In this document: positions 1-64,000 of the stretch, in pieces
How positions within the stretch are numbered: position 1 is the first letter of the stretch
Layout of the letters: each line of letters opens with the position of its first letter
Assembly: GCA_965203175.1 (NCBI GenBank)
Contig: OZ241867.1
Coordinates: 1,440,001 to 1,504,000 of the forward strand
Length of the DNA stretch: 64,000 nt
Reading direction: 5' to 3'
Origin: Candidatus Latescibacterota bacterium
Lineage (GTDB): Bacteria; Latescibacterota; UBA2968; UBA8231
Made by a program: the position numbers and the translations under genes
The notes under the pieces: generated by a model
Databases searched by the model: none
Told to the model about the DNA's origin: nothing
Seen by the model: the letters and a program-made list of their open reading frames with translations, nothing else

Positions 1-466
1 GCGCGACTTGTCGCTCCTCATCCTCTTGGTCGAGGTGGTTGCGGTAGTGGCTACCGGGGACAACACCCGTGGGGCCGCGCTCGACTGGCGTGTCCTGCGG
101 ATAGTAAAAGGCCATGGCCCAGCGCAGCCGGTGGTGCCGCCGGCTCCAGCTATCCTTGTGCAGCCGCTGTCCCTCCGAACCCGGCTTGTTGAAATGGCAG
201 AACCGGTGCGGATGCAGATAGTACCCCGGCCCCAAAATACTGGTCAGGGCTCCCGCTACCTCGGGTTGGTCAAATACCTGCTGCAAGTCGGGAATGCGGG
301 GCAACAGATTATTGCCCGGATTGCCCTCGCTGGCCAAGACCTCCTCTACCTGCCCATAAACGGATCGGTGAAAATCCGCGGGCAAATCCGTTTTGACCAC
401 TGTATAACCATCGGCGATGAAAGACTGCATGCGGCTATCGTCTAACAAGATCGAGTCAGCACACAT
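1..466 (-). CDS. PhyH-family Fe(II)/2OG dioxygenase, 5' part (runs off window)
   Basis: Not in ORF track. Manual translation from ATG at 466 (GGAG upstream): MCADSILLDDSRMQSFIADGYTVV...QRLHKDSW...FYYPQDTPVERGPTGVVPGSHY. Has DGY, HxD and G..VVPGSH motifs. Confidence 0.85.
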   Translation of the reverse strand, partial: MCADSILLDDSRMQSFIADGYTVVKTDLPADFHRSVYGQVEEVLASEGNPGNNLLPRIPDLQQVFDQPEVAGALTSILGPGYYLHPHRFCHFNKPGSEGQRLHKDSWSRRHHRLRWAMAFYYPQDTPVERGPTGVVPGSHYRNHLDQEDEERQVA

Positions 467-481
467 AGCAAAGCTCCTCGT

Positions 482-1324
482 TTAGTGCGTGAGCGCCTCT
501 CCCGGCATCCGATTCCAAGGCACGGGTGCGACGGTGCCCTCATAGGTAGGCAAGAAATCGGCAACCCGTGCTCTATCTTCGTCGTCCCAACCGACCCATT
601 CGCGGGGGCGGGCGATGGCAGCGCGGAGGCCGTCGGATAGCAGGTCGAAATAAGGGAAATACCACAGGGTAATGACGGTGCGGTGCTGGGCCGATTTATT
701 GGCATGAGCCGAGTGCAGCAGCCGCGAGTCGCCGATGACCACATCGCCCGCCGCCACGGGTACGTCCACCTCTTCGGGAATCGACTGATAGGCCGGATGG
801 TCGGGATCGGCCACGCGGCGGAGTTCGTCGGTGTGGGCATCGGGCACCTCGTCGTGCATGCGGTGGCGCTGCAGATGCGAGCCGCGCAACAGGCGCAGGC
901 AGCCGTTATGGGGCGTAGTATCGACGAGATAGTACATTAGGAAAAGCTGCTGAGGCAGGGGCGTATAACTCGAAGGATCGTCCCAGCCCCACCAGTCCTG
1001 ATGCCAAAACAGCGCCGGACTGTTGGGCGGTTTGCTGATGACGTAGCCAGACATCCATCGAGGGCGCAAAAAGCCCAAGGTTTCGAGCGCGGCACGGGCG
1101 GGCGGATAGGCGACGAGTTCGGCGAAGATGGGGTGGACACCGACATCGATCATGCTGCCGGTGGAGCGCTGTTGGGCGCGGATTTCTTGGCCTTGAGCGT
1201 CGAGCAGTTGGTCGGTGACTTGGCGCAGGCGACAGAGAATCTCGTCGTCGAGGACGTCTCCTATCAAACAATAGCCGTCGCGGATGAGTTGGTCGAAGTT
1301 TTCTTTGGGGTCTTGTAGAGGCAT
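482..1324 (-). CDS. PhyH-family dioxygenase
   Basis: DGY start, WHQD, NGCLRLLRGSH and LLHSAHANKS..R motifs. Confidence 0.9.
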   Translation of the reverse strand: MPLQDPKENFDQLIRDGYCLIGDVLDDEILCRLRQVTDQLLDAQGQEIRAQQRSTGSMIDVGVHPIFAELVAYPPARAALETLGFLRPRWMSGYVISKPPNSPALFWHQDWWGWDDPSSYTPLPQQLFLMYYLVDTTPHNGCLRLLRGSHLQRHRMHDEVPDAHTDELRRVADPDHPAYQSIPEEVDVPVAAGDVVIGDSRLLHSAHANKSAQHRTVITLWYFPYFDLLSDGLRAAIARPREWVGWDDEDRARVADFLPTYEGTVAPVPWNRMPGEALTH

Positions 1325-1417
1325 CGGCGGCGTTCCCCTCGGTCTATCGGTTATCGCTAGTAGGCAACGTAAGGCATCAGTCGGGCATTGTCCACAAAGA
1401 AGCCGACATACAACCCC

Positions 1418-3577
1418 TCAGCCAATGCCGAAAACTACATTGCCCATCTTACCGGTGAAATAATCGATCACCACCCAGAGCCCGTTGCACAGCGCCTCGC
1501 CCATGATCAGCCCCAAGAAAAAAGTCTCGCTGGCGCGATAGACGGAGGCCCCACCGAAGCGCAAAATGGCTTTTTTAACCGACCAAGCGATAAAAACGCT
1601 AAACCAGATGTGGTTCATCAGCATGTTGGCTCCAATGGGAAATCCGACCGGGTGAAAAGGCCACCACAACAGCCGCTGGCGCACCCAAGTCAACAGCAGC
1701 ATCACCAGCCCGCCCCCGGCGAAAAAGCCCAAGCCCTGCCAATACACTCCCGAGGGCTCTAAATTGTGCACGGCTCGGTCGAAAATGGTCGATGGCCCGC
1801 TCTTAAAGCGCCAGCCATCCAAGTTGATGCCACCGTGGATATGCACCAAGTGGAAGACCATCCAACACGAACCCACCGCGCCGATCAATAGGGCTAGGAC
1901 AACACCCCAAAAGACATAGCGCCGACTTTTGCGGTCCATCTCCTCAATTAGCTTGAGTCCATTAGCTAACACCGCCATGACGAAGATGCGGATATCGCCG
2001 CACCAAATATAGGCCAGCGACAAATTGAATACCCCGTTGGCTCCCACTAACTGCGAACCCAGCCCTTGCATGACCAAGTCCGGCGCAATCATAGGGGATC
2101 GCACTGCGGCCAGACCAGCCTCGGCCACCACCCGGGTGATACCGACGAAGATCAGCACGGCGAGCCCCACAAAAAGCAGCGCTACCCACAACTTGGTGCC
2201 CATAATCCACAGCCAAATACTCATGGCAATGCTGCCTCCCACCAAGCCGATGACAGCGCTGCGGTACGACATAATCTCGTCGCTGTCGTCAACCTCTGGG
2301 GCTCGTCCCAGGGCCTTGGCGAGGACGGCCTTGAGATGCGCTCGGCCGATCCAAAAACCCAGCAACACCATGGCGATTAAGGCACCGCCTCCCTGATAGG
2401 CCAAAAGAGCGTGCTCGTGGACTCCGTACACAAAGCGCTGATCGGCCTGTACCCCGGTGACCAACAAGGTTTCGTATTCGACTTTGGACAGCAAGTGGAA
2501 TAGCCACAAACCCGCCGCCACCTGCGTATTGATCAAATAGGAAAAACCGATCATGGCAAAACGAACGGAGAACTGCAAATTTTGCTGACCGACAAAGGGC
2601 AAACTCCAGTGCAAGTTTAAGGCGGGCACCGACGCATCGTAGTGGTGCAGGGCCGTCATCGACCCGACTAGCAGCGGAATGGCCGCCCCGCACCAAAAGG
2701 CCCGCTTGCGGAACAAGCCGTTGACCAGGCCCTCTTTCTCCTCGCCGGCCACTAGGGCCAGTCCCACTTGGGTCAGCGGATAGGCCAAGCGTTCGCGCTC
2801 CATCCACTGCCGTCGCAAAATCACCGCGGCCGAGACCATGGCTGCGTACAGAGCCAGCAGGAAAATCGCCCACCAGCACAAAGGCTCAACCCAAGCTCCA
2901 TAGTTGATTTCGAGCCCGGCTACTCCTTCGTAAAAGGCCCTATTCTCCCACCCGTCGTTGACCAACACTTGGTGCGGCGGCAGATGCGGCAGCAGCTTTT
3001 CCAGCCATTTATTTTCGGGTGAGGCGTAGTAAAAGAAGGCTGTGATACCCGGCAGCAACTGCTGGCTCATCCCCATAGTGCATAGGGCCGAAACCACTAA
3101 CAGCATGACATATACCAGCACTAACTCGGCCCGGTTGAGCACTAAGGTGAGCCCGTTCCAGACTAAAAGCAGATTGATCAGGATGGAAGAGACGATAAAC
3201 AGGTTGAACAACAGGCCGGGCGAATGAAAGTCCAATTCGCCCCGGGGACCGTACCAAGCGAGGAACAGTCCCACAGCGCCCACGGCCGCGACCAAGGCTC
3301 GCTCCCGACTGCGCCCCACTACCTTGAACAACACATTGAGCAGGCCGATCAACACCAAAAAGAGGAAAATGGCCCCTGGCGTATTGAAGTCGAAAGCCAT
3401 GACCGTGGAACGCATGGCCATGCGTACATAAGGAGCCCCCACCGCCAAGTACAGACTTAAAAAAGCCCCCACCCAAAGACCGCGGGCCGACAGCCCAAAG
3501 CGGCCGTTTCTCTGGTCCAGCAAAGAGTCCCGGTCTTTTAGATATCTGTGGTATGTCCGGGAAAGCTCTTTTTTCAA
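1418..3577 (-). CDS. Polytopic membrane protein, DUF6785/DUF6784-like (putative peptide transporter)
   Basis: About 18-20 hydrophobic segments; RRQWMERERLAYPL, TRVVAEAG, WWPFHPVG and FFLGLIMGE motifs; paralog of 23761..25710. Confidence 0.75.
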   Translation of the reverse strand: MKKELSRTYHRYLKDRDSLLDQRNGRFGLSARGLWVGAFLSLYLAVGAPYVRMAMRSTVMAFDFNTPGAIFLFLVLIGLLNVLFKVVGRSRERALVAAVGAVGLFLAWYGPRGELDFHSPGLLFNLFIVSSILINLLLVWNGLTLVLNRAELVLVYVMLLVVSALCTMGMSQQLLPGITAFFYYASPENKWLEKLLPHLPPHQVLVNDGWENRAFYEGVAGLEINYGAWVEPLCWWAIFLLALYAAMVSAAVILRRQWMERERLAYPLTQVGLALVAGEEKEGLVNGLFRKRAFWCGAAIPLLVGSMTALHHYDASVPALNLHWSLPFVGQQNLQFSVRFAMIGFSYLINTQVAAGLWLFHLLSKVEYETLLVTGVQADQRFVYGVHEHALLAYQGGGALIAMVLLGFWIGRAHLKAVLAKALGRAPEVDDSDEIMSYRSAVIGLVGGSIAMSIWLWIMGTKLWVALLFVGLAVLIFVGITRVVAEAGLAAVRSPMIAPDLVMQGLGSQLVGANGVFNLSLAYIWCGDIRIFVMAVLANGLKLIEEMDRKSRRYVFWGVVLALLIGAVGSCWMVFHLVHIHGGINLDGWRFKSGPSTIFDRAVHNLEPSGVYWQGLGFFAGGGLVMLLLTWVRQRLLWWPFHPVGFPIGANMLMNHIWFSVFIAWSVKKAILRFGGASVYRASETFFLGLIMGEALCNGLWVVIDYFTGKMGNVVFGIG

Positions 3578-3722
3578 CGGGGATCCTTTCGGCCGGGAGA
3601 AGACCGCGCAATAGTCTACAAATTTATCTCTATGCTCGTGCGCGAGCCCGGCTCACTCCCCGCTTCCTCGCCAATTCAGGTCGCTGCTGGTATAGCTATC
3701 AGTGTACTGCTGCAAATGCGCA

Positions 3723-3822
3723 GGCGGATAGGCGACGAGTTCGGCGAAAATGGGGTGGACACCGACATCAATCATGCTGCCGGTGGAGCTTGTCGGGCGC
3801 GAATTTCTTGGCTTTGAGCGTC
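3723..3822 (-). repeat. ~100-bp degenerate copy of an internal PhyH segment (1101..1201)
   Basis: ggcggataggcgacgagttcggcgaa...ttgagcgtc occurs at both sites, with a few substitutions and a 1-nt indel. Confidence 0.9.
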
Positions 3823-3843
3823 TGCTACAATACATTGCACAGA

Positions 3844-4968
3844 ATGAGTCGCGTTATGAAATCAATGCAGGAGTACGCTGCTTACGTACTTCTATCCATA
3901 TCTATTCTTTCTTTTCGATCCACGCTCGAGGCCCAAGTTGGCATAGAAGCCGAAGTACTGCCTTGGCCCTTAGCGTCTAAAGCGGCAGTTAGTATCACCT
4001 TTGACGATGCCTATATCTCCCATGTTAGTCGGGCGATGCCTCTCTTGGAAAACCACGGATTTCGCGGCACGTTCTTTTTGATCGTCGACAAGTTATTTCG
4101 CCAGGGCAAATACATAAACCACAGACCTTCCGCTCCTATCTCCGAGTGGCAAGCCGCCGCCGCAAGGGGACATGAAATGGCTAGCCACACTGTTAGTCAC
4201 GTACCATTGGACGCGATAGAAGTCCAGCAAATGAGGACTGAACTCATCAATTCTAAAGCCATATTAGATTCGCTGTTTTTAGGCGAACCGGTCGTCAGCT
4301 TGGCCTATCCATTTTCGCGAACCAATGCCGCTGTCGCCGCAGTGGCCAGTTCAATCTACCAGAGCGGTAGGGCCGGGCCGCCTACGGACGGAAGTACCGT
4401 ATATAACGATCCGGCGACGGTCGATTTGATGTCGGTGAAAGCGTTTTTCCCATGTAGCACAGTCGCACAATGGCATAGCGCAGTCGAGCGTACAATCGCT
4501 GGCAACGGCTGGCTAGTTGAAGCATTACATCCGATTGACGAACCAGGATTTTGTCGAGTAGCCACCGAGGATTTTGCCGATCACTTGCATTATCTATCCC
4601 AGCAGCATCCAGCACTCTGGGTCGCGCCGGTGCGAGACGTCGTTGAGCGAATTCGGCAGTGGCGCACTGTAGAATTACAAATAGAAAGCATCGCTAAAAA
4701 AGTGTATCAACTGCGTATTATAGGAGCACACAGCGACCAGCCCGATTGGCAGGTAGCACTATACCTAAACGACCCTCATCTATGGGGGGTTGAAGAAGAA
4801 AATGGACAGATCGTACCTAGCAATACGGAGGAAGATGCTCTTGTCTTCTCTTGGCCTCAACATCGGGCGAATGACCTATTGTTCTTGCGACCTAAAGACC
4901 AGACCCACATAGCCCAATATAGTTGGGGTAGATTGAAACATGCTATCCGCAAACGACCGGAGCATTAA
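3844..4968 (+). CDS. Secreted polysaccharide deacetylase (NodB/CE4) with SWGRLK tail
   Basis: SITFDDA, HEMASHTVSH and LAYPF motifs; signal-like N-terminus. The true start is probably 3844-3865, not 3553. Confidence 0.85.
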   Translation: MSRVMKSMQEYAAYVLLSISILSFRSTLEAQVGIEAEVLPWPLASKAAVSITFDDAYISHVSRAMPLLENHGFRGTFFLIVDKLFRQGKYINHRPSAPISEWQAAAARGHEMASHTVSHVPLDAIEVQQMRTELINSKAILDSLFLGEPVVSLAYPFSRTNAAVAAVASSIYQSGRAGPPTDGSTVYNDPATVDLMSVKAFFPCSTVAQWHSAVERTIAGNGWLVEALHPIDEPGFCRVATEDFADHLHYLSQQHPALWVAPVRDVVERIRQWRTVELQIESIAKKVYQLRIIGAHSDQPDWQVALYLNDPHLWGVEEENGQIVPSNTEEDALVFSWPQHRANDLLFLRPKDQTHIAQYSWGRLKHAIRKRPEH

Positions 4969-4992
4969 ATTTGTATCCACTGCGACTTTCAC
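4960..4992 (-). pseudogene. Stub of a PIN-domain (VapC-like) toxin
   Basis: GTG overlapping the upstream TGA gives MKVAVDTNL, typical of a PIN N-terminus; the frame then runs antisense into the deacetylase 3' end. Confidence 0.55.
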
Positions 4993-5147
4993 TTTGTCGC
5001 TCGGACCCGGGAAACGGCGGCAATAATATCCGACCGTTTCATTCCGACTTGCCTAGCTTGGCGGCGTGCTTTGGCAATCATGCGGTCAAAATCGCGCATA
5101 GAGGGCGTCTGGATGGTCTTGAGAATGATAATTTTGTCTTCGCTCAT
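4989..5147 (-). pseudogene. C-terminal half of an AbrB/MazE-type antitoxin (52 aa)
   Basis: Manual translation MSEDKIIILKTIQTPSMRDFDRMIAKARRQARQVGMKRSDIIAAVSRVRATK resembles tails of AbrB-family antitoxins paired with PIN toxins; the N-terminal SKGQ motif is absent. Confidence 0.6.
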
Positions 5148-5177
5148 GACGTGGCACACTGTGCCTTCTGGCTGCTC

Positions 5178-5420
5178 CTATTGTGGGGGACTCTGTTGAA
5201 AGCGAGTTCGAGCATTGGGAAGCGTAATGCCGACAAGACGGCTGTCGCGATAGTGGTAAATATTTCCATCCTCTTCCATCACGCTGTCATTGGCGCACTG
5301 AGGTTTTTCAAAACTGAGATACAATACATCAGCCCCTTCATCATAGTCGCTCCAAATTTGTGAATAGGGCAAGCGCAACAGCTCAGGGACAAATGTCAGG
5401 TCAATGCTGGACGTATCCAT
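5178..5420 (-). CDS. DUF2283-family protein (putative antitoxin)
   Basis: YDEGADVLYLSF...LVGIT signature; 80 aa; overlaps the upstream gene. Confidence 0.8.
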   Translation of the reverse strand: MDTSSIDLTFVPELLRLPYSQIWSDYDEGADVLYLSFEKPQCANDSVMEEDGNIYHYRDSRLVGITLPNARTRFQQSPPQ

Positions 5421-5743
5421 ATCGCATCTCTCCTGCGAGTAATTTTATCCGGCCTCGACGTTAAAAATGCCATAATGATGAATCCATCTTCTTCATCGCG
5501 ATATATGGCGACACAGGTCTTTTCAGTAATGTTGGTTGCATCGTAATATCGCAATGCAATCGTCGCTCCCAAATCCCCAGTGACTAAGCGATCCGGGTCT
5601 GTAACTGTTTCGAGCACCTTCTCCTGATTTCCGGCCATGTAATCATGCGACTCTGTGATGTGAACCCATTGCTTATGGGTCAATCGTACAGTATGCCGGT
5701 CGATAGAAGGCACCGTTGACAAGATAACATCTTCAGGTGACAT
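5396..5743 (-). CDS. Small putative toxin, RelE/DUF4258-like partner of DUF2283
   Basis: VRLTHKQWVHITESH...DPD...GFIIMAF pattern; coupled to the DUF2283 gene; lower GC. Confidence 0.65.
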   Translation of the reverse strand: MSPEDVILSTVPSIDRHTVRLTHKQWVHITESHDYMAGNQEKVLETVTDPDRLVTGDLGATIALRYYDATNITEKTCVAIYRDEEDGFIIMAFLTSRPDKITRRRDAIWIRPALT

Positions 5744-5775
5744 AGAATCAGAAAAAATAAAATACTACCCTGCCG

Positions 5776-6639
5776 TCAAACACTTTCGGCCACCATCTCC
5801 CCTTGGCGCGAGCGCTCCTGCAAGTCGTAGAGCGAGGAAATAGCGTCCTTGTACAGCGGGATGGGAAAAGAGCGCTCCTCAAAGCGCGCTGCGTGTGGGA
5901 TCCGGCCGCGCACTAGACGCGCATTGGCCTCGGTCTTATACGTCATCTCGCCAGTGTAAATCGGGAACGCATCGGCGGCGCGGTAGCTGAGGATCAGCGT
6001 GCGCCGTGGCTTGTCGGAGACATTGGCAATGGAAGCATGGGGAGTCATCGCATGCATGAAGATGACCGTGCCCGCTTCGCCGGGGATCGGCACGGCTAGC
6101 GATTGATCAACCACTTCGGTAACCCGACCTTGAAAAAACCCATCAGTGCTATGAGATAGCAGGTCAGCCCGATGGCGGCGGGGGATGACTTGCAGGCAGC
6201 CGTTTCCAACAGTCGCGTCGTCGAGATAAAAGAGGATACTCACCGACCCGCGATGGGTCAGCGGGTAGTAGGAAAGGTCCTGGTGCCACTCGACGGGCGA
6301 GCCAACGCCGGCCGGTTTCATGTTAATCTTGCTGTAGTGGAAGACCAAGTTCGGGCCGAGCAGGGCTTCGACCGCGTCGAGGAGCCGCTCCGATTGGGCG
6401 AATTCCCGGAAGACCTCGTAGTGACTACAAGGCTCGTACAGGCGACGGACCTGCGTGCCGTCAGGAGGCTGGTTAGGCTCCATCTCCATCAGGGTAACGT
6501 CGTGGTTGGCGAGCGTATTGCCAGCGCTGACGGCGTCCATCTCGCGCAGGAAAGCCGCGACCTCCTCGGCGCTGAGGAAGCCGGGCACAGCGACGTAGCC
6601 TTCGGTGTGGTAGTGTTCAACTTGTGCGGTGGTCAACAT
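5776..6639 (-). CDS. PhyH-family dioxygenase
   Basis: EGY, WHQD, NGCLQVIP and HASIANVSDKPRR motifs. Confidence 0.9.
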   Translation of the reverse strand: MLTTAQVEHYHTEGYVAVPGFLSAEEVAAFLREMDAVSAGNTLANHDVTLMEMEPNQPPDGTQVRRLYEPCSHYEVFREFAQSERLLDAVEALLGPNLVFHYSKINMKPAGVGSPVEWHQDLSYYPLTHRGSVSILFYLDDATVGNGCLQVIPRRHRADLLSHSTDGFFQGRVTEVVDQSLAVPIPGEAGTVIFMHAMTPHASIANVSDKPRRTLILSYRAADAFPIYTGEMTYKTEANARLVRGRIPHAARFEERSFPIPLYKDAISSLYDLQERSRQGEMVAESV

Positions 6640-6652
6640 GGTTGGTTCCTCC

Positions 6653-7396
6653 TTACCATTTTTCGATAGCGCCCATCAGCATTTTCTGCTGGTCGGTACC
6701 CGTTTCGCGAACTTTCTGCGCAAAAGGGCCGTCGAAGGGCTCGCGGGATTTCATCCAAGCGGTCTGGTAGCACATCAGGCAGACGCGGCGGCGCACCGCC
6801 GAACGATTGGCCGCGCCTCGGTGGTAGAGGCAGCCGTCGAACATCACCGCCTGACCCGGCCGGGCGAAAACCCACTTCTCCTCCGGGAAGCGCGGATGCC
6901 CCTCGGGCGGGCGGAAGGGGGCGCGGTGGCTGCCAGGGACGAGGACAATGGCGCCGTTGTCCTCGTCTAATTCGTCCAAGTAGTAGCCGCAGTTGATCTG
7001 ACCGGGCAATGCGCCGTAGGGCGTGCCGTCGGGATCAATGGGCCAGGGCACGTCGCGGTGCCAGTTCTGCTCCTCCTGTCCCGGCTCGGTAATGCGGGCC
7101 GTGGCACTGTGGAGCTGGACGCAGGTGCCCAGAATGGCCTGCATCCTCTCCAGCACGGGCGGATTGTCGAGCAGGAAGGCAAAGTCCTCGTCCTCTTCGA
7201 GCAGCTGGTGGATAAACTGCCTGCTGTCCTCGCGCGCGCAAGCCGCGTCGAGAGCCGTGCGCAGGGTCTCGACCTGCGCCCCGGTGATGGCGTCTTCGAC
7301 GACGAGGTAGCCCCACTTGCGAAAGAAAGCCACATCCTCGGCGATTTCGGGCGTCAGCTTGGGATTGAGGTGCTGCGGATAGGGCGGTTGCGCCAT
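6653..7396 (-). CDS. PhyH-family dioxygenase
   Basis: WGY, WHRD, NGAIVLVPGSH and HRGAANRS..RR motifs; start MAQPP with AGGAG upstream. Confidence 0.9.
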   Translation of the reverse strand: MAQPPYPQHLNPKLTPEIAEDVAFFRKWGYLVVEDAITGAQVETLRTALDAACAREDSRQFIHQLLEEDEDFAFLLDNPPVLERMQAILGTCVQLHSATARITEPGQEEQNWHRDVPWPIDPDGTPYGALPGQINCGYYLDELDEDNGAIVLVPGSHRAPFRPPEGHPRFPEEKWVFARPGQAVMFDGCLYHRGAANRSAVRRRVCLMCYQTAWMKSREPFDGPFAQKVRETGTDQQKMLMGAIEKW

Positions 7397-7602
7397 GTTT
7401 TTCGCAGTACTCCTGTGTGCATTGCAGTCGTCGGCTGGCAAAATACATATTGCGCGGCAAGTCTTTTGTCAACGAAATGACAGCGACGCTTAGTTGACCT
7501 TGCGCTGGCCATGACGCTCATTACGGGGCACGAACTCGCGGTTTGGCGGTGCAAAATTGTACCGGCAGACGCACACAGTCTATTTACCCAAAGGAGCGAT
7601 CC

Positions 7603-9354
7603 ATGAGCTATCTAAATCCCCGCGCCATCGCCATTGACACGCCAATGCCTCCACCCGCTTGGGCGCTGCTGGAGTGGGAACTAATTCGGGCGCAAACTAG
7701 GGGATGCACGGAATTTTTCGCCAAATACTTCGACGAACGGGGGTATTTAGAATGCATTCCGCGCTGGGGCGGCAACGATGGGCCGGACGACGCCATCGAG
7801 AACCTAGTCCACTGGCCCGTGCTCTACACACTGGGAGGTGGGGCCCATCTGTACGATATGTGCCAGTTGGCATGGGAGGGGCATCTCAAGCAATACACCG
7901 AGGCCAAGACCACGGAGGTCCCTTTTACCCGGGACGGGATGTACTACCGCGAATTCCCAGTGATGTTCGACTGGGTACACAACGGGGAAGGGCTGACGAC
8001 GTTCAACCTGCACGGGTTGATGAACCCACGCGAGCAGGCCTTTGAGCAGCGGGTGCGGCGCTACGCAGGATTTTACATGGGCGACGACCCGCAGGCACCC
8101 AACTACGATCCCGAACACAAAATCATCAAGAGCCTGTTCAACGGCAGCCGCGGACCGCTGCTGCGCAAGGCCACGGCGCTCGACTGGGCCGGCGACCCGC
8201 TCGACGAGGTGCAGGAGCGCTTCATTCCCCTGCACGGAGAGCGCAACTTCGAGGAGATGCTGGCCCACTTCAAAGACTATACCGATGTTGTCGGCGACCA
8301 TCCGCAGAACATGGTGGCGACGGCCTTGGGGCTGAACGCGTACGCGCTGACGGGCGAGGACCAATACAAGGACTGGGTGCTCGAATACGTCGAGGCTTGG
8401 CGGCAGCGCACGCTCGCCAACGATGGGATCATTCCCACTAATATCGGACTCGATGGGACCATCGGCGGCGAGTGCGACGGCAAGTGGTACGGAGGGTGTT
8501 ACGGCTGGGCCTTTACCGTCGAGGTGCCCCAGACTGGGGCGATGGCCAGCCGCAATACGCACGGGCTGGGGATTTCGGGATTTGGCAATGCGCTGTTGCT
8601 GTCGGGCGAGCAGCAATTCGTCGATGTGTGGCGGCAGATGATCGACAAAATCAACGCCAACGGAAAAGAAATCGACGGGCAAATGATGTACCCGCATATG
8701 TACGGAGACGACGGCTGGTACGAGTTCCAGCCGGCAAAGTACGCGCACGGAGCACAAGAGGTGTACTACTGGTCGATGGACCGGGCCGATCTGAGTCGGC
8801 TAAACGCGGACAGCGGCTGGTTCGGCTTCTTGGAGGGACGCGACTCCACCTATCCAGAAGCGGCGCTACAGGCCGACTTTGCCCGTCTCCGCGAGCAGAT
8901 GGAAAAGGTGCGCCGCGATCCAACGACGCCGGACACCCGACTGTCGGACAATCCCAACCCATTCAATCCGGCCATCCCGGGCGGGCTGACCCAGCTCATG
9001 TTGGGCGGACTGACGCCGCGCCACGGCTCGCCGCTGCACTGCCGAGTGCGCTACTTCGATCCGCAGGCCGGGCGGGCGGGAATGCCCGAGGGCGTGGGGG
9101 CACTAGTGGAACGGCTCGGTGCCGACTCCATGACGCTGACGCTGGTAAACACAGACCCAGTGGCCGGGCGCGAAGTAATCGTACAGGGCGGAGCCTACGC
9201 CGAACACCAGTTTACGAGCGTGCGCGTAGGCGGGAAGGAAACCGCGATAGAGGACTCGGCTTTTGCCGTGGAGCTAGCGCCGGGAGCTGGAGAGACCTTG
9301 GAGATCGGGATGCGGCGCTATGCCAATGGGCCGACGTTTGCGTTTCCTTTATGA
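7603..9354 (+). CDS. Hypothetical protein (~583 aa), possible alpha/alpha-toroid enzyme
   Basis: Strong codon bias; AAGGAG before ATG 7603; rich in W/Y/D; no motif I can assign. Confidence 0.7.
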   Translation: MSYLNPRAIAIDTPMPPPAWALLEWELIRAQTRGCTEFFAKYFDERGYLECIPRWGGNDGPDDAIENLVHWPVLYTLGGGAHLYDMCQLAWEGHLKQYTEAKTTEVPFTRDGMYYREFPVMFDWVHNGEGLTTFNLHGLMNPREQAFEQRVRRYAGFYMGDDPQAPNYDPEHKIIKSLFNGSRGPLLRKATALDWAGDPLDEVQERFIPLHGERNFEEMLAHFKDYTDVVGDHPQNMVATALGLNAYALTGEDQYKDWVLEYVEAWRQRTLANDGIIPTNIGLDGTIGGECDGKWYGGCYGWAFTVEVPQTGAMASRNTHGLGISGFGNALLLSGEQQFVDVWRQMIDKINANGKEIDGQMMYPHMYGDDGWYEFQPAKYAHGAQEVYYWSMDRADLSRLNADSGWFGFLEGRDSTYPEAALQADFARLREQMEKVRRDPTTPDTRLSDNPNPFNPAIPGGLTQLMLGGLTPRHGSPLHCRVRYFDPQAGRAGMPEGVGALVERLGADSMTLTLVNTDPVAGREVIVQGGAYAEHQFTSVRVGGKETAIEDSAFAVELAPGAGETLEIGMRRYANGPTFAFPL

Positions 9355-9447
9355 GAAAGCAGCCTAGGGAGCGATGCGATGGATTTAGAGTCCCTATCAA
9401 AACCCAAGGATGAGCCTTTTCGAAACGTGGGCATCTCGCAGCCATTC

Positions 9448-11670
9448 ATGTCTTATGTGCTGCCCCTCTTGTTACTGTTCGCGATTTCGGCTAGCCACGC
9501 TGCCTCGCTCTCGCAAGAGGAAAGCCATCAAAAAATGATGGCCCTTTTGGCGGAGGTTCGCGCGCAAAATCTCGACGAGAATCCCTACCAAGGCGAAGGT
9601 CAGCTACGACAGTTAGAAGATCAGTTGCAGGCACTGCCCGATGCAGCCCCCGTCCAAGACCGAATTAGTCTCCATTTTCGCCTGGGGATCGCCGAACTTT
9701 TCTTGGGGCGGGAACGCCGCGCCCTAGACCATCTCGCCGCGGCCGAAAAGATGCTCGCGGGGCAACACTCGGTCCCTGCTCAGGTCGTCAATGAGATACA
9801 CTTTCGCCTAGGGCTGGCGTGGCTGCGCTTGGGGGAAACACAAAACTGCGTCCTCAACCCCAACGCCGACCACTGCATCCTACCCATTCGCCCCGGCGGC
9901 TTCCATACCTTCCCCGAAGGGTCGCGCCAAGCTATCCCCTATTTCCAAGCCGTGCTCGATAATACCGCCGCAGAGGAGCGCCTACGCCTAAGTGCCCGCT
10001 GGCTGCTCAACATCGCCTATATGACCTTGGGGCAGTATCCCGAGGAGGTGCCGCCCGCTCACCGGATTCCTCCCGAAGCCTTTGAGTCCCAAGCAGCGTT
10101 CCCGCGCTGGGTCAATGTAGCTCCTGCGCTCGGACTGGACACCTTCAGCCTTTCTGGCGGGGCCGTGGCCGACGACTTCGACGGCGACGGGTATCTCGAT
10201 TTCTTCGTCTCGACATCGGACTTGGCTGGACAACTGCGCTTTTTCCGCAATGGGGGGGACGGCACCTTTGCAGACCGCACCGAGGCGGCCAACCTCAACG
10301 GGCTGTTGGGAGGACTCAACTTGGTGCAAGCTGACTACGACAACGACGGCCCCCTCGATCTGCTAGTCCTGCGCGGGGCTTGGTTCGGCGAGCACGGCCA
10401 ACACCCCAATTCGCTCCTGCGGAATACAGGAGATGGCACCTTCTCCGACGCGACCTTTGCCGCCGGTCTAGGACAAGACCACTACCCAACCCAAACCGCC
10501 GCTTGGGGCGACTACGACCTCGACGGCGATCTCGACCTCTATATCGGCAATGAAACCACCGACACCTTTGTAGCCCCCGGCCAACTCTTTCAAAATCAAG
10601 GCGACGGCACCTTCGCCGATGTGGCTCCCGCCGCCGGCGTTGACCAATACGCCCACGCCAAAGCCGTCGTCTGGGGCGACTACGACGGGGACCGCTGGCC
10701 CGATCTATACGTGTCCAATCTCGGACAGCCCAACCGACTCTTCCACAACCAAGGCGACGGTACCTTCGCCGACGTGGCTCCCACTCTCGGCGTCGTCTCT
10801 CCCCGGGCTAGCTTTCCGACCTGGTTTTGGGACTTCGACAACGACGGCCACCTCGACCTGTTCGTCGCTGCATACGCGACCACCATCGCCGACATCGCCG
10901 CCGCGCATTTGGGCCACTCAGTGTCCGTGGAGCAGGCGCGGTTGTATCGCGGCGATGGCCAAGGCGGCTTTGCGGACGTATCCCAAGACCGCCATCTCGC
11001 GCAGCCGACCAAACCTATGGGGGCCAATTTTGGCGATGTGGACCACGATGGTTTTTTGGATTTCTACTTGGGCACCGGCGACACCGATTACGCCGAGTTA
11101 ATGCCCAATGTGCTGTATTGGAACCAAGGGGGTCAGCGCTTTGTCGATGTGACTTTTGCCAGCGGGTTGGGGCATTTGCAGAAGGGGCATGGGGTCGTAT
11201 TTGCCGACGTGGACCACGATGGCGATGTGGATATATTCGAGCAGATGGGCGGAGCCTACCGCGGCGACGGCTTTGCCGATGTGCTATACGAGAACCCAGG
11301 GTTTGGTCACGGCTGGCTAGCAGTTGAAGTGGTGGGGGTGGAGTCGAATCGGTCGGGGATCGGGACGCAGCTACGGGTCGATGTGGTGGACGGAAGCCAA
11401 AGGCGGTCGCTGTACCGGTGGGTCGGCAGCGGCGGCAGTTTTGGCGGCAACCCGCTGCGTCAGTACGTGGGGTTGGGTTCAGCAGAGCGAGTAGCGCAGC
11501 TAGTAGTTTTTTGGCCGAAAAGCGGCAGAGAGCAGGTGTTCGCTGAAGTGCCAGTCAACGCGATCATCCGGGTCACCGAAGGACGGGAACAACTGGAGAT
11601 TTTAGCGTTGCCCTCTTTTGAGTTCGCTGTCGGACATCCCAAACGGGCCGAGCACCATCTACACAAATAG
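9448..11670 (+). CDS. FG-GAP repeat / ASPIC-UnbV (CRTAC1-like) protein with N-terminal TPR-like helices
   Basis: Repeated DxDxDGxxDL, C-terminal SGGSFGGNPLRQYVGLG..WP, and a signal peptide. Confidence 0.9.
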   Translation: MSYVLPLLLLFAISASHAASLSQEESHQKMMALLAEVRAQNLDENPYQGEGQLRQLEDQLQALPDAAPVQDRISLHFRLGIAELFLGRERRALDHLAAAEKMLAGQHSVPAQVVNEIHFRLGLAWLRLGETQNCVLNPNADHCILPIRPGGFHTFPEGSRQAIPYFQAVLDNTAAEERLRLSARWLLNIAYMTLGQYPEEVPPAHRIPPEAFESQAAFPRWVNVAPALGLDTFSLSGGAVADDFDGDGYLDFFVSTSDLAGQLRFFRNGGDGTFADRTEAANLNGLLGGLNLVQADYDNDGPLDLLVLRGAWFGEHGQHPNSLLRNTGDGTFSDATFAAGLGQDHYPTQTAAWGDYDLDGDLDLYIGNETTDTFVAPGQLFQNQGDGTFADVAPAAGVDQYAHAKAVVWGDYDGDRWPDLYVSNLGQPNRLFHNQGDGTFADVAPTLGVVSPRASFPTWFWDFDNDGHLDLFVAAYATTIADIAAAHLGHSVSVEQARLYRGDGQGGFADVSQDRHLAQPTKPMGANFGDVDHDGFLDFYLGTGDTDYAELMPNVLYWNQGGQRFVDVTFASGLGHLQKGHGVVFADVDHDGDVDIFEQMGGAYRGDGFADVLYENPGFGHGWLAVEVVGVESNRSGIGTQLRVDVVDGSQRRSLYRWVGSGGSFGGNPLRQYVGLGSAERVAQLVVFWPKSGREQVFAEVPVNAIIRVTEGREQLEILALPSFEFAVGHPKRAEHHLHK

Positions 11671-11687
11671 CACCGGTCGGCTCACCT

Positions 11688-13415
11688 CTAAGGCGTGCGC
11701 TCGACCTGCACTGCAATGATATCTAGGTCGTGGTATTTCTGGTGTCGCACCGAAGAGGCGTAGTGCCGCAACAGACGGAACGAAATCTCGCCTTCGTCTA
11801 TTATCTCGGGCTGTTCGCTCAGATACGCCAGCCGGTCTTCGAGATTTTCTCCCGCAGCAGTCGCCAAAAACTCCAGTTCCACCGCCCCTTCGGCGGGCCG
11901 TGCGGTGAGGATCAAGTGCCGTCCGTTGGCCGCATCGTCCTCAGCTTGTTGCGTCAGAATCGCCAAAGTCTCTTCCCCTGCGGCGCACAGCCGCCCGGTC
12001 GCTGGATCGTCCCAGCCGATTTTCGCGGCAAAGGCGCGGAGGAACTCGTCAATCTTGGTCAACGAGGTAGCGGCTAACTCGACCTCTAGACGTCGGCGGC
12101 GCGGAGCCGTCAACTCCATAAACGCAGTCAGCAAGATCGCGGCAATACCCCCAGCGGTCATGCCATTGCCGAGCAAGGTGCCCCACGTCTTGCCCAGTAA
12201 ATCGGCGAAGATTACCTGATTCTGAAAGCCCACCCCAATCCAAAACGACAGCCCCACCACCACGGCCTTGCGGCTATTGAGGCCGCTCTCAACGACCAGC
12301 TTCATACCCTGCACGAAAAGTATGCCTATCAGCAGGGTTACATAGGCCGCGCCCACGGGATTGGGAATCGCAATCAGGAGGGCCGTCACCTTGGGCGATA
12401 AGGCCAGCACCGCAAAGATGGCCCCGACATATACCCCAACGCGGCGCGCGGCAACCCCGGTGAGTTCGGCGAGCGATATGCTGGTTGAGTAGGTCGTGTT
12501 GGGGGGTGCCCCGAGGAGCCCGGACAACAGGTTGCCCGTCCCATCGGCGTTGAGAGCACCCTGGACCAAGCGAAAATCGGTTGCTCGCGGCCGGCGCCGC
12601 GAGACCCGCTGAATAGCAATGCCGTCGCCAATGGTCTCAATCGCGCCTACTAAGGTTACGACCACAAACGCCGGCAGCAACGCCCAGAATTCTGCACTGA
12701 ACGTCAGGTCCAATCCCGGCCACGCGCCATCGGGAAAACCGATCCAAGGCGCGTCGATTACGGGCTGAATGTTGAACAGTCCAAAGGGAGCAGCCGCGGC
12801 GCAACCCGCCGCAATACTGATGAGCGGTGCCCACAGTCGCCAAGCCCCTGGGGCGCACAGCGCCAACACCACAAGCGTAGCGAGCGTCGCGCCGGCCGCA
12901 GTCGGAGCAGCGGCTGACGACATACCCTCGGGCACATCCGTCAGCAAGCCGAAAACGATCGGCATGACCGTGACGGCGATCAGCATGATCACCGTGCCGG
13001 AGACAACCGGTGTGAGGATCCGGCGCAATAGCGAAAGCCGCGCGGCTAGGGCAAACTGAAACAGCGACGAGACGACGATCAGACTCGCCATCAGGGCCGG
13101 TCCGCCCTGCACCAGTGCCGCGATGCAGACCGCGATGAAGGCACCGGAAGTACCCATGACGAGCACGTGCCCGGCCCCGATCCGCCCGACCCGCACCGCT
13201 TGCAGAATCGTGCTCACTCCACTGATCAGCAGCGCCGCGAAGGCGATCCAAGTTAGGTAACTCTCCGGCTGGTTGGCCACCCGGCCAATAATGATCGCGC
13301 TGAGCACCACCGGCGCGATGATGACCACCGCGGCCTGAAAGCCAACCCCAGCGGCGATGGAGTGGGGAGGCCGCTCGTCCGGCTCGTAGCGGATGTATTC
13401 ATTTACTTGCGCCAT
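11688..13415 (-). CDS. NCS2 xanthine/uracil permease with extra C-terminal soluble domain
   Basis: GTSGAF, TPVVSGTVI, ETIGD, DG.GNLLSG and PNTTYS motifs; ~140-aa hydrophilic tail. Confidence 0.85.
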   Translation of the reverse strand: MAQVNEYIRYEPDERPPHSIAAGVGFQAAVVIIAPVVLSAIIIGRVANQPESYLTWIAFAALLISGVSTILQAVRVGRIGAGHVLVMGTSGAFIAVCIAALVQGGPALMASLIVVSSLFQFALAARLSLLRRILTPVVSGTVIMLIAVTVMPIVFGLLTDVPEGMSSAAAPTAAGATLATLVVLALCAPGAWRLWAPLISIAAGCAAAAPFGLFNIQPVIDAPWIGFPDGAWPGLDLTFSAEFWALLPAFVVVTLVGAIETIGDGIAIQRVSRRRPRATDFRLVQGALNADGTGNLLSGLLGAPPNTTYSTSISLAELTGVAARRVGVYVGAIFAVLALSPKVTALLIAIPNPVGAAYVTLLIGILFVQGMKLVVESGLNSRKAVVVGLSFWIGVGFQNQVIFADLLGKTWGTLLGNGMTAGGIAAILLTAFMELTAPRRRRLEVELAATSLTKIDEFLRAFAAKIGWDDPATGRLCAAGEETLAILTQQAEDDAANGRHLILTARPAEGAVELEFLATAAGENLEDRLAYLSEQPEIIDEGEISFRLLRHYASSVRHQKYHDLDIIAVQVERTP

Positions 13416-13524
13416 TGCCAAATTCACCCTTTCAGTCAGGTTGCACTGCAAATCCGTCCGGAGAAAGATGCGCCGAACTCAACCGATGCACCACCTCGTA
13501 CTCGCGCCAAAAGCCCCGTCACCT

Positions 13525-14313
13525 TCACAAACGCCATACCACCAACAACTGAGCCGTACTTTCATCTTCGTCCGTTCCGAGCTTATTGAGCCAGTATTGG
13601 TACTCAATGCCAACCATGAACTGATTGGGCGCTCCGATCACTTTGCCCAGATCCCAGGTGAACTGCGGCTGCGCGAGAATGGAATCCTTGGCGTTTTCAC
13701 CGAATTCGTTGGTGCGACCGCCTAAGTACTCGGCATGGCCGACAATGGCCAAGGACAGACTGCCAATATTGATGGGCAAGGCCCAATTGACGTCGAGTAT
13801 GAAGCTATTGTCCTCTTTGGGGGCACCGCCACCCTCGACGCCGATGTTGTCGTCGATATAGGCCGTCAGGTCCGTATTCAGGAACAGGAATCCCGGCAGA
13901 TCCCAAGAGGCTCGCAGACCGGGCAGGTATTTCACGACATTGGCGTCGCCGCCGACATTGACCCCGGCAATTAGGGCAAAATCCCGAATGGGGCCGACGC
14001 GCAATTCCTTGTTGGCCAGCTTGCCGAGACTCAGGGTTGGATACCACTCGCCGTAGAAATCTCGGTCGTTGAAATTGGTGTCGTCGCGGGCGTTGTCATC
14101 GAGGTAGTCGATAAAGAAGAAGCTGTCGCCCAATTTCCATCCCGCAGCCTGTTGCACGGTAAAGACAAAGGTCTGCTGTGTGGCGGCCGAGAATGGATTC
14201 TTGTGTTTGCCGTATTGCAGGTGGAACTCGGTTTGCGAGAAGGCTGCTGCCTGGGTAGCTAGCAGCGCGACCCAAAAAATACCGGCGAATGCTGTTTTCA
14301 TTGCTATCCTCAT
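13525..14313 (-). CDS. Tsx-like nucleoside-channel outer-membrane protein
   Basis: Signal peptide; WKLGDSFFFID, FYGEW, AQPQF and GIEYQYWLNKLG motifs; C-terminal VVWRL. Confidence 0.8.
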   Translation of the reverse strand: MRIAMKTAFAGIFWVALLATQAAAFSQTEFHLQYGKHKNPFSAATQQTFVFTVQQAAGWKLGDSFFFIDYLDDNARDDTNFNDRDFYGEWYPTLSLGKLANKELRVGPIRDFALIAGVNVGGDANVVKYLPGLRASWDLPGFLFLNTDLTAYIDDNIGVEGGGAPKEDNSFILDVNWALPINIGSLSLAIVGHAEYLGGRTNEFGENAKDSILAQPQFTWDLGKVIGAPNQFMVGIEYQYWLNKLGTDEDESTAQLLVVWRL

Positions 14314-14432
14314 TTCTTTTTCGATCTCTAAGACGAGTCTAAGGTACGTCCTTGACCCAGACCGCAACATCTCTCAAGTCAGAGGACACGGGGCGAAGAA
14401 TCGGAAAATTGTGAATGAATCATGGGCCTGCT

Positions 14433-16424
14433 CTACTGGGAATCTGCCAGTCGTGCTAACGCCTCTTGCGCAGATTGGCTTAGGCGGGGATCGCCCTGCC
14501 ACTGCGCGAGAAAATGCTTGTACGCGCGGATGGCTTGGCGGGGTTGCGCCGCCTCTTGGTAGAGAACACCAAGTGCATAATGCGCTCTGGCGTAGGTAGA
14601 ATCCGCACGCAGAGCAGCTTGGTACTGGCGTTCGGCCTTGGCATGGGCCTTCTGTTGGGCATAGAGGTGGCCCAAGTTGTAATGGGCTTCGGCAAAGTCG
14701 GGCGCTACCTCAAGCGCCTTTTGATAGGCCGTCGCCGCCTGTTGAAGATCGTTCTTTACTAGGTAGAGATTGCCCAAATTGTTATAGGCTTGGGCATGGG
14801 TAGGTGCTAGTGCCAACGTGCGCTCTAAGGCGGCCTCGGCCTCCTCGATACGGCCCTGTGCGTGGTAGAGATGACCGAGCGCAAAGTAAATTTTATAGAG
14901 GGCCGAGTCCGGGGGACTGTGCGCTAGGGCCTCTTCGCACACCCGCAGGGCCCTAGCGAGCTTGCCGTGCTGGGCGTAGAGGCCACTTAGCTGGAGGCGC
15001 GCCTCCAAATAGGTGGGTGCAACAGAGAGCAGCGAACGGTACTGGGCTTCGGCCTTTTCCCACTGCCGGAGCGCGAGATAAGCACGCGCTAAGCGCAAAC
15101 GAACTGCGACGTTGGCCGGAGTAGCGTCGAGGGTCTGCTGTAGCTGATTGATGTGGTCGTGCAGACGTCCGAGGCGTTCAAAGCGGTTTTGTAGGCGCTC
15201 GGCCTCGGCCGCTTGGCCAAGAGCGAGGAGGACATTGGCTAAGTTGTAGAGAGCTTCCGGATGTAAGGGATTAATGGCGAGAACTTGGCGCAGCGTCTTG
15301 GCCGCTTCCTCGGGGCGATTCAAATCGCTATAGAGCAGACCCAACTGACGCCAAGACTCGCTGTGCTGTGGATCCTTTTCCACGGCTTCTTTTAAGATAG
15401 CTTCGGCTTTTTGGTACTGGGTTTGGCGGATGTAGAGAGCTCCGAGTTCGCCGCGGGCTTCCATCAAGCTGGGGTCCGTTTCAATAGCTTGCAGCAGGGC
15501 TCTTTCGGCTTTGTCGTAAAAACCTTGATTGACGTACAGCCGCGACAAAAGCTGCAAAGCCACCGTCTGGGTCGAATCCAGTGCGACGGCTTTTTCAGCT
15601 AAAGCCACTGCTTCGGGAATGCGCTGCTGGGTGGCATAGATAGCACCCAACTTGTAACGAGCTTCGGCATTATCTTGGTCCAACTCCAAGGCGCTTTCGT
15701 ATTCGCGTACCGCCTCGGCCAATTTTTCAACGCGGGTATAGACATCGCCCAAGCGGATGTGGAGGTCGGCACTGGGCGCAATGCGGAGGGCCTCGCCGTA
15801 GGCGGCCACCGCGTCTTCAACGCGCAAATCTTCGGCGTACAGATGACCCAAGGCCGCGTGGACTTCCCGGGAAAATGGGTCGCGATCAACAGCCTGCAAT
15901 AGGACGGCCACCGCTTGGTCAAATTCTCGCAGATCGCGCAGGGAGCGGGCGAGATTGATGTAGAACGCGATGTCCTCTGGGGCTTGGCGCACGGCCGCTT
16001 GATACGCGGCAACGGCTTTTCCCAAGGCTCCATCCTGGTAGTGAATATTGCCCAGATTATTGCTTGTCGCAGCCAAGGTGGAGTCGAGGTCAAGGGCTTT
16101 TTGAAAGTGGGCGGCGGCCTCGTCCAAGGCCCCGCGCCGCTGGGCCAAAAGCCCCAAGCCATCGTGGGCGAGGGCGTAATTTGGATCGAGATCGAGGGCT
16201 TTGGCATAGTTCTGCTGGGCTTCGTCGTAGCGGCCGGCTTGCGTATAGGCTACGGCCAAGTTGTAGTACGCGGGTGGCGCGGTGGGGTTTTGGCGGGTGA
16301 GGCGGAGGTGCTTTTCCAAGGCCTCGGCATCGGGGTCTTGGGAGCAGGCCGCACCTAGAAGTAAAAAAATAGCGCAAAGATTGCACAGCGGTCGTGGTAC
16401 GAGGGAGTTGGTGATCATATGCAA
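14433..16424 (-). CDS. Long TPR protein, probable lipoprotein
   Basis: Many 34-aa repeats (AYYNLA, AHYNLG); LGAAC lipobox-like motif. Confidence 0.9.
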   Translation of the reverse strand: MHMITNSLVPRPLCNLCAIFLLLGAACSQDPDAEALEKHLRLTRQNPTAPPAYYNLAVAYTQAGRYDEAQQNYAKALDLDPNYALAHDGLGLLAQRRGALDEAAAHFQKALDLDSTLAATSNNLGNIHYQDGALGKAVAAYQAAVRQAPEDIAFYINLARSLRDLREFDQAVAVLLQAVDRDPFSREVHAALGHLYAEDLRVEDAVAAYGEALRIAPSADLHIRLGDVYTRVEKLAEAVREYESALELDQDNAEARYKLGAIYATQQRIPEAVALAEKAVALDSTQTVALQLLSRLYVNQGFYDKAERALLQAIETDPSLMEARGELGALYIRQTQYQKAEAILKEAVEKDPQHSESWRQLGLLYSDLNRPEEAAKTLRQVLAINPLHPEALYNLANVLLALGQAAEAERLQNRFERLGRLHDHINQLQQTLDATPANVAVRLRLARAYLALRQWEKAEAQYRSLLSVAPTYLEARLQLSGLYAQHGKLARALRVCEEALAHSPPDSALYKIYFALGHLYHAQGRIEEAEAALERTLALAPTHAQAYNNLGNLYLVKNDLQQAATAYQKALEVAPDFAEAHYNLGHLYAQQKAHAKAERQYQAALRADSTYARAHYALGVLYQEAAQPRQAIRAYKHFLAQWQGDPRLSQSAQEALARLADSQ

Positions 16425-16434
16425 CTTCTTGGCA

Positions 16435-19005
16435 TCAGGGTTTGGATTGAATTATGTGCAGGATCTGATTGGTCGCCACCCCTTCCATTGTCTGCAACGC
16501 GCCGTCGGGCCAGCGGATTTCGACTGTGGCCTGGATGGCTTCTCCTAGGCCAAAGTGGAGACGAGGATCGCTACTCGCAAGATAACTACCGCCCGACTGA
16601 TGCTCCTTGACTTGGTGCTGCCCACCGGCCGTCACAGCGATGCGGGCGTGCTGCGCGGTATTCCCCAACTGAATCGTCAACCAGTGCTGCCGGTTGCCCC
16701 CGTCGTTGCGCAGGAGGTTGGGGGCGGCGGCAACATTGGTCACTAGCAGGTCTAGGTCTCCATCGTTGTCGTAGTCGGCCGTGGCCGAAGCGCGGCTTAC
16801 CGCTGCCACCGCGAGCGCGGGACCGAGCCTAGCAGAGACATCGACAAAGCGGATCCCCCGCTGGTTGCAGAGCACCTGATTGGGTTGCGGATAGGCATGG
16901 TCGGGGTGTACTTGGGTGATTTTGTCCATGACGTGGCCATTGGCGACAAAAAGGTCTAAGTCGCCGTCGTTGTCGTAGTCGAAAAAATTGGTGCCAAAAC
17001 CCAGCGGTTTGTAGCTGTACTCAGCCAAGCCGGCGCGTTGGGTGATGTCGTAAAACTGCCCCTGCCCATCGTTGCCGTACAAGGTGTTGGTCTCTTGGGC
17101 GAAATTGGTCACAAAAATATCTTGGAATCCATCGTTGTCCCAATCCCCGAACTCCACGCCCATGCCGGCTTCGGCTAGACCGTCCTCGTTGTAGCGTCCT
17201 CCGGCGTAGAGGCCGACCTCGGCAAAGCGGTTCCCTTGGTTTTGGTAGAGGAAGTTCATCGTGCCGTCGTTGGCCACGTACATGTCGGTGTCGCCGTCGA
17301 GGTCGTAATCCGCGAAGGCCACGCCCAAGCCGCGCCCCTTGTGAATGATTCCCATCTCCAACGTCACATCGCGGAATTGGCCATCTTCGTTGCGGTAGAG
17401 TACATCGCCTACCGGCTCGTAGAACTTCGGTTCGCAATAGGAGCGAATGCCGCCCTCGGCACAGACGATATTGTTCTGCGGGTCAAACTCCACGTAATTG
17501 GTCGCGTAGAGATCTAAATCGCCGTCGAGATCGTAGTCTAGGAAACCGCAACTAGTACCCCACTGGGCATCGGCCCCACCCACGGCGGCGGTCGCGTCGG
17601 CAAAGCGCCCATCGCCCTCGTTGCGCAACAGGAGGTTGGGGCCAACGTTGGTCACGTATAGATCCACGTTGCCATCGGCGTCGTAGTCAGCGGCAGCACA
17701 GCCCATGCCGTAGCCGGTGTGCCCGGCTCCCGAGGCAGCCGTCACATCGGTGAAACCGCCAGCGCCAGTGTTGTGGTACAGGCGATTGGTGGGAATTGGA
17801 TCGGGGCGCTCGCCACTTAGAGGTGCGCCGTTGACCAGATAGAGATCGAGCCAGCCATCGCCGTCAACGTCGAGGAAGGCCGCCCCGGACCCAAAGGTCT
17901 CGACGTAGTAGTATTCGCCCGAAAAGCCGTTGTAGTGCTCAAAATCGAGACCAGCCGCTTGGGTTATATCGACTAGTTGAATGGACTTGCAGCCAGGGTC
18001 GGCGGTATCTGAAGGTGGAACCGGGCGGGCCGCGGCCTTGGGTTTTGTTAGGTCTATGGAAGGAGCGGTCACATCAGTTAAGTCGGGAGCAACACTAAAG
18101 TGGGCATTGGGGCGGAAAGGCTGGGCAAAGGTCGCACTAGCAAAGGTGGCTTCCTGTTTGAAGCGGCTGTCGACAAAGAAGGCTGAAGAGCGAAAGTGGG
18201 CACCCACAAAGCGGGCCGGACCGGCAAAGACGATGCGGCGGAAGGAGGCCGTAGCGGAGAAATCGGCGCGCTCGAAATGGGCTGCGCTGCGGAAATAGGC
18301 CGCAGTGAACGTGGCGGCTCCCGCAAAGCGGCTTTGCGCAAACAGGGCGTCCTCGCCAAAGCGAGTGCCGGCAAAGGAAACGGTCGATTGCCACGCTGCT
18401 TCTTCGAAGGAGGCCAAATCCGCAAAGGAAGCATCCTGAAAAGAAGTGGAGCGGGCGAACACAGTCTGATCGAAATAGGCCGCATCTTCAAATTGCGTAC
18501 GTTCAAAGGTAGTTTCTCCGCTAAAGTCGCTCTGCTGAAAAAAGGCCACACCGGAAAACTGGGTGGCCGAAAAATCTACTTTGTCGGACAGCAGAGTCCG
18601 TTTGAAATTAGCCTTGCCCACTACGCGGCAGTCGCGGCAGGAAAATCCACTTTCAAGGCGGGCTTCCAGCAGGGAGATCCCCTGTTGGAAATGGGTGCGA
18701 ACAAAGCTCATCGGTTGTAGAAAAACGGCGCGTTCTAAGACTACGGGATTGGTAAAGCGCACGTCCTCAAAGGCGAGCGCCGTGTGCAGGGTGTCGCCGG
18801 TCAATTCAAGCGGCCCCTGCACCACAATGCGATTGTATTCGAGTGCGGTGTCGGCAGGAGCTTGTTGGATTGCTGCGGCGAGGTCGCGGGCGAGGATGAG
18901 TTGGTAGGCTTTGCCTTCTATGGTCACTTCGTATTGGGCTATCGAGGGCAGAGGGACTATCAGGAATAGCAAGAAAAGACGATGGACGGATGAGTAGAAG
19001 ATCAT
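16435..19005 (-). CDS. Pentapeptide-like repeat domain fused to FG-GAP/ASPIC-UnbV protein
   Basis: N-terminal 11-aa-period Phe repeats, a Pro-rich linker, then DxDGDG repeats and QSGGSYLASSDPRLHFGLG. Confidence 0.85.
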   Translation of the reverse strand: MIFYSSVHRLFLLFLIVPLPSIAQYEVTIEGKAYQLILARDLAAAIQQAPADTALEYNRIVVQGPLELTGDTLHTALAFEDVRFTNPVVLERAVFLQPMSFVRTHFQQGISLLEARLESGFSCRDCRVVGKANFKRTLLSDKVDFSATQFSGVAFFQQSDFSGETTFERTQFEDAAYFDQTVFARSTSFQDASFADLASFEEAAWQSTVSFAGTRFGEDALFAQSRFAGAATFTAAYFRSAAHFERADFSATASFRRIVFAGPARFVGAHFRSSAFFVDSRFKQEATFASATFAQPFRPNAHFSVAPDLTDVTAPSIDLTKPKAAARPVPPSDTADPGCKSIQLVDITQAAGLDFEHYNGFSGEYYYVETFGSGAAFLDVDGDGWLDLYLVNGAPLSGERPDPIPTNRLYHNTGAGGFTDVTAASGAGHTGYGMGCAAADYDADGNVDLYVTNVGPNLLLRNEGDGRFADATAAVGGADAQWGTSCGFLDYDLDGDLDLYATNYVEFDPQNNIVCAEGGIRSYCEPKFYEPVGDVLYRNEDGQFRDVTLEMGIIHKGRGLGVAFADYDLDGDTDMYVANDGTMNFLYQNQGNRFAEVGLYAGGRYNEDGLAEAGMGVEFGDWDNDGFQDIFVTNFAQETNTLYGNDGQGQFYDITQRAGLAEYSYKPLGFGTNFFDYDNDGDLDLFVANGHVMDKITQVHPDHAYPQPNQVLCNQRGIRFVDVSARLGPALAVAAVSRASATADYDNDGDLDLLVTNVAAAPNLLRNDGGNRQHWLTIQLGNTAQHARIAVTAGGQHQVKEHQSGGSYLASSDPRLHFGLGEAIQATVEIRWPDGALQTMEGVATNQILHIIQSKP

Positions 19006-19046
19006 GGTTTGCAAAGACTCAGAATTTTGACTTTTTGCAGGAGTCC

Positions 19047-19076
19047 ATAATATCCGACACAAGGACGGGGCGGCAA
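19047..19076 (-). promoter_or_regulatory. Possible sigma70 promoter for 16435..19005
   Basis: TTGCCG-18 nt-TATTAT on the minus strand in an AT-rich divergent gap. Confidence 0.35.
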
Positions 19077-19179
19077 GACTCATTCTCTTGACATAAGGGG
19101 GACATGCTGCTTGTTTAACGCCCATCTTAATGCAAAATCACTCTTAAATAAACGTCCAAATACGTCGAAAATATAGACC

Positions 19180-21135
19180 ATGCTGAATTATCAGTCAGCT
19201 TTCCTCCTTGCGCTGTGTATTTTTGCGTTCGCTCCCTTAAAAACCGCCCACGCTGAATCTGACACCCCAAGACCGACAAAAATTCTCAAACCCTTTCCCG
19301 AGCCAGCCGCAATCATCGACCCGCCGTGGATGGTGCCCCGCCAGCAAGCCCAATTGGAGGCGTCCCAAGCCTACGAGGTCTTTTGCGACTTCTCCTTTAC
19401 CGACCAACTCAAAGCCAGCGGCATTGCGTTTCGCAATAGAGTGGTAGAGGATTCCGCCAAGGAGCATATCCCGGTTCACTACGATCATGGAAATGGACTA
19501 GCGGTGGGGGACGTGGATGGCGATGGCCTCTACGACCTCTATTTTACGACCCAAGTGGGAAGCAATCAGCTATGGCGCAATCTCGGCGGAGCGCGCTTTG
19601 AAAATTACACCACGCCGAGTTTGGAGTTAGCCGATAGGATCGGGGTGAGCGCGTCGTTTGGCGACATTGACAACGACGGCGATGTCGATCTGTACGCCAC
19701 GGCCGTGCGGTTGGGCAACCAGCTTTTGATCAACGACGGAACCGGCCGCTTCGAAGATATAACCGAGCATTCGGGCACGGGCTGGCAAGCGCACTCGTCG
19801 TCCGGCGAGTTCTTCGACTACAATAACGATGGCTTGCTGGATCTGTTTGTGACCAATGTGGGAATCTATACCAAAGATGAAAAGGGGACGGCAGCGGTCG
19901 ATCCGACGCGTTTGGAAGAGGGGGCGACCTATCAGTACTACCGAGGTTTCAAGGATGCCTTCTCCGGGCATTTGAAACCCGAGCGCGCCGAACAGAGTAC
20001 ACTGTTCAAGAACCTAGGGCAGCGGGTTTTCGCCGACGTCTCGCGCGAAGTGGGGTTGTTAGATTCAAGCTGGTCGGGCGATGCCAGTCCGGTGGATTTT
20101 AACGGGGACGGCTGGCAAGACCTCTACGTACTCAACATGCAGGGGCACGACGAATACTACGAGAATGTGGCAGGGCAGCATTTCGTTGAAAAGAGCCGCG
20201 AAGTGTTCCCCAAAACGCCGTGGGGTGCGATGGGGATCAAGGCCTTCGACTACGACAACGACGGTCGGCAGGATCTCTTCGTCTCCGATATGCACTCCGA
20301 TATGAGCCAGCCGGCAGGGCCTTGGGACGAAAAACTCAAGTCGTATATCCAATATCCAGACGATTTTTTGCGCAGCGAGGGATTAAGTATCTTCGGCAAT
20401 GCCTTTTATCACCACCTAGACGGGGGGCAGTTCGAAGAAATCTCCGACCTAATCGGTGCTGAAAATTATTGGCCGTGGGGATTGAGCAGCGGCGATCTCA
20501 ATGCCGATGGCTGGCAGGATGTGTTCGTGGCTTCGAGCATGAATTACCCCTTTCGCTACGGGGTCAACACCGTCTTGCTCAATGACCAAGGACGCGGCTT
20601 CCTCGACAGCGAGTTTGTGTTAGGAGTGGAGCCGCGACGCGACAATCGCACCGCGCAGCCGTGGTTTGCCCTCGACTGCGACGAGGCGGATTTAAAGCAC
20701 AAGCGCTGCGAGGGGCAGGAAGGGGGCTTGCTGGTGTACGGTGCTTTGGGGACGCGCTCGTCGGCGCTGTTCGATGTGGAGGGCGATGGCGACCTCGACA
20801 TTGTGACCAATGAGTTCAACGGGGTGCCGCTGGTCTTGCTCAGCGACCTGAGTCAGCGTCGGACGGTGCGCTATGTCGAAGTAGTACTGGTGGGAAAATC
20901 GTCGAATCGGGATGGGTTGGGCGCAGTGGTCGCGGTGGAGGCCGGCGATCAGGTATATACCCAAGTGCAGGATGGGCAGTCGGGGTATCTGTCGCAGAGC
21001 GTTTATGGACTCTACTTTGGCTTGGGAGAGGCAGCGGCGGTGGATCGCCTAACGGTGCGCTGGCCTTCAGGTCAGGAGCAGACCTTGGACGGCCCCATCC
21101 AGACCAACCAGCGACTCACCATAGAGGAACCTTAG
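19180..21135 (+). CDS. FG-GAP/ASPIC-UnbV (CRTAC1-like) protein
   Basis: Signal peptide; DVDGDG/DYDNDG repeats; SGYLSQS..YFGLG..RWPSG. Confidence 0.9.
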   Translation: MLNYQSAFLLALCIFAFAPLKTAHAESDTPRPTKILKPFPEPAAIIDPPWMVPRQQAQLEASQAYEVFCDFSFTDQLKASGIAFRNRVVEDSAKEHIPVHYDHGNGLAVGDVDGDGLYDLYFTTQVGSNQLWRNLGGARFENYTTPSLELADRIGVSASFGDIDNDGDVDLYATAVRLGNQLLINDGTGRFEDITEHSGTGWQAHSSSGEFFDYNNDGLLDLFVTNVGIYTKDEKGTAAVDPTRLEEGATYQYYRGFKDAFSGHLKPERAEQSTLFKNLGQRVFADVSREVGLLDSSWSGDASPVDFNGDGWQDLYVLNMQGHDEYYENVAGQHFVEKSREVFPKTPWGAMGIKAFDYDNDGRQDLFVSDMHSDMSQPAGPWDEKLKSYIQYPDDFLRSEGLSIFGNAFYHHLDGGQFEEISDLIGAENYWPWGLSSGDLNADGWQDVFVASSMNYPFRYGVNTVLLNDQGRGFLDSEFVLGVEPRRDNRTAQPWFALDCDEADLKHKRCEGQEGGLLVYGALGTRSSALFDVEGDGDLDIVTNEFNGVPLVLLSDLSQRRTVRYVEVVLVGKSSNRDGLGAVVAVEAGDQVYTQVQDGQSGYLSQSVYGLYFGLGEAAAVDRLTVRWPSGQEQTLDGPIQTNQRLTIEEP

Positions 21136-21220
21136 AAGCTTTCTTAGCAGCGGCTAGGTTAGAGCATCCCGCCTAGCCCTTCTCGCGCACGGTTACAATC
21201 TCTAAAAAAGAGCATTCAGT

Positions 21221-23755
21221 GTGGAAGAACGCGATCGGGACTTGGAGCAGTCTGAACAAAAGGCGCTCTTGGTCCTGTTCTTTTTTTCAGGGGTCAGCAG
21301 CTTAGTCTATCAGGTCGTGTGGGCGCGGATGCTGACCGTGGTCTTCGGCACCACCCTACTAGCTACTAGCACCGTACTCAGCGCCTTCATGGCTGGCCTA
21401 GCCTTGGGTAGCTATGTTTTGGGGCGGTATATCGACCGCTGCAAACACCCCCTGCGGATTTTTGCCGCGCTAGAAGTCGGCATCGGTCTTTTTGCCCTTT
21501 TCTTTCCCAGTATTAGTGCGAATTTGGGCAATGCCTACGGTGCTTTAGTGGGACTACAGGGGAACTTCTATCTCTTTTCCCTAGCCCGCTTCGGCCTTTG
21601 CTTTGCCTTGCTCCTGATCCCCACGGCACTGATGGGGGGCACCCTACCAGTCATGGCCAAATTTGCGGTGCGGCGGCTGGGCAGGTTAGGCGGTCGGGTC
21701 GGACAGCTCTATGCGATCAACACGCTGGGTGCGGTCGTCGGGGTGTTGGCGGCGACCTTCGGACTGATGGAAGGGCTGGGTTTGCAGGGGACGACGCAAG
21801 CCATCGCTGTGGTGAATTTCTTGGTCGCGGGCGCGGCTTGGCTGTGGGGGGGGCAACGAGCCGTCGGCGTCGCCGAAGAAATGCTGGCAAAAAAGACTGC
21901 GCATTCTGACCGCGTTTTGTGGGGCGTGCTGGCCGGCTTTGGTATCTCCGGTTTTGCCGCCCTAGGCTACGAAGTGGCGTGGATGCGGCTGTTGATGGTG
22001 AGTTTCTCCTTCAATTCACACTACGAGTTCAGTATTGTCTTGGTGGCCTTTTTGAGTGGACTGTCCTTGGGGGGATGGCTGGGCAGTCGGCTACTGACGC
22101 GACGGCCAGATTTGCTCTCGATTTTTATCGGTATCCAGTTTTTGATCGGCGCGTGCGGGGCCCTGTCCGTGTTGGCCTTTGCCCATTTATCCGTCCTCGT
22201 GGAGCCAATCCAACGGGCGGACTCGTGGTGGATGTCGAGGACGGGCGTGTTTTTTACGGCCGTCGCCATCATGTTGCTACCGACCGTGGCAATGGGGGTT
22301 ATCTTTCCGCTGGTCGGCCAAATCTACACGCGGCAACTGGCGCGTCTGGGGCGCGGCATCGGGGACATCGGCGCGGTCAACAGCTTGGGTGCGGTTGGGG
22401 GGGCCTTTGTGACGGGGTTTGTGCTGATTCCACTGCTGGGAACTGAGTGGAGCGTCAAGGTACTAGCCGCGTTGAATGGCTTGGTTGGCCTGACCCTCGC
22501 CTTGATTAGCCAGCAACGCAAGCGGCTGGTCTGGTGCGGGGCGGCGGGTTTGGCACTCCTGCTAGTCCTAGTGCCCTCGGATGTGCTGCGACGCATTGCG
22601 GAGCCGGTGGCTGTCAACCGGGAACTGGTGTTTTACCAAGAGGGAGCCGAAGGCGTCATCACCGTCGAACAACAAACCGATGGTTTCCGCAAAATGGCGC
22701 TCAATGGGGGCGGGCAGGTGCCTACCGACTACAGCTCGCTGCAAATTTTCCGCCTCCTGGGCCATTTGCCCCTGCTCCTGCATCCCGACCCGCAAGAGGT
22801 GTTGGTCGTCTCCTTGGGCGGCGGCATCGCCTTGGGGGGCGCAGCCCAGTACGAGCCGCGCCGCATTACTTGCGTTGAGTTGGTACCGGAAGTGATAGAC
22901 GCAGCCCGGTTGCACTTTGGCGAATTTAATCACCACGTGCTCGAGAATCCGACTGCGTGGAACATCGAATTAGTTATCGACGACGGTCGGAATTTTCTCC
23001 TCTCCAGCCGCGGCACCTATCAAATCATCACTGGGGACGCCACCCATCCAACAAGCGCCGATAGCTGGGTGCTCTACACAAAGGAATTTTACGAGTTGTG
23101 CCGGGCACACCTGAGTACCGACGGGATCATGGCTCAGTGGCTGCCCTTTCACGGCCTGCCACCAGACGACTACAAGACCATCGTGCGGACCTTTCAGCAC
23201 GTCTTTCCCCACGCCACCTTGTGGCGCTCGAACAACTACTCAATCATGGTGGGGACCATGCAGCCGCAGGCGATTGATTGGGAGCTGCTCAACGAGAAGA
23301 TGGCACCGCCGCGAGTGTATCGCAGCCTAGAAGACATAGATATGGGAAACGCATTTGCGCTCTTGAACAGCCTAGTGATAGACGAGGTCGCCCTGCGGCG
23401 CTATGTGGGAGAAGGTCCGCTCAACACCGACGACCATCCCTACATCAGCTTTGTCAGCCCGAAAGGCTACAGCAGCGGCTCGTGGGAGGTGTTAGAGGAT
23501 TTGGCTCCATACCGCACCTCGGCTCTGTCGCTGTTGACAGCACCCTCTGCTACAATACGGGAAACAATAGAGGCATATTCCAAGGCTGGCGAGCACGCGC
23601 TAGAGGGGGATATCATGCGGCTGCAAAACCGCGACCGGGCCGCAGTAAGAGCCTACCAGCGCGCGCTCCAGGTGAATCCCGCGGATAGATCATCGGCCTA
23701 TTTCCTCGAACTGCTGGCCGAGCAACTTATCCGGCGACCGCCCCAAGACGAATAG
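21221..23755 (+). CDS. Fused membrane domain / spermidine-synthase-like SAM-binding protein with C-terminal TPR
   Basis: SGVSSLVYQVVW, LMGGTLP and LYAINTLG membrane repeats; LGGG, VELVPEV, DDGRNFL, LYTKEFY and NTDDHP motifs. Confidence 0.9.
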   Translation: MEERDRDLEQSEQKALLVLFFFSGVSSLVYQVVWARMLTVVFGTTLLATSTVLSAFMAGLALGSYVLGRYIDRCKHPLRIFAALEVGIGLFALFFPSISANLGNAYGALVGLQGNFYLFSLARFGLCFALLLIPTALMGGTLPVMAKFAVRRLGRLGGRVGQLYAINTLGAVVGVLAATFGLMEGLGLQGTTQAIAVVNFLVAGAAWLWGGQRAVGVAEEMLAKKTAHSDRVLWGVLAGFGISGFAALGYEVAWMRLLMVSFSFNSHYEFSIVLVAFLSGLSLGGWLGSRLLTRRPDLLSIFIGIQFLIGACGALSVLAFAHLSVLVEPIQRADSWWMSRTGVFFTAVAIMLLPTVAMGVIFPLVGQIYTRQLARLGRGIGDIGAVNSLGAVGGAFVTGFVLIPLLGTEWSVKVLAALNGLVGLTLALISQQRKRLVWCGAAGLALLLVLVPSDVLRRIAEPVAVNRELVFYQEGAEGVITVEQQTDGFRKMALNGGGQVPTDYSSLQIFRLLGHLPLLLHPDPQEVLVVSLGGGIALGGAAQYEPRRITCVELVPEVIDAARLHFGEFNHHVLENPTAWNIELVIDDGRNFLLSSRGTYQIITGDATHPTSADSWVLYTKEFYELCRAHLSTDGIMAQWLPFHGLPPDDYKTIVRTFQHVFPHATLWRSNNYSIMVGTMQPQAIDWELLNEKMAPPRVYRSLEDIDMGNAFALLNSLVIDEVALRRYVGEGPLNTDDHPYISFVSPKGYSSGSWEVLEDLAPYRTSALSLLTAPSATIRETIEAYSKAGEHALEGDIMRLQNRDRAAVRAYQRALQVNPADRSSAYFLELLAEQLIRRPPQDE

Positions 23756-23760
23756 GGTCT

Positions 23761-25710
23761 ATGAGTCAATTCATCGCCAGCGATAAAAGATGGGTGCCAT
23801 ATCGGGCCTTGCTCGTCGGCGCGTTGATGGCCGTGGTGATCAACACGGTTTTTCCCTATGGCCTCTTGGTGATGGGGACTCTCGATTGGACCGGGGATTT
23901 CATCGCCCTCAGCGCGATTTTCCTCCTCTTTCTCCTCCTGTTAGTCAACATTCCGCTCAAGTGGGTCGGACGCAAATGGAGCTTATCGGCCCAAGAGCTA
24001 GTGGTGATCTACGCCATGATGGTCGCAGCTTCGGCTATTCCCTCCACCGGGGTCACGGCGCAATTGGTGCCCTTTTTGGCCGGAGTCTATTACTATGCCA
24101 CGCCTGAGAACAATTGGGCCGAACTGCTCCATCCCCATATCCAGCCGTGGCTAGCCCCTCAAGACCCGATAGCAGTCAAGTACTTCTACGAAGGGCTGCC
24201 CCAAGAGGTGGCTATCCCCTGGGAAGCGTGGTTGGTGCCCCTGTTGGCGTGGGCTTCTTTTTTGGGCGCGCTCTATTTGATGATGATCGCCCTGTCGGCT
24301 CTGCTCCACGAACAATGGGCCCGCAACGAGCGCTTGATCTTTCCCCTCGTCCAGTTGCCGCTGTACATGATCCACGAGGACGACAGACCTTCAGCAGTCA
24401 ACCCCTTTCTGAAGGAACCGCTGATGTGGTTGGGATTTGCCATTCCCTTCGTCCTCTTGGGGATCAATGCCCTGCACAAGTACTATCCCTTTATTTCTCC
24501 CATCGAGTTGTCAACCCAATTGGCCATCTTCCACGACATGCGGGGCGTCTTGTTCAACTTGTGGTTTATCGTCCTTGGCCTGACGTACTTCTTGAGTCTG
24601 GAAATTTCCTTTAGTCTGTGGTTTTTCTACTTGCTCAACTTCTTCCAGTTGGGCCTTTTCAACACCCTCGGGTTCAGCATTGCAGAAATTCGGCTGATGC
24701 ACACCGAAGGGTCTATCGCCACCGCCCAGCAGGCCATGGGGGCGTTGATTGCCCTCGTGGCGGCCAGTTTGTGGACCGCCCGGCGGCACCTCAAAGAGAT
24801 TGCCATCGGAGCGTGGAAAAAGAAGGAACCGGAAGAGGAGGCGGGGCAGATGCTCTCCTATCGCAAGGCCGTATGGCTCCTAATCGGGGCCTTCCTCTAC
24901 GCGGTTATATGGTTGAAAAGCGCGGGATTGCCCGTGGGGGCGGCGCTGCTGTTGCTCGTTATCGCCTTTGTGGTATTCGTCGGTTTGACGCGGATCGTCG
25001 CCGAAGGGGGCATGGGGTATGGCCGGGCGCAGATGACGCCAACAGCCTTTGCGATCAACGCACTGGGCACGGCACCCATTGGGCCGCGAGGCATGATGGT
25101 ACTCGGGTTTGCCAATGGCTGGGCCGGGGATATCCGCACGACCATTATGGCGGCGGCTTCCAACAGCACCCGGCTGGCCGAGGTCGTCGGGACGCGCCGG
25201 CCGCCGCTTTTTTGGGCTTTGCTCATAGCGATCGCCGTGAGTTTGGTCGCCTCAGCTTGGACAGTACTGTCCATCGCCTACACCTACGGCGGGGTCAATC
25301 TCCACTACTGGTTTTACAGCATTATGGGCCGCTGGACGTTTAACGATATGGCGGCGAATCAGCTCAATCCGGTGGCTGAGTGGAATTTCTGGGGCCCACG
25401 GGGCGCGTTCACCGGCTTGGGGGCTGGGCTGATGTTTCTGTTGTTGTACCTGCGCCACCGCTTCTTGTGGTGGCCCATCCACCCGATCGGCCTGCCGGTG
25501 GGGGGGACCTATGTGATGTTTTTCGCTTGGTCGAGTATGGCACTGGGCTGGCTGGCAAAGTGGATCGTCTTGAAGTACGGCGGAGTTCCTCTCTTTCGCC
25601 GCCTGCGGCCCTTTTTTCTCGGCATGGTATTGGGCCAAGTCAGCAGTGCGGGTCTGTGGATGGCGGTGGACCTGATCGCGGGGTGGGATGCCGTGGTGAC
25701 GCGATGGTAG
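23761..25710 (+). CDS. DUF6785/DUF6784-like polytopic membrane protein
   Basis: EQWARNERLIFPL, TRIVAEGG, WWPIHPIG and PFFLGMVLG motifs. Confidence 0.8.
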   Translation: MSQFIASDKRWVPYRALLVGALMAVVINTVFPYGLLVMGTLDWTGDFIALSAIFLLFLLLLVNIPLKWVGRKWSLSAQELVVIYAMMVAASAIPSTGVTAQLVPFLAGVYYYATPENNWAELLHPHIQPWLAPQDPIAVKYFYEGLPQEVAIPWEAWLVPLLAWASFLGALYLMMIALSALLHEQWARNERLIFPLVQLPLYMIHEDDRPSAVNPFLKEPLMWLGFAIPFVLLGINALHKYYPFISPIELSTQLAIFHDMRGVLFNLWFIVLGLTYFLSLEISFSLWFFYLLNFFQLGLFNTLGFSIAEIRLMHTEGSIATAQQAMGALIALVAASLWTARRHLKEIAIGAWKKKEPEEEAGQMLSYRKAVWLLIGAFLYAVIWLKSAGLPVGAALLLLVIAFVVFVGLTRIVAEGGMGYGRAQMTPTAFAINALGTAPIGPRGMMVLGFANGWAGDIRTTIMAAASNSTRLAEVVGTRRPPLFWALLIAIAVSLVASAWTVLSIAYTYGGVNLHYWFYSIMGRWTFNDMAANQLNPVAEWNFWGPRGAFTGLGAGLMFLLLYLRHRFLWWPIHPIGLPVGGTYVMFFAWSSMALGWLAKWIVLKYGGVPLFRRLRPFFLGMVLGQVSSAGLWMAVDLIAGWDAVVTRW

Positions 25711-25748
25711 CTCATTCGGCCAGCTCCTACATTCCCAATTCCTAATTC

Positions 25749-27392
25749 CTAATCAGCAGGCTCGCGCACGGTCAGCACTTGATTGGCCGCCACATCGCGC
25801 AGCGTCTGGACTGTGCCACTGGGCCAGTGGAGGACGATGCTTTCGACGCTGGAGGCAGAACCCAAGCCAAAGTGTACCTTGAGATCGCTGTGGGAGAGAA
25901 AGCTGGTGCCACTGCGCACCTCGGCGATCTGGCGCTTCCCCTCGGCGCTTATTTCGATCCGGGTGCCGATTCCATCGCGGTTGCTGCGGGTGCCTACGGT
26001 GGCGATTTGCAAGTAGTTGCCCTCGTTGCCGCCATCATTGCGCAGGAGATTGGGAGTGCTATTGAGGTTTAATACGAAGATATCGATATCGCCGTCGCGG
26101 TCGTAGTCGGCAAAGCTGGCACCTCGGCTCACCTCGACTAAGGCAAAGCCCGGCCCGGCGCGTTCGGATACTTCGGCAAAGGTGCCGTCGCCCAAGTTTT
26201 GATAGAGGAAGTTAGGCTCGGCATAGCTGCTGTTGGTATGGGGTAAGTCGGCTTGGGGATAGGTGTGGCCATTGGCCGCAAAGAGGTCTTGATCGCCGTC
26301 GTTGTCAAAGTCGAAAAACCCCGTGCCCCATCCCACCTCGGGAATGCCCCGCGCCGCAACGCGGGATACGAAGGATACGTCGAGAAAAAATGCCCCGCGC
26401 TGATTTTTGTACAGGGTATTGTACTCGCCTTCAAAGTTGGTGACAAAGATATCGAAGTACCCGTCATTGTCGTAATCGCCGACCGCAGCACCCATGCACC
26501 CCTGTTCGGTGCCGTCGCCGCTATAGGCCACGCCCGCGCTGAGGCCCTCGTCCACAAAGGTGCCGTCGCCTTGGTTCTGGTACAGATTGTTGGGAGCCGA
26601 GTCGTTGGCGACGAAAATATCGGGCCAGCCGTCGCGGTTCAAATCGCCGAAGACGACCCCGTACCCATAGTACTTTGCACCGGCGATGCCGGCTTCCTCG
26701 CTGCGGTCGGCCAAGGTGCCGTCACCGTTGTTGCGGTAGAATACATCGCCGGCGGGGAGCAAGCCACGCGGACCGCAAAAAATATCGACGTTCTTCCATA
26801 CGCAGGGAACGGTAGAAGTATAGTCCCGCGAAAAGTCGATATAATTGGCCACGTATAGATCGACATCGCCGTCTAGATCAGTATCGCCGAAAGCGCAGCC
26901 GACGCCCCATCTTTCGTCTCCGCCACCCGCTTTTTCAGTAACATCCGCAAACGTGCCATCGCCCCGATTCTGGTAGAAGGTATTGCGGCCGAAATTGGTC
27001 ACATACAGGTCCAGATCGCCATCGTTGTCGTAGTCCGCAGCAGCACACCCCATGGACCAACTCGTGTCACCCACCCCAGCAGCGGTAGTGACGTCGACAA
27101 AACGATCCCCGTGGTTGCGGTAGAGGTAGTTAGTCGGCTTCTGGCCCGGTGGAAAGCCTTCAAAGCGGGAGCCATTGGCCACGTATAAATCGACGTCGCC
27201 GTCGCTGTCATAGTCGAAAAAGGCCGTGCCCCCCACAGCGGTTTCAACGATGTACTCTTGGGTGCTGCCCGAGACGTTCCGTGCAGTAATGCCGAGTGCG
27301 GCGGCTTGGTCGGTGAACTGAGTAGGCAGAGGTTGGGCTGCTAAGAGGGCCGTACACAGGAGGATGAAGACCCCGCTTACTAGCGCGTGCAT
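25749..27392 (-). CDS. FG-GAP/ASPIC-UnbV (CRTAC1-like) protein
   Basis: DYDNDGD repeats; SGTSFLSHSDLKVHFGLG..WPSG. Confidence 0.9.
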   Translation of the reverse strand: MHALVSGVFILLCTALLAAQPLPTQFTDQAAALGITARNVSGSTQEYIVETAVGGTAFFDYDSDGDVDLYVANGSRFEGFPPGQKPTNYLYRNHGDRFVDVTTAAGVGDTSWSMGCAAADYDNDGDLDLYVTNFGRNTFYQNRGDGTFADVTEKAGGGDERWGVGCAFGDTDLDGDVDLYVANYIDFSRDYTSTVPCVWKNVDIFCGPRGLLPAGDVFYRNNGDGTLADRSEEAGIAGAKYYGYGVVFGDLNRDGWPDIFVANDSAPNNLYQNQGDGTFVDEGLSAGVAYSGDGTEQGCMGAAVGDYDNDGYFDIFVTNFEGEYNTLYKNQRGAFFLDVSFVSRVAARGIPEVGWGTGFFDFDNDGDQDLFAANGHTYPQADLPHTNSSYAEPNFLYQNLGDGTFAEVSERAGPGFALVEVSRGASFADYDRDGDIDIFVLNLNSTPNLLRNDGGNEGNYLQIATVGTRSNRDGIGTRIEISAEGKRQIAEVRSGTSFLSHSDLKVHFGLGSASSVESIVLHWPSGTVQTLRDVAANQVLTVREPAD

Positions 27393-27439
27393 CGCTTTTG
27401 CTGCGAAACCAAAGACGAGGACAGGGTGAACGTCATACT

Positions 27440-29146
27440 TTAGGGTGCGGAAATTTTTTCAGAAAAAAACTGGAGATCGAAATAGTTCAAGGACCCATCG
27501 TCCACTTCCACGGTGGGTTGTAGAGCACCACCCCGGTACTGGGTGAGAAAAATATAGGACTTGTACCCCCGGTCTGAAAGACGTTGCAACAGGCGCTCGT
27601 AGTGTCCGGGAGTGGCAACATAAAAGAAAGGTCTTTGGTAAAATTCGCCACAGAGGGCGTGGGGAACCCAGCGCTGGTTGGTGATGACGACCTCTTCGCT
27701 GCGCTGGCGCATCTCGATATTGAGGCGATAGGAGAACGCTTTCTTCTCCGCGAGAATCGAAACTCCATACACCTGGGCAGCAAAGCTAAGCACCAGCACA
27801 GCACCCACCACGAGGACACCTCCGCTGAAGTAGGACCGCTGGCGGTCTAGCCAGTCCAGCAAGTTTCCAGCCGCTAAGACTGCAAAGAGCGGGTAGAGGA
27901 TCAGAAAGTAGCGGTTGCCCCAGTGGATGCCCATGGACCCCACCTTCGGCGCGGCCAAGGCGTAGAGTGCGGCAAAGCTCAAGGCGACCAGCCAAATCCA
28001 GTGTTTAAAAGCAGACGTTTCAGAATCGGCTGAACGCAAAAAGGCTAGGGCTACAAAGGGAGCCGAAGCAAAGAGGGCGTTGGACGATTTGAGCATGTAG
28101 TCGATGGGACTCGCAGAAAAGAAATAGCCCCCGAGAGACAAACCGGCGCTTATCAGGGCCACGGCACTGTACGCGGGCACGGCCTTTTGCAAAGCCGGGG
28201 GCGCAAAGCGCGGGCTGAGTACAAAGGCGAGGACGAACGGCAGGGCGAGGACGAGGGACAGCGAGGGGATCGGGTTGGACGCTATGAAGAGGTTGTAAAA
28301 CACCCGCGGCCGCGCCGCGAGATGGTGGATCCAGTCGGCAGCAATGGCTAGATGCGTATTCAAATGGTAACCAAACGGATGGCCGATGGTCAGCCATTGG
28401 AAGAGCCAGAGCGGCAGGAGGGAAACCAAGAGGATCAGGGCTGACGAGACGAGGATTTTTAATCTGCCGGTACTAGCATAAAAAGCGGTACATAGGGCCA
28501 GTATTAGGCAAAGCAAATAAAACTCGTCCCTGAAATAGACCGATAGCCCGGCCGCGGCCATGCCCAAGCATAGGTGCTTGGGGGCGGAGTCTGCGAGGAA
28601 CTGCAACAGATAGCGCACACTCCAAATTCCCAAGCAAATCGCCGGGGTGTGTTCCCAGAAGACGAGACTATAGAAGAACACCGGCGTACAGAGTCCAGTC
28701 GTGAGGACGGAGACATGCCCGACCGCAATTCGCTGGGATACCAAACTCGCCAGTTGGGCCAAGCCAGCCAGCATGGCCAGTGAGGAAAGCGCCGGTAACA
28801 GATAAAGGCCCCAAGGACCTAAATAGTCAAAGAACAAGGCGGAGATAAGGGCAAAGACCGGCGAGAAAACAGAGTAAAGTTTGCCGGACTCGACGCGCGT
28901 GAAATAGTAGGGCAGGGGATTGTAGACAAAGTCCGGATCGACGATCTGCCCCGGCCAAGGGATGGAAAAGTCTGCGTAGCGACTGTTAGCTAAGGCTTGG
29001 ACTTGGAGGAATTTGTTGGCGTTATCGGTAATCCAAAAGCCGCGTTTTTCGAGGGCGCAGAGGACGGCGAAATAGCAGATTGCGATGGCAAGTAGAGAGC
29101 ACAGGACCGATCTACCGGGATGGAATCGGCGGAAGAAGACGACCAT
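27440..29146 (-). CDS. GT-C-like (PMT/ArnT-type) membrane glycosyltransferase, putative
   Basis: About 13 TM segments, a first loop containing TDNANK, plus YSLVFWEHT and HWGNRYFL motifs. Confidence 0.6.
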   Translation of the reverse strand: MVVFFRRFHPGRSVLCSLLAIAICYFAVLCALEKRGFWITDNANKFLQVQALANSRYADFSIPWPGQIVDPDFVYNPLPYYFTRVESGKLYSVFSPVFALISALFFDYLGPWGLYLLPALSSLAMLAGLAQLASLVSQRIAVGHVSVLTTGLCTPVFFYSLVFWEHTPAICLGIWSVRYLLQFLADSAPKHLCLGMAAAGLSVYFRDEFYLLCLILALCTAFYASTGRLKILVSSALILLVSLLPLWLFQWLTIGHPFGYHLNTHLAIAADWIHHLAARPRVFYNLFIASNPIPSLSLVLALPFVLAFVLSPRFAPPALQKAVPAYSAVALISAGLSLGGYFFSASPIDYMLKSSNALFASAPFVALAFLRSADSETSAFKHWIWLVALSFAALYALAAPKVGSMGIHWGNRYFLILYPLFAVLAAGNLLDWLDRQRSYFSGGVLVVGAVLVLSFAAQVYGVSILAEKKAFSYRLNIEMRQRSEEVVITNQRWVPHALCGEFYQRPFFYVATPGHYERLLQRLSDRGYKSYIFLTQYRGGALQPTVEVDDGSLNYFDLQFFSEKISAP

Positions 29147-29191
29147 GTATGGAATGCAGCGGAATTTAGCGGTGCGGTCAGAGAAGACGTT

Positions 29192-30226
29192 TTAGGGCGC
29201 ACTAGCCGACAAATTGTCGAAGACGATGAACTGATGCTCGGCCAGCCCCAGTTGCTCGGCTAGTTCATAACCAGCACTCATAGGCAGCGAAGGGTTCAAT
29301 TCCACAATCATCAAGTCCCGCTCCCCAGTGCCGATCTGGCCCAACTGGGCCAGTCCATCCAAGTTGCTCAGCAGGGCATTGCCGCCAACGTAGAGGCTTT
29401 TACCCACTTGCCTGAGATTATCCAACCCATCCAAGTTTTGCAGGACTTGGTTGCGGTTTATGCTCAAAGCACCTCCGATCTCCGTCAGAGCGTTCAACCC
29501 TTCCAAGCTCCTGAGGACGGGATGCTCATCAATGGCCAACCCACCCTTAACAGTCGCAATCCCGTTCAAACCCCGCAGGTCTTTGAGCGCACCATTGAAT
29601 ATGAGCAGCAAATCCCCTTCTACCACTGAGAGACTGCCCAGCCCCTTTAGATCTCGCAGGGCCTTGTTATCCCTGATTTTGATGCTACCCCCCACGTGAG
29701 TCAGCCCGCTCAGACCATCTATGTTAATCAACTCGGTCGTGGCATCGACAAAGAGATGGCCATCGACGCGCCTGAGCGCTTTAAGCCCATCCAAATCCCG
29801 CAGCGAAAAATTGCAGCTAATCTCGAAATTTCCCCCCACGCGTTCTAGCTGTTCTAACCCTTGCAGTGCAATCAATCCATTGGCGAGAATATAGAAATTT
29901 CCTTCTACATAGCTGAGATTGTGCAATCCCTTCAGGTCGGTCAGTGCCCCATTATTCCGAATTGCGAAATCTCCCTCTACTCCGACCAGATTGCGCAGCG
30001 CCTCCATGCTGCTCAAGTACGCATCCTCTAATAAAAAATCCCCCTGCACCACAAAGGCTCTCTTCTGCGCCCTCGCCCAAGCATCTAACTCCTCCTGCGA
30101 CTCAATAACTATCGCCCCAGTCCCGCCAACCGCCAGCAGCTCTTCAGCCTCCCCCTGACAGCCGATCCAAAGGGTGGCTCCCAGGACAGACGCGCCAAAA
30201 CCCCATCTCCAACTAGCCATACTCAT
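29192..30226 (-). CDS. Receptor-L-domain/LRR-like solenoid lipoprotein
   Basis: About 10 repeats of 24 aa, LxGLxxLxxVGGxLxIxxNxxL; WIGC lipobox-like motif. Confidence 0.85.
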   Translation of the reverse strand: MSMASWRWGFGASVLGATLWIGCQGEAEELLAVGGTGAIVIESQEELDAWARAQKRAFVVQGDFLLEDAYLSSMEALRNLVGVEGDFAIRNNGALTDLKGLHNLSYVEGNFYILANGLIALQGLEQLERVGGNFEISCNFSLRDLDGLKALRRVDGHLFVDATTELINIDGLSGLTHVGGSIKIRDNKALRDLKGLGSLSVVEGDLLLIFNGALKDLRGLNGIATVKGGLAIDEHPVLRSLEGLNALTEIGGALSINRNQVLQNLDGLDNLRQVGKSLYVGGNALLSNLDGLAQLGQIGTGERDLMIVELNPSLPMSAGYELAEQLGLAEHQFIVFDNLSASAP

Positions 30227-31893
30227 CCCCCCTTCACGTCTTCTTCCTCCTCTTGAATTTTCAACAAGTTATCCTCGAAAATTTCGACCGAGTACTTCTT
30301 GTGTAACCCGCGCATATACTGCACGTACGCCTTTTGCGAACGTGCAATTTTCACATAAGCCCGCGCGCGTCGCTCTGAAAAAACATGGTAGGGCTTCTTG
30401 GGGGCCGGTTGCTTCTCCTCCACCTTGAATACCGAATACCCTCCTCTCACCTTTACCGGTCCCCCGACATCCCCCACCTGCAGATCTTTGGCTACTTTGT
30501 AGATGTCTTGGTACAGCCCAATCGGACTCAAGACCAACCGCCCCTCGTGGTGCGCCCGCTCCTTGCGAATCGTATAGTCCCTAGCCAACTGCATCGCGTC
30601 GGCACCCCCCACCAACTCCTCTTTCAGGCTGTGGGCCTGCTCCTTAAAGGCCACCAGAATCTCGGTCGCGACAATGTTCTCAAAGCCCTGAAACTTCTCG
30701 GGATTTTGATCGTAAAAGGCGCGCGCCTCTGCATCGGTGATCGGCGGCAGCCGCTCCTCAACCTCTCGCTTTCTCAACGCGCTCACCAGCATATCGCTGC
30801 GCTTATTGTCCACCGCCGCGAGGATTATCTGATGTTTATCCAGTCCCTTGTTGCGGGCCTCTGCCATAAACATCCGATTGGGGATGGCCGAATCCTGTAG
30901 ATAATCGACGATCCAGGTTCGCTTGTAATCGCGCGCATACCCCTCTGCTTTTTCCGGTGCGCTCAGGACAAAATCGTCAATGGTGAGCGCGCCGCCGTTG
31001 TAGCTGCACAATACCTCTTCGCCCTCCTCAGGCGACGCCACCCGCTCTTCAGGCGACAGCGCTAGGCGCATCAGCACGTGGTCTATCTTGTCGTAGTGAA
31101 TTTGCGGCGAGTACTGGTCGCTGAGCGAATCGCGCAGACCTTGGGCGCGCTGTAGGCGCTTTTGGGCGAAAACCTCCTCCTTGACGAATTGGGCTACCTC
31201 CCGAAAGGTGACTGGAGCGTCGTCTAAAACCTTGGCGATCAAGTAGCGCTGCGGGTCGCCGCCCCATGGCAGCGGCTCGGAAACCTCGCCGACCTGCATG
31301 GAAAAGATTATCCGCAGCGGTGGAGCCGTATCGTCAATCGTATAGTACTTTTTTACATCCCCGCCCTGGTCCCGCGTCGCCTCGTAAAGCGAGTGCTCTC
31401 TGGCCAGTTGACTGAAATCAGCGCCAGCCTCTAGTTCGTCGAGCAGGTCGAGGGCCTCGTCTCGGGTCGCTACCAAAATACCCGCATAGCGCAATGCGCG
31501 ATCCCGATGCGAATCCCGGTAGTGCTGCATCAACTCCTCTTCGACAATGGAAATCCGCTGATCAATCTCGATACTTCTGTAGAGCCTGACGGTCTGCTCC
31601 TCGGCGAACTGCTTGAGCTTGTGCTTAAATTCCCGTTCGTCGCCAATGCCAGCTCGTTCCGCCTCGGCGAGCAATAGTTTCTTGTCGATCAGTCCATTGA
31701 GTAGAATCCGATCGGCCTCGACACCGGTCTTACCCATCTGGTAGGCTTTGGGAATATTCGCCGCATAGGCTCTGAACTCGCCGACGGCGATGGGTTGGTC
31801 TGCTATCTGGGCGAGCACTAGATCGTCTTGGGCTACACAGGGAAGCCAGAGCCCTAGGATGCAAACGCCTGAGCGCAGTATTCCATTCTTCAT
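30223..31893 (-). CDS. Double-parvulin PPIase/chaperone (SurA/PrsA-like)
   Basis: GADFSQLAREHS..GGD, VGEVSEP and GPVK..GYSVFKV motifs; signal peptide; 4-nt overlap with the next gene. Confidence 0.85.
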   Translation of the reverse strand: MKNGILRSGVCILGLWLPCVAQDDLVLAQIADQPIAVGEFRAYAANIPKAYQMGKTGVEADRILLNGLIDKKLLLAEAERAGIGDEREFKHKLKQFAEEQTVRLYRSIEIDQRISIVEEELMQHYRDSHRDRALRYAGILVATRDEALDLLDELEAGADFSQLAREHSLYEATRDQGGDVKKYYTIDDTAPPLRIIFSMQVGEVSEPLPWGGDPQRYLIAKVLDDAPVTFREVAQFVKEEVFAQKRLQRAQGLRDSLSDQYSPQIHYDKIDHVLMRLALSPEERVASPEEGEEVLCSYNGGALTIDDFVLSAPEKAEGYARDYKRTWIVDYLQDSAIPNRMFMAEARNKGLDKHQIILAAVDNKRSDMLVSALRKREVEERLPPITDAEARAFYDQNPEKFQGFENIVATEILVAFKEQAHSLKEELVGGADAMQLARDYTIRKERAHHEGRLVLSPIGLYQDIYKVAKDLQVGDVGGPVKVRGGYSVFKVEEKQPAPKKPYHVFSERRARAYVKIARSQKAYVQYMRGLHKKYSVEIFEDNLLKIQEEEEDVKGG

Positions 31894-31918
31894 AAATCTA
31901 AAACCATAGTTTGTAGGG

Positions 31919-33841
31919 TTAATAAACTAGCCGCACAACTGCGACTTCGACATCCTTGGCCTTGTCTGAATCCACTTCGAGACGCAAGAGATAGAGTCCG
32001 GGGGGTAGCAGGTTGCCCGCATCGTCCACGCCCTCCCAAGTAGCCGAAAACCGGCCACTGGCCGCTGTACTATGGGCCACCTCGCATCGCTTCACTCCCG
32101 CCAGATCGTAGAGATTGATCGTCACGGGCACATCACCGCTGAGGTTTACCAGATCGTATTCAATTTGTAGCACATCGTTGACGCCATCGCCGTTGGGAGT
32201 GAAAAGCCGCGGCGCGAGCCACAATGCCTTGACCGCTGGATTGGCCACCGTACTCAACCCGACACTTAGGGTATTGCTCTCGGCCAGATCATCGGCGTTC
32301 CCCGCCGTGATGCGCTGGCGCACTTCATGGGGGAGTTGGCTGTCGAAGACCCGGCCCGAAAACACCGTGCCCACCTGAAAGACCTCGGCCTGAAATTCGA
32401 CCTCGACCAACTCGCCCGTGCGGTTGAGATCAATTCGCGGTACTTGTACCACAAAGCTCTTCGCGTCTCTTTCCGCGATGGTAAAATCCTGTTCTTCGCC
32501 GCCAATGTACACTGCGTCAATGCTCGTGACCTCTATGGGGGTGTCGATCTCAATGCTGTCGAAGCCGAGATCACTCTGCTCTAAGTTGGGCAGGATTTTG
32601 TAGATGAATTGGACGACCTCGCCCACCTCGACTTGGTGCGGAACGATCTCGGCCAACACTTGGCTGGCCACCGGGGGTTGGGAGACATTAAACTGCAAGT
32701 ACTCCATGCGTCCGGCCGCAAGGGCTCGCTCCGAGAGGAAGTCCGCCTTGAACTGCAAGTAGCGCCGAGGCCGTGAACCCACTAATTCGGAATGGCCCCG
32801 ATCGAAATCGAGCGGCGGCGTCCAGAACTCCCAACTTTCGTTATCCGGACTAATCCCGGCTTTCTCGCCTTCCTCCAGTCTTTTATAGCGGTCTAGGGTG
32901 AGCGGTTCGCCGCTGACTGCAAAGCGAGAGCGCTCGTCGCCTCTGAACGTGAAGCGCCAATAGAAATTGGGATCCGTGTCGTCGCCGCTGCGCATGCTCA
33001 GATTGACCGTTGCGCCCTGATCTCGGCTGCCCGACCAAGTCAACTCACCTAGGCTAGAAGCCATGCCCAAATCAATGACATTGGATATATAGCTGGCCTG
33101 CGAGGCAAAGCCATCCCCGAAGATCTCAAATTCGGCGATCTCCCAATTGCCAATGGGTGCCTTAAAAAGAATTTCGGCAATGGGCCGGTCGGGCAGTTCC
33201 AAATCGAGAAAGGGCTCCAAATTATTGGCAACCGAGAACACGACATCGTAATCGAGAAAAGCCCCGCGCCAATGGTATCGCCCTTCTCGAGTTCCCTTTT
33301 TGCGCGAATCGCCATCGTTAGTGCCTATCTCGAACACCTCGATGAAGCGCTGGTGAGCAAAGCGCTCCGTGGTGGAAATTTTGATGCGGCGGATGGGAAA
33401 CAGTCCTTTTAACTCAAACCAGATGCCCTTCTTGCACGGCGAGCAGTCGGCCGACTGGCTGCGGCCACTTCCCAAATAAGCAGTGGTCAGATCCCCGTCC
33501 ATCAAGAAGTCTAAGAGGGCTTCCGATTGCCAACCGTAGGAATTGTTCGAGCGTATGCCGCCGCCCCGTTCCCGAATCAGGGGCGTCAGATTGACGGCGG
33601 GGTCTAGGCGCTGAGGCTCGATAGAATGGGGCGCGACCTCCAAGAGGTCTATCCTACCGAGCTGTTTTTCGTCCACATCAGCCCAAGACAACTGGATAAA
33701 TTCAAAGTCCCCATCCACTTCCGGCGGCGGCAGCTCCTCGCCGCCGATGCGATACACGGTGAGCGCCTCGACCGCAGCTAGCCCATAGCAAAAGCTCCCT
33801 ACTAGAGCAGCCGACAAAAGTCGCAGCAAATTCCCTCTCAT
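31919..33841 (-). CDS. Secreted protein with discoidin-like domain and FlgD-Ig/CHU_C-like tail
   Basis: DGDLTTAY, EIAEFEIFG, FTPNGDGVND...YDLAG...WEG..PPGLY motifs. Confidence 0.8.
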   Translation of the reverse strand: MRGNLLRLLSAALVGSFCYGLAAVEALTVYRIGGEELPPPEVDGDFEFIQLSWADVDEKQLGRIDLLEVAPHSIEPQRLDPAVNLTPLIRERGGGIRSNNSYGWQSEALLDFLMDGDLTTAYLGSGRSQSADCSPCKKGIWFELKGLFPIRRIKISTTERFAHQRFIEVFEIGTNDGDSRKKGTREGRYHWRGAFLDYDVVFSVANNLEPFLDLELPDRPIAEILFKAPIGNWEIAEFEIFGDGFASQASYISNVIDLGMASSLGELTWSGSRDQGATVNLSMRSGDDTDPNFYWRFTFRGDERSRFAVSGEPLTLDRYKRLEEGEKAGISPDNESWEFWTPPLDFDRGHSELVGSRPRRYLQFKADFLSERALAAGRMEYLQFNVSQPPVASQVLAEIVPHQVEVGEVVQFIYKILPNLEQSDLGFDSIEIDTPIEVTSIDAVYIGGEEQDFTIAERDAKSFVVQVPRIDLNRTGELVEVEFQAEVFQVGTVFSGRVFDSQLPHEVRQRITAGNADDLAESNTLSVGLSTVANPAVKALWLAPRLFTPNGDGVNDVLQIEYDLVNLSGDVPVTINLYDLAGVKRCEVAHSTAASGRFSATWEGVDDAGNLLPPGLYLLRLEVDSDKAKDVEVAVVRLVY

Positions 33842-33872
33842 TATCTACTTCCTACACCGGTAGATGATCTAG

Positions 33873-33918
33873 ATAATAAATAAAAGAAGGGGAGGAATAG
33901 AATTCCCCCCCTTCTTTA
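33873..33918 (-). terminator. Rho-independent terminator after 33947..34867
   Basis: Stem AAAGAAGGGG(A)GGAAT/ATTCCCCCCCTTCTTT followed by a U-rich tail on the minus strand. Confidence 0.75.
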
Positions 33919-33946
33919 TGAGGCGCTTATGCGGCGCAAGAACCGC

Positions 33947-34867
33947 TTACTTGCCGAATGAAGCCTTGATCTGGCCCCAAGTGTTGTCTTCAACGGCTGT
34001 GGGCTCGATACCTTCAAAGGCGGACTCGTCAACGCCCAGCATCACCCAATCGGCAAAGAAATCAGCGTCGCCGAAGGACTCGACGTTGGGACCGATAGCC
34101 CAGCGCGAATGGCAGTTACAATCGTCGGATAGCTCGGCATCAGTATCGAAGACGTGCCCTGTAAGGCCGATGATCTCGTCCTGCTGGAAGTCGTGGAGGA
34201 CGCTTCCGGCGGGATCTTCCCAGTTGAAGTCGTCCCAATAGACGCTCCACCATTCGGCCCGTTGGCGCATCTCCTCAAAGGAATTGGGAGCCGTGCCGCT
34301 AAACCAATAGGCGTGATCGGAGTACGGCGGCGTGTCGTACCAGGTAGCCTGGGTCATCCAGAACCAGTTCCACTCTCCTTCACGGGCTTGGCCATTGTCG
34401 AACCAATAGTGGCTGATTTGGGCATGGCGACCGCGCTGGCGTGCCTTCTCCTCGTCGGTTTGGCCTTCCAGATCCCAGAAGGAGCCGCCCGAGTGATCGG
34501 CGTCCACAGTCGTTTCGATCGACTCGTTGCCCAACTGGTACTTGTCGTCGAAGCGCTCGTAGGCCCAGTAGATGCGGTTGGTTTCCTCGTTCCAAGTGGG
34601 AATCCAGCGGAAGGAAATCGAGGACACGTCCAAATCGCCGGTGTAGATCCACGCCCGAGTCGTGCTCTGTACGACGTTCTGCTCGGTGATCCAAAATTCC
34701 TCGGGAATGATATCCCACTCGCTCAGATCGGCATCTAAGACCGGCAAGTGAGTCTCAGGCCATTGCCACACCGCGCCGATAAAATCGGGCGGATCGTGGG
34801 CTTGTACCTGGGAGTTCAAGCCAAGCAAAAGCACGGGGGTAAATAAGACGGATAAAACTTTCTTCAA
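33947..34867 (-). CDS. Secreted CBM9/DOMON-like protein with TWGQIK tail
   Basis: TTG start after AAGGAGG; PVLDADLSEW, WNEETNRIYW..DD and VDADHSGG motifs; ends TAVEDNTWGQIKASFGK. Confidence 0.7.
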   Translation of the reverse strand: MKKVLSVLFTPVLLLGLNSQVQAHDPPDFIGAVWQWPETHLPVLDADLSEWDIIPEEFWITEQNVVQSTTRAWIYTGDLDVSSISFRWIPTWNEETNRIYWAYERFDDKYQLGNESIETTVDADHSGGSFWDLEGQTDEEKARQRGRHAQISHYWFDNGQAREGEWNWFWMTQATWYDTPPYSDHAYWFSGTAPNSFEEMRQRAEWWSVYWDDFNWEDPAGSVLHDFQQDEIIGLTGHVFDTDAELSDDCNCHSRWAIGPNVESFGDADFFADWVMLGVDESAFEGIEPTAVEDNTWGQIKASFGK

Positions 34868-34929
34868 AGCGACCCTCCTTCTTAGAGGTGTGAGGTTTTG
34901 CAGGTTTATGTACTTGATTTCTACGCTTC

Positions 34930-34960
34930 TGTAATTAATAAAAATAGACTATAAGGTCAA
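34930..34960 (-). promoter_or_regulatory. Probable internal sigma70 promoter
   Basis: TTGACC followed by an AT-rich TATTAATTA region on the minus strand. Confidence 0.45.
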
Positions 34961-34967
34961 GCAAAAA

Positions 34968-37883
34968 TCACTTTAAGCCGGCGATAATCGACAGAAAACT
35001 CAAGCCCGAGGTCTCGATTTCTCGGCTCCGGTCAACTACCTCTATCGAGCGGCGGTCGAGGCGGATGCCCACTTGAGTAGTTAGCTCATACCCTAAGTAT
35101 TGGCTGATATTGGTGAGTTGAAGCGCCAAAACCGAGCCGCGAAAATCCCCGGTGAACAGCCCCTCCTCCAACTCATCTTCTCCTTCGAGGTCGAAGAAAG
35201 AGCGCTGCTCCAAGCCGAACTCGAACTCGGTGGTCTCAAGCACGGGGATGCTGCCGACAAAGAAAAAGAGGCCGTCCCAAGAGCGCCGCTCGTCGAATGC
35301 TCGGCTAAAGGGCACCTCGCGCAGAAATTCGCTCTTGAATTTGGGCCTGAGACTCAGCGACCGCCAAGAAAAGACATATTCTATCTTATTGATCAGCCCG
35401 ACAAAGCCCGAGGTCTGTCGCCCATTGCGCCCCTCGGGGCCCAGCGGGTCAAAGTCCACCACAGAATCGCCGGCCTCATCCGATGCGTCGCGCAAAAATT
35501 CGACCTCGCTGGCGCGCTGCCGCCAAGTCTCCCACTTAAAGCGATGCAGGGTCTGCCACAAATGCGGGCTAGAGTACTCCCAATCGACGTAAAAAGTGTT
35601 GATCCAAGTGTTCTCCGCAGCTAGGGGATCCAATACCGGCACATTGCTGCCAGCCGACTCGGACGCCGCGCCGAATGTGCTCCTAGGGATGATCCATTGC
35701 ACCAAGTGGTCGGCGATCGCGTCTTCGGCCTTCTTAACCATGTCGAAAATCCGCAGACGGCCCCACCGCGACCCGCTCTGCTCCAAGATGAACATTCCAT
35801 AGCTAGTCAGATTGCGGTGGTCGGTTGCCAAGCGGATTTGCCGCAATTGACCTACCCGTAGCTGGATACCCGGTGCCACCTCGATCCCGCCGAAGACGTT
35901 GTACCCCCAGTGATCTCGCTTGTAGGGATAGTCCGGCTCTTGATCGTTCTCAAAGCGCTCCACCCACCTATTGTTGTTGAGATCAATGCCGAAGAGAAAT
36001 TCCGGGCGATCCGCGGCATAGCGCAAAAAAGGCTCGTCGTAGTCGGGGAAAAAATTTACCCGATCGACGGTGCTATTCTGATTGAAATCCGATATGAAGT
36101 CGCGATTCTCGTCATAACCGGGGAAAACCGCCGGATCGGACACGCCGCGGACCTCGATTTCGCGGCGGCGCTCGGTGGGGACAAAGCTGCCCTCGCCCAC
36201 CCGCAGCCAGTCGGGCTGCCGGTCGTTGTCGTCGTTGTCATCTACAAATTCGTAGTGCAGGTTGACGGCCTCGGGGGCGTAGTCCGACACCCCGTCTCGA
36301 TTGACGGTCAGGACGCTGGTGCGGTACCCATTTTCCATACCAAATCCCTCGCCCCTAAAGCTCCAAGGCCCCTCCCGGAAGGCCAAATTGACCAACCATC
36401 CTACTTCATGGGAATCCCCCTCAATGCCGCTGATCGCACGATGGGAATCGCGACCTATGCTGGGGTATTTTCGGTACTGGGTATTGAGGTTTATTTCTCC
36501 GTAAAAATCGAAGCCGTGAAAATCCCGCACCTCGGCCGTCAGACCGACGATCTGGTTGGCCGTAGGTAGCCCATAGTCGAAGACGACCTCGCGCTGATTC
36601 AGTTGGTTCTTGATATTGCCATCGGCCCGCGCCACAGGTAAAAATTGCGGCACGTTAAATTTGTCCGTCTGCCTATTGGAACTGACCCCGACGCGGTAAT
36701 CGTTGGCTAGCACGAGGCGAAAGCGCACGTCTCGAATGGCGCTAATCGCGGCTTCGGCCTCAGATAGGGTGAGATCTAGGTGTTGCTGGAAGAGCGCACG
36801 CAAGGTTCCCTCTTCCCCCGTCGTCTCCCTAGGAGCCAAGTGATATTGCAAAATGATCTGGTCGGCACCATCGGCCGTTAGAAATCCCCGGTCTATCTTC
36901 CCTCCCGCAATGGTCGGTCTAAAGCCGATACTGCTGCTGAGGATGACGGTATCCCGCTCCACGTGAACTAGCCGGTCCCCAATCATCTCCTGACGGCTTA
37001 GGGTAGTGCGGATCTCGATCTCCTCGCTAACCAAGACGGCACCACCTTCGCCATCTTCTGGCGAGTCGTCCGAGAGCCGTACCAAGAGCAGATCAACTCG
37101 CTGAGCCAGTTGCCCCGCCGTCAGGGCACCCTTGAACACATTCCCTTGGAAGCTCTCGTTGCTGCCGGTGTTGTTGTGGCTGTTGACGAAGTTCATCCCC
37201 AACGTAAAAGAATCAGTCAAGTCGGCTTCAACTCGACCCGCGGTGAGGTTGGTAGCGTACTGGAAACGCGCGGTGCCCCCCGAAAGGAGCGGGAACGAAA
37301 TCCGCGAGAAAAGCCCCGTAGCGCGAAAGCGGTCTGCGGCAAAGTCAGCTACTACCCCGTTAAACCCCGCCTTGCGGAAAGTCATCGGCGTTAGGGTAGT
37401 CCATATCTCGTCTCCGACCATCACCGAATAGCGGTACTGGCCTTTGGAGTCCCCAGATATGACCAAGCGACTAAACCAGTTGTTGTACGGAGCACTTTTC
37501 CTGATGGAGGAACTCTCGGCGATCAGTGGTTTTGTCTGGCGCCAGTCGTACACCAGCCAGCCTCGCGTAATGAGGCGCCCGAAGGGATCGTAGAAGAGAT
37601 CCCCCTCTGACGCGGGGTTGATATAGCGCCTGTGGGCTTGGCGGGCGTAGTTGGTGTACTCCCACTGATTGCGGCCAAATTCGCCAAACAGGGGGGCCGG
37701 TATGTACCAGCGCTGCACAGTCGGATCCAGCGCCTCCATATAAGTAGTTACGCCGGGCACGTGGTAAATGACGCGGTCTCCCACCCGATCCCCTAGACGG
37801 CCCCCGTAGTCGACTTGCGCAGCGGCAACCCCCCACAGACCCAACCCGGCTAAGGCAGCCAATGTGATGTAACGCGCCTTCAT
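34968..37883 (-). CDS. Large secreted hypothetical protein, paralog B (possible outer-membrane beta-barrel)
   Basis: Signal peptide; collinear homology with 37886..40669; amphipathic strands at the C-terminus. Confidence 0.75.
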   Translation of the reverse strand: MKARYITLAALAGLGLWGVAAAQVDYGGRLGDRVGDRVIYHVPGVTTYMEALDPTVQRWYIPAPLFGEFGRNQWEYTNYARQAHRRYINPASEGDLFYDPFGRLITRGWLVYDWRQTKPLIAESSSIRKSAPYNNWFSRLVISGDSKGQYRYSVMVGDEIWTTLTPMTFRKAGFNGVVADFAADRFRATGLFSRISFPLLSGGTARFQYATNLTAGRVEADLTDSFTLGMNFVNSHNNTGSNESFQGNVFKGALTAGQLAQRVDLLLVRLSDDSPEDGEGGAVLVSEEIEIRTTLSRQEMIGDRLVHVERDTVILSSSIGFRPTIAGGKIDRGFLTADGADQIILQYHLAPRETTGEEGTLRALFQQHLDLTLSEAEAAISAIRDVRFRLVLANDYRVGVSSNRQTDKFNVPQFLPVARADGNIKNQLNQREVVFDYGLPTANQIVGLTAEVRDFHGFDFYGEINLNTQYRKYPSIGRDSHRAISGIEGDSHEVGWLVNLAFREGPWSFRGEGFGMENGYRTSVLTVNRDGVSDYAPEAVNLHYEFVDDNDDNDRQPDWLRVGEGSFVPTERRREIEVRGVSDPAVFPGYDENRDFISDFNQNSTVDRVNFFPDYDEPFLRYAADRPEFLFGIDLNNNRWVERFENDQEPDYPYKRDHWGYNVFGGIEVAPGIQLRVGQLRQIRLATDHRNLTSYGMFILEQSGSRWGRLRIFDMVKKAEDAIADHLVQWIIPRSTFGAASESAGSNVPVLDPLAAENTWINTFYVDWEYSSPHLWQTLHRFKWETWRQRASEVEFLRDASDEAGDSVVDFDPLGPEGRNGRQTSGFVGLINKIEYVFSWRSLSLRPKFKSEFLREVPFSRAFDERRSWDGLFFFVGSIPVLETTEFEFGLEQRSFFDLEGEDELEEGLFTGDFRGSVLALQLTNISQYLGYELTTQVGIRLDRRSIEVVDRSREIETSGLSFLSIIAGLK

Positions 37884-37885
37884 CC

Positions 37886-40669
37886 TTACAGTCCGGCGTA
37901 GATGGTGATAAAGCTAGTGGTCTCGGTCCGGCCTTTGGTGAGCTTGTCGAAGACCCGAGGTTCTACCTCCCGCACCGTCTCGGTGAAGGTGCGGCCGATG
38001 CGTAGGCCAAGCTGCGTCGTCAGCTTGTAACCCAAATAGTTCGAGTTGTTGGTTAGCTGCACCGCAAAAACCGCAGAGCGCAAATCACCGGTCTCTTCGG
38101 CGATGCCTTGCTCGACCATATCCTCCTCCTGCTGTACCAGTTCGTTGAACTGGGCCAACTCCACCCCAAAGTCGACTACGCTGCTGTTGAGTAGGGGTAC
38201 TTGAGCCAGAAGCGAGGCAATCCCAGTCCATTGTTTTAAGTCTTCTTCGGCTAGCACAAAGGCGTCTTGACGGAAGTACTCACTTTTGAGCCTAGGCTGT
38301 AGGAGGAAGCGGCCTAGGTGCAGCTTGTACTCGAATTTGTTGATCAAGCCCAAGAGGGAGGACGAACCGGCCAGTGTCCGGCCGTCGATGTCGCGAGCCT
38401 CATCTTGGGCTTGGCTGTAGTGCTCGTATTTGAGTTTGTTGACGATCTCGAAATTGGCAATGGCGGTGTAGTCTACCCCCAGCCACGCGGTGTTGATCCA
38501 GGTATCGGGAAAGACCAGCATATCCGCCACCAGCGGCGGCGTGGGCGCGTCGAGGAAGGGTAGCGGTGCCCGCCGGTCATCGGGAATGGTGTCCGCGACC
38601 CGCTTGAGCATATCGAAGACCCGCACCCGCCCAAAACCGGGGTAATCCTTGTCGAGGGTGAACATGGCATACGCGGTTTGGTTGTCCCGATCGTCCGAGA
38701 GCATGCGCTCGTCGAGCCGCCCTACCAGTAAGCGCGCCTCGGGTAAGAGGTGGATGCCAAAAAAGACATTGTAACCGCGCCGGTCGGGCTTGTAGGGATA
38801 GTCGGCCAACTCGTCATCTTCAAAGCGGTCGATCCAGCCGTTGTTGTTGAGGTCAATGCCAAAGAGGAATTCGGGCCGATCAACGTGATAGCGCAAAAAC
38901 GGCTCTTCGTAGTCGGGAATGGAGTTGGGCACCGAGCGGTTGTCGTTTTGGTTGAAGTCCGAAATGAAGTCGAGGTTTTCGTCCCAGCCAGGAAACACCT
39001 CCCGGTCATTGGCCTGTGAGCCTACCCGAGCCCAGTCGGGCCGGCGGTCTTGGTCGTCGTTGTCGGCGACAAATTCGTAAACCGAGCGGATGGGATCGTC
39101 GTAGAACACGTCCCCCCCGGGCAGGGAGACAAAAGCCGAGGTCGAATAGTCGGCATCCACCGAATAGGCTTCGCCATAAGTAAAAAACGGGTAGGCCTCT
39201 TTGGCCAGATTGAAGATAGTGGCCTGACCACTCTCCGCAGAGATCTCGTGCCCTTCGTTGGCGTTGAATAGGGCGGCATTCGGGTACTGGAAATAGCGCA
39301 GGTTGTTGTTCCATTCGCCGTAGAAATCAAATCCCCACACGTTCTTGCCTTCGATAGTGAATCCGGCGATCATGTTGGCCGAAGGCAAGCCGTAGTTGAA
39401 AAGAACCCGCTGGGCGTTGGATATGTCTTTTATATTGCCGGAGGCCCGCCTTATGTTGATGAGAACCGGATCGGCTTCTTCAATGACTTGGTTGGTCAGC
39501 GGCGGCGGCGGCACCGGGCGCGTGCCCGTCTGCAGATTGGACCACATTTCGACCTTGAAATCATTGGCTAGCACATAGTCGAACTCCACTTCGACTATAG
39601 AAGTTAGATCCGGCCCCACATACGCCGGGTCCGTAAAGTCGTAATTGAGGATGATTCGCTCGGTGCCGTCGGCGGCCACAAAGCCAGTGCGCGGAAAGCC
39701 GCCGAATACGGTCGGCCACTCCGCTCCCTCGCGCACCACCTCGTCCAACGTCAAGACCGTCTCTAGACCCGTCTCGAAATCGCGACTCTTGATGCGTATA
39801 TCGTGGCTGAAAAGGGCTGCGCCGCCCTCTTCGTCCTCGGGGCTGTCGTCGCTGAGGACGATAGCTATGGCCGTAACCGGCGTACTGGTCTGGCCCGAGG
39901 TGAGGTTGCCCGCGAGGAGATTGCCTTCAAACATGTCCAAGGTGGTATTGGCGTTGTGGGCGTTGACCAAGGTCCCGCCCACCGTAATAAAGTCGCCTAC
40001 CTGAGCGAGAGCCCGGCCACCGAGCAGAGAGGTCGAATTGGACTGCCGCCTAGGATTGATGGTCACGCCCACGGCCGGATCATTGATCCGCGAGGCCAGT
40101 ACGGTGGCGGCGTATTTGTCCGAGGCGAAGTCGATCTGGACTCCGTTGAAATTCGGCTTGGAAAAAGTCATCGGCGTGAGGGTGGTGCGAATCGCGTTGC
40201 CCACGGTAATGGCGTAGGAGTACTGGCCCCTAGAGTCGCCGCTTACGGTTACCGAACTGAAGAACTGCTCGAATTGGCGGCCCTTGAAAATACCACTGCC
40301 CAGCTCTTGGGGCTGATCTTGGCGCCAGTCGTACACCAGCCAGCCGCGGTTGATATAGTTGCCGAAAAAATCGTAGAAGTAGTCGCCCTCTAAGTTGGTG
40401 TTGATATAGCGCTGGTACTGGTCGCGGGCGTAATTGGAGTACTCCCATTGGCGCCACCTGAACTCGTAGTAGAGTTCTTGGGGCACGTACCATCTCTGTA
40501 CGGCGGGATCTAGGGCTCCAAAGAGTACACCTGGGCCCCGGGGCTCAAAACTGACTTCGCCGCCGCGCTGAATCCCTAGGCGGGTGCCGTAGTTTTGGGC
40601 GTGGAGCACGGTTTGGAACGCGACCAACAGTGCCAGCCCAATCGTTAAATTCACTCCGCGGACATTCAA
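37886..40669 (-). CDS. Large secreted hypothetical protein, paralog A (possible outer-membrane beta-barrel)
   Basis: TTG start after GGAGG; signal peptide; ends TSFITIYAGL. Confidence 0.75.
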   Translation of the reverse strand: MNVRGVNLTIGLALLVAFQTVLHAQNYGTRLGIQRGGEVSFEPRGPGVLFGALDPAVQRWYVPQELYYEFRWRQWEYSNYARDQYQRYINTNLEGDYFYDFFGNYINRGWLVYDWRQDQPQELGSGIFKGRQFEQFFSSVTVSGDSRGQYSYAITVGNAIRTTLTPMTFSKPNFNGVQIDFASDKYAATVLASRINDPAVGVTINPRRQSNSTSLLGGRALAQVGDFITVGGTLVNAHNANTTLDMFEGNLLAGNLTSGQTSTPVTAIAIVLSDDSPEDEEGGAALFSHDIRIKSRDFETGLETVLTLDEVVREGAEWPTVFGGFPRTGFVAADGTERIILNYDFTDPAYVGPDLTSIVEVEFDYVLANDFKVEMWSNLQTGTRPVPPPPLTNQVIEEADPVLINIRRASGNIKDISNAQRVLFNYGLPSANMIAGFTIEGKNVWGFDFYGEWNNNLRYFQYPNAALFNANEGHEISAESGQATIFNLAKEAYPFFTYGEAYSVDADYSTSAFVSLPGGDVFYDDPIRSVYEFVADNDDQDRRPDWARVGSQANDREVFPGWDENLDFISDFNQNDNRSVPNSIPDYEEPFLRYHVDRPEFLFGIDLNNNGWIDRFEDDELADYPYKPDRRGYNVFFGIHLLPEARLLVGRLDERMLSDDRDNQTAYAMFTLDKDYPGFGRVRVFDMLKRVADTIPDDRRAPLPFLDAPTPPLVADMLVFPDTWINTAWLGVDYTAIANFEIVNKLKYEHYSQAQDEARDIDGRTLAGSSSLLGLINKFEYKLHLGRFLLQPRLKSEYFRQDAFVLAEEDLKQWTGIASLLAQVPLLNSSVVDFGVELAQFNELVQQEEDMVEQGIAEETGDLRSAVFAVQLTNNSNYLGYKLTTQLGLRIGRTFTETVREVEPRVFDKLTKGRTETTSFITIYAGL

Positions 40670-40729
40670 TGCCCATCCTCCCAATTCTGCATGGTAAAAT
40701 TCATCGCGAGGAAATCTCCTCGCCTAGCA

Positions 40730-43000
40730 TCAATACGCTACCCCGACAACCCCCACCCGTTTCTCCTCTCCGGTCCCCGCATCCAAAGCAACGGAAAAGA
40801 TATAATGGCCTGGAGGGACCGCATTGTCTTCATCGTCGCGCCCGTCCCAAAAACGGGGGAATCGACCGCTCACATCCAAGCCTTCGTAGAGGTTGCGGAT
40901 TAGCCGGCCACTCAAATCGTAGATCCCAAGCCGCACCCGAGTCGGATGGGCGATGTTGGTGATATCGTAGGTAATGGCCGCCCGCTCGTTGACCCCGTCG
41001 CCATTCGGGGTAAAAACGCTGGGGACGGCTGCCACATTCACTAGCAGCTCGTCGGTGATCGGCACGTTGACAAAGAGGTTTTCTGGATCGAGAGTACCCA
41101 CGGCTCTGCGGTCGGGATCATCCATGCCCTCCCGACTCAAATCTGCGGCATTACCGGCCAACACCACTTGACCCAACACCTCGTTGTCGGCGTTGAGCGC
41201 CCGGCTGGCAAAGCGAGTTCCTAGGCGTAGGACCGTATTCTCAAATTCCAAGGTCAAGAGCACCCCATCCTCCTCAATCCGCGGGAAGGCCATGACCAAG
41301 GCGTCGTCGCGCACAGCCACTACGCTAAAGCCATTCTGCTCGACTGGAAGATCCGCGAGGGACAAGCCGGAAAAATCCGCCGTTGCTGCCGTGCCGTCGG
41401 GCTGGCGTATTTCCACTTGGCCAATCGATTCGGTGCGCAGCGGTGTGCTGATTTCAAAGCGGTCAAAGCCCGCATTCTGGGGCTTGGATTTGACCAAGAC
41501 TCCATACGTGAAGCGGGTAGCTTGGCCTAAAATAGCGGTGCGAGGCAAAATCTCGCCGATGAGAGAGTCGGCGAAAACGGGCTGGAAAACATCCCAAGCC
41601 ACCCCGCCGATGCCAGTAGCTGCATCGACATCGGCGTTGAAGAATTCGATCATAACTTGAAAATAGCGCCGCGGACTAGGCGAAACGATCAGCGTCCCCG
41701 CCCCTTGCACCTGCAGTTGGTCTGGGGCCACAATCCCCTCGGGCGAATAGGGGGGAGACCAAGGGCTCCAATTGGTGAGGTCTTCGCGAATTACCGATTT
41801 TTGGCCGCTCGCTAGCTTGTTGTAGCTCGCTTGGTCAAGGGTGATCTGGGCCCGCTGTGCAAAAGGCAACTGGCCAAAACTCAAAAGCGCCTCGCGCCCG
41901 TCTATCTCTTCGTTGTCGAGGACGTTGGCGACCAGATTTTTGAGTTCGCTGTCTTCTACATCTTCGGCCTCCTTCCAAGGCACGTCGATCGGGATGTCGA
42001 AAACGGTATCGCCTCGCTGTTCAACGCGGCCAGAGGATTGGCTGCCGATTCGGGTGAACTCGACCGGCTGGGGATCAACCCCAGAGCGGGTGCGGACCTG
42101 CACCCTAGAGCGAGTTGGATCGCCCACCTGCTCTTCAACCCAGCGCAAGCGGCCCAAAAGCGCTTGGTCGCCAAAGTCGAATACGTTGGAAATGTACACG
42201 GCCTGTGGCACAAAGCCCTCGCTGAACACTTGAAACTCGGCGATCTCAAAGTCCGCGGCCGTCAGAGACTTGAGCCGCAAAAAGCGCACGAAGCGGGTGG
42301 GGATTCGCACGTCCACCACCGCTTCTTGGTTCTGCCCCTCAAAGGCGACAGTTTCCCAGATCAGACTGCCCTCGCGGCGCGATTCGGGCTGGCCGTCATT
42401 GACGAAAATTTCGTAGCCCTTCAAAAAGTCGTCTTGGGACTGGAAATCAGGTGCCGGAAAGGCCGGATCGGCGTTGCGCGGAAAAAATTTGAACCGATTG
42501 ACGCCAAAGATGGCCCCCAAATCGAATTCGATGAGTAGGCCAAAGGCCCCGGTGCCCCCCGTGCCCGAGGATTTCAGCACTAGAGCGGTGTTTCCGTCGT
42601 CGTCGAACATCTGGGGAAAATCGGCTTCGAGAAAGCGGAAGGAGGGAATGGGCGTGAAGACGCTGCCACCGCGCTTCTTAGAGTTGACGCCGATCAATAT
42701 GTTGTCCGTCGTATCGGCCTGCTGCGGAAAGATCCAACGTTCGCGCTCAAAGGGCGCAAAGTCGATGACGCCGCCGGGCGCATTGGACTGATCGACAGTC
42801 GCCGGATCGAGGATTACTAGGGCCGGAATCTCCCCACCACCACTCTCCCAAGACAACCCACCCTCGCCCCCCAGTTGGACAACCTCTATTTGGGCACCAA
42901 CCGGCGACTGGGCGAGGGCTAAAAACAGAATAAGCACCCTAAGCGCGATCCGCCGCCTGTAGTCCTTTCGACCTGCCATGAATTGTAGCATGGTTGGCAT
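40730..43000 (-). CDS. Secreted protein with discoidin-like domain and FlgD-Ig/CHU_C-like tail
   Basis: FDLGAIFGVNRFKFFPR, EIAEFQVF, SPSPRRY and FTPNGDGVNE...WDGRD..PPGHY motifs. Start uncertain (42979-43066). Confidence 0.8.
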   Translation of the reverse strand: MPTMLQFMAGRKDYRRRIALRVLILFLALAQSPVGAQIEVVQLGGEGGLSWESGGGEIPALVILDPATVDQSNAPGGVIDFAPFERERWIFPQQADTTDNILIGVNSKKRGGSVFTPIPSFRFLEADFPQMFDDDGNTALVLKSSGTGGTGAFGLLIEFDLGAIFGVNRFKFFPRNADPAFPAPDFQSQDDFLKGYEIFVNDGQPESRREGSLIWETVAFEGQNQEAVVDVRIPTRFVRFLRLKSLTAADFEIAEFQVFSEGFVPQAVYISNVFDFGDQALLGRLRWVEEQVGDPTRSRVQVRTRSGVDPQPVEFTRIGSQSSGRVEQRGDTVFDIPIDVPWKEAEDVEDSELKNLVANVLDNEEIDGREALLSFGQLPFAQRAQITLDQASYNKLASGQKSVIREDLTNWSPWSPPYSPEGIVAPDQLQVQGAGTLIVSPSPRRYFQVMIEFFNADVDAATGIGGVAWDVFQPVFADSLIGEILPRTAILGQATRFTYGVLVKSKPQNAGFDRFEISTPLRTESIGQVEIRQPDGTAATADFSGLSLADLPVEQNGFSVVAVRDDALVMAFPRIEEDGVLLTLEFENTVLRLGTRFASRALNADNEVLGQVVLAGNAADLSREGMDDPDRRAVGTLDPENLFVNVPITDELLVNVAAVPSVFTPNGDGVNERAAITYDITNIAHPTRVRLGIYDLSGRLIRNLYEGLDVSGRFPRFWDGRDDEDNAVPPGHYIFSVALDAGTGEEKRVGVVGVAY

Positions 43001-43090
43001 ATCTGTCTGATTCGACTGCTCTGGGCTAAGGCAAATAACTGTATGAAATACGAGAGGATACAGCAACCAAAATCCGGCAACGCATAGCAG

Positions 43091-44437
43091 CTACGGTTGG
43101 TTCGCTTCAATCCGGATCTCGCCCGTAAACCCACCGGCGATCAAACGCTCCACTAGGGCCTTAGCTTCGGTGCTCGGCAGGTTTCTATTGGCCCGAATCG
43201 CCAGCCGACCACCTACTCTTTCGAGCGTTGCCAAGCCCGCTACACTCTGCAATTTCTCGTTAAATTGGATGAATAAATGGCCTTCAATAGTCCTGAGTTC
43301 GCGCAGCCCAATCAGATTCGTCAGGGCACTGTTGCCGAAGATGGATAGCACCCCCCTTATTCGGCTTAGGCGGTGTAGCCCTTCCAAACTGAGCAGTGCG
43401 CCATTATCGACGACCAGCAAATCCCCGCCGACGTAGTCTAGGCGGCGCAGACCTGCCAAATTTTGCAGCGCACTATTGTCGATGATCAAGAGGAGCCCCT
43501 CAATGCGGGCCAAGCGGGCCAAGCCCTCGAGATCGGGCAGGACGCTATTGGCCTGAATCAGCAAATCCCCGCCGATGCGCTGGCACCCGGCCAAGCCCGC
43601 CAACGATACCAGCGCATCGTTTTGCTCGACTCTCAGACTGCCCCCGATCTGACTCAGGTTGCCCAAGCCCGCCAAGCGCTCCAGACGGGCGTTGCCGATG
43701 ACCAATACATTCCCAGCGACGCGCTCGAGTTGTTCTAGGCCTGCCAGCTCGACCAAGGCTCTATTTCTCTTGATCCGCAAAAAGTCGCCCACATCCTCCA
43801 GCCGCCGCAGTCCTCCCAACGCTTGCAACGCCCGATTGCGCTCTATGGCCAGCCCGCCCTTTAGGCGCTTGATTCCCTCCAACCCCACCAGACTTTCTAG
43901 CGATCCATTGCCGACGACGAGAACCTGCCCTTCTATCGCCTCCAATCGCTCCAGCCCATCAATGTGGGCGAGACGGCGATTGAATTGAATCCTGAGCGAC
44001 TCGCCCACGCGACTAATCCGACGCAATCCCTTCAGGCCGACCAAGGCATCGTTGCGCTCGACTATTAAGCTACCCCCCAATTCCTCCAGAGACCACAATC
44101 CCTCCAAATCCACGAGTTTGGGATTGCGCCGGATTCGCAGACTGCCCCCAATCCGCTTTAGGTGGTGCAGGCCCTCCAAACTTTGCAACGAATCACAATG
44201 TTCAATGCTCAGATCGCCTCCTATATATTCGAGCTGCTCCAACCCACGCAGCGTTTTCAGTTGGTCGCTCTGCACGAGCAAATGCCCTTCGACAGACCGG
44301 CCCGTCAAAGCGCGTAGGTCGGCTGCCGAATCGATGACAAACCCTTCTGCTGGTTTGTTCGACTCAGCCGCTTGTACCGGGCCAACACTCCAACATAACA
44401 TCCCCATTAGCAGTGCAACCAAGGCTCTATGATCCAT
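43091..44437 (-). CDS. Receptor-L-domain/LRR-like solenoid protein
   Basis: 15 consecutive 24-aa repeats; signal peptide. Confidence 0.85.
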   Translation of the reverse strand: MDHRALVALLMGMLCWSVGPVQAAESNKPAEGFVIDSAADLRALTGRSVEGHLLVQSDQLKTLRGLEQLEYIGGDLSIEHCDSLQSLEGLHHLKRIGGSLRIRRNPKLVDLEGLWSLEELGGSLIVERNDALVGLKGLRRISRVGESLRIQFNRRLAHIDGLERLEAIEGQVLVVGNGSLESLVGLEGIKRLKGGLAIERNRALQALGGLRRLEDVGDFLRIKRNRALVELAGLEQLERVAGNVLVIGNARLERLAGLGNLSQIGGSLRVEQNDALVSLAGLAGCQRIGGDLLIQANSVLPDLEGLARLARIEGLLLIIDNSALQNLAGLRRLDYVGGDLLVVDNGALLSLEGLHRLSRIRGVLSIFGNSALTNLIGLRELRTIEGHLFIQFNEKLQSVAGLATLERVGGRLAIRANRNLPSTEAKALVERLIAGGFTGEIRIEANQP

Positions 44438-44486
44438 TGTGGATTCTCGGGCTAAAATTCCCTTGGTCAACGCGAAGGACCCAAAG

Positions 44487-46106
44487 TCAGCGAGTAGGTT
44501 GGACTACCCGTATAATCTGATTGGCGTCAACAGCGGCCAACGTCTGCACTTGGCCGTCGGGCCAGCGAATCGCGATATCCGCCTTCGTCGCCCGGCCGAG
44601 GCCAAAGTGAAGGCGGGGATCGTGACTGGATAGATAGCTCCCCCCGGACTGGCGCTCCCGAACCTGACGCACACCACCAGCGGTAACAGTGACGTGGGTA
44701 CCCAGTGCATCCCGCTGACTAGTACCGACCAAGAGGAGTTCGATCCAGTGCTGGCGATTGCCCCCGTCGTTGCGCAATAGACGAGGCCGCCCGGCCACGG
44801 TGGTCGCCAGCAAATCCAGATCGCCGTCGTTGTCCCAATCGGCTGACGCCGCGCCGCGAACCACGCTCTCAACGACAAAGTCGGCACCCAATTGGTCGGA
44901 GACTTCTTCAAAGTGGGCACCACCTTGGTTGCGCAGCATAAGGTCGGGCTGGGCGTAGAAAAGGTCGCCGTCGAGTTGCTCAATATTATCCACCACGTGC
45001 CCATTGCCGACATACAAATCGAGGTCGCCGTCGTTGTCGTAGTCCATAAATTTGGTCCCGAACCCCAAGGGCAGATAGCTGGGTGCCCCCAAGCCGAAGT
45101 GGGCGGTAAAATCGGCAAAGCGTCCCCGGCCATCGTTCCAGTAGAGGGTGTTGGTCTCGCGCGAGTAATTGGTCACGAAAAGATCGGCGTACCCGTCGTT
45201 GTCGAAATCGCCGAAATCTACTCCCATACCGGCTTCGGCGTGCCCATCTTCGTTGTATTGCACTCCAGCTCTCAGGCCGATCTCGACAAAGCGCGTTCCT
45301 TGGTTTTCATAGAGAAAATTCGGCGTGCCGTCGTTGGCCACGTAAATATCCGTATCGCCGTCCAAATCGCTGTCTGCAAAGGCCACGCCCAGTCCCCGGC
45401 CCACCGCGCGGATACCCAGCCTCTTGGTCACATCGACAAAGCGTCTCCCCTCGTTGCGATAAAGCACATCCCCAATGGGTGCGTAGGTACTCGGCTCGCA
45501 GTAAAAGCGAAGCGCCCCCCGCTGGCATTGGATATTGCCCTGCAAGCTGAAATGCACATAATTGGCCACAAAAAGGTCCAAATCCCCATCGTTGTCGAAA
45601 TCCAAAAATCCGGTGCTGGTGCCCCAGCGCCCGTCGCCCACACCAGCTCTTTGGGTGACGTCCGCAAAGCGCCCCTCACCGTCATTGCTCAACAGCACAT
45701 TGGGACCGAAGTTGGTCGCGTAGAGATCTTGATCCCCATCGTTGTCGAAATCGCCCGCCGCACATCCCATGCCGTAGCCCCGGTCGCCAGCTCCAGACGC
45801 AACAGTGAGATCGGCGAAAGTCCCATCGCCAGCGTTGCGATAGAGATGGTTAATGGGCGGGATCGGGGGAAGGGTCCCCGAGAGATGGGCACCATTGATC
45901 AGGTAGAGGTCCTGCCAGCCGTCCCCATCGGCATCAAAAAACGCCGCGCCTGCGCCAAAGGTCTCAACATAGTAGTATTCGCCTTGAGCGCCGTTGTAGT
46001 GCTGGAAGTCAATCCCGGCTTCTTGGGAGACTTCCCGGTAGCGCACCTGGGCCTCTGCCGCAGCGACAAAAGCGCACAAGATGGACAATACTGCGTATCT
46101 TCTCAT
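44487..46106 (-). CDS. FG-GAP/ASPIC-UnbV (CRTAC1-like) protein
   Basis: DFDNDGD repeats; QSGGSYLSSHDPRLHFGLG; closely resembles the C-terminal part of 16435..19005. Confidence 0.9.
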   Translation of the reverse strand: MRRYAVLSILCAFVAAAEAQVRYREVSQEAGIDFQHYNGAQGEYYYVETFGAGAAFFDADGDGWQDLYLINGAHLSGTLPPIPPINHLYRNAGDGTFADLTVASGAGDRGYGMGCAAGDFDNDGDQDLYATNFGPNVLLSNDGEGRFADVTQRAGVGDGRWGTSTGFLDFDNDGDLDLFVANYVHFSLQGNIQCQRGALRFYCEPSTYAPIGDVLYRNEGRRFVDVTKRLGIRAVGRGLGVAFADSDLDGDTDIYVANDGTPNFLYENQGTRFVEIGLRAGVQYNEDGHAEAGMGVDFGDFDNDGYADLFVTNYSRETNTLYWNDGRGRFADFTAHFGLGAPSYLPLGFGTKFMDYDNDGDLDLYVGNGHVVDNIEQLDGDLFYAQPDLMLRNQGGAHFEEVSDQLGADFVVESVVRGAASADWDNDGDLDLLATTVAGRPRLLRNDGGNRQHWIELLLVGTSQRDALGTHVTVTAGGVRQVRERQSGGSYLSSHDPRLHFGLGRATKADIAIRWPDGQVQTLAAVDANQIIRVVQPTR

Positions 46107-46197
46107 ATACTAACTGCTTGGCTACTTTGACCGGCAATCTAACCGCATCGACGAACCGGGACCCCTCGTGCAAATACACCTAAAAAACGGGCGCTCA

Positions 46198-47724
46198 ATG
46201 GCCCGCGTTCACCTACCCTGCAAAAAGGTCTTGGCTTGGCTTGGAGCCGCCTTTTGTCTCCTCATCTGCGCCTGTGGACCCAAGGAACGCGATCCTTTGG
46301 TCCGTGCCGGGATGTACGCCTTTGCTCAGGAGCGCTACAGCGAAGCTATCGTCGCCTTTCACAAGGCATTGGCCTCACGCGCCGACGATTGCGAAGTCCA
46401 CCACTATCTCGCTCGCTCTTACCTAGCACTGGGCAAATTTCCCCAAGCCCTGCGCGCGATCGAACACGCGATTGAACTAGCCCCCCAAAAGGACCAGACG
46501 CGCTCCGAGTTATACGAAGTCCTCGGCATCATCCACACGGCTCGCTACACCTCCAGAGCGTATAGCCAAAACCAGCACCGTGATGTCGAAGCAGCGCGAG
46601 CCGCCTTTGAGCAAGCGACCGCGCTCGATCCCCGCCGAGCAACAGCGTACTACAACTTGGGCTTACTGTACGGCTATCGCAAAGAAGTAGATCAGGCTCA
46701 AGCAGCGTACACGGCGGCCTTGGAGGCAGATTCAACCTTGGCACCGGCCTACAAGAAATTGGGCAAAATCCAGCGGGAAAAGGGGTTCCCACCCGAGGCA
46801 GCTACGGCCTTCAAAAAAGCGGTACGCTTCGACCCGCAGGACGCCGAAGCGCACTTTCTCTTGGGATTGGCCCAGCGCGATATGGGCGATAATGAGGCGG
46901 CTTTGCAGGCGCTACTCAAGGCCACCGAACTCAACCCCGACTCGCCCAAGCTCCGCCTCAACCTTGGCAATGTCTATCTCCGGTTGGGCCGCCGCGAAGA
47001 GGGCAAGCGGGAAATGGCCCGTTCCGAAAGCCTGCGCCAACAGCATCGGGGCTTGCACTCCGAAATCTCCCCGCCGGCGCACAGATCGCTCTCCATCGGC
47101 TCGGCGCGGGATCACTACAATATGGGCTTGAAGCACCAAATGGTCGGCGAAACTGACCAAGCTTTATTAGAGTTTCGTCGCGCGGTCGAAATCAAACCCG
47201 ATCACAAAGACGCCCACATCGGCCTCGGCCTCCTCCTCGCCGAGCAAGGCCGGCAAAGACAGGCAGCCCGGTATTTCCAGCGGGCCATCGAGCTGGATCC
47301 AGAAAATCCCGTTCTGTACGTACATCTAGGCAATGCTCACTATCAGTCGGAATCACTCGCAAGGGCGGCCCAAACCTTCGCCAAGGCGGCCCAACTCGAC
47401 ACTTCCCTCGTCGAGCCTCACTACATGCTTGGTTTGATCGCCGCCCAAGAACGCCGGTTCAAAGTAGCCACGCGACTTTTTGCCCAAGTCACGGCCCTCG
47501 CCCCCCAGTACGCCAAAGCCCACTTCAACCTAGGAGTAGCCCATGCCCAACTCGGAGACTTTGCCGCGGCCCGGACCGCCTACCAACGCTTTGTCGAATT
47601 GGAGCCCGAAGATGGGCGCGGACACCTCTACTTGGGCGATGCCTGCGAAGCGCTCGGCCTGCTCGAAGAGAGTCGCAAGCATCGAGCGCGTGGTCAGCAG
47701 CTTTTGGAACGAGACGAAAACTAA
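46198..47724 (+). CDS. TPR lipoprotein
   Basis: ICAC lipobox-like motif; multiple TPRs. Confidence 0.88.
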   Translation: MARVHLPCKKVLAWLGAAFCLLICACGPKERDPLVRAGMYAFAQERYSEAIVAFHKALASRADDCEVHHYLARSYLALGKFPQALRAIEHAIELAPQKDQTRSELYEVLGIIHTARYTSRAYSQNQHRDVEAARAAFEQATALDPRRATAYYNLGLLYGYRKEVDQAQAAYTAALEADSTLAPAYKKLGKIQREKGFPPEAATAFKKAVRFDPQDAEAHFLLGLAQRDMGDNEAALQALLKATELNPDSPKLRLNLGNVYLRLGRREEGKREMARSESLRQQHRGLHSEISPPAHRSLSIGSARDHYNMGLKHQMVGETDQALLEFRRAVEIKPDHKDAHIGLGLLLAEQGRQRQAARYFQRAIELDPENPVLYVHLGNAHYQSESLARAAQTFAKAAQLDTSLVEPHYMLGLIAAQERRFKVATRLFAQVTALAPQYAKAHFNLGVAHAQLGDFAAARTAYQRFVELEPEDGRGHLYLGDACEALGLLEESRKHRARGQQLLERDEN

Positions 47725-50321
47725 TAGGCCACGGCTAGCGTGCGCACCAATTCCTCCTGACCTAGCTCAGCGCCTGACGTATTGGCATCCAGCCGCAAAT
47801 GCATTGCGTACACCCCCGGCGGCACGAGCGACCCTTTTTCGTTCCTTCCGTCCCATCCCATTTCGTAAATTCCCGAGGCAAAATCTCGCTGCTCGGTTAG
47901 CTGGCGCACCAAGCGTCCCTGCAAATCGTAGATAGTGGCCTCAACCCGCTGACTGCCCTCCACTAAAACCACTGAAAAGCGCAACGTCACCTCGTCGTTG
48001 ACCCCATCCCCATTTGGCGTCAATACCGCTGGCTCGACCACTAAATCCGCAAAAATCGAGCGACTCTGCGGCTGCCCCACTACCAATAGCCGATTGCTGC
48101 CGACCGTCTCCACAGCTTCCCCTGGATCGACGCGCTGCCAGATCCCCTCCCCATCTTCTCCTTGACGCAGTTGCACCTTTAGCGGGCCACCGCGAGAAAA
48201 CAGCCGCCCCGCAAAGTCTATCCGCAACGCCGTCACTTCGCTTCCCGGCTCTAGCGGGGCAAAGGACAAATGCACCCGGTCCGCCGCTGCGGCCAGCACC
48301 TCCGCCTCCAAGGGTGAAAAATCCTCCCCATCCGCACTCCCCAACAACCCGTCATACGTTAGTTCCATGCCCGCTGGTGCTTCCAACAACAACTCGTTGA
48401 ATCCCCCATCCCCTGCGCCGAACTCGGGTCGCACATACACCGAAAAAGGTACCTCAGCCGCCAGCCGATCCACCTGACTGGGCACTACCTCTCCCAAGAG
48501 GCGCCGCGCCACCGGCTCGGCAAAATTCAGCCGCAGCCCTGACAAACTCGCCGCCACATCCGGTGCGGCCGAGCGCAACGTCGCCCGCACCTTGAGAAAC
48601 TCCCGTGGCGACGGCGAAGTAATAGGGCTGCCTCCCGGCTCGTCGTAGGGCACACTCCACGGCTCCCAGTCTGCGCCGGCGACTTCCTCGGACACAGTCT
48701 CACCGCGAAAAATGCTCAATAGTTTGTTGTAGGCCGCTTCGGAGATTTCGGTTCCATCCTTTTTGAAATAGTGCACGATCTCGCCCAAGGTGTCGCCGGT
48801 GCGGGTCTGAAGCAGCACCTCGGTGCCAGGCGGCGCGTGCGCATCCCACTCGAGGGAAACCAAGTTGCGGCTGCCCCCCAACCGGATCAGGTCCGACTCG
48901 AGTTGCACCTCTGGCAAGAACCCCTCGCCAAAAAGTTGTATCTCGCTCATCCTGATAGCGCTCCGGTTGGGAAGGCGCACATGTTCTACTTCAAACACCA
49001 AGCGAAAAAAGCGACCCTTTACCGGATCGAAGTCATTGCCATCGACGGTGAGGGCCCCCGCGACGCTCCGCTTTACTTGCTCGCGCCGCACGGCAGTGAT
49101 CCACTTGAGGCCCCCGTCCACCTCCCGCGAACCGTCCGAAAATTCCAATCGATGGTTCCCAGGGGCGTACTCCGTGAAACTCATCCTGTGGCTATGGATC
49201 CAGAAGAACGAGCCCAAATCAATGAACAACTCGTCCTCTAACCGATTCTCGATGCTGAATAGGTCCAGCCCCTCTACGCTGGTTATATCGCCGTCGATCA
49301 TCAATTGGGGATTGATGCTGCCGGGCACTGTAATAGAAATGGAGCCATTGCGCCGCAAGGCCCCACTGGCCAAATCGTCGCCTTGGGTCCAGACTTCGAG
49401 TTCGGCCAACCGGGGCCGCTCGCGCCGAAAGTAGCGTATCGTTCCCCGCCGCTGAGGATCGAGAGCCTCGTACACTTCCTGTTTGACCACGATCTCCCGC
49501 CCGTCGGCTTGGCGCTTGCTATATTCGATGAGCCCTCTATCCTCGGAGGGTAGCTGATCGTACTCCTCTGGGGATACTTCTCGGCCACGGCCAAAATCGC
49601 TGGCCTGCACAACCACTTGGACAAAGCGTCCCACGGCCCGACGCTGATCGAGCCCTACTGGGTCGAGTTCGACTTCAAAGGTTCGCTGGCTTTTGTTGGG
49701 CTTTAGTGTCTGGAGCACCGGAAAGAACTCGAGGCTCGACCCGCCGATTGCCTGTACTGGCTTCTGTCCGTCCGATACCAGTACATCGAATAAAAGAAAG
49801 GGATCGCCCATTCCCTCCTCGACGAATTTTAGCGCGATCTTGTTGATGAAGACAACGCGGCCCAAATCCACGGTAAACCACCACTGAGACGATAGATCTA
49901 CATTTTCAGCGATCGGATCGGGTTCCCAATACGTGGTCAAGTCGCCATCTAGGGCGGCGACGACTCCTTCGCGGTTGGAACCACCTTGAATGGCGTCGAG
50001 CAGGACGATGTCTTCAGGCTCTTTCTTTTTTTTAGCGATATAATCTGGAGGGTTATAGCGCAGAAAATCGACGATATCTAGGGCGGCGTTGGTGTTTTTG
50101 TGGACGCGATTGGGCCGCACCTCTCCGAGTGGGGAAATCTGGATCGTACCGGGCGCAAATTCCCAGTGATCCCAGTGATCGGGTCCGACGACGACTTGAT
50201 TCGCACTGCGGTCGATCCGATGGCCTGCTTGAGCCAGCAAATCCCCGACCCCATTCGACCAAAGCAAAAGCACGGCGCTGACCACTATAAGGCGCGAGAA
50301 GTGTTTCGTGCGGATATTCAT
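47721..50321 (-). CDS. Secreted protein with two discoidin-like domains and FlgD-Ig/CHU_C-like tail
   Basis: DGDLTTYW..VDLG, IDGD..IDLG, SPSPREF and LTPNGDGVND...WDGRN..PPGVY motifs. Confidence 0.8.
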   Translation of the reverse strand: MNIRTKHFSRLIVVSAVLLLWSNGVGDLLAQAGHRIDRSANQVVVGPDHWDHWEFAPGTIQISPLGEVRPNRVHKNTNAALDIVDFLRYNPPDYIAKKKKEPEDIVLLDAIQGGSNREGVVAALDGDLTTYWEPDPIAENVDLSSQWWFTVDLGRVVFINKIALKFVEEGMGDPFLLFDVLVSDGQKPVQAIGGSSLEFFPVLQTLKPNKSQRTFEVELDPVGLDQRRAVGRFVQVVVQASDFGRGREVSPEEYDQLPSEDRGLIEYSKRQADGREIVVKQEVYEALDPQRRGTIRYFRRERPRLAELEVWTQGDDLASGALRRNGSISITVPGSINPQLMIDGDITSVEGLDLFSIENRLEDELFIDLGSFFWIHSHRMSFTEYAPGNHRLEFSDGSREVDGGLKWITAVRREQVKRSVAGALTVDGNDFDPVKGRFFRLVFEVEHVRLPNRSAIRMSEIQLFGEGFLPEVQLESDLIRLGGSRNLVSLEWDAHAPPGTEVLLQTRTGDTLGEIVHYFKKDGTEISEAAYNKLLSIFRGETVSEEVAGADWEPWSVPYDEPGGSPITSPSPREFLKVRATLRSAAPDVAASLSGLRLNFAEPVARRLLGEVVPSQVDRLAAEVPFSVYVRPEFGAGDGGFNELLLEAPAGMELTYDGLLGSADGEDFSPLEAEVLAAAADRVHLSFAPLEPGSEVTALRIDFAGRLFSRGGPLKVQLRQGEDGEGIWQRVDPGEAVETVGSNRLLVVGQPQSRSIFADLVVEPAVLTPNGDGVNDEVTLRFSVVLVEGSQRVEATIYDLQGRLVRQLTEQRDFASGIYEMGWDGRNEKGSLVPPGVYAMHLRLDANTSGAELGQEELVRTLAVAY

Positions 50322-50463
50322 CGGCGGCACCTTTCAAAACCGTGAAAAATCCGAGTTTTAAGGGTACATGCGGAGGAATCTAACGCCCCTTTGGTCGAGA
50401 AACAACATTTGTCTATCCTATGAGGATGTATAGAGGACTTGACAACTTCGAGAAAGGAACGCG

Positions 50464-51831
50464 ATGGAACTGAATTGGCGAGAAATCGACCGCTGGATTT
50501 TTGGCGAGGCTTGGACCGGCTCGCAGATCGGCGAACACGTGGAGATGTTGTGCGAACAGATCGGGCCGCGCTGGGCTTCTTCGGAGGGGGAGCGCCAAGC
50601 GGTGGAGTATCTGCGGGAGCAATTTGCGCAGGCGGGACTGGCCGATGCGGCGCTGGAGGAATTTGCGCTGAATACCTGGGCGTACGAACGGGCAGAAGCA
50701 ACAGTGGAGGATATGGAGATCGACCTCTTGCCCTACAACCGCTGTCCTCCGTGCGACCTCGAAGCCCCGATCGTCAATGCGGGCTATGGCACAGAACACG
50801 AGATCGACCAAGTGCGCGGCCAACTCAAAGGAAGCATCGCGGTGATGCACCTAGCACTGGAGCCTTTTACCTCGCCCTCGCCGCCCAACGTGCGGCTTGA
50901 AGCGCTATGCGACGCCGACGCAGTGGCGGTGGTGGCGATTGATCCAAAAGACGGGCGGCGGGCGGAGTACCACAACGGCGGAGATTGGCGCGAGCCAGAA
51001 ACCGCTGAGTTGCCCATTCCAGCCGTGACGACCTCGCGGGAGCACGGAGCTCTGTTGCAGAAGTGGGCCAGCGAGGGCAAGCGGCTCAAGCTAACCGTTG
51101 AGAGCCGGTTTTACCAAGCACCGGCGCACAATGTGGTCGCTTCGATTCCCGGAGCGCAGTGGCCTGGGGAGCGGCTGATGTTGGGTGGGCACCACGACAC
51201 GGTGTACGGCGCACCGGGGGGCAACGACAATGCCTCGGGCACCATTGCAGTGATGGAGACGGCGCGGGTACTGGCCGGACTAAAATCAGCGCTCGGCGTC
51301 GAGCCGGGGATGAGCCTGTGCTTTGCGACGTACAGCGCCGAGGAGCAGATCTTCCAGGGGTCGATTGAGTACGTGCGGCAACACTGCGTCGCAAAACCGC
51401 GGCTGGCGATCAATCTCGACGAGCTATCGACCGGGTCAATCAAAGGGGTAGTGCTGGGGTTTGGGCATCTGCGCGACTTGGTGCAGGCCCAGTTCAATGC
51501 AATGGGCGACGGGTTAAAGTGCCACGTCATGTCCCAACTCGACGCGTCTTCAGACCACTTTCCCTTTTTGCGCGAGGGCATTGACGCGGCGCATCTGTGG
51601 CGCTGGCGCTTTAGCGGCCGCCATGCCGACTCCGACTATCACCACGAGCCAGCCGACACCGCCGACAAGCTCAACGTGCGGGAGTTAAAAGAATACGTCG
51701 GGCAGCTAGCGCGACTGTTGTTGCGGCTGTCGCACGTAGCACCCGAGGAGTGGCCGGAGAACCCGGTAACCAAGGAGGCGGTAGCAGAACGGCTGGCGGC
51801 CGAGCGCGGGACGGTGGTGCGGGTGTTTTAG
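50464..51831 (+). CDS. M28 family metallopeptidase with PA domain
   Basis: GHHD, GGNDNASG, SAEE, INLD, SDHFPF and YH..DT motifs. Confidence 0.9.
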   Translation: MELNWREIDRWIFGEAWTGSQIGEHVEMLCEQIGPRWASSEGERQAVEYLREQFAQAGLADAALEEFALNTWAYERAEATVEDMEIDLLPYNRCPPCDLEAPIVNAGYGTEHEIDQVRGQLKGSIAVMHLALEPFTSPSPPNVRLEALCDADAVAVVAIDPKDGRRAEYHNGGDWREPETAELPIPAVTTSREHGALLQKWASEGKRLKLTVESRFYQAPAHNVVASIPGAQWPGERLMLGGHHDTVYGAPGGNDNASGTIAVMETARVLAGLKSALGVEPGMSLCFATYSAEEQIFQGSIEYVRQHCVAKPRLAINLDELSTGSIKGVVLGFGHLRDLVQAQFNAMGDGLKCHVMSQLDASSDHFPFLREGIDAAHLWRWRFSGRHADSDYHHEPADTADKLNVRELKEYVGQLARLLLRLSHVAPEEWPENPVTKEAVAERLAAERGTVVRVF

Positions 51832-51910
51832 AAGCGGTCTGCGAATGAATGCCTGACATTCGGAAGTGGGCGACTGCAAACACGGCACTCGGGCATCCGA
51901 CGGCTTCTTA
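51828..51910. mobile_element. Putative 77-bp MITE-like element
   Basis: TTA-GAAGCGGTC...GACGGCTTC-TTA: 9-bp inverted repeat with one mismatch, 3-bp direct repeats and an internal imperfect stem. Confidence 0.4.
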
Positions 51911-51933
51911 GACCGAGAATTGAGATCGTCTCT

Positions 51934-53040
51934 CTAAGCCAAAGAACAATCCCCCTCGAATACCCGGCGCATGGCGGGCGTGATCTCGCCCGTCGCCTCT
52001 GCTCGCTCGGCCCAATGGGCGGGCGTCCCTTCGTTCCACTTGGCCGGGCTGGCCTTGGGGTCGGGCGTCCGGTAGGCCATCAGTAGTCCCCAGCGCGTGG
52101 GCGCATCTAGGTCGCGGTGGCCGACGTGATGCGGCATGTGGTGGACGAAGGAAACCATGCTACCCGGCGGCAGCGACAAGCGCTCAATCCGCAGCGGCTC
52201 GCCGGTAAAGGCGTGGATTTTGCCTTCTATCCAGTTGGTCTGCATTTCGTCGTCGTACTCGGTCCTTGTAGAATTCCACCGATAGGGAATGCGGTAGAGG
52301 TGGGAGCCAGGGATAACGGCCAACTCACCGCCTCCATCGCCGATCCCCATCCCTTCGGGATAGCACAGAGTGCGGACGCATTGCTGCGCTAGGAATTGGG
52401 CGGTTAGCGCGTGGCCGTCGCCGATTTCGCTTTCGATTTCGTACTGCCCTTGGCGATACGGGTGCGCGTGCCAGCGCCGTCCCCTCGATCCCGCCGGCCG
52501 GTTGAGCATCAGGCAGTGGTCGATCAGGAAGCGCTGGCCGAGAAGCTGACCGAAGAGTTCCACCATCTGCGGGTGGCTAGTGGTGACGTCGAGAATAAAA
52601 TCGTCGTACGCGAGCGGGAAGTATTCGGGCATCATCCCCTGCCACTCGAATTCCGCAGCGACCGACGTGGAACCAGATTCGAAAAGCCCCTGTTCGTACA
52701 TGTAAGCCCGGAGTTCCGGCGACATAAAGCTCATCTGCTCCGACCCGTCGCAACAGGATGCTAGGAACTCAGGAGTCGTCTGCTCTGGTGCCAGTTCGGG
52801 CAGCCCACGGCTTGCGTAGTCGATGGCGGCCCAGTCCGTATCTACCACGATGGCGTCGTTCATCCGTTGTAGCTTTTGCAGACTGGTCGTCCAGCGCTGT
52901 TGTCCGGCGTCGGTTAGAACGCCTTCCCAGACCCAATAGCCTTCCCGTTCAAAAAAAGCGCGGTCGAAGGCGGCTAGGACTTCGGGGCGCAAGAGGTCGT
53001 GCAGGCGACCGGCTGGAGTGGGATCTTGGGATGCTTGCAT
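51934..53040 (-). CDS. PhyH-like dioxygenase, HxH variant
   Basis: EGY, WHAH, GELAVIPGSH and HHMPHHV motifs. Confidence 0.8.
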   Translation of the reverse strand: MQASQDPTPAGRLHDLLRPEVLAAFDRAFFEREGYWVWEGVLTDAGQQRWTTSLQKLQRMNDAIVVDTDWAAIDYASRGLPELAPEQTTPEFLASCCDGSEQMSFMSPELRAYMYEQGLFESGSTSVAAEFEWQGMMPEYFPLAYDDFILDVTTSHPQMVELFGQLLGQRFLIDHCLMLNRPAGSRGRRWHAHPYRQGQYEIESEIGDGHALTAQFLAQQCVRTLCYPEGMGIGDGGGELAVIPGSHLYRIPYRWNSTRTEYDDEMQTNWIEGKIHAFTGEPLRIERLSLPPGSMVSFVHHMPHHVGHRDLDAPTRWGLLMAYRTPDPKASPAKWNEGTPAHWAERAEATGEITPAMRRVFEGDCSLA

Positions 53041-53057
53041 AGAGGTCTTGGGCAGTT

Positions 53058-53090
53058 GAGAACCCCGCGCTGTTTCGGCGCGGGGTTCTC
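53058..53090 (-). terminator. 13-bp perfect hairpin downstream of cyclase gene
   Basis: GAGAACCCCGCGC-7 nt-GCGCGGGGTTCTC; no clear U-tract. Confidence 0.6.
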
Positions 53091-53099
53091 CATTCCAGT

Positions 53100-54077
53100 T
53101 CAGCGGATGGCGAGCGGCCGCCCCGGCGATCCCGTGCCGCCTTTAAAGCGGGTCGGCGTAAATATAAAGAGGAACTCGTACACTTCGTCGGCCAACACTT
53201 CTTCAAAGACCATGTTCTCCAAGTTGAAGATGCCGTTCTTGGTGATGAGTTCTTGGTGGACTGGGAAGACCAATTTAGGGTCGGGACCGGGCACGACTTC
53301 AGTGGTCCACTGATCCGAGCCGATCATCGAGGGTTTCATGGAGATGATCCACTCGCTCGCCTCCATGCCGATGCCGGGCGGGTTGGTGTTGTAGGTATCC
53401 GGGTCCTTCCACAGCTTGGACCAGCCGTAGTTGAAGAGCAGGGCGTCGCCCTCCTGGATGTCGCTTTCGGCCATCCCCTGCCTTGCGAGTGCGCCGCGGA
53501 TATCGGCGGCAGTGACCTCGTAGCTGTGGTCGAGGTGTTCGACGCCCTTGTAGCCGGCAATGTCGATGAGTATGCCGCGGGTGATGAAGGGACGCACGTG
53601 TTCGATGCCCAGTTTGGTCACTCCATAAGGAGTGGCCATCTCGTCGGCGGTAAAGCCATTGTAGAACACGTCCTGGATCGAGCCGTCGGCCATCTCCATG
53701 CGCGTGCCGATGTGGGCCAGCCCGTCGAACTGCGTGCCGACTTGGCCGATCTCGGCGCAGAGGAACTCGTCGAAGTACATGAGCATGTTGTTCTCGCCGA
53801 AGGGGCCGCCGGTGGGCGCGCCGGGGATGATCATCGCATACGTGCGCTCGCCAAACAGCGGCATGCCGCGCTCGTATACCTGGCCCAGCTCGTACATCTT
53901 GCCGGTCTTGACTAGCTGCACGGCCTTGAGGATGATTTCGGCGGTGATGCGGTTGGATGCGCCGGCTTGGTCGTCGGCTCCCCACGGCGAGGGCCACCAA
54001 GGCCCTTGTTCGCGGGTCTGGGAAAAGCACGGCAGGGACAAGGCGAGCACGAGGATCGCCGAAGTGAGCGATTTCAT
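53100..54077 (-). CDS. Secreted cyclase-family (kynurenine formamidase-like) metal hydrolase
   Basis: WGADDQAGASN, QVGTQFDGLAH, RGILID, GIFNLEN and GGTGSPGRP motifs; signal peptide. Confidence 0.88.
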   Translation of the reverse strand: MKSLTSAILVLALSLPCFSQTREQGPWWPSPWGADDQAGASNRITAEIILKAVQLVKTGKMYELGQVYERGMPLFGERTYAMIIPGAPTGGPFGENNMLMYFDEFLCAEIGQVGTQFDGLAHIGTRMEMADGSIQDVFYNGFTADEMATPYGVTKLGIEHVRPFITRGILIDIAGYKGVEHLDHSYEVTAADIRGALARQGMAESDIQEGDALLFNYGWSKLWKDPDTYNTNPPGIGMEASEWIISMKPSMIGSDQWTTEVVPGPDPKLVFPVHQELITKNGIFNLENMVFEEVLADEVYEFLFIFTPTRFKGGTGSPGRPLAIR

Positions 54078-54150
54078 GAGTTTCTCCTTGATAAATGGGT
54101 CGCGGAAATGCACCGCGATGGTATAAGGAAATTGCGGCCCTGAATCAAGC

Positions 54151-54603
54151 TCAGACGAACTTGACTACCACCAACAGCACGATGACGATCACCAGCACAG
54201 TGGGCACTTCGTTGAGAATGCGGAAGAACCGCTCGCTCTTTTGATTCTCACCGCGTGCAAAAGCCTTGCGGTAGGAGGAAAGCATGCCGTGGAGGGCCGC
54301 CATGGCGAGCACTAGCACCAATTTGATGTGTATCCAATAGCCGGTGCCCGGCGCACCGGCACCCGTGGCGATGATTAACAGAATGCCAGTAACAAAAGAA
54401 ACGATCATCGCCGGATTCATAATCACCCTCAGCAACTTGCGCTCCATGACCTTGAAGGTCTCGTCGGCTTCGGAGTTAGGGGTAACTTGGCAGTGATAGA
54501 CATAGAGGCGCGGCAGATAGAACATGCCGACCATCCAAGCGATGACGAAGATGACGTGGATGGCTTTGAGCCACAGGTAGTACTCGCTTGCAAATGCACT
54601 CAT
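54151..54603 (-). CDS. hemJ: Protoporphyrinogen IX oxidase HemJ
   Basis: WLKAIHVIFVIAW..MFYLPRLYVYH, MERKL..IMNPAM and FRILNEVPT motifs. Confidence 0.92.
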   Translation of the reverse strand: MSAFASEYYLWLKAIHVIFVIAWMVGMFYLPRLYVYHCQVTPNSEADETFKVMERKLLRVIMNPAMIVSFVTGILLIIATGAGAPGTGYWIHIKLVLVLAMAALHGMLSSYRKAFARGENQKSERFFRILNEVPTVLVIVIVLLVVVKFV

Positions 54604-54632
54604 AGGAAGGAACTCCTCTACGCGGAGACGCG

Positions 54633-55271
54633 CTAGGTGCGCGTCGTCGCCAGCGCCGCTTCGTGGAGGGCGCTGACTGTTTCAGCCTCTAGGTCAATGT
54701 CGATGTTGGGAATGGACTTGGAGCGACCGATGAAGAGCGTTGCGTAAAATGCGCAAGCCGCTAGGTAGGACCCTGCGAAGTTGGGATGGCTTTGGTCCTT
54801 GTCGTGGAGGACGATATCGGGATGCGCCGCTAGACAGTGCCGCCAAGCTAGGCCTACGGGCACGACGGTCGCGCCGATCTCGCGCCCCACTTCGGTGTAG
54901 GTCTCGCTCAAGGCGGCTTGGGTCTCGGGAGCGTTTTGCCGCGCCCAAGTCATATAGAGCACCGTCTGCGCCTGTGCCACTTTAATTACGGCGTCGAACT
55001 CACGGATGTTTTCTCCAGTGCGCTTGGGATTTTTCACCGGCAGGGTGCTTTGCTCCTGCAACACGACGTAATCCCAGCCGGACGCCTGCAAGCGCTCGTG
55101 TGCCTCGCCTTTATTCAAGTGCATCCTGAGCGAGGCCCCGCCAGCGCTGATGAGTTCGCATTCCAACTCGCCTTTGCCGCCGGCGTGGACGAGTTGGGCG
55201 AGGAGGCCGGGCAGATCGTTGCGCGCGGTGAAACTGTTGCCTATGAAAAGAACGCGGGTGATATTGGCCAT
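54633..55271 (-). CDS. SGNH/GDSL hydrolase (DUF4886-like)
   Basis: VLFIGNSFT, WDYVVLQEQS and DQSHPNFAGSYL motifs. Confidence 0.85.
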   Translation of the reverse strand: MANITRVLFIGNSFTARNDLPGLLAQLVHAGGKGELECELISAGGASLRMHLNKGEAHERLQASGWDYVVLQEQSTLPVKNPKRTGENIREFDAVIKVAQAQTVLYMTWARQNAPETQAALSETYTEVGREIGATVVPVGLAWRHCLAAHPDIVLHDKDQSHPNFAGSYLAACAFYATLFIGRSKSIPNIDIDLEAETVSALHEAALATTRT

Positions 55272-55421
55272 GGTCAGTCTTCTGTTTGGGTTGAGGTGCG
55301 TCCTGCTCAACATAAACACCGCTTCGCCTCGCGCCAAGTTGCCATCCCAATGGTCTGGTATTCGACGCGCAGACCCTTGATGTCAGCGATTTTTGTGCAA
55401 TCTACTCTTGGAGAACTTCAG

Positions 55422-56189
55422 ATGGGACGAAATGTCGAGCAGTACGAGCGAGACGGGTATTGTATCGCGGATGAGCAGATCGCGCCGGACGATGTGTTGG
55501 CAAAGGCGTTGCAGGGGATGGTGGCAGTGCGCGATGGAAAGTTTGATATGGGGATGCCGCCGACCGAGCATCCCGGGTACGATCCAGCCGTGTTGTGCAA
55601 GATCAACAATCCGCATCGGTCGGATACAGGACTCCATGGATTGGTGACCTGTCCACAAGTAGGACGCAAGGTCGCCGAGATCACAGGTGCCCAGCGAGTG
55701 CAGGTGTGGGCAAGTCAGTTGCTGATCAAGCCGCCGGGGTCCGCAGCCGCAGGGCACGTCGGCTGGCATCAAGACCGGCAGTACTGGCGCATGTGGCAGC
55801 AGGCCGAAGGGCTTTTTACAGCGTGGATCGCGCTGTGCGATGTGGGAGAGGAGTTGGGACCGATGCGCTTTGTGCGCGGATCGCACCGTTGGGGCTTTTT
55901 AGACCAAGGCAATTTCTTCGACAAGGACCAGCACAAGCTGCGCGATGACATTGCGGTACCAGCGGACAAGACTTGGGAGGAAGTGTCGGCATTGATGCCC
56001 TTAGGTGGGCTTAGCGTCCACCACTGCCTGACCTATCACGGCTCCAATGCCAATGTCTCGGATGCGGCGCGCTGGAGCTTGGCCGTGCATCTACGCGACG
56101 AAAGGGCCGTGCCAGTGCCCGGCGACCAGAGCTACTACACCACGCATTTAGACGATCCCCAGATTTGCCCAGTGATGTACGAAGCCTAG
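55422..56189 (+). CDS. PhyH-family dioxygenase
   Basis: DGY, WHQD, GPMRFVRGSH and HGSNANVS..R motifs; GGAG before ATG 55422. Confidence 0.9.
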   Translation: MGRNVEQYERDGYCIADEQIAPDDVLAKALQGMVAVRDGKFDMGMPPTEHPGYDPAVLCKINNPHRSDTGLHGLVTCPQVGRKVAEITGAQRVQVWASQLLIKPPGSAAAGHVGWHQDRQYWRMWQQAEGLFTAWIALCDVGEELGPMRFVRGSHRWGFLDQGNFFDKDQHKLRDDIAVPADKTWEEVSALMPLGGLSVHHCLTYHGSNANVSDAARWSLAVHLRDERAVPVPGDQSYYTTHLDDPQICPVMYEA

Positions 56190-56194
56190 CGTCG

Positions 56195-56953
56195 TTACTC
56201 GGGTGTAGAAGCGCCGAAGGCTGCGGCAAAAGCCCGCGACTTGGGATTGAGTACCGAGTAGAAGGCGCGAACCTCTGGATCGGAATGGTCGCGCCAGAGC
56301 CGAGCGGGCAGGGTCGTGTAGTTGCTCAAATGAGGTTGGTCGCGGCGACCGTAATAGATCTGGACGGATTTGCGTTCCTGTTGCGTCGGGCGGATAGTCG
56401 CCGCGTGCAGCACTGAGAGATTGAAGAGCACCACGGTGCCGGCCGGACCGTGCAGATCGACGATCCCGCCGCGGGCGAGCTGGTCTTCCTGGTCCAAAAT
56501 GGGCGCATCGGCAGCTTCGGGAGAGAGGGAGAAACAGTGGGTGGTCTCGTCGACGTCGGCCAAATAGACGAGGACGTGGACATACTGGGTGCGCAGAGGG
56601 TGCTGCTGCCAGTGCGGGCGGTCGCGATGCCAGCGTCGCCAGCCTTCCCCTTCGTAGGGTGCCATGTGGCGCAGGCAGGCTTCAGAGAGACAGATGGGGG
56701 CACCGAGCAGCGTTTCCACTGCGTCGAGGATTTGCGGGTGATGGATGATTTCTTCGACTGCGGGCCAAGTGATCAGAGGATCGCAGTTGACGGTCTGGTA
56801 GGCACTCTCCAAGGGACGCCAAAAGGCGCGGCCCCAAGTTGTGCGGTCCTCGTCAAAGCCCTGGCGCAGACGGGCGGCGTCTTGGTCGGAGAAAAGTTGG
56901 CCTAGAGCAACGTAGCCATTGCAGCGAAAGAATTCGTAGTCTGCTGTATTCAT
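56195..56953 (-). CDS. PhyH-family dioxygenase
   Basis: NGY, WHRD and GTVVLFN..LHAA..RK motifs. Confidence 0.85.
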   Translation of the reverse strand: MNTADYEFFRCNGYVALGQLFSDQDAARLRQGFDEDRTTWGRAFWRPLESAYQTVNCDPLITWPAVEEIIHHPQILDAVETLLGAPICLSEACLRHMAPYEGEGWRRWHRDRPHWQQHPLRTQYVHVLVYLADVDETTHCFSLSPEAADAPILDQEDQLARGGIVDLHGPAGTVVLFNLSVLHAATIRPTQQERKSVQIYYGRRDQPHLSNYTTLPARLWRDHSDPEVRAFYSVLNPKSRAFAAAFGASTPE

Positions 56954-56974
56954 CGGCGTTCTTCGGGATAAGGA

Positions 56975-57859
56975 TCAGCGCGCGAACCAGCGAATCGGGT
57001 GGCGTCGCGTTCCATCGGCAAAGGCGAGCGAATAGGGGTCGCACTGTCGATAGACGACCGCTCCGTCGGTGCGCAGCACCAGCCAGCCAAAGTCCCAGCC
57101 CTTGCTCTGGTAGAGCATGGGAATACTCGGCCGGACGCGAATGACCGGATGCGATCCGGCAATAAAGAGTTGTTGCTCGACATAGTAATAGCCCGAGCCG
57201 GTCTCGACGAAAACCTCGTGGGTTAGATCATCCCCTTCTCCGGTCAGGTCCGCGCACAAACCGCCAATGCCGACCTTGATGGCCGCGCCGTCGCCAAAGG
57301 CGGAGGCGAGGGCGTCGATCGAGCCGGAGAGGATGTGACCGTGGGCGTCGTGGTGCAGCACTTCCTCCCACGTGTCGGCGACGTAAAACTTATAAATGTC
57401 AAAGTCGTAAATGAAATTGTGGCTGGGGGCGTTGGTCGCTGGGTCATGGCTGTCGAGCAAGTGGTACTTGGGCATGGGGTGCGGTCCCCCCTCGGGTGCG
57501 GGCACGGTCTTTTGCCCGTCGAGGTGGGGACGGCCTAGGGCTTGGTGGCCGTCTTGATTGTAGAGGAAGAACGACATCGAAGGCCGCGGCCCAAATCCGT
57601 CGGGCAAGGACACGGGCTGGCGCAGGCTCATCAGGCCGGCGGCCCAGCGGTCTTCGACCAGATACGTCACGGCAAACTCGGCCACCTCATGCACCTTCTC
57701 GTCGCTGGAGGAGCGCACATCGATGTGCTCGTTGTGGCGAAATTCAGTGTAGATGCGCAGGTCTGCGCCACGGCGGATAGCGCGGACTAAAGCTTCTTGG
57801 CTACCGGCGACGATCTCGCGCGACGAATCTAGTATTAAGGGACAGGTCCAGGAGGGCAT
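56975..57859 (-). CDS. Hypothetical protein with two internal repeat domains
   Basis: Good codon bias; the two halves are homologous to each other. Confidence 0.7.
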   Translation of the reverse strand: MPSWTCPLILDSSREIVAGSQEALVRAIRRGADLRIYTEFRHNEHIDVRSSSDEKVHEVAEFAVTYLVEDRWAAGLMSLRQPVSLPDGFGPRPSMSFFLYNQDGHQALGRPHLDGQKTVPAPEGGPHPMPKYHLLDSHDPATNAPSHNFIYDFDIYKFYVADTWEEVLHHDAHGHILSGSIDALASAFGDGAAIKVGIGGLCADLTGEGDDLTHEVFVETGSGYYYVEQQLFIAGSHPVIRVRPSIPMLYQSKGWDFGWLVLRTDGAVVYRQCDPYSLAFADGTRRHPIRWFAR

Positions 57860-57863
57860 AGCG

Positions 57864-58022
57864 CTATTCCTTACTACCGCCGCTGACCAGTCGGATCAAT
57901 GTGCGGGCGGTAAAGTTATTGCCAATGAAAAGAGCGCGGGTGATATTGGCCATAGTCGGTCCTCAATGTGGGTTGCGGTGCATCTTGCTCAACATATACA
58001 CCGCTTTGCCCCGCGCCAAGTT
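57864..58022 (-). pseudogene. Degenerate copy of the SGNH gene 5' end plus its upstream region
   Basis: Aligns to about 55180..55340; encodes MANITRALFIGNNFTARTLIRLVSGGSKE* (57953..57864). Confidence 0.85.
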
Positions 58023-58118
58023 GGAAATTAGCCTTGCACACCGTACCTACTCAGGGCATTTTGTCGATAAAGGCTCCTGCAAACAATCTTCCAACCATCC
58101 ATCATAGGGAGAACAGCC

Positions 58119-59000
58119 ATGATTGAACACGCCAACACCTCGCGCTCAATCACCGCAGAAACGGTGGAAATGTCCGCCGATGAGAAGTACCTCTTCGACC
58201 TGCTCGGATTTTTGATCGTGCGGGACGTGCTCAGCGAGGAACACCTGAAGCTAGCCAACGAAGCTATCGACTCGATGGAGCTCACACCGAGCCCGGAGTA
58301 CTTTGGCGACTCCGTTGCTTTGAAGGGTGAGAACACCTCGACACGCCTCGGCAACAGCGAGGGCTTTTTGGAATTGCCGCGGCCGTTCTGCGAGCCCTTC
58401 AGAGAAATGCTGGCGCATCCCAAAACCATCCCCCACCTCAACACGATCCTCGGGGAAGGATGGCGGCTCGACCACGGTCCTGGTCTGATCGCGATGGACA
58501 AGGGATGTTCTGGCGGTATGTTGCACGGCAATTTCGACAACGCCCCCTATTTCTACCGCGAGGGTAAGATCTTCACCGGCCTCTGCGTCATCGAATACCT
58601 GCTCGCCGATGAAGGGCCGGGCGACGGCGGCATCAGCGTCATTGCCGGCAGCCACAAGGCCAACGTGACCTGTCCGGCCAAGATGCTCAGATGGGAACAG
58701 TACCAGGAATACGTGACCGAGATAAACGCCAAAGCGGGCGACGCCGTCATCTTCAGCGAGGCGTGCACCCACGGCACCCTCCCGTGGAATGCCGACCACC
58801 AGCGCCGCGCCATCCTCTACAAGTACAACACCGGTCACATGGCATGGGGCGGAGGCGGAGTGCGCGGCCGGCGGCCGTCCTACTGGGACGAGCTTACCGC
58901 TCCCCAGCAGGCAGCTCTGCTCTTGCCCTCACATCATTCCCGCAGACCCAAGCCGAGCAACGACTACGCAGGACTCGCCGAGGTGGTCGATTCGGTGTGA
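58119..59000 (+). CDS. PhyH-family dioxygenase, HGN variant
   Basis: EKYLFDLLGF, LHGN, GGISVIAGSHKAN and THGTLPW..RR motifs. Confidence 0.85.
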   Translation: MIEHANTSRSITAETVEMSADEKYLFDLLGFLIVRDVLSEEHLKLANEAIDSMELTPSPEYFGDSVALKGENTSTRLGNSEGFLELPRPFCEPFREMLAHPKTIPHLNTILGEGWRLDHGPGLIAMDKGCSGGMLHGNFDNAPYFYREGKIFTGLCVIEYLLADEGPGDGGISVIAGSHKANVTCPAKMLRWEQYQEYVTEINAKAGDAVIFSEACTHGTLPWNADHQRRAILYKYNTGHMAWGGGGVRGRRPSYWDELTAPQQAALLLPSHHSRRPKPSNDYAGLAEVVDSV

Positions 59001-59011
59001 GGTAACTACTT

Positions 59012-60190
59012 CTAAGGCAGGGCTTCGAGGAGACGATCGATATCCTCGTGGTTGTTGTACACTGAAGGTGAGAGGCGCATCTTGTTGCCGAAACGCATCG
59101 CTATATGAACATTAGCACTTCTGCAACTGGCCAGGGCAGCTTCGGGGTGCGGCGCTACGAAGGAAAGTATGGGGCTTTCGTTCCCCTGCGGCGTGATCGA
59201 TTGGTACCCCCGCTTCGGCAGTTCCTCCTGCAGGCGATCGGTCAGATCTCTCGCGTGGTTGCGGATTCTATCGACTCCAAGGCGCAGGATGTACTGCAAG
59301 CTCTCTTGGGCGCACACGACTCCTTCGTACGAGGGGTAACTGACCTCGTAGGCACCGACTCCGGTCGGGGATGAAAACGATATATCCTCACTGGCCGAAT
59401 CGGGCTCTTCTACCCAGGGGCGATAGTTGAGTCTCACACCACCCGTGGGTTGAGACGGTTTGAGCACGTCGAGCTGCAAATCAGAACGAACGTACAAAAA
59501 CCCGAACCCCTTGACGCCCATCAGCCACTTAAATGTCGAACAAGCCGCAAAGTCGATGCCCATCGCCTTGACGTCGATCGGAACGCCGCCCGCGGCCTGC
59601 ATAATATCGACATACAGATATGCGCCGTTGTCGTGAGCTAGCTTGCTCAGCGCCGCGACATCTGCGACATACCCATTGACGTTTGACACCAGTGCCACTG
59701 AAATCAGCCGGGTGTTGCCATCGACCGCGTCTTCCATGGCGGCCATGTCGATTTGCCAGTTGCGATGTGTCGCCAATACTGGCGACAGACTGCTCTTGAC
59801 GATCCGCACGTCGAGACCTTGCTGCTCGCGAAACTTGTAGTTGGATATGCAAGGGCTAAAGTTCAGGTCCGATATCACCACATTGCCGCCAGCCAGATGA
59901 TCCCGCAAGCCGTTGAGGATATTGCTCTCCGATTCCACCGTGCTGCGCGCAAAGGCGATTTCACCGGGGTCGGCGTTGATGAGCTGGGCAAATAGGGCCT
60001 TGGCTTGGTCGCGCGGCGGTGCCCAAGCCGGCCACCACGGCTCCCCTACCTCGTTGGCGACCCAATCGACGTACCGGTGCAGGGCCGTGGCCGAGTGCAC
60101 ACTGATCGGATGCGACGAGGCGTTGTCGAAGTACGCCATGGTCCGCGCGCGCGGGAAGTCTTCGCGCACTCTCTCGAAAAGATCTGTCAT
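59012..60190 (-). CDS. Class V PLP aminotransferase / cysteine-desulfurase-like enzyme
   Basis: YFDNAS, VDIMQAAG, STFKWLMG (PLP Lys) and RLSPSVYN motifs. Confidence 0.9.
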   Translation of the reverse strand: MTDLFERVREDFPRARTMAYFDNASSHPISVHSATALHRYVDWVANEVGEPWWPAWAPPRDQAKALFAQLINADPGEIAFARSTVESESNILNGLRDHLAGGNVVISDLNFSPCISNYKFREQQGLDVRIVKSSLSPVLATHRNWQIDMAAMEDAVDGNTRLISVALVSNVNGYVADVAALSKLAHDNGAYLYVDIMQAAGGVPIDVKAMGIDFAACSTFKWLMGVKGFGFLYVRSDLQLDVLKPSQPTGGVRLNYRPWVEEPDSASEDISFSSPTGVGAYEVSYPSYEGVVCAQESLQYILRLGVDRIRNHARDLTDRLQEELPKRGYQSITPQGNESPILSFVAPHPEAALASCRSANVHIAMRFGNKMRLSPSVYNNHEDIDRLLEALP

Positions 60191-60260
60191 ACTCGGCTCT
60201 CCTCGTATAAAACCTGCATTATACTCAAATGTTGTTTTTGACCACCACCGTCTGCGGCAA

Positions 60261-60851
60261 CTACAGATCCTTGTACCAAGTCAGTTGCACCTCGTCTAGG
60301 CCCTCGGTACGGTAGGCGTAGAGATGGACATGACCGAGTTTGGCACCCATGCGAGCGTAGAAGCGACAAGCGGGGACGTTGATATTTTGGGTTTCGATCT
60401 TGAGTTGGGTGCAACCCCGCTGCTTGGCGCAGGTCTCGGCGCGTTGGAAGAGCGTCCTGCCCACGCCACGTCCTTGATATTCGGGCCGCACGCGGATGTC
60501 CCAGAGACCGGCTAAGTCTTCGCGCCCTTCGCAGTAGTCTAAGCCCTCGCCGTGAAAGGCGACAATGGCCCCGCCGATGCGCTCTTGTTCCCTGTATGCG
60601 GCGAGGACAATCCACCGCGAGAGGTCCCATGTTCTCCGGGTCCAGCGCTCGGGGCCGCCGGAGTGATCGTAGTTTTTGATATAGGGCGGATCGATGGGTT
60701 CTTCGACCAGCCGAATTCCCTCCAAGCCATTGTCGGAGAGTTCGATGCGCAAGCGACTTCTTACTTCAAGCGCGATGGGCACTTGGCCGTATTCGAATAG
60801 GACGTCGATGCTTTCTTCTTGGATGCGAAAATTTATCGGTGTCCTCGACAT
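60261..60851 (-). CDS. GNAT acetyltransferase (streptothricin acetyltransferase-like)
   Basis: DIRVRPEYQGRGVG and IETQNINVPACRFY motifs; TAATG coupling to the upstream gene. Confidence 0.88.
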   Translation of the reverse strand: MSRTPINFRIQEESIDVLFEYGQVPIALEVRSRLRIELSDNGLEGIRLVEEPIDPPYIKNYDHSGGPERWTRRTWDLSRWIVLAAYREQERIGGAIVAFHGEGLDYCEGREDLAGLWDIRVRPEYQGRGVGRTLFQRAETCAKQRGCTQLKIETQNINVPACRFYARMGAKLGHVHLYAYRTEGLDEVQLTWYKDL

Positions 60852-61771
60852 TAGGAGGCGCTCTTGCCCAAGGTGCTGCACATCGATCCGACGACCACCA
60901 GTATGGTGCCGCCGATGGCGGGTTTGTTGAGGGGTTCCATGGGGACTAGGTTGGGGTCGAAGAGGGCTAGCAGGCCCATCACGGCCATCGTGACCAGAGG
61001 AGTCAGCGAGACTAGCGCGCCCATGCGCGAAGCCTCCATCCGCTTGAGCGATTCGGCGAAGCTGAGATAGGAGATGAGGGTGAAGACGACCGAGCAGGCC
61101 AAGAGCAAGCAGGGAATGGCCGGCAGGTCGAATATGCGGCTCGGCTGGGCCAAGGGCAGGAAGAGCATCGTGCCAAACCAATAGACTAAGGCCATAATCG
61201 AGGTCGAGGGCAGATGCCGCAGCAGGGGTTTTTGCGCCAGCATGAAAACTCCCCAGAGGATGGCCGAGGCAAAGACGAGCCACACGCCGATGCCGTAGTT
61301 TTCCAACACGAAGAGCAGCTCGGAAAAGCGCTGATTAAAAAAGAGTCCCATGCCCACGATCAGCACACCGAGGCCGACCCACTGCAGACGACTAAAGGCT
61401 TCTTTGAAGAAGATCAACCCGCCCAAGAGCACAATTATTGGCGAAAACTGCATCACGATCTGAGCCGAACCAGGCGAGATGCGGCTCAGCCCCATCAGAT
61501 ACGTCAGGTAATTGCCGCCGAGACCGAGGACGCAAACCACTGCTAGAACCGAAGCTGCGCCGCGAATCCGAAAAGGAGACGCGAGCCCGTAGCGAAAGTG
61601 GATGACGGGAATCAGCATAGCCCCCGCGAGCAGAAAGCGGTACCAGGTAACCGTAAAGGGGTCCAACGATTGCAACAACAGCTTGAGCACCACGGGCAGG
61701 GCACCCCACAGCAGCAGGGTGATAGCGGCGAGGGTCAGCCCCAGCGATCGACGCTCAATCCGGTCGCTCAC
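60851..61771 (-). CDS. DMT/EamA transporter
   Basis: About 10 TM segments; WG..P, WYRF and FFKE motifs. Confidence 0.9.
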   Translation of the reverse strand: MSDRIERRSLGLTLAAITLLLWGALPVVLKLLLQSLDPFTVTWYRFLLAGAMLIPVIHFRYGLASPFRIRGAASVLAVVCVLGLGGNYLTYLMGLSRISPGSAQIVMQFSPIIVLLGGLIFFKEAFSRLQWVGLGVLIVGMGLFFNQRFSELLFVLENYGIGVWLVFASAILWGVFMLAQKPLLRHLPSTSIMALVYWFGTMLFLPLAQPSRIFDLPAIPCLLLACSVVFTLISYLSFAESLKRMEASRMGALVSLTPLVTMAVMGLLALFDPNLVPMEPLNKPAIGGTILVVVGSMCSTLGKSAS

Positions 61772-61776
61772 AGTTG

Positions 61777-62910
61777 CTAAGACGCCCTCAGCCTCTCGAC
61801 GACCCCTTCATCCACCTCAATCCCCAACCCCGGTCCAGTCGGCACGCGCCCAAAGCTGTCCTCTTGGTCAAACGGCACTGCGCATAGTTCTTGGCGGATG
61901 GCGCTCGGCGTGCGGTCGAATTCCATCACCGGCTCCTGCATATAGGGCTGGACGTTGCGCGCTGGTGGGCAGGGCGGCAAGGTGGCGGCAAGGTGCAACG
62001 TGGCGGCGATCATGACGGGCGATCCCCAGACGTGGGGGTTGATCTGAACGCCGCAGGCGTTGGCCATGGCGCAGATGCGCTGCATTTCAGTGATGCCGCC
62101 GCAGTGCATGATGTCGGGCTGGACGATATCGTACGCGCGGCGCGTCAGGTAGGGCTTGAATTCATAGCGGGTGCGCAGGTTTTCGCCGCCGGCAATGGCC
62201 ATGGGCAGCGCGGCTTTGACTTCCAGATAGGCGTCCAAGTCTTGGGCGTTGACCGGCTCTTCAAACCACACCAGATCCAGATCGGCCAGCTTCTGGCCAA
62301 TGCGAATCGCCGTGGTGGCGTTGTAGGCTTCGTTGGCATCGACCATGAGATGAATGTCCGGGCCGATGGCATCGCGCAGGGCGCGGACGCGCGCGACATC
62401 CTCGGCGATGGACAGCCCCCCGACCTTGGTCTTCATTCCCTTGAAGCCTGCGGTCACATAGCCCCGCGCCTCGTCGAGCAGGCGGTCGGGAAACTCGCCT
62501 TCGGTATAGTAGAGGCCGGTGGCATAGACGGCAACTTTATCGCGGACCTTGCCGCCGAGGAGCGCGCAGACCGGGAGGCTGGTGGCTTTGCCTGCGAGAT
62601 CCCAAAGGGCGATGTCGAGCGCGGAAAGGGCGCTGCCGGCTAGGCCGACTGCGTTGTTGCCGTTGTAGAGAGCGTGAAACATGCGCTCCCACAGCCCCGC
62701 GCGATCCATGGGGTCTTGGCCGATGAGCAGCGGAGCGAGCAAGCCGTCGATGAGACCGGCGGCCGCGCCTTCGCCCCAGCCGATGAGGCCGTCGTCCGTG
62801 GTGACTTTAACGAGCGTGGTGCTGCGCTGGTCGAGCCAGCCTTGGGACCAGCCAAAGGGCTGCTCAAGGGGGCAGGCGAGGTCGAAGGTTTCGATGGCGG
62901 CGATTTTCAT
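61777..62910 (-). CDS. Mandelate racemase/muconate lactonizing enzyme family
   Basis: KTK, MVDAN, WFEEP, GGEN, QPD and PTGPGLG motifs. Confidence 0.92.
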   Translation of the reverse strand: MKIAAIETFDLACPLEQPFGWSQGWLDQRSTTLVKVTTDDGLIGWGEGAAAGLIDGLLAPLLIGQDPMDRAGLWERMFHALYNGNNAVGLAGSALSALDIALWDLAGKATSLPVCALLGGKVRDKVAVYATGLYYTEGEFPDRLLDEARGYVTAGFKGMKTKVGGLSIAEDVARVRALRDAIGPDIHLMVDANEAYNATTAIRIGQKLADLDLVWFEEPVNAQDLDAYLEVKAALPMAIAGGENLRTRYEFKPYLTRRAYDIVQPDIMHCGGITEMQRICAMANACGVQINPHVWGSPVMIAATLHLAATLPPCPPARNVQPYMQEPVMEFDRTPSAIRQELCAVPFDQEDSFGRVPTGPGLGIEVDEGVVERLRAS

Positions 62911-62924
62911 ATAAGTCCTTGAGG

Positions 62925-62953
62925 TTGACAGTTGTGGGGGGTGAATATAGGGT
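62925..62953 (+). promoter_or_regulatory. Possible sigma70 promoter
   Basis: TTGACA-17 nt-TAGGGT upstream of AAGGAG and ATG 62983. Confidence 0.45.
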
Positions 62954-62982
62954 ATGCAAGTTTGCGGATAAAGGAGACCGAC

Positions 62983-64000
62983 ATGAAAATCACCGAGGTG
63001 AAATTGCTAGTGTTGGAAGACCCAAGCAGCAAGGGGCGCGGCGGTCACAGTATCGCGCGGGTAGAAGGGTTGCGGAGGATCCAATACACGCACCAGGGAA
63101 GGCCAAACCAGGAATTGCGCCCGGCGCGGCAGAGCTTTTTGGAAGTCCATACGGACGAGGGAATCGTCGGACGCAGCGACACATCGATGACGCCCTATCA
63201 GGCCGACATCGTGCGGTATCACGCGATGGGACGGAGCCCGTGGGAGCGCGAGGGGTTGTTTCAGCAGTTTTGGAAGGGGACCCGATGGGTGTACCAGCCC
63301 CCAGGGTGGTTTGGGGCGTTCGATAACTGTCTGTGGGACATTTTGGGCAAGGCCGCGGGCTTGCCAGTCTATGCGTTAGTGGGGCGTGTGCGGCCGCGAC
63401 TGCCCGCGTATCTGACCGGTGGGGATACGGACATAGAGGGATATCTCAGCGCTATAGAACTCGGCAAGGAAATGGGCATTGGGGCGTACAAGTTTCACAC
63501 GTACAAAGGAGGAAAGGCCGATATCCCCATTTACAGAGCCGTGCGCGACGCCGTAGGACCGGACTACGAGTTGATCACCGATCCAGTGTGTTCCTATGAC
63601 TTGCGCGAGGCCATTGAAGTGGGCGCGTGCTAGAAGAACTGGATTTTGTGTGGTTGGAAGAGCCGATGCACGAGCAGAAAATGAATCAATATCAGGAACT
63701 GTGCCGAGCGTTGACCATTCCGGTGATGGGCACCGAGATGCTGATGCACGACATCGACCTGACGGCGCAATGGCTGATCCAAGGAGCGACCGATCGCCTG
63801 CGAGGCAATGCCCGGCACGGGACGACTCAGGTGCTGAAGCTGGCGCATCTGGCCGAGTTGCACGGAGCGAATATCGAACTGAATGGCAGCGGGGCATTGG
63901 ATGGGCTGGTACACGCGCACTTGGGCTGCTGTATCGACAACACGGATTTCTACGAGTTTTTCGGGGCAACGGCCGACAGCCTGCGGCAGACCGGGGCGCA
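62983..64000 (+). pseudogene. Mandelate racemase-family gene with a frameshift near 63624 (runs off window)
   Basis: Frame ends EVGAC*; another frame continues VLEELDFVWLEEPM...GTE...ELNG. One base appears to be missing in GGC-CGC. Confidence 0.8.

Follow-up and report, generated by a model that had tools for sequence, protein, structure and literature searches.

Related systems

SusC/SusD loci of Bacteroidota occur as dozens of diverged loci per genome and combine an outer-membrane barrel with surface carbohydrate-binding proteins. The PorP/SprF barrels of type IX secretion systems (T9SS) have a size of roughly 300-400 aa. The chaperones SurA and PrsA, together with Cbf2 (PDB 3rfw), which we take to be the PEB4 chaperone of Campylobacter, are the closest known counterparts of the cluster's double parvulin. 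For type B cargo of the Bacteroidota (PG1035-PorP-PorE; SprB-SprF), two reports describe a genetically linked PorP/SprF barrel that binds the cargo and sets its final place (PMC9143113, PMC12618676). In Deinococcus-Thermus and further Terrabacteria, SlpA/OmpM proteins are very large barrels (8ae1; PMC9388160).

The window, a stretch of 64,000 nucleotides from a Latescibacterota genome, contains a module that is an undescribed outer-membrane system, in which very large barrels are paired with secreted proteins of a sugar-binding type. With a probability of about 0.5, we read the gene cluster as one of some 40 copies of an envelope cassette in the genome of one uncultured, sponge-associated member of the Latescibacterota, in which surface lectins and wide barrels capture or import a ligand; the cassette probably serves to capture molecules on the cell surface or take them up, and is probably not an independent secretion machine. 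What the analysis shows is the gene content with its paralogy, the enrichment, the folds, an architecture that is repeated, and that SprA, PorU and PorV are present. In the literature searched, we found nothing that ties a T9SS or these barrels to Latescibacterota.

As in type B T9SS, the C-terminal tails pass the CHU_C model, the cargo genes adjoin genes for outer-membrane barrels, and many such pairs are encoded per genome. However, the barrels are about 900-1000 aa long, are often arranged as A/B pairs, and have no PorP_SprF match (none at E <= 0.1 in 52 barrel-family members, none at E <= 0.01 in the two barrels of the window); the cassettes have a parvulin and a CBM9-fold protein in addition; the tails score below the cut-off of the NCBIfam type B model; the phylum is Latescibacterota, not Bacteroidota; and there are 40 loci, compared with 12 type B substrates reported for F. 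johnsoniae (PMC12618676). The likeness to SusC/SusD loci lies in the regulators, transporters and sugar-catabolic genes that adjoin some cassettes, whereas no Plug or TonB-dependent-receptor signal was detected in the barrels (0/52 family members at E <= 0.1), no SusD-family match in 13 cluster proteins, and no glycoside hydrolases in the cassettes scanned; the surface proteins are predicted to be exported by a T9SS-type tail, not as lipoproteins. With SlpA/OmpM, the barrels share their very large size, the top structural match and sub-threshold SlpA_C matches; they differ by the absence of an SLH or coiled-coil tether, by SlpA_C scores that are all under the cut-off, and by 62 paralogues in place of a single abundant protein. 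The cluster's parvulin resembles SurA/PrsA/PEB4 as an exported protein with two parvulin domains and by its sequence matches, but it is one of 38 paralogues in this genome, 35 of which are tied to a barrel locus (<= 6 genes from a barrel). The 306-aa protein is predicted to fold like CBM9 modules (1i82, from Xyn10A of T. maritima) and like haem subunits of the DOMON type, from which it differs in standing alone, in being exported, in its about 100 additional residues, and in a conserved His and C-terminal tail.

Gene content of the cluster

According to the ORF list of the window, eleven ORFs follow one another on the minus strand (25749-46106) with gaps of at most 105 nt, apart from a 4-nt overlap (30223-30226) and a 2-nt gap (37884-37885); the tight packing described in the initial annotation is thus borne out. 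The genes of the run, from first to last, and the flanking genes are:

44487..46106 (-), FG-GAP/VCBS propeller with ASPIC/UnbV C-terminal domain, 539 aa (FG-GAP_3 E 6e-47, UnbV_ASPIC E 2e-23); first gene of the run
43091..44470 (-), LRR-like solenoid, 459 aa (Recep_L_domain E 1e-25, LRR_EndoS E 2e-6)
40730..43066 (-), tailed secreted protein, 778-aa ORF (CHU_C 33.1 bits, FlgD_ig 29.4 bits; cut-off 27 each)
37886..40684 (-), predicted giant outer-membrane barrel, A type, 932 aa (40% identity to B)
34968..37883 (-), predicted giant outer-membrane barrel, B type, 971 aa (AlphaFold2 model, structural matches)
33947..34867 (-), exported protein with predicted CBM9/DOMON fold, 306 aa (model and Foldseek)
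31919..33841 (-), tailed secreted protein, 640 aa (CHU_C 30.6 bits, cut-off 27; FlgD_ig 24.8 bits)
30223..31893 (-), PrsA/SurA-like periplasmic chaperone, double parvulin, 556 aa (Rotamase_3 144-207, Rotamase_2 385-502)
29192..30226 (-), LRR-like solenoid, probable lipoprotein, 344 aa (Recep_L_domain E 1e-13; N terminus ...LWIGC by eye)
27440..29146 (-), polytopic GT-C-like putative glycosyltransferase, 568 aa (NCBIfam NF047440, below cut-off)
25749..27392 (-), second FG-GAP/ASPIC propeller, 547 aa (FG-GAP_3 E 2e-59, UnbV_ASPIC E 1e-22); last gene of the run
46168..47724 (+), TPR protein, 518 aa (TPR families); divergent from the run
47721..50330 (-), third tailed secreted protein, 869 aa (F5_F8_type_C E 2e-7, FlgD_ig 33.5 bits, CHU_C 30.6 bits)
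23761..25710 (+), DUF6785/DUF6784 polytopic membrane protein, 649 aa (Pfam DUF6785 E 7e-131); convergent with the run

The Pfam and NCBIfam matches and the CBM9 fold agree with the domain content first assigned to the cluster, and the expectation that almost all proteins carry signal peptides also held, with signal-peptide-like N termini in 13/13 cluster proteins as judged by eye. A lipobox-like Cys is present in the 344-aa LRR-like and the 518-aa TPR protein, and the likely start of the 778-aa ORF is an internal Met ahead of the signal peptide. CHU_C is above the Pfam cut-off in all three tailed proteins and FlgD_ig in two of them (24.8 versus 27 in the 640-aa protein). Parts of the cluster are also present in contigs from four RNA libraries of four studies (likeness 90-99%). 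Some of these contigs span the junctions parvulin/640-aa tailed protein, 640-aa tailed protein/CBM9-like protein and B/A barrel; contigs of this kind are no proof of transcription.

Giant barrel proteins

The A (932 aa) and B (971 aa) proteins are paralogues of 40% identity over their full length and match no known family, both as proposed at the outset; neither Pfam nor NCBIfam gave a match, and a sequence-profile search of the PDB gave zero hits. The AlphaFold2 model of the B protein (pLDDT 76.9, pTM 0.72) contains 26 strands of at least nine residues (residues 139-970), and every structure that it matches is a large outer-membrane barrel (SlpA, MtrB, LptD, SprA, ushers, porins). The twins are predicted to be giant beta-barrels of the outer membrane, from a family that has no name.

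The top structural match is the SlpA barrel (8ae1; Z 14.5, rmsd 7.0 over 426 residues, with a TM-score of only 0.18), and 12/52 family members have sub-threshold SlpA_C matches in the same stretch of the profile (best 30.2 bits, cut-off 35); this genome contains one match of this kind. These matches would fit general structural or porin barrels of the SlpA/OmpM kind, with tailed neighbours acquired by co-duplication and no joint function. We give this explanation very little probability, as many unrelated barrels tie with SlpA at Z 11-13.5, the window twins themselves have no SlpA_C match, and an SLH domain was found in 0/52 family members; furthermore, 62 diverged copies with conserved partners, and the presence of the family in 63/63 genomes sampled of one family, point to specialised roles.

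The barrel family comprises 659 representatives at 50% identity. The A protein falls within a clade of ten paralogues, nine of which show the order 'tailed gene - A - barrel'; in the tenth, the parvulin gene sits between A and its B partner.

Repeated cassettes in the genome and in relatives

The genome contains 62 barrel ORFs in 40 loci, which are accompanied by tailed discoidin-type genes (40/40), double-parvulin genes (34/40) and CBM9-fold genes (24/40). A cassette comprises one to three giant barrels (here the A/B pair), two to four tailed proteins, usually a double parvulin and often a CBM9-fold protein, and these genes together occupy 8.2% of the genome. Within six genes of a barrel lie the 35 parvulin paralogues mentioned above and 25 of 32 CBM9-like paralogues, against a background of 561 in 5117 genes (11%); 119/197 tailed genes lie within five genes, a distance whose own background was not computed and can only be below 11%. 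The proximity of all three gene types to barrels is beyond chance.

The initial annotation had suggested a check of neighbourhood conservation for the twins, the tailed family and the parvulin; strongly conserved synteny was found in orthologous and paralogous loci and in other Latescibacterota, and includes the CBM9-like gene. The parvulin, CBM9-like (306 aa), LRR-like, GT-C-like and FG-GAP genes are kept in 16/17 long orthologous loci, and 29 long other loci contain a tailed gene (28/29), a CBM9-like gene (25/29) and a parvulin gene (17/29).

The constant presence of tailed genes at barrel loci, their CHU_C tails and the precedent of Bacteroidota type B cargo would also fit a role in display only, with the barrels as cognate anchors or shuttles of the neighbouring tailed proteins (an enlarged PorP/SprF analogue) and the latter as a variable repertoire of surface adhesins, e.g. 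to the sponge matrix, with no import. The DNA datasets that hold the stretch are mostly sponge metagenomes, and the cassettes scanned contain no degradative enzymes, both in agreement with display. We consider this explanation possible but unlikely: with 900-1000 aa and some 26 long strands or more, the barrels are far larger than an anchor has to be, they have no match to PorP_SprF at the thresholds given above, and sister cassettes are adjoined by uptake genes (DUF6785; an ABC binding protein and a permease), by genes for sugar-acid enzymes (MR/MLE dehydratase, HpcH aldolase) and by one for a sugar-binding regulator of the SorC type.

The scans detected neither a glycoside hydrolase nor a lyase in the 13 cluster proteins and in 22 neighbours of ten sister loci. 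This absence differs from classical polysaccharide utilisation loci and speaks against uptake.

Tailed proteins and type IX secretion

The 778-aa and 640-aa proteins belong to the same single-linkage family (168 of 197 tailed proteins), with heads of the discoidin/CBM32-type family and a FlgD-Ig/CHU_C C-terminal sorting domain. The family profile matches CBM32, CBM6 and FlgD structures, 11 of 30 members contain F5_F8_type_C, and the heads are predicted from sequence to be lectin-like. The tail is carried by 249 proteins genome-wide, is followed by no more than 10 aa in 238 of these, and is accompanied by a hydrophobic N terminus in 90% (38% of all ORFs); it behaves as a genome-wide sorting domain. 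Since 78/197 tailed genes lie away from any barrel, the tail needs no neighbouring barrel.

A whole-genome search for T9SS core genes, as had been recommended, recovered SprA (618 bits) and PorU (632 bits) above their cut-offs, and a PorV-like gene (147.5 bits, cut-off 250) 97 nt behind PorU; SprA and the PorU-PorV pair are located about 1 to 1.5 Mb from the cluster. The models for GldL, GldM, GldN and PorP/SprF gave no match in the genome, and the controls for these models were equally silent.

These results bear on the original proposal of a self-contained, T9SS-independent secretion or assembly system, with the twins as export channel, the parvulin as chaperone, tailed proteins as cargo, and the GT-C enzyme for glycosylation or anchoring. 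In its favour, the genes for twins, tailed proteins and parvulin lie close together in this locus and in others, ushers and SprA are among the weak structural matches, and the silent GldL, GldM and GldN models may mean that the canonical machinery is incomplete. Such a system is nevertheless very unlikely, with SprA, PorU and a PorV-like gene present in the genome, 249 tailed proteins for 40 barrel loci, many tailed genes far from barrels, the GT-C-like gene in one locus of 40, and no ATPase or motor gene among the cluster genes in the domain scan; it would also be unprecedented for a single cargo family to have 40 secretion systems in parallel. The description as self-contained was therefore abandoned for a module that is one of 40 cassettes, with T9SS genes elsewhere and the tail genome-wide. 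The initial annotation had itself named a canonical T9SS elsewhere, serving the tails with no link to these genes, as an outcome that would refute it; the tails can indeed be served from elsewhere, but their link to these genes is strong.

Proposed function

For surface capture, the reading that we prefer, we infer the physical associations, transport direction and ligand as follows. Sec would take the tailed proteins across the inner membrane, and a single canonical type IX translocon encoded elsewhere (SprA, with PorU-PorV) would take them across the outer membrane. They would remain on the surface with the barrels of their own cassette, like type B cargo with PorP/SprF, and bind a cassette-specific ligand, most likely a glycan. 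The ligand may then enter the periplasm through the very wide barrel, to be taken by the CBM9-like protein and inner-membrane transporters (DUF6785; ABC systems in sister loci), and the parvulin would act as periplasmic chaperone of barrels or cargo. As the barrels have no Plug/TonB signal and the genome already encodes 31 Plug-domain transporters, it is not evident what would power import.

The PDB sequence matches of the 556-aa parvulin are PrsA, Cell-binding factor 2 (3rfw) and PpiC, with no SurA N-terminal domain at E <= 0.01. For the 306-aa protein, the model (pLDDT 78.2) matched the CBM9 structures 7nwn (E 3e-8, target TM 0.71) and 1i82 in Foldseek, with an overall range of E 3e-8 to 4e-8 and target TM 0.70-0.71, and Pfam CBM9_1 touched only one of 25 family members; the family alignment shows a DADHSGG motif, the conserved tail at the C terminus (TAVExxSWGxIKxxF), and the conserved His, which stands right behind the signal peptide.

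Accessory and flanking genes

The GT-C-like enzyme and the two LRR-like solenoids are added to the cassette in this copy only (1/40 barrel loci), and they were dropped as parts of the system, to which they had been assigned. The 568-aa protein matches NCBIfam NF047440 ('LA_3751/LA_3752 family putative glycosyltransferase'; 184 bits, E 4e-54, cut-off 200) and had no Pfam and no PDB sequence match; its gene is single-copy (phmmer on the genome: one match, itself) and is found in 16/17 long orthologous loci and 0/39 other loci. The 459-aa LRR-like protein has only four paralogues in the genome and is kept in 16/17 long orthologous loci; the 344-aa LRR-like gene, which overlaps the parvulin gene by 4 nt, is conserved in orthologous loci.

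The FG-GAP/ASPIC genes likewise lost their place in the system, since 27 of the 60 paralogues in the genome adjoin a TPR gene and only 26 lie within six genes of a barrel. FG-GAP/ASPIC and TPR genes behave as a separate recurrent two-gene module, and the 539-aa protein is probably an accessory module, not part of the cassette core. DUF6785 has 51 paralogues, 20 within six and 30 within ten genes of a barrel, and is present in 19 of 40 barrel loci; it is a possible inner-membrane partner.

The gene of the 869-aa tailed protein, which has a discoidin domain (F5/8 type C), forms a transcription unit of its own. The ORF extends to 50330, and position 50321, given in the initial annotation, is the first ATG.

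Gene organization of the cluster

Eleven open reading frames (ORFs) succeed each other on the minus strand from 46106 down to 25749 in the ORF listing, with the 4-nt overlap at 30223-30226 and the 2-nt gap at 37884-37885 given in the initial annotation; the remaining gaps measure at most 105 nt. The FG-GAP, LRR-like, FlgD/CHU_C-tail and double-parvulin domains claimed there were recovered by Pfam and NCBIfam scans, with the GT-C-like assignment staying under its cut-off, and the two ~950-aa proteins are indeed paralogs, 40% identical over their full length (twins A and B). No Pfam or NCBIfam family was found for the 932-, 971- and 306-aa proteins. A signal-like hydrophobic N-terminal stretch, judged by eye, is present in 13 of 13 cluster proteins.

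Features of the cluster and adjoining genes (window positions)
25749-46106, minus strand: run of eleven genes; FG-GAP and ASPIC/UnbV in its first and last genes (Pfam/NCBIfam)
37886-40684, minus strand: twin A, 932 aa
34968-37883, minus strand: twin B, 971 aa
in the run: 459- and 344-aa proteins with Recep_L_domain (LRR-like; Pfam/NCBIfam)
in the run: 556-aa protein with two parvulin domains (Pfam)
in the run: polytopic 568-aa protein (GT-C-like), LA_3751/LA_3752 family putative glycosyltransferase (NCBIfam, 184 bits; cut-off 200)
in the run: 778- and 640-aa tailed proteins, CHU_C above cut-off at the C terminus (Pfam); FlgD_ig above cut-off in the former, slightly below in the latter (24.8 vs. 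27)
46168-47724, divergent from the run: TPR gene
47721-50330: further tailed gene (twelfth related gene), 869 aa, with an F5/8 type C domain and, above cut-off, FlgD_ig and C-terminal CHU_C (Pfam)
23761-25710, plus strand, convergent with the run: DUF6785/DUF6784 polytopic membrane protein
1418-3577, minus strand: DUF6785/DUF6784 polytopic membrane protein

The twin proteins model as giant outer-membrane barrels

The AlphaFold2 model of the 971-aa twin, built on 68 relatives (pLDDT 76.9, pTM 0.72), is nearly all beta, with 26 strands of at least nine residues between residues 139 and 970 (counted from the DSSP string). The first ~130 residues combine strong sequence conservation with low model confidence, and the segment at ~545-655 is acidic, has no regular structure in the model and carries many invariant Asp and Asn; its DxNxNGxxDxxE-like loops may be calcium-binding, to judge from the motif. 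Structural matches of the model (Foldseek, VIA-align) were exclusively large outer-membrane barrels, with Deinococcus SlpA in first place (E 3e-8, TM 0.18; Z 14.5, rmsd 7.0 over 426 residues), followed by MtrB, LptD, ushers, AlgE, porins and SprA; since nothing else matched, and since many of these stand level at Z 11-13.5, the matches define the fold class clearly but not the family. The profile of the family had no match among PDB sequences.

A Pfam search of 52 diverse family members (E <= 0.1) gave no match to Plug, TonB_dep_Rec, PorP_SprF or SLH, and the window twins had no match at all, SlpA_C included. SlpA_C was matched by 12 of the 52, in each case below threshold (best 30.2 bits, cut-off 35) and in the same stretch of the profile, i.e. 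positions ~232-305 (proteins P0162-P0256); one divergent barrel paralogue in the source genome (contig G000:C1, 5649240-5649614) carries such a sub-threshold match as well. These matches may reflect a very distant kinship to the Deinococcus S-layer/outer-membrane barrel. A purely structural role of the barrels as SlpA-like porins, not shared with their neighbours, would fit the first rank of SlpA and the SlpA_C traces; no SLH domain, as expected of an SlpA/OmpM tether, was seen among the 52 members. We consider this account very unlikely, and the least probable of those discussed here.

The family comprises 659 representatives at 50% identity among 1.84 billion proteins. Among the 120 matches listed, every name given by the source is 'hypothetical protein', and where a source is labelled, it is a MAG of Latescibacteria or Gemmatimonadetes. 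None of the 30 ESM Atlas clusters closest to the twin bears a name; DUF6029, the first named cluster (0.89), is a lead only. With 659 clusters at 50% identity, only 'hypothetical protein' as a name among the matches listed and no Pfam, NCBIfam or PDB counterpart, the family constitutes an annotation gap.

Repeated cassettes in the source genome

The source genome, a single contig of 6.58 Mb on which the window occupies bases 1,440,001-1,504,000, encodes 62 barrel paralogues, which fall into 40 loci (21 single, 16 double, 3 triple) when barrels within six genes of each other are merged. The genes found with them are summarized below; barrels together with the neighbouring tailed, parvulin and CBM9-like genes make up 8.2% of the genome.

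Genes at the 40 barrel loci (within six genes of a barrel)
Tailed gene: 40
Parvulin: 34
TPR gene: 27
CBM9-like gene: 24
FG-GAP gene: 20
DUF6785 membrane protein: 19
GT-C-like gene: 1 (window locus)
LRR-like gene: 1 (window locus)

Genome-wide proportion of each family lying near a barrel
Parvulin paralogues, within 6 genes: 35/38
CBM9-like paralogues, within 6 genes: 25/32
Tailed genes, within 5 genes: 119/197
All genes (background), within 6 genes: 561/5117 (11%)

In a tree of the 62 barrels the window twins fall into two sister clades of ten members each, and the ten resulting A/B pairs show the order tailed gene - A - B at nine loci, the tenth having a parvulin between its barrels; the twins thus represent an ancient A/B pair rather than a local duplication.

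Two small families without Pfam match lie beside barrels elsewhere and are missing from the window (e.g. at locus L093, G000:C1:204559-206386): one of ~260 aa (17 members, 14 near barrels) and one of ~335 aa (12 members, 9 near barrels), whose representative g168 ends in a SWAKIK tail.

Conservation in other genomes

Twin B is 86-97% identical at 21 loci of other genomes. Of the 17 that reach 15 kb or more, 16 have retained, in unchanged order, the genes for the parvulin, for the CBM9-like, LRR-like and GT-C-like proteins and for FG-GAP, the exception (L039) diverging past the twins. At 29 long loci of remoter relatives a tailed gene was found 28 times, a CBM9-like gene 25 times and a parvulin 17 times, and a GT-C-like or LRR-like gene at none. 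The conserved neighbourhood of the twins with tailed genes and parvulin that the initial annotation had suggested looking for is therefore borne out at orthologous and remoter loci alike, and extends to the CBM9-like gene. The window contributes the sole cassette with a GT-C-like enzyme and LRR-like solenoids, and close relatives keep it as a block of 12 genes. In one close relative (L023) the GT-C-like gene reads as two ORFs of 347 and 230 aa, possibly because of a frameshift or an error of assembly.

Of 151 sampled genomes of the phylum, 90 contain a barrel (E <= 1e-20): in 63 of 63 genomes of the family to which the window belongs, and in 0 of 49 genomes of two other families of the same class.

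Tailed proteins and type IX secretion

Single-linkage grouping of the tailed-protein bodies, with the last 95 residues cut off, placed 168 of the 197 tailed proteins, including all three of the window, in one family, and 114 of the 168 are encoded near barrels. Among 30 aligned members, FlgD_ig was found in 29, CHU_C in 29 (E <= 0.01) and F5_F8_type_C in 11. The family profile matches structures of FlgD, CBM32 (2rva, 4a41) and CBM6, and the clusters recovered from the ESM Atlas with the body of the 640-aa protein were all hypothetical ones carrying F5_F8_type_C, CHU_C or FlgD_ig. The three window proteins score 33.1, 30.6 and 30.6 bits with CHU_C (PF13585; cut-off 27) and 24.1, 16.9 and 21.6 bits with the type B model TIGR04131 (NCBIfam), below its cut-off of 35; the type A models TIGR04183 and PF18962 are not listed for them (E <= 0.01).

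A profile of the tail only recovered 249 proteins genome-wide. In 238 of these the domain reaches to within 10 aa of the C terminus, and a hydrophobic N terminus is present in 90% (38% of all ORFs); in both respects the tail behaves as a C-terminal sorting domain.

The initial annotation had proposed a search of the whole genome for type IX core genes. In this search SprA (TIGR04189) was matched by an open frame of 2133 aa at 2.482-2.488 Mb, with 490 + 124 bits (618 once neighbours are counted; cut-off 200), and PorU with 632.5 bits (cut-off 420); these loci lie ~1.0 and ~1.5 Mb, respectively, from the window. A PorV-like gene (349 aa), 97 nt downstream of PorU, stayed below its cut-off (147.5 vs. 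250 bits), and for GldK there were partial matches only (at most 84 bits, cut-off 350). The GldL, GldM and GldN models had no match in the genome and none in 14 control genomes either, and the PorP_SprF model was equally silent genome-wide and in the controls, so that these models are uninformative on absence. None of the papers searched joins Latescibacteria to type IX secretion, and the sections consulted of the 2015 genomic survey of Latescibacteria (PMC4454575) mention only non-specific porins and Plug-domain receptors.

The cluster had originally been read as a self-contained secretion system, i.e. a module of channel or scaffold, chaperone, tagged cargo and glycosylation/anchoring enzyme. 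This reading is hard to uphold, because the canonical translocon is encoded elsewhere, because 249 proteins of the genome carry the tail and because the GT-C-like gene occurs at one locus of forty, and we now regard it as very unlikely. A complex prediction of twin B (126-971) with the tail (675-778) of the 778-aa protein gave no verdict (score 0.00 in two runs that included no folded controls), and speaks neither for nor against binding.

CBM9-like, parvulin, GT-C-like and DUF6785 proteins

The model of the 306-aa protein (pLDDT 78.2) has a CBM9 fold (Foldseek: 7nwn, E 3.0e-8, target TM 0.71; 1i82, E 3.8e-8, TM 0.70), with DOMON-type haem subunits lower in the list; Pfam CBM9_1 was found in 1 of 25 family members (E 4e-4), and the family profile had no match among PDB sequences. 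Conserved in the family are a His immediately behind the site at which the signal peptide is predicted to be cleaved (AH.P), the motif DADHSGG and, at the C terminus, the tail TAVExxSWGxIKxxF, which is disordered in the model.

The motif (T/S)AVExxSWGxIKxxF lies within ~15 residues of the stop (e.g. window 33947-34867; G000:C1:1361532-1382219). A looser pattern, W[GAS].[IVLM]K near the end, occurs in 88 ORFs genome-wide, of which 27 belong to the CBM9-like family and a few are probably chance matches; others are unrelated proteins of 180-380 aa, among them the products of a dozen genes that lie in tandem ~60-80 kb before the window. As a sequence pattern, the SWGxIK-type motif may represent a second, undescribed C-terminal sorting or docking signal.

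The parvulin protein matches structures of PrsA, PpiC and Cbf2 (which we take to be the PEB4 chaperone) in a PDB sequence search, and no SurA_N family was found in it (Pfam, E <= 0.01). For the GT-C-like protein the LA_3751/LA_3752 alignment covers 4-458 of 460 profile positions; neither a Pfam nor a PDB sequence match was obtained.

Of the 51 DUF6785 paralogues that the genome encodes, 30 lie no more than 10 genes from a barrel; the family is a candidate inner-membrane partner or transporter, and none of the papers searched mentions it. Six nt upstream of the DUF6785 gene next to the run lies a gene for an 844-aa protein with a spermine/spermidine-synthase domain (21221-23755, plus strand), which has nine paralogues in the genome, five of them within six genes of a barrel.

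Proposed function and comparison with known systems

The neighbours of ten sister loci comprise DUF6785/6784 proteins, an ABC binding protein with permease, MR/MLE dehydratase, HpcH aldolase, 2-hydroxyacid dehydrogenase and a SorC-type sugar-binding regulator; no glycoside hydrolases were found among them save a GH108 lysozyme-type protein. The most economical account, to which we give about an even chance (roughly 0.5), is a surface cassette dependent on type IX secretion, in which lectin-like cargo works with its own giant barrels in ligand capture and probably import. The cargo would be exported through the one SprA translocon of the genome, and would then act jointly with the giant barrels of its own cassette. 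Ligand capture, and probably import, is suggested by the diversification into forty cassettes, by the lectin heads of the cargo and by neighbouring genes for uptake and catabolism.

SusC/SusD polysaccharide utilisation loci are one of the two known systems nearest in logic. The other is the pairing of type B cargo with PorP/SprF, as set out in PMC9143113 and PMC12618676, and the cassette stands between the two. It lacks defining features of both, having no PorP/SprF-family barrel, Plug or SusD: PorP_SprF was matched by none of the 13 cluster proteins and by none of 52 barrel-family members at E <= 0.1, Plug and TonB_dep_Rec by none of the latter at that threshold, and a SusD-type family is absent from the Pfam matches of the 13 cluster proteins (E <= 0.01). 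The 31 Plug-domain genes of the genome are located elsewhere.

The barrels might serve display only, as oversized PorP/SprF-like anchors, which would agree with a tailed gene at every barrel locus and less well with the uptake and catabolic neighbours; we hold this to be rather unlikely. Tentatively, and still as a possibility, they might form the channels for import in an uptake system for glycans or macromolecules that arose in Latescibacterota as a parallel to SusC/SusD, in which lectins delivered by type IX secretion would act as substrate-capturing lids on the A/B pair of barrels (~26 or more long strands), a cassette-specific parvulin and the CBM9/DOMON-fold protein would complete the complex, and no TonB plug would be needed. 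An outer-membrane uptake machine of this kind would constitute a new class, with forty variants in a single genome.

If the reading as a type IX-dependent surface cassette holds, a whole phylum, including abundant sponge symbionts, contacts its surroundings via an undescribed surface apparatus, on forty variants of which ~8% of this genome is spent. It would also carry type IX secretion, along with the concept of partner barrels specific to their cargo, beyond Bacteroidota, bring in a new family of very large outer-membrane barrels, and provide a testable candidate for complex-glycan handling in bacteria without SusC/SusD loci.

RNA-library contigs and further genes of the window

The stretch 31919-40684 was found nearly complete in DNA runs from sponge metagenomes and coded organisms. 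Contigs of four RNA libraries (four studies) cover parts of most cluster genes at 90-99% likeness, and therefore come from relatives; they attest presence in the library, and are no proof of transcription or of a single transcript. Junctions spanned are those of the parvulin and 640-aa tailed genes (library X17, record 17), the 640-aa tailed and CBM9-like genes (X16, record 11) and twins B and A (X17, record 20); bins without cover in single runs, e.g. 43009-43675, were left uninterpreted. Contigs over the CBM9-like gene (33671-35004) are much deeper in three of the four libraries (X16, 141-147; X17, 305-498; X19, 37-49), those of neighbouring genes being mostly below 40 word depth, and one 958-nt contig covers the CBM9-like gene alone (33926-34883). 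Contig depth is a poor measure that cannot rank genes, and the RNA runs were found using a stretch that includes the CBM9-like gene, so the depth hints only weakly at a separate, abundant transcript.

Just upstream of the cluster lie three FG-GAP/ASPIC genes (one with pentapeptide repeats) and a TPR gene, at 9379-11670 (plus strand), 14433-16424 (minus), 16435-19125 (minus) and 19180-21135 (plus). These two gene types form a recurrent two-gene module: 27 of the 60 FG-GAP/ASPIC genes genome-wide adjoin a TPR gene. FG-GAP/ASPIC genes were dropped as a part of the cassette core, being present at just half of the barrel loci and often paired with a TPR gene instead. The 64-kb window also contains six PhyH (phytanoyl-CoA dioxygenase) genes, at 482-1324, 5776-6639, 6653-7441, 54918-56189, 56195-56953 and 58119-59000.

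What the first reader, a model, noticed from the sequence alone, without database searches (positions are those of the whole stretch)
34968..40669. Tandem pair of ~950-aa paralogs with acidic Ca-binding-like loops and barrel-like ends
Seen: shared blocks in the same order in both proteins: ALDP.VQRWY.P, WEY.NYAR..RYIN..EGD.FYD.FG..I.RGWLVYDWRQ, TTLTPMTF.K..FNGV, LSDDSPED.EGGA, YEFV.DNDD.DR.PDW, VFPG.DEN.DFISDFNQN, EPFLRY..DRPEFLFGIDLNNN.W..RFE.D...DYPYK and LQ/VQLTN...YLGY.LTTQ.G.R. They end IYAGL and IIAGLK. The C-terminal ~300 aa alternate hydrophobic and polar residues. Inference: a heterodimeric or split outer-membrane beta-barrel with Ca-binding insertions, from a family I cannot name.
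Basis: partly seen in the sequence, partly recalled or inferred. Interest (0 to 1): 0.8.

Follow-up and report, generated by a model that had tools for sequence, protein, structure and literature searches.

The report
Paired giant outer-membrane barrels, unnamed family
Two adjacent genes each encode a complete, very large outer-membrane barrel protein of an unnamed family that this Latescibacterota-type genome carries in 62 copies, almost always just downstream of a secreted surface-protein gene, which points to an undescribed cell-surface system.

Summary
Window 34968-37883 (971 aa) and 37886-40669/40684 (927/932 aa), minus strand, are 40% identical over their full length. Neither protein has a Pfam, NCBIfam or PDB-sequence match.

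AlphaFold2 models (pTM 0.80 and 0.63) are long beta-hairpin barrels; I count about 30 strands. All significant Foldseek hits and all listed VIA hits are outer-membrane barrels (MtrB, Deinococcus SlpA, LptD, SprA). Each protein is a whole barrel, not half of a split one.

All 62 paralogs in the genome carry 3-6 DxDxDxxxD acidic motifs in one large insert.

- The 62 copies form 48 arrays: 36 singles, 10 doublets, 2 triplets.
- 43 of 48 arrays sit directly downstream of 1-3 genes for T9SS type-B-like CTD proteins.
- A CBM9-like secreted protein and a two-parvulin PPIase are usually nearby.
- Upstream and downstream doublet members form separate clades with mirrored branching.
- 71 of 73 related loci keep the pair.

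Best reading (0.45): these are the outer-membrane partners, as anchor, shuttle or channel, of the adjacent CTD proteins. This resembles PorP/SprF or SusC in role but not in homology. Function is inferred, not shown.

The parts
34968..37883 (-). Downstream ('D-type') barrel gene, 971 aa (P0001): signal peptide, about 70-aa conserved N-terminal segment, about 30 predicted strands
   Evidence: AF2 model me6d92264a9ff has pLDDT 79.4 and pTM 0.80.
37886..40684 (-). Upstream ('U-type') barrel gene, 932 aa as the longest ORF. The likely start is TTG at 40669 (927 aa). The stop lies 3 nt before the D-type start codon.
   Evidence: AF2 model m2c6541e446ad has pLDDT 69 and pTM 0.63.
35913..36248 (-). 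Acidic insert of P0001 (residues about 546-657) between predicted strands 17 and 18. Motifs: NDDNDRQPD, DENRDFISD, DFNQNSTVD, DLNNNRWVE.
   Evidence: motifs; nearly invariant D/N columns; no regular secondary structure; pLDDT falls to about 40 between residues 561 and 590
38783..39073 (-). Acidic insert of P0002 (residues about 538-634). Motifs: NDDQDRRPD, DENLDFISD, DLNNNGWID.
40730..43066 (-). c0 gene directly upstream of the pair: secreted protein of up to 778 aa with a discoidin-like region and a C-terminal CHU_C / type-B-like T9SS sorting domain (FTPNGDG motif)
33947..34867 (-). c7 gene directly downstream of the pair: 306-aa secreted Trp-rich CBM9-like protein with an invariant His after the signal-peptide site and a conserved C-terminal TAVE..SWG.IK tail
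33883..33917 (-). 16-bp terminator-like hairpin just after the c7 stop, the likely end of the c0-U-D-c7 unit
   Evidence: strongest of 13 terminator-like sites; 9.9 expected in shuffles, so the site class as a whole is not enriched
31919..33841 (-). Second c0 paralogue (640 aa) with a CHU_C domain
30223..31893 (-). c10: periplasmic PPIase with two parvulin domains (SurA/PpiD/PrsA-like), one of 38 paralogs

Best explanation
Each gene encodes a complete outer-membrane beta-barrel of about 30 strands. The family is undescribed and was seen here only in Latescibacterota-type genomes, some labelled Gemmatimonadota. Each barrel has a conserved N-terminal segment of about 70 aa. It also has a large insert, probably extracellular or folded into the lumen, that carries 3-4 Ca-binding-like DxDxDxxxD loops.

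The two genes are a conserved two-barrel module (U-type then D-type, 3 nt apart) that has been duplicated and inherited as a unit. The family is the membrane core of a cassette repeated about 48 times in this genome. A typical cassette reads: 1-3 type-B-like T9SS CTD proteins, then one or more barrels, with a CBM9-like secreted protein and a SurA-like PPIase usually nearby.

Most likely mechanism (inferred): after export, the CTD proteins encoded directly upstream dock on their cognate barrel. The barrel anchors or shuttles them at the cell surface, as PorP/SprF do for type B cargo in Bacteroidota. The wide barrel may also serve as the conduit of the complex. The PPIase chaperones barrel or cargo in the periplasm. 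The U and D barrels probably act side by side as a hetero-oligomer.

Shown: sequences, paralogy, gene order, phyletic pattern. Predicted: fold. Inferred: location, Ca binding, partner docking, hetero-oligomer. The confidence given (0.45) is for the functional reading; that each protein is a complete giant outer-membrane barrel I hold at about 0.9.
For: Fold. The AF2 models have pTM 0.80 and 0.63. Foldseek found 104 and 29 PDB hits at E <= 0.001; the significant listed ones are all outer-membrane barrels, topped by MtrB at 5.5e-9, SlpA at 4.7e-8 and LptD at 5.8e-8. VIA: SlpA Z 13.8 over 424 aligned residues, MtrB Z 11.7 over 424, SprA Z 10.5 over 439. Both proteins have signal peptides. Cys content is 0.11%, like the genome's TonB-dependent transporters (TBDTs, 0.13%) and unlike other large proteins (0.76%). 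Aromatic content is 12.7%.

Family. No Pfam, NCBIfam or PDB-sequence match, even with a profile. More than 805 homologues, and 659 clusters at 50% identity. 62 paralogs in the genome.

Cassette.
- 43 of 48 arrays are directly preceded on the same strand by 1-3 c0 genes, at a median gap of about 16 nt.
- Within 10 kb of a barrel, which is 15.2% of the genome, lie c0 121/169, c7 34/44, c10 33/38 and c16 15/18.
- Control families in the same zone: c1 5/66, c9 2/40, c12 1/34.
- The genome's 31 TBDTs lack these neighbours: c0 1/31, c7 0/31, c10 1/31.

c0 carries CHU_C above the Pfam cut-off (33.1, 30.6 and 30.6 bits against 27). NCBI names one homologue 'T9SS type B sorting domain-containing protein'. 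In F. johnsoniae, type B substrates are often genetically linked to cognate PorP/SprF shuttles (abstract of PMC12618676; passages of PMC9143113). No PorP/SprF gene was recognisable here.

Pair. U and D members form separate clades with mirrored branching. 71 of 73 related loci with at least 3 kb downstream have a D-type gene within 3.5 kb, 59 of them adjacent. 58 of 65 have a c0-like ORF just upstream.

Phyletic pattern. Barrel in 72 of 121 genomes sampled from the phylum; c0 in 54 of 121; every listed c0-positive genome is among the barrel-positive ones.

RNA libraries. Contigs from 4 metatranscriptomic studies cover the genes and bridge c7-D, D-U and U-c0.
Against: No binding, location or transport has been measured. 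Several observations cut against the reading.
- The barrel is not homologous to PorP/SprF, and about 30 strands is far more than an anchor needs.
- Only 74 of 169 c0 genes lie in runs directly upstream of a barrel. 48 of 169 are more than 10 kb from any barrel. 5 of 48 arrays have no c0 upstream. A one-to-one cognate pairing therefore cannot be general.
- The c0 CTDs are below the NCBIfam TIGR04131 cut-off (24.1, 16.9 and 21.6 bits against 35).
- GldM/PorM was not detected with two models (the first rang in no control genome, the second only weakly in two that lack T9SS). The T9SS of this organism may be atypical.
- Sequence-only checks of strand amphipathicity were not significant: 45 of 500 shuffles reached the observed alternation, and a window measure places the family between TBDTs and other proteins.
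- The C-terminus does not end in an aromatic residue.
- I could not inspect the model coordinates, so barrel closure and the strand count rest on DSSP strings and fold matches.
- RNA libraries can contain DNA, and the contigs are only about 92-99% identical.
Confidence: 0.45

Rival explanations
1. The barrels are TonB-independent import channels of PUL-like nutrient loci. In this reading c0 (discoidin-like) and c7 (CBM9-like) capture a glycan at the surface, the barrel lets it through, and the DUF6785/DUF6784 membrane protein (c5) takes it across the inner membrane. The role would resemble SusC/SusD without a plug. This overlaps with the best explanation rather than excluding it.
For: Carbohydrate-binding-type domains occur in cassette partners. 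F5_F8_type_C is found in a window c0. CBM9_1 is found in 3 of 14 c7 paralogs, best E 3.7e-6. c5 is polytopic, has 53 paralogs, and 24 of them lie within 10 kb of a barrel, a zone that holds 15% of the genome. The cassette is highly multiplied, like PULs. The barrel is wide.
Against: No Plug or TonB_dep_Rec match at E <= 1, while the same Plug model finds 31 TBDTs in this genome. No energy coupling is evident. No glycoside hydrolase or sulfatase family is enriched next to the barrels; c6 has 7/46, which is background, and I did not annotate c6. An open 30-strand pore would need a plug, which is not identified.
Confidence: 0.25
2. The barrels are dedicated protein-export pores, usher-like or mini-SprA-like. 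They would export the adjacent CTD proteins or the c7-type proteins carrying the C-terminal SWGxIK tail, independently of the classical T9SS motor.
For: Solved barrels of 24-36 strands that match the models mostly pass or sheathe macromolecules: FimD/PapC, SprA, LptD, MtrB. A PPIase accompanies the barrel, and SprA is solved with a PPI (title of entry 8gl8). GldM/PorM was not detected, although the genome encodes 169 c0 proteins and 103 matches to the type A CTD model, most of them above its cut-off. 84 proteins carry a conserved C-terminal tag of unknown receptor.
Against: A SprA-like 2133-aa ORF and a PorV-like gene exist, so a T9SS route is available. The absence of GldM is unverified. The tag also occurs in families that are not near barrels; c13 has 4 of 25 members within 10 kb.
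Confidence: 0.12
3. The barrels are structural or antigenically variable surface proteins. Abundant Ca-bridged barrels would stabilise the envelope or surface layer, as SlpA does, and would be multiplied for variation (phage or host evasion) rather than for transport.
For: The best VIA match is the SlpA barrel (Z 13.8). The acidic loops are conserved. Paralogy is extreme. Near-identical DNA is held by runs labelled sponge or marine metagenome from several studies, a host-associated setting where surface variation is plausible.
Against: No SLH or peptidoglycan-binding domain. The most conserved parts are the loops and N-terminus rather than hypervariable ones. The tight operon link to c0, c7 and PPIase is not explained.
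Confidence: 0.08
4. One reading: the two proteins are halves of one split barrel.
For: The genes are adjacent with a 3-nt gap and are co-inherited.
Against: Each models as a full barrel with pTM up to 0.80. The two align over their full length with each other. 36 of 62 paralogs are single. No fused long form was found (weak evidence).
Confidence: 0.03

Closest known systems
PorP/SprF shuttle-anchor proteins of the Bacteroidota T9SS
   Same: An outer-membrane barrel gene sits directly next to the gene of a type-B(-like) CTD protein and exists in many cognate copies. The proposed role is docking or anchoring of that cargo (PMC9143113 passages; PMC12618676 abstract).
   Different: PorP/SprF are 14-stranded FadL-like barrels of about 300 aa. 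The proteins here have about 30 strands and 930-970 aa, with no PF11751 or TIGR03519 similarity. Binding is not shown here.
Deinococcus SlpA 30-stranded barrel, MtrB, LptD, SprA (giant outer-membrane barrels with solved structures)
   Same: These are the best structural matches and belong to a similar size class. My DSSP count of about 30 strands equals the strand number I recall for SlpA.
   Different: TM-scores are only 0.15-0.33 with 6-10% identity. There is no SLH domain, no LptD/OstA domain, no decahaem partner, and the size is under half that of SprA. There is no sequence relationship.
SusC/SusD-type PUL transporters (TonB-dependent)
   Same: A multi-copy cassette logic: an outer-membrane barrel plus surface carbohydrate-binding-type partners.
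   Different: No plug, no TonB box identified, and no TBDT barrel signature. Partners are CTD-sorted proteins rather than lipoproteins. The cassette proteins do not neighbour the genome's 31 real TBDTs.
Thrombospondin type-3 / DxDxDG-class calcium loops
   Same: Serial D/N-x-D/N-x-D/N-x-x-x-D/E motifs, 3-6 per protein, in 62 of 62 paralogs. The naming of the motif class is recalled, not from a call.
   Different: No Pfam TSP_3 or EF-hand hit at E <= 1. Ca binding is untested.
DUF5916-type proteins (CBM9-like domain fused to an outer-membrane barrel) and DUF6029
   Same: A CBM9-like module is associated with a large barrel. Here it is in trans, as c7 next to the barrel. DUF6029 was the nearest named Atlas cluster, score 0.89, a lead only.
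   Different: The DUF5916 architecture is recalled from memory and was not tested. There was no Pfam hit to either family.

Membership tests
Outer-membrane beta-barrel proteins (general) | N-terminal Sec signal peptide | tested here: met
   MKARYITLAALAGLGLWGVAAAQ / ...LALLVAFQTVLHAQ, read from the sequence. Most of the 62 paralogs show a similar N-terminus. No predictor was run.
Outer-membrane beta-barrel proteins (general) | Closed antiparallel barrel of membrane-spanning strands | tested here: met
   Prediction only. AF2 pTM 0.80 and 0.63. All significant listed Foldseek hits and all listed VIA hits are outer-membrane barrels. Coordinates were not inspected. The simple amphipathicity tests were not significant.
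Outer-membrane beta-barrel proteins (general) | C-terminal beta-signal ending in an aromatic residue | tested here: inconclusive
   The family consensus is ...F-[IV]-T-[VI]-[YF]-A-G-L-x. The last residue is E, L, D, Q or R in most copies and F in 3 of 62. An aromatic residue sits at about position -5.
TonB-dependent transporters / SusC | Plug domain (PF07715) and TonB_dep_Rec barrel signature | tested here: not met
   No hit at E <= 1 in either protein. The same Plug model finds 31 genes above its cut-off in this genome.
PorP/SprF (T9SS) | PF11751 / TIGR03519 sequence signature; 14-strand barrel of about 300 aa | tested here: not met
   No Pfam or NCBIfam hit. The proteins are 930-970 aa with about 30 strands.
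PorP/SprF (T9SS) | Gene adjacent to a type B CTD cargo gene | tested here: met
   43 of 48 arrays are directly preceded by a c0 (CHU_C) gene. 58 of 65 related loci show the same.
SprA/Sov translocon | SprA_N (PF14349) signature, size above 2000 aa | tested here: not met
   No hit in the two proteins. The genome's single SprA_N match lies elsewhere, in a 2133-aa ORF.
LptD / BamA-Omp85 / fimbrial usher | Family Pfam signatures (LptD and OstA; Bac_surface_Ag and POTRA; Usher) | tested here: not met
   No Pfam hit at E <= 1. Structural matches have TM of at most 0.34.
SlpA-type S-layer/outer-membrane barrels | N-terminal SLH domain plus 30-strand barrel | tested here: inconclusive
   No SLH hit. 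The barrel part is the best VIA match, Z 13.8, rmsd 8.2 over 424 residues.
Ca-binding DxDxDG / TSP3-like loops | Serial acidic loop motifs; measured Ca binding | tested here: inconclusive
   The motif occurs 3-6 times in 62 of 62 paralogs, against 0.3 expected. No Pfam TSP_3 or EF-hand hit. Ca binding is not testable here.
T9SS type B CTD (for the upstream partner c0) | CHU_C (PF13585) / TIGR04131 domain at the C-terminus | tested here: inconclusive
   CHU_C scores 33.1, 30.6 and 30.6 bits against a cut-off of 27, which is met. TIGR04131 scores 24.1, 16.9 and 21.6 against 35, which is below cut-off. The FTPNGDG motif is present. NCBI names one homologue type B.

The most novel reading that the evidence does not exclude
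The cassette may be a phylum-specific, TonB-independent surface machine that has not been described. Its hub would be a giant Ca-loop barrel, single or as a U/D hetero-pair, on which T9SS-type lectin-like proteins dock. Through or onto that hub, a CBM9-like protein with a mature N-terminal His (a possible histidine-brace metal site) and a new C-terminal SWGxIK docking tag would be presented. Multiplied about 48-fold, the cassette families would take up about 15% of the genome. The system would be a Latescibacterota counterpart of the Bacteroidota SusCD/PUL paradigm, built from entirely different parts.
Probability: 0.25. Interest if true: 0.85.

Novelty: new variant of a known kind. Interest (0 to 1): 0.7.

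Why it matters
Outer-membrane barrels of 26 or more strands are rare. Each solved example (LptD, MtrB, SprA, SlpA) revealed a distinct envelope mechanism.

This family has no name in Pfam or NCBIfam. It has hundreds of sequence clusters in metagenomes and 62 copies in one genome. Together with its cassette partners it occupies about 15% of that genome. It is therefore probably central to how these uncultured bacteria deal with their surroundings. Near-identical sequence is held by runs labelled sponge and marine metagenome.

The strict gene order, with a type-B-like CTD gene followed by the barrel, gives a directly testable hypothesis about how T9SS-type cargo is handled outside Bacteroidota. 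The conserved U/D pair offers a rare case of a possibly hetero-oligomeric giant barrel.

Tried and rejected
- Complex prediction of P0002 (residues 30-932) with the CTD of the upstream c0 (residues 683-778) gave no verdict. Two runs fell under the mark, so this is evidence neither way. The full U+D, barrel+c7 and barrel+whole-c0 complexes exceed the 1000-residue limit and were not tried.
- A search for fused forms of 1632-4660 aa found none. This is weak evidence.
- PorP/SprF (PF11751, TIGR03519) and GldM (TIGR03517, PF12081) searches of the genome found nothing significant. The control genomes did not ring usefully, so absence is not shown.
- Sequence-only barrel checks (alternating hydrophobicity within predicted strands, window moment) did not separate the family clearly.
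- Sigma-70-like promoter matches were not above the shuffled expectation: 3 found against 3.9.
- The first maximum-likelihood tree run did not finish. FastTree was used instead, so support values are SH-like only.
- The Atlas lead to DUF6029 (0.89) was not confirmed by Pfam.
- Literature searches found no description. 'DUF6785' returned 0 papers. No listed paper held a Latescibacter term together with T9SS, outer-membrane, PUL or beta-barrel terms. One Latescibacterota sponge-MAG paper, PMC12993501, has no occurrence of outer membrane, secretion system, TonB, porin or paralog. Supplements were not seen.
- Parts of the stretch without RNA-contig cover in some runs are not interpreted.
Full report
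**1. Observation**

The minus strand carries two ORFs, 34968-37883 (971 aa, P0001) and 37886-40684 (932 aa, P0002). They are 40% identical (391/974, 618 bits) from end to end. The ninth needs different spacer lengths. It gives 927 aa, like the closest homologues at 925-927 aa. GC content (0.556-0.579) lies within the window's range.

**2. What the proteins are**

Neither protein matches any Pfam-A or NCBIfam model at E <= 1, apart from one chance-level hit. Neither matches any PDB sequence, alone or as an 81-sequence profile.

Homologues are plentiful. More than 805 proteins were found among the scored candidates, all unnamed or 'hypothetical'. There are 659 clusters at 50% identity with E <= 0.001.

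AlphaFold2 results:
- The 36-sequence alignment gave pLDDT 69 and pTM 0.63 for P0002.
- The 81-sequence alignment gave pLDDT 79.4 and pTM 0.80 for P0001.
- Both models are series of long beta-hairpins from about residue 100 (P0001) or 145 (P0002) to the last residue.

From the DSSP string I count 30 strands. There are 17 before and 13 after a 140-residue insert, and the same 13 appear. This count was made without coordinates.

Foldseek against the PDB gave 104 hits (P0001) and 29 hits (P0002) at E <= 0.001. The significant listed ones are all outer-membrane barrels. The top hits are MtrB at 5.5e-9, SlpA at 4.7e-8 and LptD at 5.8e-8, followed by SprA, ushers and TBDTs. TM-scores are low, 0.15-0.33 for the large barrels. 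The Foldseek-independent VIA search ranks the Deinococcus SlpA barrel first (Z 13.8, 424 aligned). MtrB follows (Z 11.7, 424 aligned), then SprA (Z 10.5, 439 aligned). All listed rows are membrane beta-barrels, bacterial outer-membrane proteins plus mitochondrial and chloroplast homologues such as VDAC, Tom40, SAM and TOC.

Both proteins have signal peptides. Cys is nearly absent (0.11%, against TBDTs at 0.13% and other large proteins at 0.76%). Aromatic content is high at 12.7%.

Against this, two crude sequence-only amphipathicity tests were not significant. The C-terminus (consensus F-I-T-V-Y-A-G-L-x) does not end in an aromatic residue.

I conclude, with about 0.9 confidence, that each gene encodes a complete giant outer-membrane barrel of a family without a name.

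**3. Conserved special features**

(a) The mature N-terminus is conserved from its first residues (Q-x-Y-G-x-R-L-G...). It is followed by the ALDPxVQRWY and WEYxNYAR blocks. This segment has low model confidence.

(b) The insert between predicted strands 17 and 18 holds the most conserved columns of the whole family. It contains [DN]x[DN]x[DN]xxx[DE] motifs 3-6 times in 62 of 62 paralogs, against 0.3 per protein in shuffles. Examples are NDDQDRxPD, DENNDFISD and DLNNNGWID. These look like DxDxDG/TSP3-type calcium loops (class name recalled). Pfam sees no TSP_3 or EF-hand, and Ca binding is untested. By loop parity counted back from the C-terminus, the insert is on the extracellular side or folded into the lumen. 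This is inference.

**4. Copy number and pairing**

An HMM of alignment A1 finds 62 paralogs of 861-1049 aa in the 6.58-Mb genome, which is 2.6% of its bases (one search agrees). They form 48 arrays: 36 singles, 10 doublets and 2 triplets.

In a FastTree phylogeny, 8 of the 12 upstream members form one clade and 9 of the 12 downstream members another. Each clade also holds one member of a pair split by a PPIase gene. The internal branching of the two clades is mirrored. For example, U_1477886+U_3301115 correspond to D_1474968+D_3298173, and the same holds for the triads at 903-909 kb, 3658-3664 kb and 5383-5389 kb. Support values are SH-like only. The doublet therefore duplicated as a unit.

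Of the best 78 loci retrieved from other genomes with the U-type profile, 77 had a family ORF. Of 73 with at least 3 kb downstream, 59 have a D-type gene within 150 nt and 12 more within 3.5 kb. Two do not. One of these (L037) is a scoring artefact where the pair is visible. The other is L052. These loci are close kin and not independent.

The pair is thus a conserved module, but most family members work alone. A split barrel is not supported. A U/D hetero-oligomer is plausible but untested. No fused form of 1632 aa or more was found (weak evidence).

**5. Context**

Greedy gene calls and BLAST clustering show a repeated cassette. The gene directly upstream on the same strand is:
- a c0 gene for 43 of 62 barrels;
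- another barrel for 14 of 62.

Put another way, 43 of 48 arrays are preceded by runs of 1-3 c0 genes (74 c0 genes in all) at gaps of about 16 nt.

The zone within 10 kb of a barrel is 15.2% of the genome. Cassette families are concentrated there and control families are not:

| Family | Within 10 kb of a barrel |
|---|---|
| c0 | 121/169 |
| c7 | 34/44 |
| c10 | 33/38 |
| c16 | 15/18 |
| c4 (TPR) | 38/55 |
| c3 (FG-GAP/UnbV_ASPIC) | 30/58 |
| c5 (DUF6785+DUF6784) | 24/53 |
| c1 (control) | 5/66 |
| c9 (control) | 2/40 |
| c12 (control) | 1/34 |

The 31 TBDTs of the genome do not share these neighbours (c0 1/31, c7 0/31, c10 1/31).

What the partners are:
- c0 proteins are about 760 aa. They have an unassigned body, a discoidin-type region in some, and a C-terminal CHU_C domain above the Pfam cut-off. 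They are below the TIGR04131 cut-off and carry the FTPNGDG motif. One homologue is named 'T9SS type B sorting domain-containing protein' by NCBI.
- c7 is a secreted Trp-rich protein. 3 of 14 paralogs hit CBM9_1, best E 3.7e-6.
- c10 has two parvulin domains, with weak similarity to PrsA/PpiD-type isomerases.

In the window the order on the minus strand is c0(778)-U-D-c7, followed by a 16-bp terminator-like hairpin, then c0(640)-PPIase.

The genome has a SprA_N match in a 2133-aa ORF, a PorV-like gene below cut-off, and 103 matches to the type A CTD model (TIGR04183), most of them above its cut-off. It has no recognisable PorP/SprF or GldM; the controls were uninformative.

**6. Distribution and expression**

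In 121 genomes sampled from the phylum, the barrel profile matches 72 at E <= 1e-10: own family 40/40, and two sister families 0/29 and 0/13. The c0 profile matches 54 at E <= 1e-30. Every c0-positive genome listed is also barrel-positive. Kin are not independent, and absences are 'not found in those searched'.

Record titles of related loci are Latescibacterota MAGs, some labelled Gemmatimonadota, plus one short contig labelled Myxococcales.

Contigs from four metatranscriptomic libraries of four studies lie on the region at 90-99% identity. They cover 19-30 of 30 bins. Records bridge c7-D (3508 nt), D-U (two runs) and U-c0 (4989 nt). This is compatible with transcription of relatives of the module. 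It is not proof, because DNA may be present in RNA libraries and contigs carry no strand or end information.

Leaving the best holders out as a possible source, further DNA holders are runs labelled sponge or marine metagenome from several studies.

**7. Mechanism**

Shown:
- sequence family and copy number;
- gene order;
- co-duplication of the pair;
- phyletic co-occurrence.

Predicted:
- a barrel fold of about 30 strands.

Inferred:
- outer-membrane location;
- Ca loops;
- partner contacts.

The arrangement of a type-B-like CTD gene followed by an outer-membrane barrel gene is the arrangement known for type B cargo and its cognate PorP/SprF shuttle or anchor. The sources are PMC12618676 (abstract seen) and PMC9143113 (passages seen). 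No PorP/SprF is recognisable here.

I therefore favour, at 0.45, that these barrels are the cognate outer-membrane partners of the adjacent CTD proteins, acting as anchor or shuttle and possibly also as the conduit. The PPIase would be a periplasmic chaperone.

The rivals are:
- a TonB-independent glycan import channel of PUL-like loci (0.25, overlapping with the best reading);
- a dedicated export pore (0.12);
- a structural or variable surface protein (0.08);
- a split barrel (0.03).

Points against the favoured model:
- the barrel is very large for an anchor;
- c0 and barrel numbers do not match;
- 95 of 169 c0 genes are not directly upstream of a barrel;
- the CTD assignment is at sub-threshold level in NCBIfam.

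**8. Comparison and novelty**

The family fails the tested defining features of TBDT/SusC, PorP/SprF, SprA, LptD, Omp85 and ushers (see the membership table). It resembles SlpA, MtrB and LptD only in fold class and size. It works like PorP/SprF or SusC at most by analogy.

I found no description in print. The searches were made, plus the term search of PMC12993501.

I rate it a new variant of a known kind: a new giant-barrel family with its own cassette. Interest is 0.7.

Noticed in passing
window 33947-34867 (-) and 13 paralogs (L087-L099): In the c7 family, a His follows the AxA signal-peptidase site in 14 of 14 aligned paralogs, so the mature protein would start with His. A second invariant His (in DADHSGG) and an invariant Tyr are also present. 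This resembles a histidine-brace metal site on a CBM9-like fold. It is a speculative reading and no metal test was done.
   Followed up: partly
whole genome G000; in the window 33947-34867 (-) and 3553-4968 (+): The motif [ST]W[GA]x[IVL]K occurs 90 times. 84 of these lie within 12 residues of a C-terminus: 37 in c7, 18 in c13, 29 in others, mostly secreted proteins of 150-380 aa. About 5 occurrences would be expected anywhere by shuffling. It is preceded by T-A-V-E and has no TM helix. It is a candidate undescribed C-terminal sorting or docking tag.
   Followed up: partly
window 23761-25710 (+), 1418-3577 (-): DUF6785+DUF6784 polytopic membrane proteins have 53 paralogs in the genome, 24 of them within 10 kb of a barrel gene. 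No paper in the library mentions DUF6785.
   Followed up: partly
window 30223-31893 (-): The two-parvulin PPIase has 38 paralogs, 33 of them within 10 kb of a barrel gene. That is an unusual multiplication of a periplasmic chaperone-type protein.
   Followed up: partly
G000:C1:3038565-3039407, 2795486-2796268 and others: The c16 family (about 270 aa, 18 paralogs, 15 within 10 kb of a barrel) has lipoprotein-like signal peptides, with a Cys after the hydrophobic stretch. These are possible barrel-associated lipoproteins. None lies in this window's cassette.
   Followed up: no
G000:C1:5640422-5650904, 6156224-6164891, 6511322-6519563, 2792466-2802400: A divergent barrel subfamily (about 25-32% identity to P0001) occurs as triplets or near-triplets. 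Members cluster by position in the array. Neighbours include about 1085-aa c36 proteins.
   Followed up: no
whole genome G000: A SprA_N match (2133-aa ORF), a PorV-like gene and 103 type A CTD matches are present. GldM/PorM was not detected with TIGR03517 or PF12081. This could mean an atypical T9SS or models that are too narrow.
   Followed up: partly
window 29192-30226 (-) and 43091-44470 (-): Secreted proteins carry Receptor L domain (PF01030) and LRR-type repeats, a domain best known from animal receptors. There are 4 paralogs in the genome, 2 of them near barrels.
   Followed up: no
window 27440-29146 (-): A 568-aa membrane protein matches the LA_3751/LA_3752 putative glycosyltransferase family at 184 bits, just under the cut-off of 200. 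It lies in the same co-directional gene run as the cassette.
   Followed up: no
window 21221-23755 (+): An 844-aa protein combines MFS-like transmembrane segments, a spermidine-synthase-like domain and a TPR. It has 8 paralogs (c29), 5 of them within 10 kb of a barrel.
   Followed up: no
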